Assembly (NCBI GenBank): GCA_002633005.1
Contig: NMRA01000081.1
Coordinates: 127,625 to 191,624, forward strand
Origin: Phoronis australis
Lineage: Eukaryota > Animalia > Phoronida
DNA length: 64,000 nucleotides
Direction: 5' to 3'
Part shown: positions 1 through 64,000 of the stretch, in pieces
Layout: every line of letters begins with the position of its first letter
Position numbering within the stretch: position 1 is the stretch's first letter
Made by a program: the position numbers and the translations under genes
The notes under the pieces: model-generated
Seen by the model: only the letters and a program-made list of their open reading frames with translations
The model's database searches: none
What the model was told of the DNA's origin: nothing

Positions 1-158
1 ATGGTCATGTTCTGCTCGGCAAATCCAGCCTTAAGCAACATGGGTGGAATGTATGTGAAGCCCGCGCTGGCACACAGCTCCGCCCCGCACACAACAGCGT
101 TGAGCAGTATGATTTGTATTAGGGTCATGTGACGCTTTGTCTCTGGCCTGTCGTCCAT
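1..158 (-). CDS. SLC45A3: SLC45 family (prostein/SLC45A3-like) MFS sugar transporter, first coding exon (partial; continues off the window)
   Basis: The - strand from ATG 158 reads MDDRPETKRHMTLIQIILLNAVVCGAELCASAGFTYIPPMLLKAGFAEQNMT, matching the SLC45A3 TM1 signature (LLLVNLLTFGLEVCLAAGITYVPPLLLEVGVEEKFMT). An upstream acceptor (ttgtatttcag) sets the exon 5' end at 478, so 159-478 is 5' UTR. This frame is not in the ORF track because it is under 60 aa within the window. Confidence 0.85.
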   Translation of the reverse strand, partial: MDDRPETKRHMTLIQIILLNAVVCGAELCASAGFTYIPPMLLKAGFAEQNMT

Positions 159-1756
159 CTTGTCCTCGATGATGTGAGATGGCGTTGACACTTAATGAAA
201 TCGAACACGAGAAACTAGACAGTGGTGAGTAAGTACTAAATCTGCTTCCATCCAAAATGTGAGGCGTAAGTTCCCACAACAAATCCCTGGATACATCACT
301 GGTGTCTTTCCCAGAGGACACAGTTGGATTCCACGTAACTCCGGTTTTGTTTAATCAAATATTTATCCGAAAGAATGTTTATTCTACTAGTCCTATGCTG
401 TCCACCTGGTACAGCTGAGAGAACTGTGTTATTTTTACTGTCCTTCATGCTGCTGTTGGATCAAACATCATCAAATATCTGAAATACAAAAATCAATTTA
501 GATTAATAGTATGAAAACAAATACAATACACTTGTAAATACCCGAAAAACTTTGTGTATTACTAATAATGGTCTCGACATCAAAACATTTTTAAAAGTCA
601 ACCAAAAAGCGGGTGTAACTATTTTTTCCACATGGGTCTGAGAACAAAAGTTTTAAAAAAGTAGACGAGTTTTACCAAATTTCGTCTGACATTGTTGAGC
701 TTATGATACAAACCCTGAAAGAAAACAGACAAGAGGTAACACCAAATTATTCGTAAATTAACCGAAAATTTTTGCTTCAAAATTTCAGCAATTTTCAACA
801 AGATTATTAATTATAGTAAATTTTTAAAAAAATGCTGCACCTGTATGTTTATACTGGGTTCACATGAATGCCGAAAATGCTAGAAGTTTTACCCGCTGAA
901 ATGCTATTAGTATGGAGAATGCTAATGTTTCAGCTAGACTGACAAGCTTTCTGCAAAGGGGTCACTTTCCCAAGCACTAGTTTTGTTTCCCCACCACCTG
1001 AATCCCTTTTAAGCAAAAATGGTTTCAAAACATGCTCACTCTCAGCCAATGTAGCAATAAAACAAAGGCCTCCTATCCCTGAGAATGTGTTTCCATTGAA
1101 GGAAGTGGTTTGGTAACAAAACAGCCAGCAAAAATGCCAGGGGCAACTCAAACCTCCAGCAAAGCACCAGAAGTTGCCACTTGTCACCTTTCACACGACT
1201 GGCATTTTTGCTACAAGCGAACATGTTAGTGAAAACACGTTTTAGTCTAACTGTGAACGAGGTATTAGAAAAAAAACTATGATGGTTTAATTTGTCCACA
1301 GAGCAGTGAAATTTACGGATCAGTTGAAAGACGTTTAAGCAATGTTCAGTCATCAAAATGCACCAGTGATGAACACTAGGCAAAAACAGGTCTTAGACTA
1401 TGGTGCAAGACAACTCTCAGGGCATTCTTTGTAGACCACACAATGTTCCTCTCGGTTAAAATGAATGCAGACGTAGAAAAAGATTGAAACGTACATAACA
1501 ACACCAGAACAGCTCCTGAAGCAGCAGCACTAAGGTATCAGGAAATGCCTCACACTTGTGTCAACTCACAGCCACTTCTTGTAAACACTATGCCAGACTA
1601 AACAGTTGAGTATATAGCTTTTTACCATGGACCACTGCATGTAACTGGTAAACTAATAAGCCACTATCTAATATCCATGCCCCCAAAAAACCAGCAGAGA
1701 AAGCACGAAGCAGGTGATCAAGAATCAGAGCTTCGCAACATTTCCAACTGGATTAG

Positions 1757-1870
1757 GCAGTGTGGCCTGGTGGTTTGAGTGTCGGCTGCCTCAAGGTCAT
1801 GGGCTCAAATTCCACTAGACTCTACTGCTAGACTCCTGGGTCAGGTCTTAAGCTCCTCAGCTAGATTTTA
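1757..1870 (+). mobile_element. tRNA-derived SINE, copy 1 of 3
   Basis: A-box-like gtgtggcctggtgg and degenerate B-box gggctcaaattcc; body ends ...agctcctcagct. The same family occurs at 15060-15187 (-) and 43085-43210 (+). Confidence 0.7.
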
Positions 1871-1914
1871 ATTTGTGCATAAGTGTTATATGTACATGTT
1901 AATAAATACTGTAT

Positions 1915-2345
1915 ATAGGTAAATAAAACAACAAGAATGGATCAACAGAAATTTTCGGATATAATAACATCCTTCGTCAAGAGAAACAGAATTAAAGTAA
2001 AATCAAACACTATATGACAATTGACATTTAAGATGTGGCGTAATGAATATGATAGATTGTTGCGGAAAAAATTCAAGGATATAATTCAAGAAGTTTTTAT
2101 GTTTAATCCATTAGGTTCAAGTATATTGAGCTATCTATCCAAAATTGTTCTCTTTTGAATCTGAGAGGGGTACTGGGGAATTGGGAGTTTTTCTATTATT
2201 TGTACAGAAACATCTTGAAGATTATGGTTTTTGGAATTGAAATAACCACCTATAGTATCAGAAATGTTTTTATGTATTGTGTTAAATCTATGATTACGAA
2301 ACCAAGTTTGTAGATTATGTTGAATTTGTCCTACGTATTGGTTAA
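1915..2345 (-). mobile_element. Penelope-like retroelement 3' remnant (GIY-YIG endonuclease C-terminus plus pseudo-LTR)
   Basis: The - strand reads QYVGQIQHNLQTWFRNHRFN...FNSKNHNLQDVSVQIIEK...R*LNILEPNGLN, typical of the Penelope GIY-YIG C-terminus. It is followed by a pLTR-like segment that recurs inverted at 11582-11752. Confidence 0.8.
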
Positions 2346-5300
2346 TAAATGAATAATGGTTACAGGTGTTTTGTTCAATGAGTCCAGCTGAGTGGCCTAC
2401 GCACATTTGATGTAATTACTATCAAACCACCTGATTTTTTATCTACTTCTACCATAAAGATGAACAGAGGCATTACATTTATCAACCAAGCCGCTGTGGC
2501 AACCAGCACAATTGAACAGAAACCCTATATATATGTAACGATAATTCATGACACACCAAACACCCGACCAGTGGATCAGGGAGCAAATTATATCAAATTC
2601 CTCCCAGTTAACACTTCCAGTAGTCTAGCTTCACACCATGAGCACTTATGAGCAACATAAATTGTATTTCTCCAGGGCATTTGATTTCAGAAACTTAAAA
2701 AATCAGAGTGTTGTAAGTTACATTTGTTTACTATCACATAACTATGTGGAACATGCCCTTATACGTTCATATCCGCAAAGCTTTTCAGTGGTGTTGGAAG
2801 TGATCTTTAGATGCATTGTGGTACGGTTATCAGCTTGTGAACGTCCAGTTACATCACAGATCATTTGGCGACATGCAAACAATGAAGAAAAACAACACTT
2901 ATCACTTGCATGCCAGTGTACCAAAATTGACAGTTAAAAAGTCCACTGCAGCATGTTTTTTGGTGCCTAAGTAGGACTAAGCAACCGTCATACACAAATA
3001 AGACAGAAAATGAGCCTCAAAGTGCACTGAATTGATACAGATTCGCAAATTGTTTGCACAAAAGATTCTCGAAGGCAAACGCCATCCAATCGTGTTGAAG
3101 TAAATCCCACAGAAAATGCAGATTATCAACACATCCGCAAATTATGTGATATCATTGGATGTCTACATACTGAAAACTGCCCCAAAATGCATTTGAAAAG
3201 TAACAACAGCACCATAGATGAAATACCCAAAATTCACGAACACACTTCCCAAATCCAGACTCATCATATCCTCCATCATTGGCTGACGTTACTCATTTGT
3301 TACCTTCAATCCCATTGGTCATATGCAGTCCTTTGTCCATTATGCTCTTCCTGATAGAAAAAATCTCTCCAATTTACATGTTGTCGTCCCCACCCATCTC
3401 CTAAACCCTCTTTTCAAATCTACCAGCTCGAGTGTTGCGCTTTACTTAACATCTCGTCAAGACCATCCCTGCTATCATCATTTTACGCTGATCAACATTT
3501 CTTCTTAATTCATTACCACTATCTTTCATTGATTTTATGTCATCTATTTTTCAACCGCATCCATCTGTTATACATTTCTCTACCTACAGTGTCACATTTG
3601 TCGCACCCAGCATCTCAGTATGGTTTGTAAATTTGACATCTTAACTCCATTTCAAATATCGTTATTACAACATTTCCAACCATGCCTCTTGCCTCCTTTT
3701 ATTGCAAACTAGCTTCAGGTCACTTGATGCACAAACAGGGATGGGGAACATAAATCGTATTCCTCCAAGCCGACATCAGAGCCATTTAATTTCAGAAACT
3801 CAAAAACCAGAGGGTCATCAAACTGAGCAGGGATGTTTGAAAACCAAAATGTTGAAGGTGGACGCAGCTGGAATAAATCGAGTAAGTGGAGATGAATCTT
3901 CGCGTTGGCACTACGCAATCAGTGGTACATTCCATCCATTGTGTCATTTTGATGTAAGCCAATAGTATTCCGACAAAATGACACGGAATTCTCCGTCCTG
4001 ACGGCTAGGTGGGCAGACGTCGTATTCAGTTTAGTGTTCCCAGCTACTAGACGTTTACACTTGTGGTTCGTTACCAAATTGGATTGTACAAAGTATGTCA
4101 TTTAAATGAAAAGAAATATGTACACATTTGATAGCTGTCATTATTGTATTTTTGTAAATTGTATACATACTTTCATATATTACTCTTTGTTTCGTACAGT
4201 ATATTTGTATCAAATTAAATAAAAAGATCTCTCTCTCGCATGAGTTAGAATGAATTTTAATTCCCGTATTAAAATAAGGAAGTTGGTGCGATGGCTGAGC
4301 CATTCTGCAATTAAAATTTTGCCACTATAATAGTTATTACCAGCCGTTTTTGCTGTTAGCACAATCACTTGCCATGACGAGGGGGAACGTTATTTTGTCT
4401 ACAGCGTTACTCATCTAGTACTGTATGTAAACCATCAGCAGTGCGTATGTTCATCTGTTTTAATGGATGGCTAAATGAACTACATATCTATCTTGTTGTG
4501 CAAAACTATAAATCACAACATCTGGAACTTACTGCAAAATTACTTTTCCCCAACGTTAAGCCTAATTCTTTCTGCCATCACTCCCCAATAGAGGGCGCCA
4601 AGCGGCTCCGTAATGTTGTGGAAAACTACATTACAGACTCAAGTTCCAGAAGTTGTCATTAATAATTTTTGCATCTAGTAATTCACTTGGATAAATGATA
4701 ATATTCATTATCATATCTATCGTTTAGTTTCCACTAAAAGTTCAAAGTTATACTCTAAAAGCACATATGAAGAGTTTCATCCAAAAGCAAGACATCTTAG
4801 AACCACTTACCCCAATATTGACAATTGACAAACCCACCGTACATTTCAATCTTATTTCAACAAAACTTGATATACTCCACTCACATTCATATTTCGAATT
4901 TGGCAGATAGCTGTTTTGCACTGACAAACTTCATTCACCTAATAAAATCCAACGTGGCACACACGACCTCCCCAGGACACCTAATGCATGAAATCACGGA
5001 GTGGCTCTAAACAAAATCTTAATAAAGGGAGCATGGGGGATGGTTCCCCTGAGGAATGAGTTTCAAAAATCAATAGCAAGAACCACACCAAGATGTTACC
5101 AGGATACACGTCTGCTATTTCCATTACCACAGCTATCCAGTCACTAAGTCTAGATAAAAACAGTCCTGATATTTAAATACTAGTGCAAGTACATAACTTG
5201 AGATTATTTGTCTAGAAAAGATCCTCACAATTAAAGGTCACTGACAACCGAATTGCAAGTTTAAATTAGACGTGTTTCAAGAAACTCATCTGCACTTTGG

Positions 5301-5674
5301 AAAGTTATCAACAGCCACCAGGCTTTGAGCTCCAAGGGTCAGGTGTTATATATTCAAAATATTCAATAAATTGTAAAAATTTGTGTCACAATATTCAATT
5401 AAAATGCATTTATCATTCATTTATCAAGTGTTTAACAAAGTTATAGTATGTGAACCTTACCCAAAACAAGTGAATTTTGTTTCAGACCACTTAAGCTTAC
5501 AAAACTGACTAAACCTAGTTCTTAGATAAGAAATGATTTCTAAGCTTGGAAAGGATGAACTGCTTGTTATTGCTTGAGATCAATACTAGGTTCATATAAT
5601 GACTACCTGAGGACAACTCAACTAATGAGCCTGCCTGGTCTCAAACAATAACAAACAGTCAAAGTTACAGACTA

Positions 5675-6281
5675 CCATATTCGCCCTAATAACCGCCCAG
5701 GGCACTTAGAAAAGTTCGGTTCGGGGGGGGGCGCTTATTATAACCCAAGGCGGTTGAAACCTGGTCTCCGAAACGGGTGGAATCGGAAGCTAAGATTCAT
5801 CAAATTTACGCTCTGTGACGTATATGTAATCTATGAAAGAATTTCAACAAAACTGGTGCATTGCTATCAAACTTTGCTGCTAAATTACGATCATGTTACA
5901 GAAAATTGTGCTGAAATCCCAGGGCGAAAACTCGCCGACTGACTGCCTCGAAATCGCCGTCTTCGATATGGCGACTTCAATACTTGAATAAAAATTTTTT
6001 CGACTCAAGCAAATTACCTGAAATCCTCATTAAGTTTTATAAGTAGCGTCTCCAAGATTTTTTAAGTTCCCGTGGATTCTGGATTAACGGCACGTTTTAA
6101 GTACAAATCTGTGCAACATCGTGCCATCTACATGTATGTTACTGTAGCCGAGTTTTAGGACTGTAGGTACGTCATTGTTCGCATGTGCACGTTCATGGAC
6201 TGGACGCTTATTTCAGCAAAGTCTGAAAACGCGTGGGGGGGGCACTGATAGGGGCATGGGCGGTTATTACGGCGAATACGG
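5675..6281. mobile_element. Tc1/mariner(pogo)-type MITE
   Basis: TIRs CCATATTCGCCCTAATAACCGCCC / GGGCGGTTATTACGGCGAATACGG, flanked by TA at 5673-5674 and 6282-6283. No ORF. Confidence 0.8.
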
Positions 6282-6951
6282 TAGTAGTACTAGCTAACAT
6301 AGCCTATATCAAAAGATTTGACAGAAAGCTGGTTCATATCATCTTTAAAGATTTCAAAATGGCAGGTCCGCAAAGCTGTTGAGGGGTGATTGAGATTCAC
6401 TGTTCGAATTCCACGAATTCCCTGCTGCCTTATGAATTATGCTCTAACACTTGCTTTATATCTTTACCACAGCTTATCTTTTTGTTTTTTTTTCAAAGAA
6501 TTCTAACATTGTTGTGAATGCCTACAATTTCTCAAAATACTGTCTAGTGGTAGCTATGGCTACAAACATTGAACATGTAAAAGCATTACTTAATTGCTAT
6601 CTATCCGACACGAGAAAAATCGAAAAATAAAATTTCAGTTGTCCGACATGTTGTGTCTGAACTTAGTGAGATTTTACCGTACATAGCGTTGCTGATAAAA
6701 AAACCCCTTATTTTCACGTTATTAAACTTGCAAATATTAAACTTGCACGGAAATTTCCACAGCAACCTGTCAGCCATCAAAAGAAACCAGGTGGCTCCAC
6801 AAAGTATTTTACAGTAAGCCAAGAACTTGCAATTCGTAATTTCCTGGCATATTGTAATTCCCTGGATGAATGGCAATGTCCATCACCTCACCATAGAAAC
6901 AATAAAACCTCTGGAAAGAGTTACATAAAACATCAAAACACTGCTGCTGCC

Positions 6952-7119
6952 TATAGACCTTATTCACGAAGTCTCCATTTTAACAATGGGACTCACTTTA
7001 GGTTTAAAAAACAATTGATTTGAGACATAAATATAATGAGGCACGCAAAAAATCACCTTGCTTTTAAAACCTGAAAAGAGACTCTTTGTAATACGGTGAC
7101 TGCGTGAAAAAGGTGTATA
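6952..7119. mobile_element. Short MITE
   Basis: Imperfect TIRs TATAGACCTTATTCACG / CGTGAAAAAGGTGTATA. Confidence 0.5.
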
Positions 7120-8479
7120 AGGACATTCAAATTTCAGTTGAAGTCTTTTACCTTTTTGTCAAGATTCAATAGCTGACATCTTGGCTTTTAGCAAAATTCC
7201 TCCAAACACCAAACGCTATTATAACATACCAACCATTTTGCTCTTTATATCAGGTCTTTTCATTACCTCATTTTCTAATATTAGGTTTCACCCATTATTG
7301 TTACAGTCTGACCACATCTCACTAGATAAACACAGACAAAGACACTACCCTCTGCTAACAACTCCAATGAGATACCTGAAGATGTTTTTCTCGGAAACAC
7401 TGAAAATCATAGGCATGGGAAGAAAAGGGTAGGGATGGTAACTGGTTGCATTCACATTTGTATCACCATCCACTAAAGAATATCTAAAAACAAATACGGG
7501 TGTTAACACAGTAAATTAGTAAAATTGAGAGTACGGTAATTATCAGCACACAACATGGCCGACAAGTGAAATTCTATTTTGTCAAATTTGTGAACAAAAA
7601 TAAATAAAGAAAACTTCAGTCTATTACTAGCATGGTGTACACCAAGTAGATATCATAAAACAACTTTTAGTCGCTTTCCATTATTTGCAGTACATAAATC
7701 AGCCTTTGGAAAATGGAAAAAGACAATTTTGGCAATTTGTATGAAAGAAATGGAGAATTACTGTACTCTGTCTTTCGGCACAATACAAACTACGACAGGG
7801 TCTCTTCTGCATTCAAAGTCCAGACCGATGCAATACCTGGGCCACCACAGGAATGGGAACATGAAACAATATAAAATGACGAAACATACAACGCGATCTA
7901 CAACATACATGAACCGAAAAACTCTGGAATCCATTTTAACAAAGACTGCACGCCAAGCTGAACAATAGACATTTACTCTAAGCTACCACTGTAAGTATAT
8001 CAAACTTGTTTATGGAGCTCAACATTGAACATGAATGCACTGTAGAAATAAATGTACAGTGCACAGATTTGTTTACAAGAGCAACGCAGAGCGCAGAGCG
8101 TTGAAAATGCGCCCACAATTGCACCGTATATAGGGTATCCTTCTAGGGTTGTTTATTGGTACCATAAAGTGGCCAGTAGAGAGCATATATGTAGTATGTT
8201 GTACTTTGCAAAATGGAAAGGCATGGTCATTGTCTCCTCAATAGGCTAGGTTTCAAAATGTGAGTGAACTTCATAATGCAAGCACATCCTATGCATCAGT
8301 TGCTTAAAGCACCACAGAAACATAGAATTAAAAACAAATTTACCAACATACGAGATTAGCACAGCATTAGAATGCCAGAAACAAATTTCTACTTGGAGCT
8401 TTTCCTTCATAGTCACGAAGTAACACAAAGTATACACCTGAAGACCTATGAAAATACAGAGGTCAATGTGAAATATTTA

Positions 8480-9652
8480 AATTGCCACTAGAGGCATACC
8501 GGTAGTCAGAATCATCCTAAAGTCGTCATCGTCCGTTGTCAACTTCACATAAATACACTTGTTAAATTTAGTAAAGATCCTGCAAACGGTTTGGGAGATA
8601 CAGNNNNNNNNNNNNNNNNNNNNNNNNNNNNNNNNNNNNNNNNNNNNNNNNNNNNNNNNNNNNNNNNNNNNNNNNNNNNNNNNNNNNNNNNNNNNNNNNN
8701 NNNNNNNNNNNNNNNNNNNNNNNNNNNNNNNNNNNNNNNNNNNNNNNNNNNNNNNNNNNNNNNNNNNNNNNNNNNNNNNNNNNNNNNNNNNNNNNNNNNN
8801 NNNNNNNNNNNNNNNNNNNNNNNNNNNNNNNNNNNNNNNNNNNNNNNNNNNNNNNNNNNNNNNNNNNNNNNNNNNNNNNNNNNNNNNNNNNNNNNNNNNN
8901 NNNNNNNNNNNNNNNNNNNNNNNNNNNNNNNNNNNNNNNNNNNNNNNNNNNNNNNNNNNNNNNNNNNNNNNNNNNNNNNNNNNNNNNNNNNNNNNNNNNN
9001 NNNNNNNNNNNNNNNNNNNNNNNNNNNNNNNNNNNNNNNNNNNNNNNNNNNNNNNNNNNNNNNNNNNNNNNNNNNNNNNNNNNNNNNNNNNNNNNNNNNN
9101 NNNNNNNNNNNNNNNNNNNNNNNNNNNNNNNNNNNNNNNNNNNNNNNNNNNNNNNNNNNNNNNNNNNNNNNNNNNNNNNNNNNNNNNNNNNNNNNNNNNN
9201 NNNNNNNNNNNNNNNNNNNNNNNNNNNNNNNNNNNNNNNNNNNNNNNNNNNNNNNNNNNNNNNNNNNNNNNNNNNNNNNNNNNNNNNNNNNNNNNNNNNN
9301 NNNNNNNNNNNNNNNNNNNNNNNNNNNNNNNNNNNNNNNNNNNNNNATAAGTGCCTACATACCAAATTTCATGAAAATTCGTTCAGGACTTTTGAAGATA
9401 CAAAGGTAAGCGTAAAAAACTAAAATTGCCACTAGGGGGCACACCGGTAGTCGGATCCGTCCGAAATTTCGCACATGCCGTCCCATTCATGAATGGAACA
9501 TATGTGCCAAATTTCATGAACATATGTCAAAGGGTTTTGGAGATAGAGCAGCGGACGCCGGACGCCAGACGCCGGACGGACGCCGCCCGTACGGACGGAC
9601 GGAGATGACGGCATAATGCGTTCACATATAAATATGTGTGCGCAAAATAAAA
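8480..9652 (+). mobile_element. Helentron-associated (HINE/DINE-1-like) non-autonomous element spanning the assembly gap
   Basis: Repeated ttgccactag...ccggtagtc and ccaaatttcatgaa modules, a (GGAC)n microsatellite, and a 3' hairpin tgcgttcacatat-aa-atatgtgtgcgca (9617-9644) followed by an A-rich tail. Same family as 51145-52850. Confidence 0.6.
8604..9346. other. Assembly gap (N run)
   Basis: Run of n characters. Confidence 1.
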
Positions 9653-11581
9653 ATGCAGTATCTCATTTGCAATACCATATGTGCTACAACTGAGAATTTT
9701 GGATAAAACCATGCCCATATGTCTTAGTCTCTAAACTGGAAACGAATACATTCATGTCACTGTCCGATGCATAGATCACAACTTTTAAATTACTTTTTAG
9801 GATTTCTTCAGCCGAAAATGTTGGATTTCCAACTAATTTATTTCATTACAAGACGTACCGTGACTGTATGTCAGACTTAGCACCCAAAGCTAAAACACTG
9901 CGTAGCTTTGAGTTCATATCCTTTTCTATAATCCAAAATTGACCAATTAGATTGTACTGGTCTAAACTGAGGGCAAAGACCACAGTTCAAAGAGTGGTTG
10001 ATTCTGAGGTTATCAGTGGTCGGAGCTGCAAGGGCTCAAGCCAAGGCCTTTGACCTTACCAAATCTTGGTTGGAGTTAACATGAAAATACAAGAAGGAAA
10101 AGCAAGACATGCTTTGAAAGACAAAACACGTCTTATCCTTTCAGACAATCAGCTAAATTCAGCATCCTATGGTGAAAGTTCTCCAGTTTGGGTAGTCTCT
10201 AAAATTTGGGATACAAAAATTGAAGCTACGTTGATTTTTTTTAATCTGAAGATTGGGCAATTGTGGCGTTTATCACATTTCACAATTATCGGATGCTACA
10301 ATGTGAATCAACAGAGATTGAAAATGCAGTTCAAAAATGTCAAAATAGCCGCAACGTTTACATGTGACCGATAGAGTGTAACATCAGTGTGAATGATCGT
10401 TTGTTGTTGTTTGTAATTCTTGAATTAGTGAAGACCAATGTTGTTTATTTCTAAAAATTAATGTGGTACAAGCTAGACACAGAGTAAAATTAATTTTTCA
10501 CTGTCCCACACTGGAGAATTTTTGACGTTATCATTAAGATATAAATTCAAGTTCAAGCATGAACTTGAGAACCCAAGATCACAAAAATGATATCAAATAA
10601 TTGAAAACTAAAATAACTTGAAACTGATCGTCAGGCGATTTAAGCTGCACTCTTGCATTTCAAAATCGCACAAAATTTGAAGGAAATGCTTTACAGGAAC
10701 TATTTCCACTGTAATCTTTTGTGTTCCCATTAAGTCGAGAATCCTAGAAAGTTCTGTAGTCCTATTGGCAAACCTTTACACTGGCTTTGTCCTAACATCT
10801 GAGGGACAGATAACATCCATTCCTTCATATCGGACTCTTCATATTGGCAATCTCTTTGAGTAATGAGAGCACAAAACTGACTTCCCCTTGATCCCAACTC
10901 AGATTTGATGGACAGAAATCTAATTACTACATAGTAGTTCATTAACCAGAGAGTAAAGGAATAAATCCCCAGTCAACTCCTGCCATTGCTTGATTAAGTT
11001 AAGTCCACTGAATTATTTTAGCTTTTTGACATCAGCTGGGATCGAAAGTCTCCCCGCTTCATCAGCCGCAGGCGCTGGCTTTTATGCGGATTCTTCTTCG
11101 CAATGAGAAATGTACGGGATATGATGTCATTCTTCATCCGTCGGTACAAAGGCAAATTTGAATACAGGAGTGTAACAACACCGATTTTACCACACACAGT
11201 ACATAGAAAAAAAAAAGAAATCAATCACGAAAGTTTGATCTTCGAGACATTTACATACATGCCAATGTGGCACTTTAGATCAGCCTTCAATGCAGAATTG
11301 TCCTGCCAGAACACATGGATTCCTCCTCATATATTCAATTACCATACATTAGCAAAAGGGTATAGTTATTAAATTACCTTTTGCTGCCAATCACCATTAC
11401 TGAGCTCAGGTTGAGTCCACTGAGTTCAAGAATCAATAATACAGTAAAAGAAGGGTGTAAGGCGATACCCCTATTTATGAGAGAAATTTCTAAAGTTTGG
11501 ACACAGAAAAACTATTAATTTTTCATAAAGTTATAAGATCATGTTCCTAATTTCAAACGTATGAGTTTCAGGACAAATATA

Positions 11582-11752
11582 TATATCATTGAATTTTTTC
11601 CGCAACAATGTATCGTATTCATTACACCATATCTTAAATGTCAATTGTCATATAGTGTTTGATTTTACTTTAATTCTGTTCCTGTTGACGAAGGATGTTA
11701 TTATATCCGAAAATTTCAGTTGACCCATTCTTGTTGTTTTATTTACCTATTT
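11582..11752 (+). mobile_element. Solo Penelope pseudo-LTR fragment (inverted copy of 1915-2082)
   Basis: Close reverse-complement match to 1915-2082, including ttgacgaaggatgttattatatccgaaa. Confidence 0.75.
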
Positions 11753-12065
11753 ATATAGGACAAATACGAAACATAAATTTAGCGTTACCTAAAACCATGA
11801 AAATGCTTTCACTGGAAACATCTACTAAGAGTTGTGTAACTTCTACTTCTTGATTCAATAACCAAAAAGAATCTCTACCAACCTAGGAAATTGTTAAGAT
11901 GTCTACCTTGGTCATCACACAACTAAATCTTCACAAATTTTCAAGTAAAGATGCAAGTATTGACCAGAATACGAATATCATAAATATTCATGGCCATACT
12001 TCACAATTAATGGCGTTTTTATTGTTGCTAGTAATCACTGGGACTACCTGAGTTACTAATCTAAA

Positions 12066-12445
12066 GTGCTGTCCATACAGACTTACCCTACAACAAGTAA
12101 CTCTTGGAAAGAGTTTTCGCTAGGTTTGGAGGCATTCTGGACGCCATTTAAACTAGTGCATCTTACCCACTTGAGACAACTTACTCCACCTTATCGAGGT
12201 AGGGTAACTTGTTCTAGGGCAACTTGTGCCACTTCTAATTCCTGTGTGGCCGCAAAACTTCGGCAAAGTGGAGTAATTATCAGATGTGGTTACATACAGA
12301 AGGATTTTCTTTTGCGGGCCGTATTCACATAGGTGTTCATTATCATGTGCTAGAGTGACAAGTTTCGCCTTACTCTAGTTATCATACATGTGTGTGTGTA
12401 GACGCTCCACTTAAAAGCGGGGTAAGCTGCACTAGTGCAAGTTGT
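12066..12445 (+). repeat. Interspersed repeat (probable non-autonomous DNA transposon); second copy at 53181-53587
   Basis: Collinear similarity between the copies (gacttacccta-aacaagt...gtaattatcag-tg-ggttaca-aca...gcactagt-caagttgt). The 53 kb copy has TIR-like ends gtccacacac / gtgtgtggac. Confidence 0.65.
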
Positions 12446-15059
12446 TGAAGGATAGGCAGAGTGTAGACAGGACATACCATAGCAAAAACCAGTTCGAGGA
12501 ATGCTGAAGGGTTATGTAGGGCCTTATTGACAGGTCTGAGAATTTAGCCAAATATTTGATTTTAATTCATTAAAATTATATATTTTCTAAATGTAGAAAG
12601 CCTGTAGAACTTAATTTTTGACTTTTTAACACTTTGTCATTAGCTAAATCTTGTGAGAATGTCTTTTGGAGAAACTTAGCAAAAAAGAGAGGTACTATAA
12701 CAAAATCATGGTGTCAACAACATGACCAAACTTCATTTGATATAAATGAAATCTCAAAAGCACTGTTACAAAGTAACAATTTTCTTAAATAATATCATTT
12801 CATTTTTGTTTTTTATGAAAATCATAAACAACTTTTAATATTTTATTGAAAATCATCCTATCACTCCAATTTTGATAGCCCCTCGTGCAAAAGACATTTC
12901 TGAGATATCAATGTTCCAAAACTGGCCATTTTTCTAGGGTTATACATAAAAATTAAAAACGTTTCCAAATACAAGACTGACATATCAGCCAACCTATGCT
13001 GTAGTATTTAGAAATGCACTTTGTAGATTTATCTTCCTACTTGTTATAGTAGTTTCCGTTGGAAAAGAACATTATTGAAAAAGCGTGTTGCAGTTGGTAT
13101 ATCAATGTTCACCTTCCTCCTGTTTGTCTCATGTGCATCAAGAAGTAAGTCTCAGGCAAAAACTGGCACTAATTAAAGGACTATTTCTTTATCTCTGTGA
13201 ATTTTCTTATTTTTCTCAAACCATGTATGCTTTCCAATGTTAAATGTCTTGTTTTTACAGTTCAGTTAAGACTAAAATCTACAGAAAAAGGCAAAACAAA
13301 ACAGTACCATGCCATCTTATTTTGCTCATACAAAGAGCAGTTGTGAGAAATGTTTGAAATATCAAGTACCTTTTATAATCAAGTCATTGTGTTCCTTCAG
13401 ATATCTGTCAAAATTAGCAGTCATGGTATAATTTGTTTTCTCAAAATGTTTCCAAAAATATATTATTAAATCTTATAATGTTGTTTGTACATATTTGATT
13501 ATCTGGCTTGTTCTCATACATTTTAATTGTCACCCAGATTCTGTTAATTCATTCATACAATTTCTGTTGTCTTCTTTTGTTTTTAATATGGCTGCTGGGT
13601 ATATAGACTTAAATACCTAATTATTGCATTCTATCTGCATTGAAATCTTTTTACGTTCACGGCTCACGTTTAACTAGATTAGACATGTTAGAATAGATTC
13701 GATAAGAATAGCTTAGATTTGATAAGATTAGATAAGGTTTTTCTTTTTTTTTTGGATTGTTTTAGGCGGTCAACATGCAGCGACACCTGTCTTTGTTTGA
13801 CGACCTCATGTTGGCATATGTTTGCTCAGGTTTGCTCGTCCATGATGCTTGACACAAAAATAAACAACTTCTTCCTCCTCTTGTCCTTATCAAACAACTT
13901 CAGGCATAAATGATAAGTGAAGCATTACTCAAAGACAACGACTATTTCCAATGACATGTGCAGTCTTCATTCATAAAGTCAGAGAGAACCCATATTGCTT
14001 ACCAGTGTTATGTCAAATGCTCTCAACAGGAGCATAGCGTATTTGGACATACATAACTAATTACTTGGTAACAATAATGTTACCATACAATCACCAACTC
14101 GTAAAATATTACATAAAACTCAGGTCATTCGTCCAAGGATGGTCAACCATACGTACACACCCACAGTTAATTTTCCACTAAGAGCAAAAGCTATGCTTTG
14201 CTAACTATGAATTCCTCAAGCCAAACACCCTCCAAAAATATGGTAATCAAAGGAAAAAAACAGAGTTGGTTACAAATCTTTTTTTTTTCTTTTTTTTTGA
14301 AAGTCAGTGGTCCACCACTTTTTAGTAACATATTTTCAAAAAAGAAAATGCACGTGCGACGGGCATTGCTTACCCTTGCTTCATTGCCTTTACACAAGAA
14401 AACGAGATCTGCATTGAAATTGATAAGACAATCGTGGTTTTCGCTGATGAGTGTAGAACTGAAAATGAGTCAGGGTAAAGACCGGAACCGACTAGTTTCG
14501 CTTAATCTCCATTTAACGCAAATGAAATCCATGGAATATCACTTGAAGCAATGTCACTGATGCAAACCTGTTTTTCTGTTTAAAAGGGATCACCTTCTTT
14601 CGATCAACACACAATTAATTTACAAAAGTATGATTATAATACGAAATCAAATAGATGCTGGAATGCCGTGTAGTTACCGACGGATAAAAATATAAAATAG
14701 TAAAACTAGTAAAACTAAAACGACGTCGTTTTAGTTTTACTAACTTTTGTTATTATTTATAATATGATGTAGATTATGAAGTTGAAATTTATCAGTGGTC
14801 AGTATTTCGTAGACAATACGACACATTTACAGTAGTTTTTCCAACGTCGACTCAGGATTGATAAACAAATAATTGGAATTTGCTGGGAATCAATTCTGAA
14901 ACCTTTCACTTCAAGGTCCACAACTTTACCCCCTTAAAAAAATAAATGTAGGTGGTCTCCTACACTTTCAACCAGATGCACGCAGGCTGTTCATAGGGGC
15001 CCAGCCACCGATCACCTGGAACCACTTTAATGTTTTATTACTAGTAATACAACATTACC

Positions 15060-15187
15060 TAAAACCGAGCTGAGGAGCTGGAGACCTGACTCAAGGGTTT
15101 AGCAGTGTACCCCAGTGGGACTCGAACACACGACCTTGAGTAAAGGAAGTCGACACTTATCCCACTAGGCCCGGCCACACTGCCTCC
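15060..15187 (-). mobile_element. tRNA-derived SINE, copy 2
   Basis: Reverse complement reads ggaggcagtgtggcc...gtgttcgagtcccactgg...gctcctcagctc. Confidence 0.7.
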
Positions 15188-16462
15188 TCGAAATTTTAGC
15201 GCTTAAGTCATTATTACATCTTAGTGACATGAAAAAACTACATGTCGACCTCGGTAAGTCAATAATTGTACGAATCAGTGTTGTCAGCTGGTGCAGTTTA
15301 CTTCTGATCAGATGTTCTTGCGTTCTAAATACCAGGAGCAAGTTCTTGATTGAACACATATCAATGTCAGCCAGATGCTGGTTCATTAATGAACAAGAGC
15401 AACTCTTTTAATGGACTACTGGTAGCGCATCCAGTTTATAGTCATTGAAGTCCCTAAAGGTTGTACACCAGCCATTTGACATTCTAGGTCCAGCTTAAAA
15501 CACATGCGTCTAAAGACGTGAATTTGTGTACATTAGCTGCATTTATTTTATCAAACAAAAAGTAAATCAACTGAGCATTCGATTACCATGTAATCGCCCG
15601 TACGCCATTGGCATCCACAGGCAATGTACAGCCTAGGCAACACGTAACCCCTCGGTTGGCCTGCGGTGTCCAGGGTGATGTAATTGCCTATGTACTGCCT
15701 AGTCTATAGTCTTGACTATGCCTCGGTACTGATAGAGTATAACGGACCCTGTTGATTTAGAGAACCAATACTATTTTATGGGTACACTTACGCAATATGT
15801 TGCTGTCTTGGGTCAAGGCTTTTCATCGTTGCTTTGAGTGTAATAAAGGCACTGGTCGGATATAGCAGTCCCTGAGTTTGAAAATCAGTTTCATACACTG
15901 AATAATGGGACCATTATTCAGTTAAATGATTGGTTCTCAAAATCAGTGCCTGGTTGAATAGGGGGGTTCATTTAAAAGAGAATTGAGAACCAGTTACTCC
16001 TGTCCTTATAGTGAATGACTAACAGGCATTTCGTTGGGAGTATATTAGGGACGTGACAAAGTCTTGTCTCAACGCTGATTGGCTTTTCCCAGATATTGCG
16101 TAATGGCGATTATCGATAAGACAGCCATTGTCTCACGGTGGCTATAGTATTTCAGCTCTCTCTCCTCCAGAAACCAAGAAAACAGGGAACCACATTATTG
16201 ATGACGTAGACCGTAAATTCTTCTGGGCATACGTCATTTTCTTTGTTGAATTTTCATTCTTGTCAAAGCATGTCACTGGTGAGAAGTTGGGGGAATTTTT
16301 CGCTCCTGTTTGACTGCTTGTATTTTGAAAGGTAAGTNTCAGTGCCTAGTTGAATAGGGGGGTTCATTTAAAAGAGAATTGAGAACCAGTTACTCCTGTC
16401 CTTATAGTGAATGACTAACAGGCATTTCGTTGGGAGTATATGGTTCTCAAATTACTTTTAAT

Positions 16463-17196
16463 CACAGGCGTCCTCAGCTTCTGATCGTCCCCACTACACT
16501 ATATATAATACTACAAGGTATGACACTCCCGACCAGAAATTCCAAGGGTGCTTCACTTCAACCGTCCATATCAAACACAAAACTCGATAAATTTACACAA
16601 AACAAGGTTTCAACAAACCATTAGCAATTGTTGGTTCTTCTAATACCATTCACGGTGTCCTGCTCCAGCGAGATCGCAACAAATTCGCCGTCAAAGTACA
16701 AAAATGTTCCCAAAAAGCTCACGCATTGAGCCTCCTTGGACGGTTCAAGGTCAAGGACGGTACGGAATTATCCGAAGAGTTATGGATGGATGGCAATTGC
16801 CGGCTTGTCACGGAAGGTTACGAAATGGTCTGGCTAATGTGGAGTTATCGATGTCGTGACAGTCCGTGACAAATCAGCAATTGCCATACTATCCTTGACC
16901 TCAAACCATCCAAGGAGGCTCGATGCGTGGGCTTTTTGGGAACATTTTTGTACTTTGACCGCGAATTTGTTGTGATCTCGTTGGAGCAGGACACCGTGAA
17001 TGTTATTAGAAGGAACAAAAATTGCTAATTTATTTGGTTTGCTGAAACCTTGTTTTGTGTAAATTTATTGAGTATTGGGTTTGATTATGATGTGGACGGC
17101 TGAAGTGAAGCACCCATGGAATTTCTGGTCCAGAGTGTCATACCTTTTAGTATTATATAGTGTACTAGGGACGATCAGAAGCTGAGGACACCAGTG
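16463..17196. mobile_element. Foldback DNA transposon (about 730 bp, very long TIRs, 8-bp TSD; hAT or P superfamily)
   Basis: Arms of about 340 bp are reverse complements (CACAGGCGTCCTCAGCTTCTGATCGTCCC... / ...GGGACGATCAGAAGCTGAGGACACCAGTG). Exact flanking duplication CTTTTAAT at 16455-16462 and 17197-17204. Confidence 0.9.
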
Positions 17197-18223
17197 CTTT
17201 TAATCAGGGACCCACCTACTCAGTACTGGGTACAAATCTAATGTCAATATTAACTGAACAAGCGTTTCAGTGGGAGTAACTGGTTCTCCAATCACTTTTA
17301 ATCAATGACAAAACTATTCGAATATTACCATGTTGGGTACAAATATTCCCAGTGATCCTGTGTTCAGCTTAGTTCGGATGTTTTATGTGGGTAGTCCCGC
17401 GCCATCCGAGGAAAGACGTGGCCGTGGCCGTGGCTGGGTAATAAGCCCCCGGTCCGAACAGCGGCCACAATGGTCACTGCCAATGACGCTGGAACAACCG
17501 TTTCTAGAAGGCATTAAACATTGGTAAATTCGAAAAGTGACATTTATAAACCCCTTTATGCTTTAAATTTACCATTAGAACTGATAACATACCTATTTTT
17601 TTCAGTCAGGAAAAGTTTGTTGACTTGGTGACTCCTTCCGACCACACAACTTTAACTTCGTTAAGCTATAGACACGGGTCATTGAATGAATAGACCTATG
17701 TAAACATAACTCTAAAGCTCTTGCCAAAACCTTCAATTTGCCTTGAAAATTTCAGTTTATAATGGATTTTTTGTGTTTTAATAGACTTAAAGTTAAAATT
17801 AGAACAATTCTGCAGCTGGCTGCAGATAAATTTAGCACTTTTAGTTTTGTTGTTTACTTTCGATTTTTCAGTAAACGGCAAATCTGAACTTATCTTACAA
17901 CAGTTTTGCTGAATTGGTCGTAATGTAGAAATTCAATTGTTTTAGTTATCAACAAATAAAAAAGAATAGCTTTGTAAAAACATTGTAAAACTCCGAAAGT
18001 GGAGCGCACAAGTTTGCGCGACTTTGTTTCTCGTTGATGGAGGGAAAAACAAAAAAATTATCACTGATTACTGGTTTATTCTCGCCAACATACCTCTGAG
18101 ACATCATAGATTAGTGAGAGGAATGTCCGAAAGATCGAGAAGGTGATAGTTTTACGTAATTACTCATTGGACATTACTCATCGCTTAAAATTTGAAAGTC
18201 ATTGCTGTACTCTGATGTGTAGA

Positions 18224-18957
18224 CCTCGCTGGGGCACTACCACTACTAGTCCGATACTAGTCGGACCCTGATTTAGAGAACCAGTTTCATCCACTAAATA
18301 ACGGGGCCGTTATTTAGTGATTGCCTGGTTCTCTAAGTCAGGGTCCATTATATCCGACTAGTACCCCTCGCTGGTTCCCTACATGCCTAGCCAGCACGCA
18401 GGTATCGTGCAGTGGCACGCGCTTTAGCATTGATTGACAACCGTTGATGTAACCTCAGCAGTCATTGGTTAGCTTTATAACACCATGAAAAAATGGCGGA
18501 ATGTGAACGATTTTTAGCCTTGCCATGCAAGTGGCGTTGCAGCAACAATTCGTTTCTGCAGTAATGTTTAATAGCCGCGTGCTTGAAGCACATACATGTA
18601 CAATAAACACATATCTGGCCGATTTAAGTGGTGTGTTATTCATACTGTATGAATACAGGACAGTATCGTAAACAAAAGTCATCGACAGTAGAAAGATGCA
18701 TTCCGAATAGGCGCAATCACAATTACTAGGATTCATATTTCCTGAACATAAATTTTAAGCACCGATTTGTCTGTACAACAGACCATATTTACACTTCAGA
18801 CCATCAGTCATGCCAGTTTGTATGCGTAAAGCGCTGTCTGTTGAGAATTTGACTAACCAATCAGAAACGCTGGTGTAAAAAAATTTTTCGAGGAAAATTA
18901 AGTGATACCTGCATGTTGGCTACTGACCACCTAGCAGCACGCAGGGAACCAGCGAGG
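18224..18957. mobile_element. Nested MITE stack (outer element with 8-bp TSD plus two inserted elements)
   Basis: Outer TIRs CCTCGCTGGTTCCCT / AGGGAACCAGCGAGG with TSD TGTGTAGA (18216-18223, 18958-18965). Hairpin MITE 18233-18365 is flanked by a 9-bp duplication CCTCGCTGG. Inner element 18388-18922 has TIRs TAGCCAGCACGCAGGTATC / GATACCTGCATGTTGGCTA. Confidence 0.8.
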
Positions 18958-18976
18958 TGTGTAGACTAGAGACGAC

Positions 18977-19098
18977 GGCACTGGTTGTATGTGGCGGTCT
19001 CTGAATTTGAGAACCAAACAATCACTGAATAACGCGTCCGTTATTCAGTGGATGAAACTGGTTCTCAAAGTCAGGGACCACTTTATCCGACTAGTGCC
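18977..19098. mobile_element. Small hairpin MITE (GGCACT...AGTGCC family); other copies at 18233-18365 and about 15848-15945
   Basis: Internal palindrome gagaacc...cactgaataacg-cgtc-cgttattcagtg...ggttctc. Confidence 0.7.
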
Positions 19099-22027
19099 AC
19101 TGCAGACTTAGTCACTCAGTGTAGTGTAGTCGATGGTGTAGCCCACGGTAGGCAGCCAGCTGGCTGTATGAAGACTATCGTCAAAATACAGCTAGGACAG
19201 GTACCACTGTGTGTATTTCATCCCTAGACCCCGAAATTGCGCACATCCACCTCGCCATGAAACTTATATCAACATGTAAAGCTAAACACCGGACGGGATG
19301 CATGCAAAATCTGGGAATCAACCGACACTCACCTTGCCCGTTACAGCCATTTAAGTGAAAAACAATGCAATAAATGTCATTTTCTTGCGTAACTCTCCAC
19401 CTTCTCTAACAATGAAAAGTATGTCATCATTTTGAAAACAGTGTGCTCGTGTCACGCGCACACGCCATTTCCTAAATTTTTGCGACATCTCTCGGGAGAT
19501 GATGATAGCTTGGCAGCAGCAAAATTTCTTCTGAAATTCGGTTTTTCAGTATCAAAATTCTAAAAACTTATAATGAAGTGAAACCAGTTCCGATAATTTG
19601 TTGTGACGTGTACGCAACATCGTGAAAGAAAAACAGTTGATTGAAGAAAAAAAGAAACTGGCCAATGGGTGGCGCAATATTTCATGGCGTCGAAAGCCGT
19701 CTCTAAAGATCGCTCCACGACTTTAGCAGCAGAATAACGGTAGAACGCCATTTTTCCAACACCGTTAAATAATTTAGTTTACTCATGGAAGACTGTAGTT
19801 TTTAATGACACTAACTTTGTGTCAGATTTTATCGTACCACTTTTTATCCACATCGGTGCAAAGCTGTATATTTAGTATGCAGCTTCGTACCAAGGCTAAA
19901 CCCACGGCCACGGGCACTTATTTCCACTCACATCTTCATTTACTTTATGTTGGATGGTCTTCCAACAGTTCTCATTTAATCTCGTCACTATGTGATGGAA
20001 GATGATGGCAGCTTCGCAGAGCAGCAAAATTTGTTCTGAAATTTGCTGTGCTGGTTTTTAAAAAAACTTATTTACTAAATGAAACCAGTATTTGTTGTGA
20101 CATGAACGCAACCTTGCGGAAGAATAACGATTGACTAATCGTTAAAAAAAGAAACTGGCCAATAGGTGACGCCATATTTCATCAAAAGCCAACGCATAAA
20201 ATCGCTCCTTAGAATAACGGTAGAACGCCAATTTTCCCAACACTGGTAAATGACTTAGCTTACGCGAGAAAGAATGTAGTTTTTAATGACACTAATTTTG
20301 TGTCGTATTTTATTTAGACATTTTTACCCACATTTGGGGCAATATACAGCTTTGCACCAATTAGGCTAGGTCATGTGGTAGAGTGCAGACTGTAGAAAAA
20401 TCAGCATGCTGACCTCCCAACACTGAAATTTAGGTGATGGAGTAACTCTGTTTCCTCCAGTGCATGTGTTTTATCGTTGTTTGGCACTGATATTGAAAAA
20501 TCTGCCAACAACCGAGACTTAAACCAGGTTTCCCCACGTGAGAGCTGAGCGTCCAACCCGTTTGTCTAAGAAGTAATTGCAACAGTTCCCAGTTGCCAAA
20601 CAACTTAAAGTTGCCATTAGGGCGTTCTCTCATTTAGTGATTTTACCAGACGTAAGCCGGTTGTGAACGTGTCATAACATCGGACTCCGTTGCTAATTGC
20701 TGAGCCCAGTCTTTGTCTGGTATGACAACATGCAGGCCAACTATCGACCAGGCTTCAAGTTCAAAGGGTTACTGAAACCAAGCAGAACTACTTTCGACAT
20801 CGGGTAACAGAGGTTTTTAAGAAAACAAGGAATAAATGATGGCAACTGAGGTCATGTTTTCTCATTTTGTCAAGAGGCATTTTATTGGCAATGGAACTTG
20901 TCCTGTGAAAGATTTAGCTTCAGCTTGGAGTGGACTACAGCAAACATTATTGACTCTGAAAAGTAGACTTGCTCTCGAGCTAGTTTGTTGGAGAGAAAAG
21001 TCTAACAAAAGAGAGCTAACCCTCCAACTATAAATGCCAGAATGGGGTTAATCATTCATGTAAGATACTTGCTACATTAATAAACCGGCCAACTTGTTCA
21101 TTTGCCATTCGATCGAACAAGTTGGGGTCAACAGGAGAACACTGACATGCTTTAACTTGGACTGTCATGCCTAGAGTGGCAGTCACGGGATACAACGCTC
21201 TTTCTCACCAATATGAGGCAGGTACCCTTCATCAGCCGCTTAGAACAATCATATCACCATATCCTTTGTATGATTTCCATGTGACTGACTCACCTTAGTT
21301 GGGGTTTCTGTGCAACTCACCTTATTTGGGCGTCAGTGTTGAAAAATCTGCCTGCACTGAGACTTGAAGCAGGTTTCCCATCGTGAAACTTGCAGTGTCC
21401 ATACTGTTAGCTAAAAGGCAATTACCGTTTGGAAAAATGCGAATTTCTTAGCAAATTTTGCTTTGGCGAAGTTGACAATCATCTATCTAAAGATGTCACA
21501 AGCGTAGGCCTACTGTAATGAGGTCAACAACAGACTTTTTAGTTATAAATCCCGGTGAATGGCAAGAGCAAATGGCGTGTCGTTGATGGTTATTCACTTT
21601 AACACATAAGTTGTGTGTCACTTGACTCACAGATTTTCAAACACCCCATCTAGCTGCTAGCTCTACATGTAGATAGTGCCATCGTCTCAACTGGGCCCGG
21701 TAGAGACTGTGGCCTATCCCTAGGCCCTTCACATGCCTGAAGCTTTTTGGTGAATTATGCCTCACACTGATTAAACCATCTTTTTTGCATAGAGGGACAT
21801 CTTAGGAGTGTGTTGATGTCTTTAACTCTTCCCAGCTTTAACAAATACTCCCGCAATCAAACTCTATTTGAACTGTCTTTCGTTCAGTTGCCCAAATTGG
21901 CAACTGGCAATATTTACACTGTCGCACTAGCATCACCTGGTCGCACTACCATCACCTGGTAAGTCACCCTAAGTTTATCCTTCCCTCAATTTCTTAGAAT
22001 CAACCCAAAACTTCTCTTCCCTTCCAG

Positions 22028-22133
22028 GACACGTGGTAAAGCAGTTGATTACTCCAAGTACAGTGGGGACTTTGGAGACAGTGATGGTAAGATGAGAACA
22101 CTGCATGACAACCTTTGTTACATATATATACAC

Positions 22134-22197
<64 letters not shown>

Positions 22198-25100
22198 TGA
22201 GTCTACGGGGTAAAGTGCTAGTTATGCTCTAACTGTACGTCACCATTTAGACTACGACCAATTTACACTTGTGAAAATGGTAATACTTGTTTACTACGAG
22301 TGCTGTTTGCCAAAAAAACGTAGTTGGTTCTGATGTTCCCCCAACTTATTTTGAGACCTGCATTTACCGACTAAAAAACACTCCCATCAACTCCAACTTA
22401 ATTCTGGTGTTGTTTTTTCTTTGAAAAGCTGTACAAAAGCCCATGAGAAAGGTTTGAAATGCCATGATTTGCAGAGTATAGGGCATAATTTTTGTTCTCA
22501 TAATTAAAAAATACCATAACACCTTCTCAATTTTCAGAAATAAACACCAGAATTGACTTCTCTTTTGTTGCCTTAATTAGTGAGTATGTTGACATATATT
22601 CATCTCTTGTAATAGATGATTTTGCATCGTCATCACCACCGCCCAGAAAATCAAAGTTGTCATCAAAAGCCAGGGATAAACCAAAGACAACTCAGAGAAA
22701 GCAGCCAAGTAAGAGAAGGTAAAATTTCTTTAGAATATTAATTTTATGCAATATTATTTTGCCACTAATTGCTCGAGTCTATACGCATGAAATTGCCTGC
22801 CTGGTCTTAACAGATCCTTAAAGTCATGTAGGACCCTATCAATGCGTTTGTGTATTTAGCTAAGTATTTTCAAAGCTATAGATTTTAACTATTAAGGCAA
22901 AGTATACATTTTCTGAAAGTGGAAGGCCAGTAGAATTTCATTTTTGACTTTTTAACACTCTGTTGTTAATTGGGTCATGTGACAATGTCTTTTAAGTGAA
23001 ATTAAGCAAAGGTAAATAGATAACAAAACAACGGTATCAGTAAAATTTACCAAATTCCATTTGATGTGTTCTAGATGAAATCTCAAAAACTCTGTAACAA
23101 TTTTCTAAATTATCATTTTGTTTTAGTTAAATGCAACCGTTTTTCATGAAAATCATAAAATTCCTATTTTTGATAGCCCCTTATGCAAAAGTGGAGCAGG
23201 GTATTAGAGAATGTTGTATAAAGCAGAAATTTTCGTAACTATAAATCTGATCGGCCTTTGTTGATGTTCCAAAATTGGCCAAATTAAGATATTTTTCTAC
23301 ACCCCTACATATTAACCTTAAATCTGCTTTCTAGTAAATAAGGATGTTTCAGTTCTTGTGAAGCCCAGGAACAGCTGGGATCAATATACAATGTTTGACT
23401 TCTGCAGTGTCTTTGCATCAGTTGACGTAATTAATGAAAGCAGACACGTATTGAGTTTATGAGTGCAACACACTGAAAGCTATTGTTCTTAAAATAAAAC
23501 TGCATATAATTAAAAGCCATCTGTTTCATTTGTTTGTTATCTTCCTTTATGTGTTCTGGCGATTCTCTTCAGTTTCATTTTCCAGTGCATATTGTCCCCC
23601 ATGTTGTACTAATGTTACCATTTCTGGACTGTTTTCACAGACCCTCAGAAATTAAAATGGACGTGAAATTTTGTGAAAGATGGGACTGTTGTTTCTTAGT
23701 GTTTGAAGGTGTAGGGCAAATACTACATTGTTTGAGTTGGAGACTTTTTATGGAACTTGGTTTATTTCTTTCATAGCAGCTTTAAAATGCCCAGTAGGAC
23801 CAGTAGTTGATAAAACAAAATACCTATTAAATTGGGTTGATAGCACAGTCCTGTTACCCATTTTCAGTGATGGAAAATTTAGGTATCCTGTTCTAATCCA
23901 GTAACCTTACAATTTTGGATTCGAGAAAATATGCTTGTGTTTTTATTTGAACATGTGTGACTTATTTACAGGAAAAAAGATGATAAAGGTTTTGAGGAAG
24001 ACGAAGATCTTAAGATTGCGATCGAACTGTCCTTGAGTGACAATTCTCAAAACACCTGTCCTTTTACAGACAACACTGAAAGTACGTCTGGTTTTTATTC
24101 GTAAACAAGGTTCAAATTTCATCAACAAAATCACATGCGTAAGGTCCAGATGGAGTAGAGGAAATGTGACCCAGTGAAACACGAACCCTGGCATCATTAA
24201 TGTCTTGCAACCATTGTGTTATATTGTGAAGTGTTGGGAAGAAAACAGTTGCCTGTTTCCTTGACAACAATTTTAGGAAGCTTTATGTGTCATTGTTATC
24301 AGATGTCAGTCTGAAACTGTGCTCCATCTGATGTGTCTTGATAATGCTTATTGTTCATTGTCTGACTAATTGTAATTCTTGTGCCTCTAAGGTGTCATTC
24401 AATTCAGGGCTTGTAATTTTCCTCTTTTAAGATGGTTTCCTTGTTTTTAGTTTCAATTTCCTTTTACTTGATATCCAGTTTCCTCTTTTTTCATCTCTTT
24501 CTTCATCTCTTTAGCATTATTTTGACTTTATGCGTGCAAAAAACTTTTCTTGCAGTTAAATTTCACAACACAAACAATATTTCTACCACATAAGTCTATT
24601 TATTTGTAGAAGGATACATCACCTGGAAAATTTTCTTCTTTTTTGTCATGGATCAATCCAAGCCCCACTCACCACTTTATATTGAATTTATTGAATTGTC
24701 GCAGTTGCATACAGTCACCGTTTATTGCTAGCCTAATAGTTTGGTTAGTTACTATAGTGATAGTTGCTAGGTGTCACTGTTAATTTTGGTAGGAAACACC
24801 CGACAAGACAACGAACCAGGTTTGATCACCGTGATTAGTGATGGTGAAGGAAGTCCAGTGAAGCATTCACCTGTGAAGAACTCACCTGTGAAGACCTCAG
24901 CTATAAAATGTGATAAAAAGAGTAATGGGCCCAGCAAGACAGATGAAGAATATGTAGTTAGTGAAGGTGAGTACGGTAAACATTCTTTAGTTTGGAACAA
25001 TCTGTAAATGTGACGCTTTGAAATTCAAGCTGAAATTGAAATTTTTTGATTCCGAAAATTGGGACATGAGAAATTTTGGTGTTCGTCTTATCTCTCAAAT

Positions 25101-27790
25101 ATCGTCGGGACACTATGCATGTACTGCAACAGCTGTTACGTTTTCACGCGTCCCCATAGTATGTGACGTCAAGGTGAATGTACATTTGTCGTTGATCATA
25201 ATTCTTGAATTTTGGAACACAAAATCTTATCTATTTGTAGAATTTGGTACATGCTGTGACTCAGAACAAAATGATTAATGATTTATTTTTCACTTTTCGA
25301 AACTGGATAATTTTACTCATCACATTCATACCACGCGTGTTGCTATATTTTCTTCATATGAATTAGAATAAAGTAAAAGTATTAACACACATGTGCCCAT
25401 CTGTACACAAACTGGTCCAATTGACCATATTCTGTGTAAATACGTTGGTGTGGTACCTCTCAGGTGATTTCTTGTACTGTTTGCTCTTCTGCCTTTGCTA
25501 TGGTAAAAAAATCTTCAGTTTGGGCCATAACATAGTGGACAGGTGAAGTTTTGTGAAATTTCTCGACAAATGTTATTTTTAAGGAAAATTTACTTTCTTT
25601 TCGCATGTTTTGTACGGCATAACCATCACCAAACAACTTTAATTTGGTAATATTTTGAGCATTTACAAAAATGTGGTATACAGTCTGAAAAATAGAAATT
25701 GACAATTTTAGCACTTTCTTTTGTCCCAAATTGAAGAATTTTTATTGGTAATACAGCTAATACTATTAGCTGTATTGGTCTAAAACCAACATCGTCAATA
25801 GCTAATACTATTTTAGTCTGTAACAGTTTCTTGTTTGGTGATTCTCTTAGATGGCAATGAAGATGACGTGGATGATGATGACTTTAGTGATGAAGATGAT
25901 GATGATGACTTCAACCCTGACAGTGATGACAGTGACTATGATGCTAAGCGTAAGAAAAAGAAAACTCCTGCCAAAAAGAAGGCTGTAAAACCTGTTACAA
26001 AAGTCAAGCCGAGAGCTACGGCCTCAGGTAAGTTAATCTGGAAATTATGTACGATTCAAAGTCAAAATATGTAATTTTCTATACTAAGCAAAATACAACA
26101 TACAGTGTAGAACCTGCTGAGTCAGCATTTTTAAAAATCCAAGATTGCAACTTGTTACCATGTTGATAGGGATGGGTACCTAGCCTGGTTTTAATAAGCA
26201 TGCCACAATTGGGTACTCCAATTTTCAAGCTTCTATCAAACAGTGAACAATTTTCATCCTTAACTGCTTCTCATGATGTTTCGATGCAGACGTTTGTCAT
26301 TTTTACATCGTACCAAATATATGTACGTAGTGTACTAAAAAAATTGAATTTTAACTAGTGAATCAAGATGAGATTGAAAAGTTCCGTTAATAAAAACCGG
26401 ACGTGTCTAGTAACAGGTTTCTTTTTGTGTCTGAAGATATCTTATAAATCTTATAAGTCATGTCAATTTGACATGAAGGAATACAAAATGTATAGATTCA
26501 ATTAACATGTCTAAGCAGTTGAGGTAATGTCTCAAATGCAACTTTTTTGTTAATTTACCTCATTTTTCATTCTAGTTTTTCTTGTAATTTTACAAATGTT
26601 CTATGTTTTTTTAGATCTGCCCTGAGTGTTGCACATTCATTTGTTGAGTAGCTTTGATATGTGCTTAAGTATCGTTGAATAATTGGAACGTGACACGCGA
26701 TAACATTATTGCCTAGGCGTATGCCCTGAGGCATAAATGCTGGTATACTCTTTTAATCTGCTAAGTCTAGTGTGTCTGCAATTTACAGTGTATTTCAAGA
26801 TCACACATTAAGAGTTCCTTGCTGTCTGGAAATGTTACTTAGTTAGTATGCTATATGATTTTAGTCACACCAAAGACAGGGCCTGTGAAGACCAAACCGC
26901 TGCAGCCCTCTTCATCAACAGAATGTAGCGTTCCACCTTTCAACACACCCCCACCTAGGAGTGGAACTAACTGTAAGCCAATCACAAGTTTTACAACACC
27001 ATCACCCAAGTCTGGGCTGCCCGGTGTCAAGAAACCTAAATGGACCCCACCAGGTACCACAATGTGTTATGCTTTCTGTAATTTTTTAAAGAGACTATTT
27101 TCTGGTCTTTCAATGGACATTTTATGGGTAACCAATCTTTCTTGAAAACTGGATGGGCATTCTCTCTAACAGCGTTATTTTTTAACAAATTACGTTCATG
27201 CGAAAAGAATGCTGTTAGCAAGAACATCGGTGCAGTTCGCGAGGAATTAACAGTGTCTTCAGTGTTTATATGCATGCAGCAACAGTCTGGTTCATTTTAG
27301 TTTCAAAGAAGCACTTGATGTCATCTTCAAGTGACACTGGGATTCGGTGCAGGAGCCACTGACTCATTGATGTGTCGTCACACTTGCTCTGAATTATGTT
27401 TGTAAAACTTAGACATGCTCACATGACAGTGATGAACACTTGAACACGTGGTCTATATAGGATAGTGCATCTCTAGTTGTTTGGACAACTATTGAACCAA
27501 ATTTTAAATGAATTGACAGTGGAATTAAACTGCAATTGATGAAAGTGAAGTGACAACATGCTAACCTAAAAACCTTTAAATTTAATGAAGTTATGCTTAC
27601 ATGCAACTTGTCGTTTGCTTTTTTTAGTGCCTGGATGTGCCACTGACCTCCGTAATGATTTTTCTTTTCAGCTCCAGCTGGGTCCAACAACGTTCTGTTG
27701 ACTTCACCAACTATAGGACTGCGCCTCGGACTGTCCAAAAATGTCAGGCTAAAGCCTCTGCACTCCAACTTTAAGCCAGCAGTCAGGTGA
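22028..27790 (+). CDS. RAD51AP1: RAD51-associated protein 1 / NUCKS1-family protein (exons 2-8; the short first exon was not identified)
   Basis: Phase-consistent GT-AG exons 22028-22086, 22616-22718, 23972-24081, 24793-24966, 25851-26027, 26865-27053 and 27672-27790 give about 309 aa. Motifs: N-terminal KAVDYSKY..DSDDDF, DDK..EDEDLKIAIELSL, acidic DDSDY + poly-K, KPKWTPP, and the C-terminal RAD51-binding SPTIGLRLGLSKNVRLKPLH, then TGA. AATAAA at 28122. Confidence 0.9.
22121..22194. repeat. (TA)n(CA)n microsatellite
   Basis: Read directly from the sequence. Confidence 0.95.
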
Positions 27791-28685
27791 CGCCCTCTAT
27801 TGAGGAGTGGCAAATATTTTAAGGTTTATATGCTCCTTCCATGGGTGATTGTCGGACACACATCTGTGGTGGAAAATTTTAGTTATTAGTAAAACTCGCT
27901 GAAGTCGGACTTGCGTATTAAGTGCTATTTTTGCTGAACTTGTTCAAAGTTCTGTGATACGAAGTTTGTCCACTCAGCCTTTGAATTAAAGTGGATATTC
28001 CCTTACTTGGAAGGGATCTTTTGGTACGGTTGAATCCAACTATTGTGCGTTTTATTGAGTATAAAGTTTTTTTGGCCATGTTAACACAAATATTTACGAA
28101 GACCCATTAGTACCGTGAAAAAATAAAATTAAAATTTTTTAATATGGATTATCAATGTGTACTAATTATTATGGATTGCCAATCTTTTGATACAGATTGG
28201 CAATATGTAATAACAGATTGACAACCCATTAATACACATTCGGTTGTGTGTCTTGTTGTCAGAGAGAATGAGGGAGCTTATTCGTATATATTTTCATTTG
28301 GGCTTAGCTATGACGAGATTCTGGTGTCATTGTCGGCAAATCATAGTGTGTTTATAAGCAAGTGAACTCTTCAACAGCAGGCAATGCTTGCTTTCTTGAA
28401 GAACAGGGATCGGGATGCCTTCATGGTTATATCGGTGGATGCATTTGAAGTGTAATTACAAAATGGGCTGAATATTGACAGGGAATGTGCCGATGGTACA
28501 CAACTAAATTCTTATTTTTAAAAACGGCTAACGATGTAACACAGTAACAAAATAATAACGCCTTTCTTTCACTTTAACGATATCGACTCTATATTCAACT
28601 ATCACGTGACATGTGAGCATGCGCAGCAGTAAAAACACTCAGAAACAGTGGAACAGGTGCAAAACATCAAAACACTTGTGAAAAT

Positions 28686-29358
28686 CTCCCCCTCCTTAGT
28701 AAGTTGTGACTTATGAACCGCCTGAAAATCTACACTAAAGTTGGAATATAACTACACGCAATATCAAATATAACTATAGTCCTCGGTCCAGTCACTGAAC
28801 AGTTCTTCATAAATATATTGTCCTATTATCCATAAACATAATGTCCGATACAATCCACATTGTTTAAGCGAACTCCAATGGGCATAATTTTGTCACCTGC
28901 TGAGTGACAACACTTTCGTTTACACGCACTTTAACCACACGTACTAATCCATCAACGCCTTTCACTACTTCAACTATGCGACGTAATGGCCAATGTTCGC
29001 GGGTAACGTCCGATTGCATAACCAAAACAATGTCATTGACTCGAGTATCCCGCGCCACATGACACCACTGCTTTCGTGCGGTAAGTCCTGGAATCCATTC
29101 CTGTAACCACCGATTCCAAAAATGTCGCACAACTTCCTGTACGCATCTCCACCGTCTGCAGGGATTGAAATGCTCCTCATCGACTGACTGTGGTGCGAAT
29201 TCTGCACCACATTGTCCGTGCAAAAAATGATTTGGTGTCAACGGCACAACATCGCGCGGATCTGCGGACTGATAAGTCAATGGTCTGGAATTAAACAAGG
29301 CCTCTGCACCGATAAATGGCAAATTCAGTTTCTCGTCCTTCACATCCGCGCTTCCCAA
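28686..29358 (-). mobile_element. BEL/Pao LTR retrotransposon 3' end (integrase C-terminus/DUF5641 plus polypurine tract)
   Basis: NSRPLT...PLTPNHFL...RRWRCVQ...HFWNRWLQEW...WPL.RIVEV..G.DG.VRVVKV...KLCPLE. PPT GGAGGGGGAG on the - strand at 28686-28695. Confidence 0.9.
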
Positions 29359-29829
29359 TATTTCATAAATAGCACTGGATCAACCCGTAGTTGAGTAAAC
29401 GCAAATTTCCCGGCCTGGTATTGGATTTGCATGAGTCATAACTTCAGACTTGAACTTCAAAGTATAAACCATCGTTTATTGCAGTTAGTTCACAAGTCGA
29501 CAAGAAGAAGTTCAACCTAAAAACAATAAATAAAATGAAATTTAGAATATGAAAGACTAAGTAGTAGCCTACACTAAGTCATAATGAAAAATNTGGTTGT
29601 AGGATGGGACATATAATGCTTTGTCTAATAATAAACCATGGCCATTTGTATCAGTAAGTGACACTTTGGCACTACCTCTGGCTAACACTGTACCCCATGA
29701 TTTTGTTGCCAGTAAAAATCAATGAACACAACAGGCCTCATGGGTTGACAGGGAGTGACCCATTTATTCATCTCCTAACAAAAAGAGAGCATACATACTA
29801 CTACACTGGTGAACAATAGATGGCGCCAC

Positions 29830-30690
29830 ATGACGGACACAGCTCAACATCACGCGCTTTCGGTTGGCGATCATTGTTATTACGGTTTAATACCCTATGA
29901 GGGCTTTCTTTGCATCCGTCGATATTGCATACACGTGTTCTGCAACAATCCTGATCACGGTGATTGGACCCCAAGCAACGGAAACTTAGACAGAGCTGTT
30001 TAGCTTTTGACCATCGGTCACTAACGGATATTGATTTGAACACCTCGTGATTCCAGGGGCTGTGCCCAGGTTGACTACAGACTAAACATCCCATAACGTT
30101 CGAGTTATGTGTTATCATAGTACGATGCGGCATAGAACGTGGATGGGTATGGGGCGTTGCCGGCATTCAGTGGGCAGTTTCGCGTGCAACTGTGTGAAAC
30201 TCGGCCTTCTGAATAATGAACTCGTGCAATGTTTCCACCCATTCTCCCTTCTTCTTGTCGAACATCCAGCGTTGGAAATTAGTAATCATGGTCTCACTCA
30301 TTTTTTTAATTGCTTGTAGTAAAGAGACCCGTTTTCTGGTTCTGAGACCATCTCTTCTTTCAAATTGGCTACCACTACATCCAACAAATCGGTGTAGTCT
30401 TGTATGTCCTTGGCAGATTTTATCGGGCGAAATTTCTCAATCGCTTCAAGTTGGCTGGCTATCTTTCTGTGTTTGCCTCCATATTTTCTATCAAGGCGTT
30501 TTTTCGCTACTTTATAGGCTGTCGCATAATGACCCAGACTTTCGATTAGTTTAAGGGGTTCTCCTAACAAATATTGATGAAGTTGGAGCAAGTTATACTC
30601 CTCTGTTGCACTGGTTGTGTCAACACATCCTTCCCAGTTTTCATAATTTTTAGTATCTCCAGAAAATACCGAGATTAAAACCATGCAGTT
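29830..30690 (-). mobile_element. BEL/Pao gag fragment (DUF1759-like region plus Cys/His knuckles), frameshifted
   Basis: FSGDTKNYENW...LLQLHQYLLGEPLKLIE.LG....YKVAKKRLDRKYGG, and CLVCSQPGH...RWSKAKQLCLSFRCLGSNH...CNIDGCKESPH. Confidence 0.85.
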
Positions 30691-30898
30691 TTAACAATTT
30701 CCACGTCACTGGCAGTAGTTGCAACGTATTTTTAGTTGCCGCAGAATCAAGCTGACAGGGAACAGCACATAACGTGTCTCCTGTCACAGACAAGTTCAAA
30801 TCTGTGAATAACTTTGCAGGAGTATCGTTCTTTGACTGGTCGTTGACCATGAATAGAGAGACATTGAAGTATAGTCACTATCAAAATCAACGTCATCG

Positions 30899-31500
30899 TC
30901 ATTTACAGCATGCACTGGGTTCAACTTCTATGTGCTGCAATTTTAACTTGTCTTTAGTATTACGACAGACAACTGCAAAGTGTTTCGGGCCATAAGTGTT
31001 TGCAGAAAACTCTTGGTTTTGCTGCTGGGCAGGTTTTGCGGTTATGGCATTCAAGTGCCGCACAAAAATTACACTGTAGGTGTCATTTTTGCCCGTCGTG
31101 GGCGCAGAGGTCGTCATCGTTGGGACAATGGTACTTTTCATAATTTTTAGGACCTCGATAGGGAGGGCTAGGCGGAAGGCACTAATTTCGGCCGCATAGT
31201 TTGCCGGGTTCCACTGTTCATAACCCTCTTTTGAGAAATCTGTCCAGTCTTGCAAAGTACAAAAGTCATTGAAAAGTCCTAGCCACAACTCAACGGCCTC
31301 TGCTTTGTCGTCAGTGATTGTTAGGTTGAGTTTCGGTGGCTTTGTTTTAGCCATTTTAACATCCCACCGCTGCCACCAAGTTGATTTGTATCAGACAAGC
31401 AACGTGCACTTAGCAATCAACCATATTTATTACTCATAATTATCCCGCACCGAACACTCTGAGAGATGCTGCCACATGGCGAGCATCGCACACATTAACA
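30899..31500 (-). mobile_element. Gypsy-type LTR retrotransposon 5' end (short LTR, tRNA-Leu PBS, gag N-terminus)
   Basis: LTR starts TGT at 31500 and contains AATAAA. PBS TGGTGGCAGCGGTGGGAT (31361-31378) is complementary to the 3' end of tRNA-Leu. The gag-like ORF MAKTKPPKLNL... follows immediately. Confidence 0.8.
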
Positions 31501-31564
31501 GGTTCAATCCAGTATTTTTTTTTCAGGAAATGAAATAAGCTATTGTCCACACATGTATTTTTGC

Positions 31565-31720
31565 CTATGAAAAGGCATCCTCACCAACGACGCTAACTTG
31601 TGTAGCAGTCAGATATAGTTCGTCTTCATACACAAACAATCCACTGGCATGTTGTCTTATGGTTACTTCGTACTGCGATTCACATTTCACCAGGGCCACT
31701 GACATGTACATTGTGCCATG
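31565..31720 (-). mobile_element. Degenerate YqaJ/lambda-exonuclease-like fragment
   Basis: HASGLFVYEDELYLTATQVSVVG resembles the YqaJ xxGLxIxxxxxxLxASPDG motif. Confidence 0.4.
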
Positions 31721-32619
31721 CAGCACTACTGGTGTGTGGAAATGCTGTGGGAAGAGAAAGGAGTAACAAAGCTTGTTAGCTTCAGTCAACTGCTTAAAAC
31801 CAATTTTTGTCCATTCAGGGTCGATGCAGAAGTGATGCATATCTCCTCTATGCACGGTACAAGCCCTCAAACCTAAAAACCAAAGGTCACGTGAAAACAG
31901 ACCTGATAGATTTTCATTTCAACGTGTAATATATTTCCTGAAGACATAGGATGGGAGTAAACAAATAGTCTAATGGATATTTGTCACGTACCCTTTGCCA
32001 TGGCATTGGGCTTGGATTGTAATCTTTAACTCACTAACCGATACCGATTTAAACATTCAGCATTCATTGATGTAACTGTCACTGATAAACCTGTTAGAAA
32101 TCATTCCAAACAATAATACTGCTTTGATGTACGAAAAGATCCCGAGTGCTACGTCAAGTATCGTAACACGCATCACAACAAACTAAGATTAACCCGACTG
32201 GTGACTGCCGCGAAGTCAACATCAGTATCGCAGTTAACAGGCATCTGTAGAATAAACATGGAATAATCACAAACCTTACCTTTGTATAAGGTCGTGCTTA
32301 CATTTTCCTCATAGAAGCACCCTTTTCACGCAATCTCAGATTCAGTTGGCACGCTTACAAGCCATTTCACCTTGTATTTAAAAATTTAGAAATCGAGGCT
32401 GTTAATCTATCACCACTAGTAAACGCGCGCCCTCTAGTTAATGTAAATTTTCTGAATAGCCCCATTATAGTGTTAAGTCCACTGACAGGTGATCTATTAG
32501 CAATCTTACCGTCTATGTAAGCTTGAACGTGTTTGCTTGCCTCAGCTCCTTCGTTTTCCACTTGTACTATGTCCGATTGTGTTTCCTCATACAGTGTCAC
32601 GTTTGTTACCACATTTTAC

Positions 32620-33670
32620 GGAGACATAAACAACGTGGTTTCTTTCTTAGGCTGTATTGTCAGGAACTACTACCTACGGTGACATCTATCGGGCAACATA
32701 CATAACACCCCTCCACCTTAACTAAAATGTCCATGCAACAAATAACGAAGTATCAATAAACCATGTCTAAATCAAGATCAAGTGTCAAGTCTTATTACTA
32801 CACAACCAGTCTCTACAAGTCCAGTCTCTGTGGCTGCTTACGAATCTGCGAAGAACGTCTCACAGGTTGATCTGACTGTGCTGGAGATCTAATTGGTACA
32901 TTGTCAGACACTACGGGTTCCGTTTCGGGCACAGTGTCACTTGGCACACCGACAGACGGTACAGATATATCAGGTGGACACACAACAGGCGGACCCGCAG
33001 AAAAATCAGCAGAACGCATTTGATCGGCATGTCTCCGCCAAAGCACATTAGGCGCAGTCTCCACTCTATATGAAACTAGTCCTCTCTGCTCTTTAACTAC
33101 TTCAGGAACCCAATGTTTCCCAGAGCGATACGCACGGACAGCAACCCGATCACCGACAGTAAAGTCGCATTCCTTAGTTGGCTTAGAGTCACACATGCGT
33201 TTCTGAGCACGTTCAACAGTCGCACTTAAATTTGGCTTCACTAAATCGAGTCGTGTTTGAGCCTGTCTTCCCAACAACAGTTTTGAGGATGTCCCGTTGT
33301 TGCTTGGGGCATATTCCTGTAGGCTAACAGAAAATTGTACAGTTTCTTTAGCATCGAACCACTATCACGCTTGGATGCTTTCATAGCCGACTTAAACGTG
33401 CTGACGAATCTCTCAGCCAGACCATTCGTCTTGGGGTGGTATGGCGCAGATCGAATCAGACGGATTCCATTGCGAGCTAGGAAATCCTCGTACTCCCGCG
33501 AAACAAACTGTGGTCCATTATCGCTAACAATTTGTTCCGCCAAACCGAACCTTGCAAAGATTTGGCGTAACACATCGATTGTCTTCTCCGCAGTAGTAGA
33601 TTGCATGGGCACAACCTCGGGCCATTTTGAATGGGCGTCAACGAGTATGAGAAACATACTACCCATGACC
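32620..33670 (-). mobile_element. Gypsy (K02A2.6-like) integrase C-terminal half, PPT and start of the 3' LTR
   Basis: FLILVDAHSKWPEV...IFARFGLAEQIVSDNGPQF...SAPYHPKTNGLAERFV..., then WRRHADQMR. PPT AAGGTGGAGGGG followed by TGTTATG at 32707. Confidence 0.92.
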
Positions 33671-34860
33671 GTTGTGGTCTTGCTGGTATGGAAAATCCGC
33701 AGCTGAAGACTGAGAACTGTGAGTGGATGTGGTGGCGTCACAGGCAGACGTGTCATCACATTGGGTGTCAGTTGAGGAACGGTCGTAGGATTTATCGGAC
33801 TCATTCCGCTCGGGAAGACACGGTACGCTGAAAGCATGTGGTATGCGCGGCGGCAAAAGCGGGTTCTTGTCGCCTTCGGGGGAAGTGGTGTCTGCCGGCT
33901 GACCGCAATCCTCGCTGGCTGAGGCAATAACATCTTCGTCGGGAGAATATGAAGAACAGGCGGGGTACGTAGTACATGGTAATTTGAAACAATCCTTTTT
34001 GCGGACACGATAGGATGACTTCCGAAGGTGTGATCCGGCGAATTTTTGAATGTTGCACCAATCACCTTCAGTAGAAACCACTAAATACCTGTCACGGCCT
34101 TGTAACTTGGATGCGTCGGTTCGTAGGTAAATGATGTCACCTACGTCGATGTGAACGGTAGGAGCACTGAGTCCAGATGGTGTTTTCGACTGCTCACTGT
34201 GCGGGTGGTTTTCCGTGTGTAGCTCATGTTGGCGGGAGATTAGAGAATCGTCCGTGGGTGTCAAAGTCGTGTTGGTGAATTGGTCGCGTGAAGACTACAT
34301 TTCTCGTGCTGAGAGGCCTTGATTCCGAAGTCTGGTGTTGAGTTGAGCGACGGCCAAGGATAGTGAGAGTGGCGTAACAGCGCCACGTGAGAGGTCTTGT
34401 TTACAAGTTCACCTTCCAACTCCTGAATGGCACGTTCCTCGACAGGATTTTTGTTCACGTTTTTGGCTCGACCAACTTCCACTGATATGCGGTGGCGGTT
34501 CAGGAGCTCGTCACGTTGGAGGGTTGCAAAGCCGGGTGCGCCGTCGGTACGAATGACTGAATTGGGTCCATCCAGCGGGCGAAAGTCTACGCATAGGGTG
34601 AGAAGGCTGTCACGAAGGGTGGTGTGGCGCTCATCTGAGATCAACATAGCGGTGGTATATGAAGTCACGTCTGTCCAAGAGATCGTTTTGGTCGAATCTC
34701 GACCAGCCATGATGTCATCTAAAAGCGCCAACACGGATGAACAATCTCGAATGACGCGAGCTAACACTTTGTATGTGCCAACAAATGAACGTAAGCCGGA
34801 CACGCGGGCTGGAGGCGGGCAGCTGGACAGTGTGGCTATGCGATGTAGGTCACACTCTTT
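33671..34860 (-). mobile_element. Second, different LTR-retrotransposon pol fragment (RT connection fused by deletion to integrase)
   Basis: [12 protein letters not shown]...ISWT joined to IRTDGAPGF...[20 protein letters not shown] and GDIIYLRTDASKLQGRDRYLVV. Confidence 0.8.
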
Positions 34861-34884
34861 CAAAGCGTAGAGCACTCGTTTCTA

Positions 34885-37800
34885 CAGAGCTGCCACCCCC
34901 TTTTGATTGAAATACAGACTCTTTGACACAAAAATACAGATTTTTTTAGCCAAATACAGAACATTCCATGCCGATGTAGGGGTGTGATTGTTGCGTACAT
35001 TTTTAGGGCATGGGCAAGGCAAGTGTAAACGATCACGTTCGATAGGAAGCATACAATATTATTGTAAAGTTAAGTATCATCCTGAAAATGAAATACAATA
35101 CTCATATTGACAGAAAATATGGTTTATTTTGCAATTCACAAAAACATGTTTTTGTGACAGTCTTCTAGGAATATAAAATATTCAAGCATATCACTTAAAA
35201 CAATAGTCTATGGTTTTGTTCCTTAGACATCATCAGATCAATCAAAGTTCTGATAAAGTTAGTCAAGCCCTCTCAAAGATGGTGACATGGCATTAGAGTC
35301 ACCAACACTTGATCCCTGTAGTCCTAAATATGTTGCACTTTTGGCTTTCTTCAGGAACTCATGGGAAAATTTTTGTTCATAACAGGGTGTTTGTTCCGCA
35401 AAAGTGTTTGTTTTAACGATCAGCATATTCTCAAGCAATTTCAGAGATGTGGAAGGCCGAAAGTCGGTGTTGTTTTTACGGACAACACTAAAAACTCGCT
35501 CGCTGGCAGCATTGCTGTGTGGTAGCACCAACACACACAACATGACGTGACTCAACAGACATAATGATGGTTCATCTCTAAACTTGTGCCATGCTTCATC
35601 TATGCGGTCAGAATGAGGTGGCAAATCTGTCACCTGATAATGTGCGAATTGCCTTTCCAGATGATCTAACAAACCAGATGTTTCAGTTGGAATTCTTTCA
35701 CCCAGTATGTTCTCCAAAGACTCTGGCATTGTAGTTAAAATGGCTGGGAAGCGGACTACAAAATAACGAACTGATGCAAAGCGAGCTTTCCTCCTTTTAG
35801 AGATGTCTACCACTTCGGCATGAAGCAAGACATCATCATGAATTGGAAACTTGATTTAAAAGTGCTCAATTTTAAAAAATTAATTATGTAGCCTTACACT
35901 GTCATTGGGAAGAGTGATGTTAAAAAGGCCAACAACTAACCTTTTGTTTGTTTTTTTTCTTCCGGGCTTCATCGATACTCTCTGCTGCCTCAGTAGCAAA
36001 GAAATGTTGTAATAATGTGGAGTCGGTTGGCCGAGAGGACACACAAGTTCGAGCCTATTAACACGGTGCTAGAGCAAACTCTGGAGGATACTCACATTGC
36101 GTCCGCACAGGACGGCAGCGAACTCCAGAAGCCCCAGACGATCTTGTCACGTGGTCTCGATGGTTGACTCGTCACGTGATCGGAGTATGACCTCGGCTGG
36201 GCTCTTCTGNAATGTACAAGTTTCATTACAAACACATAATATTTGTTGGCGCACTTCAGTCCAAAAAAGGCTAAAGAAAAATAACCATGTTAACTGGTTC
36301 TTTAAACTTTTTCTTCTTCTTAGAAGAGTCTTGGGAGAAGATTTTATTTTCACAAAATCAGGTTGCATATAAAACTTTTAGCTCCACATTACTTTAGAGC
36401 TATTCCGTGTATTTCTGACATTTACAGCCTATAGAGCATGTTCAGATATCTCTGACGGAATTAGCATCACACATTCAAAGATTAAAGCACAAACATTCAT
36501 TCATTTCATGCCGCTCTCCCCACATTTTCAGTTCCCGGTCTTTCACCTGATCTCTCTCGTTCAGCTTCTCAACTTATAATATTTGATTCAATTTTATCTC
36601 GATTGTTTCATGATACACCTGCTTCTATGCGTAACCTCTTCAATCTGTTACTGAAACGGATCAAGATATGCTTAGTTACGTGTTAGGTTCAGTTATAATT
36701 AAATTAAGTAGTAGATATGTTTGTAATCCAGATATGGTTAAGTTCTCAACTCTTGGAAATTAGCTACTTCAGGAAATATACTTCCCCACAACAACCTGAC
36801 CTCTGTTAAGGGCAGAGGGGGCTTTGTGCACGTCGCAACTGAAGCTATGCTCTTGCTGAAGAAGGTTGAAGCACGTTTCAGGAAATTTGTCCAGGAGTGA
36901 AAAGTTGTTGATAAAGAGGTTTTTTTGAATTTTGTTCACACCAGTTAGATGACTTATTTTTAAGTTGCGTCTCACATTTGGGTGTAGAAATCGATACGGT
37001 TAAAGATGTTTTTGAAGACATCATCAAGCCGTTTTGCAAAATTCACATTCATCACAAAGTTAATATGTGTGTCAGCAACCACAAACAGAAAGCTTTGAGA
37101 AAATCATTGAAGGCAAAAACGCAACTTAACATAATCATACATGTACACAATACAACAAAAATTATTGCCAAATACCGAATTTTTGCAGAGGTTCTAACAT
37201 TGATAGGGATGCTACGACACCCTTAATGTGAAAAAATAATAACAACTTGTCACTTGTATGTCAAAAACTAAGCTAATCATGTCTGTGAACTCACTGTTAG
37301 TCCAGTACTTTCTTTTCTTCATAAGGGAGACCATGATACTGCCACACTTGGGGTGAACCCTCTTTGTATTGTCACAAGGATTTATCAGATTGGCAATTTC
37401 ATGCTGTAGTCGCAACTTGTTGTTTTCGTATCCTCAACATGTTCATAATTGATAAACGTTGTGTCCAAATCTCAATGTACCTACAAAATAAGAATTGCCA
37501 ATAAAATAGTTTCCAATGCCATTGTTCTTTATGTGGCTGCGCTGGTAACATATACTGTGCACATTGTGGTAAATTTCGTAGGCCAGACTGATATGGATAT
37601 TTGGAGGAAATCTACATGTAGGCTGCATTAGTCATTTCACTTAAATTGACTTAAGTCTATTTGATATTGAACTGCTAAATTTGGTGTGCACAACTGTGAC
37701 AACATCCTCACCCTAATTCAAACAATGATGGGTCGTCATTTCGCCTCCCATTAAAGAGCCCTGTGCTGTCCAAATCTCTCCTCAAGGGGATCTTGGCATA

Positions 37801-38273
37801 GCCGGTTGGTGAATACTTTCTGTATGCCCTTTCCTAGCAGGAACATAGCGATACTGACAACTGAATTTACTGGAAAAAGATTTGAACATTGTATTAAGTA
37901 ATGTAAAGTTAAACTTTTATAAACCTGCCTTCCTTCAAAAGGTAACTTTTGATATAGGATAATGATCATCTCTTGTTCTTAGTCATGTTACATGTGGTAG
38001 TAGGGTCCAGGTATTGGGGCTTGAAAAGAAACCGCTCTACCTAGAGACTTAGGCTCAGAAAGTTATTGCAGCGGTTCATTCAGTGTGTCGATTAGGTTCC
38101 GAACTCCCGCTGCTCCCCATCTTACNGCCGCGTATTTTCTATGATTTTAAAGACTTTAAAATACGGATTTTTCGAGTTTGAAAATACAGATTTTTCAAAA
38201 AGCGCCCGGAACACAGATTTTCCCTCTCAAATACGGAACGCGTCCCGTAAAAACGGAACGGTTGGCAGCTCTG
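34885..38273 (-). mobile_element. hAT DNA transposon remnant (TIRs plus transposase C-terminus at 35259-35828), interrupted by other fragments
   Basis: TIRs CAGAGCTGCCACC / GTTGGCAGCTCTG with AAATAC(A/G)GA subterminal repeats at both ends. hATC dimerisation motif LVLPHSNAASERVFSVVRKNNTDFR. The flanks do not form a TSD, and single n gaps lie inside. Confidence 0.8.
37725..37870 (-). mobile_element. P-element/THAP9-like transposase fragment
   Basis: VFTNRLCQDPLEERFGQHRALMGG matches the P-family signature R.xQDxLExxFGxxRxxGG. Confidence 0.75.
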
Positions 38274-38689
38274 CCATTGGACATACCTCAAACTGAGGGT
38301 CGTCAAGATTGGTCATTGGTGTATGGTAACAAATTTTGTTTTCTTTTTCTGAGGCCTTCTCCAGCAGAAGGAACATTGAGGCAGTCGAATACACGATCAA
38401 AAATTTGTACATACTTTGATGTCTGGCTGGCTTTTAGTACCACATATGCCTCCATGACGGATGCCATGGAATCGCTAATTGTCTTGAAAAATACATGTAT
38501 GAAAACATTTGTTACTTAAAGCATGTGATAGTGTGGTACCCTCTAACAGTGTACGAGTGCAATCCAAATGAACTCCAAATACTGTTCCATAATATTACAC
38601 TGTAATTACAAGGTTTCATAGTTATATATATCAAGCCCAAATGTTGAGGTTGTTGACTCTGATCTGCTCTTTAAAAAACCAATACCAAC

Positions 38690-39060
38690 CTTGGCCGCTA
38701 AAGGCACCCTCATCATTGTGTATGAAATAAGCCAAGGTGAGTTTGATTATGCAATGTCTTTTTTGGCATTGCAAGCCCATAACAGCACACAATGTGTCAG
38801 CCACTTACATTTTCCCAGTCGGATTTTCAGCAGCGTTGGACATTTTCGATATCAAATCAGCGCGACCGCTTAATACTGCAAGCAGACTCAAAGTCTTTCC
38901 AATTTTCTGCCACATCTCCTGTTAGGCACATAGGTGTGGGAGATGGGAGTTGCTACATAGCCATTTATCTCAAATACCACTGTTGAATCTTTGGTTAGAC
39001 ATCTACAATCCAGTTGGTTAAGATAATCAACGATTTATTCTACACTAAACAAAGCTACCA
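38690..39060 (-). mobile_element. Gypsy LTR end/PBS plus degenerate gag N-terminus
   Basis: The - strand shows AATAAA...caacag-TGGTA, then LPSPTPMCLTGDVAENWKDFE, a typical Gypsy gag start. Confidence 0.65.
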
Positions 39061-39289
39061 ACTTGCCATATAGAAAATACCGAGATATGTCTGTAAAAAG
39101 ACAAGAGAAACGCTGACCAGTTTTATTCAGAGATGTCAAGGAGATAACTCCATGAGTCAATAACATATTACTACAGACGTGATAACGGAGTGAAAGGTAT
39201 TTTTGGTGAAGGAACTCTAGTTTAACGCCATCATTGAAAATGTATGGTTTACTTAGGAGTCCGTGTTGGATATCAAAGGAGTCCAGATG

Positions 39290-40407
39290 TTAAAAGATGA
39301 AACCATAAACACTTTCAGACCCCACCGAATAGGTTTGTCCTTCATGAACTGCTTGAAACTGAATCTTGATTTGCATGGTGTCTTAGATTCATCTAATGCG
39401 ATTTCATGTTCAGGAGCATAGATCGACGTACAGTGTCCAATGACAGCATCCCATACGGGTCGTAGTTTATACAGTTTATCACAAAGTGGGTCATTTTTGT
39501 CAGTGACCATAGCGGTGTTGTCCACAAAATGAATATATAGTAAGGTGGCTAAGAACCGGTCTCGGGATATCGATTTCCGGAACCCAGGAGTTTCCGTCCT
39601 CCAGTGTGTGTTCCACTAATCCTGCATATTTCCTTTGCAAATGAGGCCCATGCAGAATAGCAAGCCAAATCAAATATATAGTTCCTTCATTGTTACATCA
39701 TGCCATTTCATTTCGTGTTTGTCTGGTGCACTCTGCCTTTCCTGATTGGCATATCAATTAGTCTGCACAACAATCAGCCTGATCAGAGCACCTGGAAAAA
39801 GCAGACTGAAAAACATACTGGGTGTCACCAAGGTAAGTGCCTCCTGTCCAGGTAAGTCATCAATGACTTGCTGTTTTGGCCAGGTGTGCTTTAATGGCAT
39901 CTTGCCTTTTGTTCACTGATGCACTCCAATCGTCTTTTTCGGGATCCTGAACGTCCACAGGCACGTCGATCTTGGGCATCCTCCAAATCGCCTGCGTCAA
40001 ACTCCACACTAACTTCAGTCTCACTATCTGAGTGCCGTGAAAATCGAGCTCGGGGTACATCGTCTTCACTGTCAGAGTCAAATTAAGTGTCCAAATCATT
40101 CTCATTCACATAATTATCCAGCAAATGATAGCGTTGTCCACTCTGAGTTTTCTCTCTTTTACTCCCACCATCTCGCAAACAAAATCCAACACTTCTCAAA
40201 ATCTGATAAATTCAGCAACAAAATGCACACGATTTCAAACAAAGAAAAACGTATTGTACACGTCATCAATCCATGTGTTACGCAAGTTTGAGAAGTGTTT
40301 AACCGTTGAAAGGTGGCAGAATGTGTATGTAAACTGTGACACGCATGTGTGCGTGTATCGGGTTATTGGTGATATCACGCCAGTTTGCGTGTACCCGTGC
40401 TATAGGG
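39290..40407 (-). mobile_element. piggyBac (PGBD4-like) transposon 5' portion, degenerate
   Basis: SRDRFLATLLYIHFVDN...DKLYKLRPV...IALDESKTPCKSRFSFKQFMKDKPIRWGLK. Terminus TTAA|CCCT on the - strand (TTAA at 40408-40411). Confidence 0.9.
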
Positions 40408-41549
40408 TTAATAAAATATTTGACTTGTTTCCTGCTGCCTTTTTGCTACCATAGTCTCTAGTTTTTCTGGCAGTTCATCAACGCAAAGTATTTCCCCATA
40501 TATTTTCTCACAGCATTGTTTTCAGCTTCTGTCCATGGTTGTCTCTCAATTTGTTGACAATCTTTTCCGTTAGACCCTTTTTCTTTACGAGACATTCCTA
40601 GAACAAACAAATTACTTTTGATTACCATGGAATCATAAGCAAATTTATGATTTTATGAAGTTAAAATATTATAAAATGAACCTAGGCAATTATTTTTAAC
40701 ATTTTGCTCTGCAAGTTGATTATTCGATGATATTAACAATGGCATAGTTAAGCATATCATCTGAGGGTGAAAGTTTTGAGTAATAAATAATGTGTTGTCC
40801 ATTGTTTAAATTGTTACTCTCAAAGTATTAAAATCAGCTAGAATAATAATTCTCATTGCCCATCCTTATTACACCTAAAAACTGGAACCTTAACACTGCT
40901 TAAATGAAAAAGGTTTCAACATATTGAAGAGAATTTTTTAACTTAAACCCTTCATGACGCTTTTGCTTCTTATGCCTGTAGAAGGAGGCATACTGTTTGC
41001 ATGACATGCCACATTCATCACAAAAAGAAGTGTTGTGCTGTGACGCAATGTGTCGCGTCAGGCTCTCTTTGTGAAACATTGATCACAGTTGGGACTCTCA
41101 GTGAATCGTCTTGGTTTATGAGCACGATGCTTTCCTGTTGTGTTTTCCTACATTGGTAAAAAAATCTTTATGCATGCAACGCGTCTTGAATCACAGGGCT
41201 GGTAAAGGTCTTGCTTGCTGTAGTGTCACTGTGTTTTATTGCCATGTGGTCATACTAAGTTAATTTCTTTAGTTCCTGAACGAAGCTCCATAACATACAC
41301 ACGCACTCCTTTGTGATATGCAGCAGTTGTACTACTCTTTTTTGAAGGCGTGGACTTGAATACCCTGAAAGACTCCTCTTGTGGCTGCAGTTCAACTGAA
41401 AAAATCGAAAGCCATTGCTTTCTGAGCTCTTTATTTTAAAAAATAAGCAAAAGCCAAGTATTATTTCCGATCCACGACAAAGGCTACACTCTGACGCTTT
41501 TCTGTGTGTCGCATTGGTGCCAAAGTAGCCTCTATTTAAGAAGAAAATG

Positions 41550-41800
41550 ACACTTATACTCACCGGGTACGTCACTGTCGTCTTCCATTTCTGGTGCAAG
41601 GTCTCGTTCTCGAACGCCTTCCAGTTGTCTCTCTGTCGGGTGCAGGTTCTTCTCACTCTACTGCCACCATGTTATGTTTTTAGGTTGCTTTAGACCAAGC
41701 ATGGAGACCAATAAGAATGTGACTAAAACATGTATTCAGAAAACATGAAACCATAAGGCGGATCAGGAAGTGCTAGGTAACTGAACATGCGTAATACACT
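41550..41800 (-). mobile_element. LTR retrotransposon LTR end plus partial tRNA-Leu PBS
   Basis: - strand junction ...cataACA|TGGTGGCAG at 41661-41672. Confidence 0.5.
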
Positions 41801-42625
41801 AAGATACTGGTAAAGACGTCTTAAAGCCCTTGTAGAACTTTTAGACAAGGTCAGAACATCTATTGATACTCCTTAATTTATAGCAGATACTTACATTCAT
41901 AAGCCACATTCGTTTATTTTTGGCCAAAACATTGCACATGTCCGCGTCCGTAATTGTGAAAAAAACTTCAGGTGGCGCTGTGCTGTTAACCGGATGTGTG
42001 ACGTCAACGTTTAGCCAAAGTCACTTCCCAATACCGAGTCTGTGTGTAACTCACAGGTGTAATGCGCATTGTCGGTGATATTTTCGATCGACAAAAGGGT
42101 GGCCGTCAAACAGACCCATTAAAATTGATTTGGTATCTTTTTAGCCATCATTTTACATCACCATAATTTAGTAAGCACATCCTAGGACGGGTGACTAACT
42201 CCGCCAGCGGAAGGGTGGATCACAGTCGACTTCGTTGGCGGGAGGTCGGGGAACTATCCAGTGGGCGGGGGTAAAAAAAAGATTTTTGCATGATTGCTGT
42301 ATCACACACTCGAAGTCAACCGCGTAGTCATATTTTACTGTGTTTCTCACTACAGTTTGCGTGGCATGCAGCACTTTCTGCTCGAAATGCGAGTTGCGAT
42401 ATTTTCCCGTTCACATCGTTTGTTTATTCATTTACCTAAAATTCACAGTAGCACACAGAAAAAACGTTTGTGAAGTTGTAGTACGTTATTTGTCAAGTAG
42501 ATGAACCTTTGAACCAACTATTATTTCTTGCATTTTGGACATTGAAGGCAGTGTTTTTCTATAGTTTCTTTTTCAAAAAGAAATTGAATGCAGACAAATC
42601 ACACTTGACATGAAGATTTATGTAC

Positions 42626-44390
42626 CTGCTTTCCATGCCGTGGAAATCAAAATGGAACATTTTTGGGGCGAAATGATTGACCAGGCTATGGTATCCTTCA
42701 ACACTGAACGTCTGACCTCCTGGTGCTAGGTTTGGTATGTCCTTCAACATCTGTCTACTTTCAATGATATCACATAAGCTTTCATACACTTCTGTACCTG
42801 TAATGTTTAATAAGACTTGCATGTGAATAATAGCTTCATGTTAATTATGAAATTGAACGGTGTTACAAGGAAAAAACGTACCCTCCAGGAACTAAAAAAA
42901 CTTCTATACAGTAAAATTGGCCTGAGGAATTGAATGTCACAATCGAGTAAACATTATCAACAGGTTCATTGAAGAGTTGTTTTGACTCAAAAACCCCAAG
43001 GTACCTTGTTACCTTGTATCAGCAACAGTTGAGTGGAGGCGAGACTAAAAGCAGGCTTTTGTTTAATTAAAATTGCTTTTAGGGGAGGTAGTGTGGCCCT
43101 ATAGGATAGGTTTTCTCTTCCTTTACTTGAGGTTGTGGGTTCGAGTCCCATAAGGGCACACTGCTAGACCCTGGAGTAAGGTCTCTAGCTCCTCAGCTTC
43201 ATTTTATCTATACATTAATTAACCACAAAAATGGTTTCACATGATAAGAGCAATGGCTCACCCTAGACGCCAACGCACTTCAGGTACAATGTCAATAGAG
43301 AGCACGCAATTACTTTTTAGTTGAAATTGTGAGTTCCTTCCTGAAAAACCTGCTCATAATGTTGAAACAAATCTTACCAGGTTGAAACCAGGGTTTTCGA
43401 TCCACATTTGGCTGAATTGGCAGATGCAAACAAGCTGGAAAATCTTCTCCATGCCCATGGTGAATGTTTGCTATGTGTCTTGAGAGACTCTTCCACTTGC
43501 CAAGACACACCTGTCCATTTCCATTGCTGGATGTGGCCGACCAATACAGATGATTAACAAAACTTCAAATCCAACGACCCACTGGGGCACAGGCAGGTTT
43601 CTTGGCGAGGGCATCAAGTTTCTTTACAAGACCTAAAAAACAAGGGTTTTTTATTTCTGACTGGTAGTGACAATTATGTAATATAGTTTACTGGTCATTC
43701 AGTTCTGTTAAGACATCAATTAAGCAGCAAGAGCAAAAAAAAATTCTTTGATGCCCGTACACATAGATCAACAACTTACTTCATAACAAAAATGGCAAAG
43801 AACCTAAACAATTATATCAAGAGATTATAAAATACAAGGCAAATCCACTAGTGATTTATGCAGTTGTAAGTAGGTCAAACCAAAATCGCAACCCAGCAAA
43901 AATAAAACAACAAGGGAATCATTCTGTTGAAACAACCATGGTACTATCTTGTATAACTAACAATGCTAACTCACATAAACAAAAGGTTCCACATACAACA
44001 TGGACTAAAATGATGTTTTTGAAAGGTGTCCTTGCATTTCAAAGGTGAAACTGAACCGTTTACTCGAGTGTATCAAATATGTAGCACGATGTTCAAAACT
44101 GGACATTCTTATAGTTAGCAAATTTAAAAAATGAGCAATTTCAGTTATTACTTTTTCCAAAATTGGCGAGATTTTATAGTAAAGCTTGCAAGCTAATGAC
44201 AAAAATATTACCTTTGGCAACATGCCATACATCAAAGTAGTGGCGCACACCTTCCCAATTCTCTCTAATCCACTTGGTTACCTGAGCATGTCTGTCCGTA
44301 ACTATGGACCTGACATTAGCTCCATGGCGATCCAATGTGCTTTTAATTCTTTTCAAACCTTCCAGTTCCATGTTGTATGAATTTCATAAT
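42626..44390 (-). mobile_element. Intron-containing DDE transposase remnant (probably Kolobok-type)
   Basis: Exons at about 44212-44390, 43378-43632 and 42626-42797 splice in phase: MELEGLKR...IVTDRH...HYFDVWHVAK|G...NHLYW...KWKSL..H..N.H...C.H...W|G...QTFSVEGYHSLVNHFAPKMFHF...MESR. One in-frame TGA. The superfamily call is from memory of these motifs. Confidence 0.7.
43085..43210 (+). mobile_element. tRNA-derived SINE, copy 3 (inside an intron of the transposase remnant)
   Basis: ggaggtagtgtggcc...gggttcgagtccc...gctcctcagct. Confidence 0.7.
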
Positions 44391-45005
44391 TGGTCTTTTT
44401 AAAGCCAAATATCCGATAAAATGACTACTGACAGTGAATGCTTACACACCCTTGCGCCGAAAAATGCCAGACAGTCACGTACGCTTCCAGCCAATCAGCG
44501 ACCATAATATGGGCCTTAACGAGAAAATTGTCAAATGTTTTTTAGCAGATGAGACCGGCAAGTGCTGAATGAAATACGTTGCTTGTGTACAATGCACATG
44601 TAACTCCTTAGATTGCGTTTACTGAGGCAAATGAAGTCCGGTGACACGCACGTGCTCGCTTACTCACACACGGCATTGCAGAACAGTCTTCTTTCTTCAG
44701 GTGTGCAGGTATGAAGTAGAGTAAAACTTCATGAGCGTACCAGTGTCGAGCTTGCAAAAAAAAGTCTAGTCGTGTTTTTTAACAAAGTTTGTTTAAACGA
44801 AGGGCTGCTACCGAACTACACTTAGCATACAGCACATTTCACCATAATCTTGTACATTTGATATGAAAACTTTTTTAAAAGCAAGCAAACTTAGATATGT
44901 AACTTATGGGTACAAACAACAGATTATATTAAGACATGCCAATGAAATGAAACATGCACCTTGCACAGACTCCTAGGAATACAACCAGACTCATTCTCTC
45001 TCTAT

Positions 45006-46370
45006 CTACAAGCGCTTCTTTTTTGCCTTATAACTAACTTTGCACAACTCACAAAACCATTCTTTACAACGAGGTGCCTGCTTTAGTCCCACATACAAGA
45101 AATGATACCACTTGTGGGGGCACGAATTATTGTCGCAACCTATTATTGGGTTATCGTCCTTGTGACCACATGAACAATCGTATGCTGTTTCACCTGCAGT
45201 CTTTTCTCTTACACCTCCCGATTTGATGTACGGATATACCTGAGTACACCAAAATTCCTGCAACTTTGGGACTACAACCTGGCCAATACTGTTGTCATAC
45301 GTAACAGTACTCCCAGAGGGCAGCCATACTACAAAATAGCAAAATTACGTTCCAGTAACAAACATTTGTAGTTGTACTTACATGTAGTACCTGTGATCTT
45401 TTTTTTAAATCAAACTTGTTGTCCAAGCACGAAGCAGGTTCAATTACACCTCTTCTGCGGCACGGACAATCGATTACTCCATCTGGTGAGGCTGCCAAGA
45501 ATGGATCCGTCTTGGATATGACGAGGCCCACTTCAAGAGCTGTCGCGCTGCAATTTCCGCACCTGCACTGAGCTCTGGCCACAGGTTCATGGTCCCTCCC
45601 CCACTTCATGGCCATAGTATCAACAGAACATGGTGTCTCACTAGCTATTCTAGACATTAAGGACGGAGCAGGGCTGACTTGGTTGTTGTGTACCACATCA
45701 TGAGCAACAGACAAGTTATTCTTCCTGCTCATTGGAGGTAGCAATTCATTGACAGCTTTTGAGCCTTCGTTACTTCAGTGACATAACTAACGATGCACCA
45801 TACTCTTCCATTCCTTTAATGGCGTCATCAGGTCCAGAGGACGACAAAATCAGAATGTGCACAGTTGGCGGTGGACGCTGTGTGGGTAATACCGGTGCCT
45901 TTGGAACGGAGTTTATCATGGATTGCCTGTATGAAAAGAAAAATAGAAAAAGACATGAGGGTTATGCTAACATAAGAATGTTGTTCTTGCGAACAGGAAT
46001 GGGGTTGATTCTTCCAAGCTGGTCTTTTACATTCATCTTTTTATTTCAAATTCTTCAGGTTAAATGGGAAAGACCAACATCACAAATGACATTGCAACTG
46101 TTCATTACTGGCAACGATAAAGTCGTCAGAGAACTGAATAGTTTAGTTACCAAGCATGAGTATCTCATTTTAAAATCCCAACCAACCTGGTGTTTCCACG
46201 AGGTATATGTGGGTGTCGCCAAATCTAATGTTTGGCCATTCTTTCGGGTCGTTCTTCCAGACATCATTTGGAAGCCTGTACGGACAGTCCTCCAATCCAC
46301 ACATTGACAATTTTGATCTGTAACGGGCATGCGACTTGCTTTCCAAGTCTGACGTATAATCGGCAGACAT
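45006..46370 (-). mobile_element. YqaJ-like exonuclease plus PHD-finger ORF of an ISL2EU/PIF-Harbinger-type (or related) DNA transposon, frameshifted
   Basis: N-terminal RYRSKL..C...CPY....W..DP.EWP.I.FGD...YLVETPG; MKWGRDHEPVAR...GLVISKTDPFLAASPDGVIDC; C-terminal ING-type PHD C.CG....IIGCDN..CP.KWYH...VGL...P....WFC..C. Confidence 0.8.
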
Positions 46371-46744
46371 AATGCGTAAAGAATTGAACTTCTATGTGAA
46401 TTTACTATCAGAGCAACACGTTGTTTCCACCTCGCTATATGGCAGTCTCCTCAGTAACTCGGGTGATGACGTCACTGTGTGTATGAATGCTTTTTATTGT
46501 GATTGACCTTCTGTTGTAACTGCTTTTCTTGCACCTTTGACATAAGTTTGGCTTACTCAACATCAATTGACATTGGTTGGCAGTCTGGCAAGGCAGTTGA
46601 GGTGCGTAGAATATCAATGAAGTCGTCACGCGACTTGATAGAATGTCTGCTTTGAATGTATGGCTTGATTAGTTAATCAAGGTGCTTGGAAATTTTATAA
46701 GATGGCGTGAGAACTTGTGAGCGTACGGGTTGCAAGCTGTTAAA

Positions 46745-47522
46745 TCATTCGCTAGTTATTATCCGTGTTTCGTTTCTTTGACGTTGTTTGATGTTGCGGT
46801 ATTGTGCAGCAACGCTGATGGGTGAGAAAAGTTGCACCGGTTGATTTAAATTGACTGCAGTAATTCTTTTCTTTAGAGTGCCTGTACTCAACTGCGCTGT
46901 TTTCTTGGCTAGTCGCCTTACTGGCCTACATTTTTCTGAGCATTGAAGACATCGGCCTTCTCCTGTAATCAACCTTTTATCTGTTACAGAAATGTTACGC
47001 CTAATTTTATACCATTTAGCATAATTTGTGTCTTTCAAGCATGTCCCTGGCCTGCTGTAGTCTAACGTTTCGATACTTCAGTAAAAATTGCACACATATA
47101 CAATCACTGTCGTAATCGCATTTCTTGATTCCGCCACACAATGCATGCTTGGAAGTTAGTTTTGCTAGTTGTTCTTCTAAATTAATGCTATTGTTGATCA
47201 TTAAATGCCTCAAATTCATCGCCAATGACATTCCCGTCTCCACAACACGCTCCTTTGCCATTCTTGCGCATGCCTCAAAGGACCCGTAGTATACCGGTAT
47301 AGCTGTGACTCAGTCGGCAACCACATGACTAATTTCTACTGCTAACTCGTATTGAAATTCTCCATACTTCAAAATTCTTGGTTGCAGATGCTGATAATTG
47401 CCTTCAATGATTTTCACAATAAGAGACAAGAAATCCGAGTTATCACACAGCCCCGCTGGCCTGCTGCTGCCTTCCATTTTCACTGGGCACCCTGCTAAAG
47501 CCGACTTGTGCAATAGCCGCAT
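46745..47522 (-). mobile_element. Degenerate TE-like ORF fragments (Cys-rich; possibly the N-terminal region of a P-like transposase)
   Basis: Consecutive - strand ORFs in shifted frames, with LCGG and RCLQCSEKC motifs followed by a basic segment. Confidence 0.3.
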
Positions 47523-50500
47523 TGGTGGTCAGGTGTCGGGCACAGGCCCATGAGGCAACTTGCAGCTACAAATTCATTACAAAGTCATAAAACCTTTTGC
47601 ACGCACAATTAAATGCACAAAACTTCTCATGTATTAAACCCTTAATTTAATGCTCAGGCTATCCGACGAGTGCGTGTTGAAATAAAACATTGACCTTGGA
47701 CCACCGATGGACTCCTCGCAGCAGGGCCCTAGTAGGAGATCTGACCAATCAGGTAGAACTGCGGTTCAAGTAATACACTGTTGGCACCTTACAGTTCAAA
47801 TTGGAAGCTCGTGCTGTATGACGTAGGAGATCCGAGCCTTATTTGCATATATCAGGGACATCTATTGGTCCAAAAAAGAGGATCGTGCCCGAGTACATGC
47901 CTGAGAAGAGGCGTCTTTTGCAAGGGTAAAACATGTCAAGTTCAAAGCATCTCAGCGCCATTAATATGCAATCTTTGGGGACCAAAGTGGTATAATGTTA
48001 TAGGTAAAGAGTTAAGCTCTTCAAACACAATAGTTGGATTGCAGCAACTTGAATATTCAGTTTTGGAATCACGTTTGAAATTGTTAAAATGCGTCAAAAC
48101 AGTTGTCCCTTCCTGGTTATCTCTTCCCGATATAACGTATATGTATATTCAACTGGTGACTAAAACACATGGTTGCAATACATGTGAGCATACCCTGAAA
48201 TACGACTGCAGACTACAAACCAGCCGATAGTGTCTGCTAGATAAATTGCACTCAACATGAAACACTACCTAAAATGATACATCTTAGATTAAAACTCATG
48301 TTTTGAACTTTTTGTATTCTGAATCTGGAATTGCCCATAAAAAGTAGAGTTAAGATCATTGTTTACTGAAAGAAATCCATAAAAATTATCCAAAATGTAT
48401 GTGTAAGGTTTCGGTTCTCTTTTACTCATTGGTGAATGGTTTTACTAACTCCTTGAATGAGTTGTAGATAATTGACCTTTAAGTTGTGGTGCCAGACTAA
48501 CAATCACTGGAACATTTAACAATAGACTAGATTGATATCTGGACTAGCCTCGTCTCAAGTTGAAACCAAAGGGGAGGTTCTTGTTTTTTTGCTTCTACAA
48601 TTTCTGTCAACTTCTTTAACATTTTTCACTTTCATTTCTCAATCAAACGATATTATGTCATAAGCTATCCTTTTGCATGCCATACTTGACTTGACCGTTG
48701 GTCAGTGTTATGAGTTCCGATTGCAGGCATGTACTTCCGTCTTCAGCTATGAAGAAGACCTAAATTCATTATTCTTTCTAAGTGTGTCCAATGGGTTGAC
48801 TGGTGGAGATTGTGCAAGTCTGTCTAATTTCACATAAGAATTATTCTTAAATTACAATTTTCAAATGCCGATTGCATTTTCAAATTCTGAACATTTCACC
48901 AACATTTTGTTTTTATGACGGCTATTCTCTAAACACCGTGCTTCTGATGAAGTTTTTTCTCATTGTCTTATGTTTGTTGAAAGGAAATGGGTGTACTTTT
49001 GTTGAAAGAAAAAATGAAATGACACATTATATATAAAACTGAAGAATATTAATACCAAAAATTTAGGCCCACTGTATTTTATCTCTACGTGCAAACTAAG
49101 TGTGTCAAGGAGAGCATAGCTATACTGTGTTGGTAACTGGTTGCTGTATGGTGGTATTGGGAAATTGATATGTGATTGGCACCCATGCTTTGGGCGTTAA
49201 CTTGTTTCTGGTGTTATGGTGTAGTTGTGTTGAAATGGAAGGTAAGCCTTTATACAAGGACATTACTTCTTTGTTAGTCAAAGTGCTAGTTGTACTTCTG
49301 ATATAAATATACATGTGGAATTGTTAGACTTTCTTAAACTAAGGTTAATATTGTTATGTTTTGTAGGACGTTTGTGTGTTGGGTGTTATTCAATGAAATA
49401 GATCCCATACTGAAATAGTGTCCCTCTCACATAAATCTTCAGGCTTTAAATGCATGTAACTGGCATGAATGAAGCAGTATTGAACTGGATGACTTAAGTT
49501 TTGTGATACCAATAGGTTCGTGCAACATAGTGAATTTGGTTTGCTACGGGTATTTCAGTGAAATTTAGAACACACTAGATATGAGTTTCTCACCACAGTG
49601 TAAACTTTTACCGAAACCTCTCTGCAATGGCTACTTTTCCATTCAAAATGCACTTGAAAGTTTTCGATTTTCGAAGACAATTGATGAATTTTGTAACAAA
49701 TATGCCTGTTTTTGTTGAAGTTGTGTTGAAAACCTAGAAAGAAACCAAGTAAAAAATGACGTGGAATTATTTGAAATTTACCTTAAATTTGTTCGTAATT
49801 TTGTAGAATTTATTGAGAAGAGATTTGTGCTTTTTCTGTAAACCGTTCTAGGCTTCAAAGAATACTGTTTTTGTTCCAGTGCATTCTGTTGCCTGCCGTT
49901 TGTATTGCAGAATAAGGTTACTTGAATATTGTAAATTAAATACAAGTTTTAGTCGAACCATAGAGTAAAGATGTTGCTCATGTCAGTCATATTGAGGTGT
50001 AGTTCTCGTTTCCCTGCAAATGTTGAGCATTGTGAATTGGAATGTATCAGAACTATTAGGCAACCGAAAACCATTTCACTAATTTATTCCATCATAGTCT
50101 ATTAACTAATACTGTTCCAGGCTGTGGTACAGGTCTCGCGTTGATGGAAGCTATGCCCCTGACATACTTGTGTCATATTAGGAGGCTGTTTCTTTGTTGA
50201 ATATGTTTGTTACATGTGTTGCATATTGTTATGTTGTTATGCTACAAATTGTTGTTGGTGTTTTGAAAAATAAACTGTGCTCTTAATGATTACACATTTT
50301 ATTTTATCACTTATTTACATTGAATAGATGTTGATGGTCATCAAGCGACCACTGATAGTTTTCACCACCACAACTACAACAGAGTGACTCTCGCATACAA
50401 TTGTACAACTAGAATTTTCTCTGAGATTACAATAAGCTGGTTGGACAGAGACGTAATCTTTTATGCTATGGAAACATTGTACCAATTCCCATTGCTTAAG

Positions 50501-50694
50501 GACTACCGAAAGCACTTGTGAACTGATCATAATGACAAATGAAAGGGAAGAACTTTCGTGTTAATGTGTTCCGATTTCCTATACCATGGCTAACTTAAGT
50601 TTCTGAAGCATGTAATTGACAATAAAATGATATCAGTTTTACTTTTTGACATAAATAAATAGCAATATATTCCCATCACACAACAGATCAGTCT

Positions 50695-60447
<9,753 letters not shown>

Positions 60448-60485
60448 TTTGGCGTTGTACGTTCTGTCAACCAAGTCCCTCTTCA

Positions 60486-60538
60486 AAGATGGCGTCACGT
60501 TGCCACGATACTGCGCAACTGCAGCGAAGACTTCCGGT
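60486..60538. promoter_or_regulatory. CFAP119 proximal promoter: YY1-like, RFX X-box-like and ETS-like motifs
   Basis: AAGATGGCG (60486-60494), GTTGCCACGATAC (60499-60511) and ACTTCCGGT (60530-60538), all within 100 bp upstream of the ATG at 60447. Confidence 0.6.
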
Positions 60539-63500
60539 AGTGAGCCAGTGATTTCAGCAGACGACGTTTGCTGCACCGGCGGGGGTACTGGTCCTTATTT
60601 TTCTGTAACACAGCATACAGGTGAAAAATAGGATACCCACCTATTTAGGAGTGAACTCGAAAAAGGGGATTTGTGGAGAGCTTCCATGAAAAATCGTCTT
60701 TCCAAAAAACCACATTTTCAAGGTTAATTTAAAAAAAAGTTGTAAACCTTTTCGTACAGATTCTTAAACATTTTTAAAAGTCTGAAACAGAGATGCCATC
60801 TTGTGAAAAATAAGCGCATCTTTTGCAATTGAACTTACATCGTTATATGGCACTGAGGCCTATTAAAACCCCTGCTTCTCTAAACTCAGATTTTTGTACC
60901 TGTTGGAACAGGGAAGCCTTTTTACTGGACTGGGTTTCGAAATCAAAAAGTAAACCTTTTGTGGGTTATCGGGAAAGCAACTTTGCGGAGGGAAGTTTCC
61001 GGAAATAGAGCCTTTCGTACAGAAACTGATCGCCGTAAAAAGTCACCCACCTGAGTTACACGCATGTATCTCTTTTGCGGTGAATCCCGCTCAGTGTAAG
61101 ATGTTTAACAAAAGACATCTTATAATTTATTGTATTCCCCCGAGTTGCGTAATTAAGTACTGTTTTTAGTTGCCCAAAAGGTTCAGTGCTAGAGTTGTGT
61201 ATAACTTTTTGTTTGATGTGGACATTCCGGGAAAATCAAACTGGGCGTCAACTGTTAAACCGGCTGTTCAGTGTATTGAGATATGGTATTCGACATGCTT
61301 GGGTTGAGCTGGCAGATGGCAGTGATTGAAGTAGCCCAACTTTTCTTCATAGTTTCAAGCAACTTCTCAATGTGTTTTCAAGACTGGGCAACAAATGTTA
61401 ACTCTAGTGTAGATTACGCCGTATTTTTAAATGTGGTTTTAGTCGTGAAAATTTAAAGGACACCAAGCCAGTTTTGGCCTATTAACAGATACTAAAAACG
61501 ACTTTCCCGTTCAGGTCTCTGAAACAAAATAATGTAACGTAATCCTCGATACCCCTCAAAGGTCTTGGAGGAGAATTTGAAAATCCTTTCAAAGTCTGGT
61601 AAATGGGCAAGCGTGACCTGCGCTTTTAGCGAATTACACGACAATTGTGGGAAAAGACCACCCACCAAGGACCATAATGTCCAATTTGTGAAATAGTAGG
61701 GGATATGAGTTTTTGATTGATTCCTGCTGTTATGACGCCAATAATGCATTACCAGGTGACAGAACGAGGATTCGTCCAAACCACAAAACAGGGTTGTATC
61801 CTCAAATGTAAACACTACATTGAATTTGTCACCTTCATTCACTAGTGCTATGACAAGACTGTTTTAGTCACTGCCTGGCGATTGAAAGAGGCCATCATGC
61901 TGATATTGATGGTTTTCGACTGTTTGACTACAGTACTATGATCCATTTTTTGCACTTCTGTTTTACGTGCAAAAGAACTACACCGTTGAAAAGTTCAAAT
62001 TGGTGCAGTTTGGATAGAAGGCTTGAGAGTTGTAAATAAATTGTTTGTATTAAAAAATGCACAACGTCCCTTTTTAGAATTTCTTTTCAATCAATCAAAC
62101 TAATTTTGTTTCTAAATTAGTGGAAACAAAGGAAAGAGTGTTGCTAACAGATACTACGGAAAATAGTGTGTGGTTCTAACTGTGAGGTTGGTAAATGGCA
62201 TGGGGCCTGAAACGAATTTTTATCGGTAAAGATCAGATTTATTTCGCATTTTTTTTTATTTCTTTTCGGATGTTGGACGTGGTACTCCCCCCCCGCCACT
62301 CCGAAACATGATTGTCACATATGATGGTTGCAGGTTTCAAGTTAAAGTCATACCTCTAAGAATAATTTATATTGGAGTTTGTTCTACTTTTATGCAAAAG
62401 CAAAGATTTTCAAGGAAAAACACGCCCTTATTGAGCTTTTTAGGAAACATATTATTTGTACTATACATGCGTGGCGTTACTGTCGTTCCCATACGGTTTA
62501 TTCAGACTCAAATTAAGAGCTCTATAGCTTTGCTAATATGTGGATGACGAGATGAGCGATAGTTTCAGATTCTAGTTAAAGTGTCATGTGATTCCAGTTA
62601 TATGTAAACGAATGTATTTCTAAATTTCAAGGATGCTATGATTTAAAATGGCCGTTTTTGTGTGTTTTAATTTCCAGGATCCGTGTTTTTTTTCTGAAAA
62701 GATACCCTTTTCCACGATTTTGGTAACCACCAACGCGGTCCTGCATGGTGCCTGAGTGGGGGGAAACGGGCTGTTGGATATTCATAATTCTTACTAGATG
62801 TGGAGTTTAGTTTTAAGAAGAATTAAAAGTATTCTCATTTGATTTTCTACGCATTTGTGTTTGACTATGAAGCCACGTCACTGGGTAGAAGGCAAATCGT
62901 TTTCAAAGGACTCAATACGTCGTGCATAGTAATGCTGTCGTCATCTTACGTCGGTTTCTTGGTGGTCACCCGGAGTTGAACCAGCATTTCTAGTGTGCCT
63001 ATGTGCCCATTACTGGGCAGCATAACAAAAGATCTGTGTGTTTATCGATTATAACAGTGAGCAACGTGCACACAGACATATAAGTTCACGGTGCCTCTAA
63101 GGATTAGAACCTAGGAGAGAACTGACGGGACGATGATTGTGCAAGTCGAGACCGGTCCCGAGATATTCAATAATAATTGATTAACCTTCTCCCCTTACAA
63201 AACAACTCGTATGACACGAGAGAAAGCGAGTTGGCGCAGGGCTAGTATGGTCGGTGACCAAGGAGTCGAATAGGTGTGCGACTGGCGTCATTGTCGTCTA
63301 CGTTACTGGTGAGTATTTGAGCATCGTTATCAGAACGTATTCTTTTTCAAAACACATACGACAATTTTCAAAATTCTGGTATATCCGCAAGGTAAATATA
63401 TTCCGGCTTTCCGCTGTATCAACTTTATTCTTCCATGTGTAGAGGTCTACTGTAAAGACAGATCTTGGCTTTCCTGCACCACGTCTCTCACGTTTTCTTT

Positions 63501-64000
63501 GTGCCTTTGTTCGTTAAGTAAGTGTTGTTGGAGTCTGAATTGAGAACAATTTATCTGACCCGAATTCAATAGACCATGATCTTACTAGCGAGATATAGAT
63601 GCAATGACTGGTAAGCATGTGAGTCATATCGCTACTGAATTAGGGTGTTTCCTGAGCAAACCGGCTTTACCGTGGAGCACTATCGCTACTTTATTGCGCA
63701 AACAACTCGTCAGACAATACAATCTTTTGTGTACCTTACACCCGGAAAAGTTGAGATATTGTGTATTGGGCTATGAGCCCTATTTACTCCTGGGGCTGTC
63801 TTCGTGTTTGCTGTGTTACAAGAGGAGGTTGAGTTACCGTCCGCGTGACACTGTATGGATTTCACATTGAGAGAACACATGTAAGTAAAATATCAAAGAA
63901 AAACACTCAGTTGTTCTGGACTAGGTCACAGTCGAGAATCAGAGTTGTTTTACCACTTTTGAGATCAATGTTTACTGTTCACTAAGCGGTGTTACGTTTT

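Follow-up and report, generated by a model that had tools for sequence, protein, structure and literature searches.

Read-through piRNA clusters yield PIWI-bound RNAs of 24-32 nt with a 1U bias and phasing, and their output depends on the promoter of the upstream gene. The flamenco locus is expressed in the somatic follicle cells of the ovary.

Clusters behind genes, that is, gene-coupled traps for transposable elements (TEs), have been published for mammals (PMC11615739) and mosquitoes (Qu et al., bioRxiv 10.1101/2022.08.22.504762). As far as the available portions of these sources go, the mammalian piC-DoGs are dense, mostly antisense TE fragments, tens of kb or less in extent, directly behind a co-oriented gene with intact coding sequence and both proximal and distal poly(A) signals. 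The mosquito core clusters are uni-strand, carry antisense inserts right after a co-oriented gene, and have an RNA signal that tends to climb toward the end in oligo-dT data; what they capture is non-retroviral viral fragments, and their validation drew on chromatin profiles, PCR, and knockdown. The accessible text of van Lopik et al. (2023, PMC10643416) gives flam-syntenic candidates of 227-1085 kb whose one-strand TE bias is visible from sequence alone and exclusively Gypsy-driven, and that of Jehn et al. (2018, PMC6128900) describes Lymnaea piRNA clusters enriched for Gypsy, Kolobok, and hAT that do not mirror the genome TE landscape, with no mention of gene read-through or of how insertions are oriented.

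Here, we describe a block in a 64,000-nucleotide stretch of the Phoronis australis genome (the window) in which broken, non-redundant transposon pieces from about seven families lie heaped in a single orientation, with low-level RNA from the opposite strand. It starts directly behind a co-oriented, expressed RAD51AP1-like gene (stop at 27790, AATAAA at 28122), the first TE piece following within 0.2-0.4 kb, and is bounded by two genes at most 22.5 kb apart. We regard it as a candidate uni-strand piRNA cluster supplied by transcription running on from the RAD51AP1-like gene, with a probability of roughly 0.6.

The layout matches that of the published read-through clusters: dense fragments antisense to the gene as in piC-DoGs, the host coding sequence intact, and two poly(A) signals (here candidates), in the uni-strand arrangement of the mosquito clusters. 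Its TE content is unlike that of its flanks, much as in the mollusc clusters, and its strand bias can be seen from sequence, as at flam-like loci. It differs from the piC-DoGs, which hold LINE and ERV sequences, in being non-mammalian, DNA-transposon-rich, and known from sequence and RNA reads. The gene-coupled trap that the original prediction proposed fits the layout; its mechanism is already published, and no tie to the recombination function of RAD51AP1 emerged here. The block departs from flamenco-type loci, as far as PMC10643416 describes them, in size (19-22 kb rather than hundreds of kb) and TE make-up: the bias extends equally to BEL and to five or more DNA-transposon-type families, with BEL, hAT, P, piggyBac, PF20700, and YqaJ pieces on the minus strand too. 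Being small and not Gypsy-only, the block is not flamenco proper.

The features are as follows:

18123..27790, plus: RAD51AP1-like gene, about eight coding exons, candidate read-through source (last exon 27674-27787, PF15696 E 1.3e-9; remaining exons, bounded by GT-AG, assigned by eye)
28122..28127, plus: proximal AATAAA in the sequence, candidate normal poly(A) signal
28268..28390, plus: possible IS3EU-type transposase N-terminal scrap (by eye; no Pfam match)
28480..29379, minus: BEL/Pao integrase end, polypurine tract, and LTR remnant (DUF5641 at 28867-29379, E 3.5e-25; purine tract at 28697)
29804..30690, minus: BEL/Pao gag fragment (DUF1759 at 30301-30690, E 0.0057, below cut-off; Cys-His knuckle by eye)
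30900..31500, minus: LTR end, tRNA primer-binding site (PBS), and gag-like ORF (PBS-like motif at 31378, minus only; coding-like segment)
31517..32470, minus: a pair of adjoining pieces from multi-copy, expressed families that meet at ~31776 (depth reaching 71 vs 36, with loose ends and joints)
32470..33744, minus: Gypsy integrase, polypurine tract, and 3' LTR (rve at 33244-34080, E 1.2e-16)
33794..34914, minus: second Gypsy-type pol, unrelated to the first, RT end joined to integrase (phmmer E 9e-45)
34885..38273, minus: perfect 11-bp inverted ends around a hAT C-terminal piece and P-like pieces
38306..38515, minus: P-element/THAP9-type transposase piece (TNP-like_GBD E 0.0015, below cut-off)
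38860..39070, minus: LTR end, degenerate PBS, and gag N-terminal scrap (by eye; no Pfam match)
39100..40411, minus: piggyBac 5' end (TTAA-CCC; terminus 40400-40411) and transposase piece (DDE_Tnp_1_7 at 39256-39615, E 1.4e-19)
40460..41100, minus: C2H2 zinc-finger scrap (zf-C2H2 E 0.056, weak) and unassigned coding scrap; multi-copy by read depth
41480..41700, minus: another LTR end with PBS (PBS-like motif on minus only, at 41669)
42619..44395, minus: PF20700 transposase (Mutator-like), three exons, two introns, 5'-truncated
43068..43206, plus: tRNA-type SINE within a transposase intron (copies at 15060-15193 and 1824-1870 match at 78-85%)
44715..44822, plus: possible Penelope-like ORF start (by eye)
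45009..46400, minus: YqaJ exonuclease and PHD-like piece with upstream exon (YqaJ at 45298-45774, E 5.7e-9; PHD by eye only)
46490..47530, minus: two unassigned coding-like scraps (composition scan)
47531..50290, plus: T-rich tail without dispersed repeats, candidate distal RNA end (AT skew -0.072; ends at AATAAA 50269)

Every stop-to-stop ORF of at least 40 aa between 28.0 and 48.0 kb was compared with Pfam (n=249, 117 minus and 132 plus; six N-containing ORFs were omitted and five N-free parts of these added). TE families were matched by 8/117 minus ORFs, four of which score below the curated cut-off, and by 0/132 plus ORFs. For the block, a blind composition scan returned 15 minus versus 3 plus segments (~1.7 per block under the null); all three plus segments sit opposite stronger minus segments, as shadows, and the coding-like minus segments total ~7.5 kb within 19 kb. 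Comparison with homologues confirms the two Gypsy pol pieces and the three-exon PF20700 transposase, all minus. Outside the block, none of 261 ORFs (nearly all of at least 50 aa; four with N omitted) matched a TE family, and the rest of the window is indeed nearly free of TE coding sequence, two pieces having been noted by eye.

The orientation bias of the block is real, with a chance figure of p ~0.004-0.07 in place of the 5e-4 first proposed. Two-sided binomial p-values, with no correction for how many windows were scanned, are 0.008 for 8/8, 0.004 for 14/16, and 0.065 for 9/11, the last setting nine tool-supported minus pieces against two of up to three plus pieces. The count of about 12 independent insertions would fall if the BEL gag and integrase pieces, which stand in element order, are one insertion, as they may be. 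All eight Pfam-matched ORFs are minus. Exceptions are the plus-strand SINE, the one plus element noted in the original prediction, and two further possible plus pieces read by eye. By their motifs, these two may be IS3EU-like (28268-28390, just left of the block start at 28480) and Penelope-like (44715-44822; best ESM Atlas score 0.81, uninformative, and no Pfam match).

Among the retroelement pieces, the gag-like ORF at 30.9 kb had no Pfam match and no relative in viral_contigs, and the right-hand piece of 31517..32470 contains a minus-strand GT-AG intron (32278-31875) and carries a putative "YqaJ-like" label. The first Gypsy integrase has 13 related loci at 37-63% identity, a count that leaves out "plus-strand" tblastn rows, which are antisense shadow ORFs. 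The second pol is a genuine Gypsy-type piece; its tblastn match runs over P0001 residues 263-328 and then 684-914, indicating an internal RT-to-integrase deletion. LTRs common to different block pieces were sought and none was found; hence no intact LTR element and no simple 5'/3' pairing is shown. Database searches gave no support to the three LTR-PBS-gag pieces, the 31.5-32.5 kb label, or the PHD, which were named from PBS-like motifs (minus only), the minus GT-AG intron, and further motifs.

The hAT transposase C-terminal piece lies at 35262-35855 on the minus strand (Dimer_Tnp_hAT E 3.2e-4), and no target duplication was seen at the 11-bp inverted ends. By eye, the P-type piece probably continues at 37870-37754, a stretch without a Pfam match; PDB searches gave no support for the P-like pieces. 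The PF20700 transposase has 14 homologues (best E 2.5e-13), its exons are collinear by tblastn, and a minus ORF at 44177-44383 matches MULE in Pfam (E 0.012). The predicted spliced transposase therefore stands as three collinear minus exons, while the superfamily name "Kolobok" is unconfirmed, the Pfam family being Mutator-like; a literature word search found no papers joining Kolobok with YqaJ or PF20700. For the YqaJ ORF, a homologous-protein search gave no match, and the scraps at 46490..47530 had no Pfam match and nothing usable in ESM Atlas.

The block spans 35% of the window length, yet of the 28 dispersed-repeat intervals in the window only one, the SINE, lies inside it (p ~1e-4). Each TE family is present once, and no internal repeat pairs were found within the block. 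ARAGORN found no tRNA genes, and the four Rfam matches were sub-threshold, with none in the block. For the downstream gene, a protein search found no homologue of its exon, and a synteny search found no relative in metagenome_contigs. Also outside the block, a decayed LINE piece (~3020-4030) and a Penelope-like endonuclease piece (~2100-2480) can be read by eye.

Helitrons can capture co-oriented fragments, and at their 3' end a hairpin precedes CTRR, with AT as the target. The block could be the cargo of one large Helitron-like element, the insertions then not being independent; the pieces are short, adjoin one another, retain introns, and show no target duplications, and two source loci meet at 31776, all of which would suit such an origin. 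It is nevertheless very unlikely, as many pieces retain their own termini (PBS, polypurine tract, TTAA-CCC, inverted ends), the block ORF scan gave no Rep/helicase match, the hairpin-CTRR-T end occurs 0 times in the block on either strand and once elsewhere in the window (one criteria set), and most bins are shallow in the RNA runs, a measure of RNA depth and not of DNA copy number. More improbable still is an assembly artefact concatenating repeat fragments. The assembly is of short-read style, with a 743-N gap outside the block and single Ns within it, and no single record spans the block; however, no N-gap lies in the block, mis-joining would not orient the pieces, and the RNA described below covers all low-depth bins in two runs.

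Three raw-read runs with the same species label (X1, X2, and X3, the first two from one study) were aligned at 90% identity to positions 27600-47599. Library polarity is fixed because 22/22 spliced reads over two minus-strand GT-AG introns agree in one mate orientation. Plus-strand (TE-antisense) RNA was present in 22/22 low-depth bins of X1 and X2, at ~76% of depth, and was weak in X3. It exceeded minus RNA in 19/22 of these bins in X1 and X2 alike (sign p 0.0009 each), and nine bins had plus RNA with almost no minus RNA, whereas in X3 the difference between strands was not significant (p 0.61; 9 vs 6 bins). The predicted plus-strand RNA is therefore seen across the block at low depth (~0.75-0.93 reads per kb per million) in X1 and X2, without significant bias in X3. 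Reads at least 99% alike numbered 130/2042 (X1) and 185/2031 (X2); as reads were aligned at 90% and strand was not split by identity class, some plus reads may stem from other loci.

These data bear on the idea of a chance pile in a tolerant intergenic gap, selected from many windows, its plus RNA being background or from other loci. The p-values are 0.004-0.07 before correction, the left boundary leaves out a possible plus piece, and the reads cover 27600-47599 only; against this, the RNA strand bias, a line of evidence separate from the sequence reading, has the predicted direction in 19/22 bins of both X1 and X2, and dispersed repeats are depleted, leaving such a pile a slim prospect.

Depth rises weakly toward the 3' end in X1 (Spearman 0.43, p 0.044), a trend also reported for the mosquito clusters, and not significantly in X2 (p 0.12). 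The RAD51AP1 last-exon bin contains plus RNA (depth 0.4, 0.31, and 0.09) but no more of it than the block, as would also be expected with a separate promoter.

In an unlikely alternative, the block would be a long 3' UTR or a zone of leaky read-through with no piRNA role, where sense insertions, by terminating or splicing the transcript, are purged and antisense ones tolerated. Such a bias through termination by sense TEs is established in human genes, according to the available part of PMC3517506; the plus RNA and the T-rich tail to AATAAA 50269 fit equally well, and old MITEs could be missing because the block postdates those families. Purifying selection covers orientation but not accumulation, that is, the density of minus coding-like segments beside flanks without a TE-family match. 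Moreover, every family is present once, and neither AATAAA (9 on plus vs 14 on minus) nor splice signals are depleted on the plus strand.

In the preferred reading of a read-through piRNA cluster, Pol II would in some tissues pass the proximal poly(A) signal at 28122 and cross the block, probably to AATAAA 50269, which faces the next gene's 3' end. The long RNA would then be processed into phased piRNAs that are antisense to the BEL, Gypsy, hAT, P, piggyBac, PF20700, and YqaJ-type families. Antisense insertions would be kept since they silence their own family and sense insertions lost, and later deletions would trim every insertion to a short piece. More tentatively, and with some doubt, the locus may be a curated one-copy-each antisense catalogue, in which selection keeps, downstream of a housekeeping gene, a short, mostly coding piece per active retro- or DNA-transposon family and excludes the non-coding MITEs and SINEs abundant in neighbouring introns.

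Broad word searches of the open-access literature found no read-through piRNA cluster at a RAD51AP1 locus and none clearly in a marine invertebrate. A compact 19-22 kb locus whose junctions are unique, whose flanks are known, and which has a promoter upstream would be a convenient place to test the trap model: are pieces gained stepwise, why is there one per family, and why are DNA transposons as strictly oriented as LTR elements? Sister copies of several block pieces show TE-sense expression (depth 71 vs 36 at 31.6-32.3 kb); targets for an antisense RNA therefore exist.

The window is intron-rich animal DNA (GC about 38%), and the block at 28480-47530, a heap of broken transposable element (TE) pieces, lies between two convergent genes:

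18123-27790, + strand, RAD51AP1-like gene, about eight coding exons, read by eye
50698-60600, - strand, CLAMP / CABCOCO1-like gene, PF14769 matches at 55933-57434 (E 2e-16)

The RAD51AP1-like gene closes with a RAD51-interacting motif (PF15696, E 1.3e-9) and has an AATAAA 3' of it at 28122 in the sequence, while the CLAMP-family gene ends near 50.3 kb; with these two genes flanking it, the block can occupy no more than the roughly 22 kb between them. The 3' end of the latter gene and a + strand AATAAA at 50269 are convergent, about 30 bases apart. Exon 23972-24082 (+) of the RAD51AP1-like gene presumably encodes a ubiquitin-interacting-motif-like helix. A coding exon at 1-330 (-), whose translation we take to resemble the start of an SLC45-type transporter, belongs to a gene placed head-to-head with the RAD51AP1-like gene, with some 18 kb between them.

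The original reading was that the TE pieces of readable polarity share a single, minus orientation. A Pfam scan treating both strands alike covered 249 ORFs of at least 40 aa in 28-48 kb (117 minus, 132 plus), with six N-containing ORFs excluded and five N-free parts of ORFs included. TE-family matches were found in 8 of the 117 minus ORFs (BEL integrase end, BEL gag, rve, hAT, P-type GTP-binding domain, piggyBac, MULE, and YqaJ) and in 0 of the 132 plus ORFs, four of the eight falling short of the curated Pfam cut-off; Fisher's test, computed with 118 minus ORFs, gives p of about 0.002, where ORFs are not equivalent to independent insertions. A blind amino-acid composition scan of the block returned 15 minus segments (7.5 kb) versus 3 plus segments, each of the latter opposite a stronger minus segment, and a shuffled-sequence null gives about 1.7 segments per block. 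All PBS-like motifs lie on the minus strand.

The orientation holds for the Pfam-matched coding pieces, but not for every element. The SINE (43068-43206), the sole + element noticed at first, does lie on the + strand within an intron of the spliced transposase, and two more possible + pieces were seen by eye. These are 44715-44822, which by its motif we take to be Penelope-like and for which database searches gave no support, and about 28268-28390, presumably IS3EU-like by its motif, just beyond the left boundary first drawn. The chance level of co-orientation, put earlier at 5e-4, was too small: binomial p is 0.008 (8/8), 0.004 (14/16), or 0.065 (9/11) depending on the counting scheme, uncorrected for window selection. 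Chance as the source of the bias is improbable.

Elsewhere in the window, TE coding sequence is nearly absent, as had been proposed (0 of 261 ORFs outside the block had TE-family Pfam matches). Two decayed non-LTR scraps at 2.1-4.0 kb, both Pfam-negative, were seen by eye:

2100-2480, - strand, decayed Penelope-like GIY-YIG scrap
3020-4030, - strand, decayed LINE-like scrap

Among the individual pieces, the second, Gypsy-type pol (33794-34914, -) has a phmmer match at E 9e-45 and is missing the central part of the polyprotein, and the first Gypsy integrase (32470-33744, -) has 13 related loci. The spliced transposase (42619-44395) is on the minus strand, as first read, with three collinear exons and matches to 14 proteins, nine of them marked PF20700. 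For one transposase, the closest relatives with a name come from a crinoid and bivalves (55-62% identity), which makes a marine invertebrate the likely source. The three LTR-PBS-gag pieces, the 31.5-32.5 kb piece, the PHD, and several scraps found no support in database searches. The two BEL pieces may be a single insertion; between them, 29400-29470 (-) is presumably a short helix-turn-helix-like scrap of pogo/Brinker type. Inverted ends at 34885-38273, of hAT type and perfect over 11 bp, enclose the hAT piece together with the continuation of a P-like gene. The upstream part of that gene is found beyond them, which implies that a rearrangement followed insertion and that the pieces are not simply nested.

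Self-comparison found no repeated piece and no LTR pair inside the block, each TE family being present as one copy. Only 1 of the 28 dispersed-repeat intervals of the window falls in 28150-50300 (binomial p about 1e-4), where such repeats make up 0.6% of bases versus 13.6% outside; the block consists of coding scraps, without the MITEs and SINEs of neighbouring introns. A block younger than those repeat families, which are 68-94% diverged, would also explain this scarcity. That the block is cargo of one large element is about as improbable as chance, and the lack of any Helitron-type end in it, under the criteria applied, argues against such cargo; a mis-assembly is less probable still. The TE pieces here form a non-redundant collection on the minus strand, and several have expressed sister copies.

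RNA data comprised three raw-read runs of one study (X1, X2, and X3) and one contig set under the same species label. Reads were aligned to 27600-47599 only, at 90% identity, using about 18-19% of each raw run. Reads spliced over two minus-strand GT-AG transposase introns had the first mate on + in 22 of 22 cases, so a first mate on - marks + strand RNA, antisense to the TE pieces. Eight of 30 bins were excluded for high depth (multi-copy families); in five of these the TE-sense strand dominates (X1). In the remaining 22, both X1 and X2 show + RNA throughout, and in 19 bins of either run it outweighs - RNA (76-77% of depth; sign p 0.0009), though the two runs, being from the same study, are not independent. 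The predicted + strand RNA is thus present at a low level in these two runs, but X3 has it in 11 of 22 bins with no significant bias (+ higher in 9 versus 6; p 0.61). When every bin is counted, + RNA has the greater depth in 22, 24, and 10 of the 30 (X1, X2, X3); in the same order, its level amounts to about 0.75, 0.93, and 0.28 reads per kb per million. These strand figures call for caution, as only 130 of 2042 (X1) and 185 of 2031 (X2) aligned reads are at least 99% alike, strand not being split by identity class. The feature is real, and the stranded RNA is modest new support.

Depth in the RAD51AP1 last-exon bin (0.4, 0.31, and 0.09) is not above that of the block and is lowest in the run with the lowest block depth. 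The rise toward 3' is weak (Spearman 0.43, p 0.044 in X1; 0.34, p 0.12 in X2), and no AATAAA depletion was found on the + strand (9 versus 14 on -).

The block is most likely a read-through uni-strand piRNA cluster, which is a known kind of locus. Transcription would pass the proximal signal to the distal one near 50269, the RNA would be processed into piRNAs, and antisense insertions would be selectively retained and then shortened by deletion; we give this joint mechanism a probability of roughly 60%. A transcribed 3' region that merely purges sense insertions (PMC3517506) would account for the orientation, yet it leaves the accumulation unaccounted for and is rather unlikely. In layout the block resembles both mammalian piC-DoGs (PMC11615739) and mosquito read-through core clusters (bioRxiv 10.1101/2022.08.22.504762), and it is a putative member of this class, whose defining product is piRNA. 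The proposed likeness to flamenco survives in the uni-strand bias, but not in the size and Gypsy-only bias of flam-like clusters (PMC10643416). The make-up of the block recalls piRNA clusters of Lymnaea (PMC6128900), and uni-strand clusters prevail in Nematostella (402 of 457; PMC5731801). PMC8557442 and PMC12479628 gave no further decisive evidence, and among the publications listed RAD51AP1 and piRNA clusters came up together in a single review, which mentions each of them once.

At 38986-39068, 30-37 + strand reads of X3 carry several fixed differences and evidently come from another locus where the LTR piece is also read antisense. MITE-like large imperfect palindromes (arms up to 167 nt) lie at 16460-17199, 18263-19098, and 59544-60051, and a complex repeat family, in which degenerate units of some 430-500 bp stand in tandem, occurs at 51280-52850, 8096-9650, and 19550-20170 and flanks a 743-N gap.
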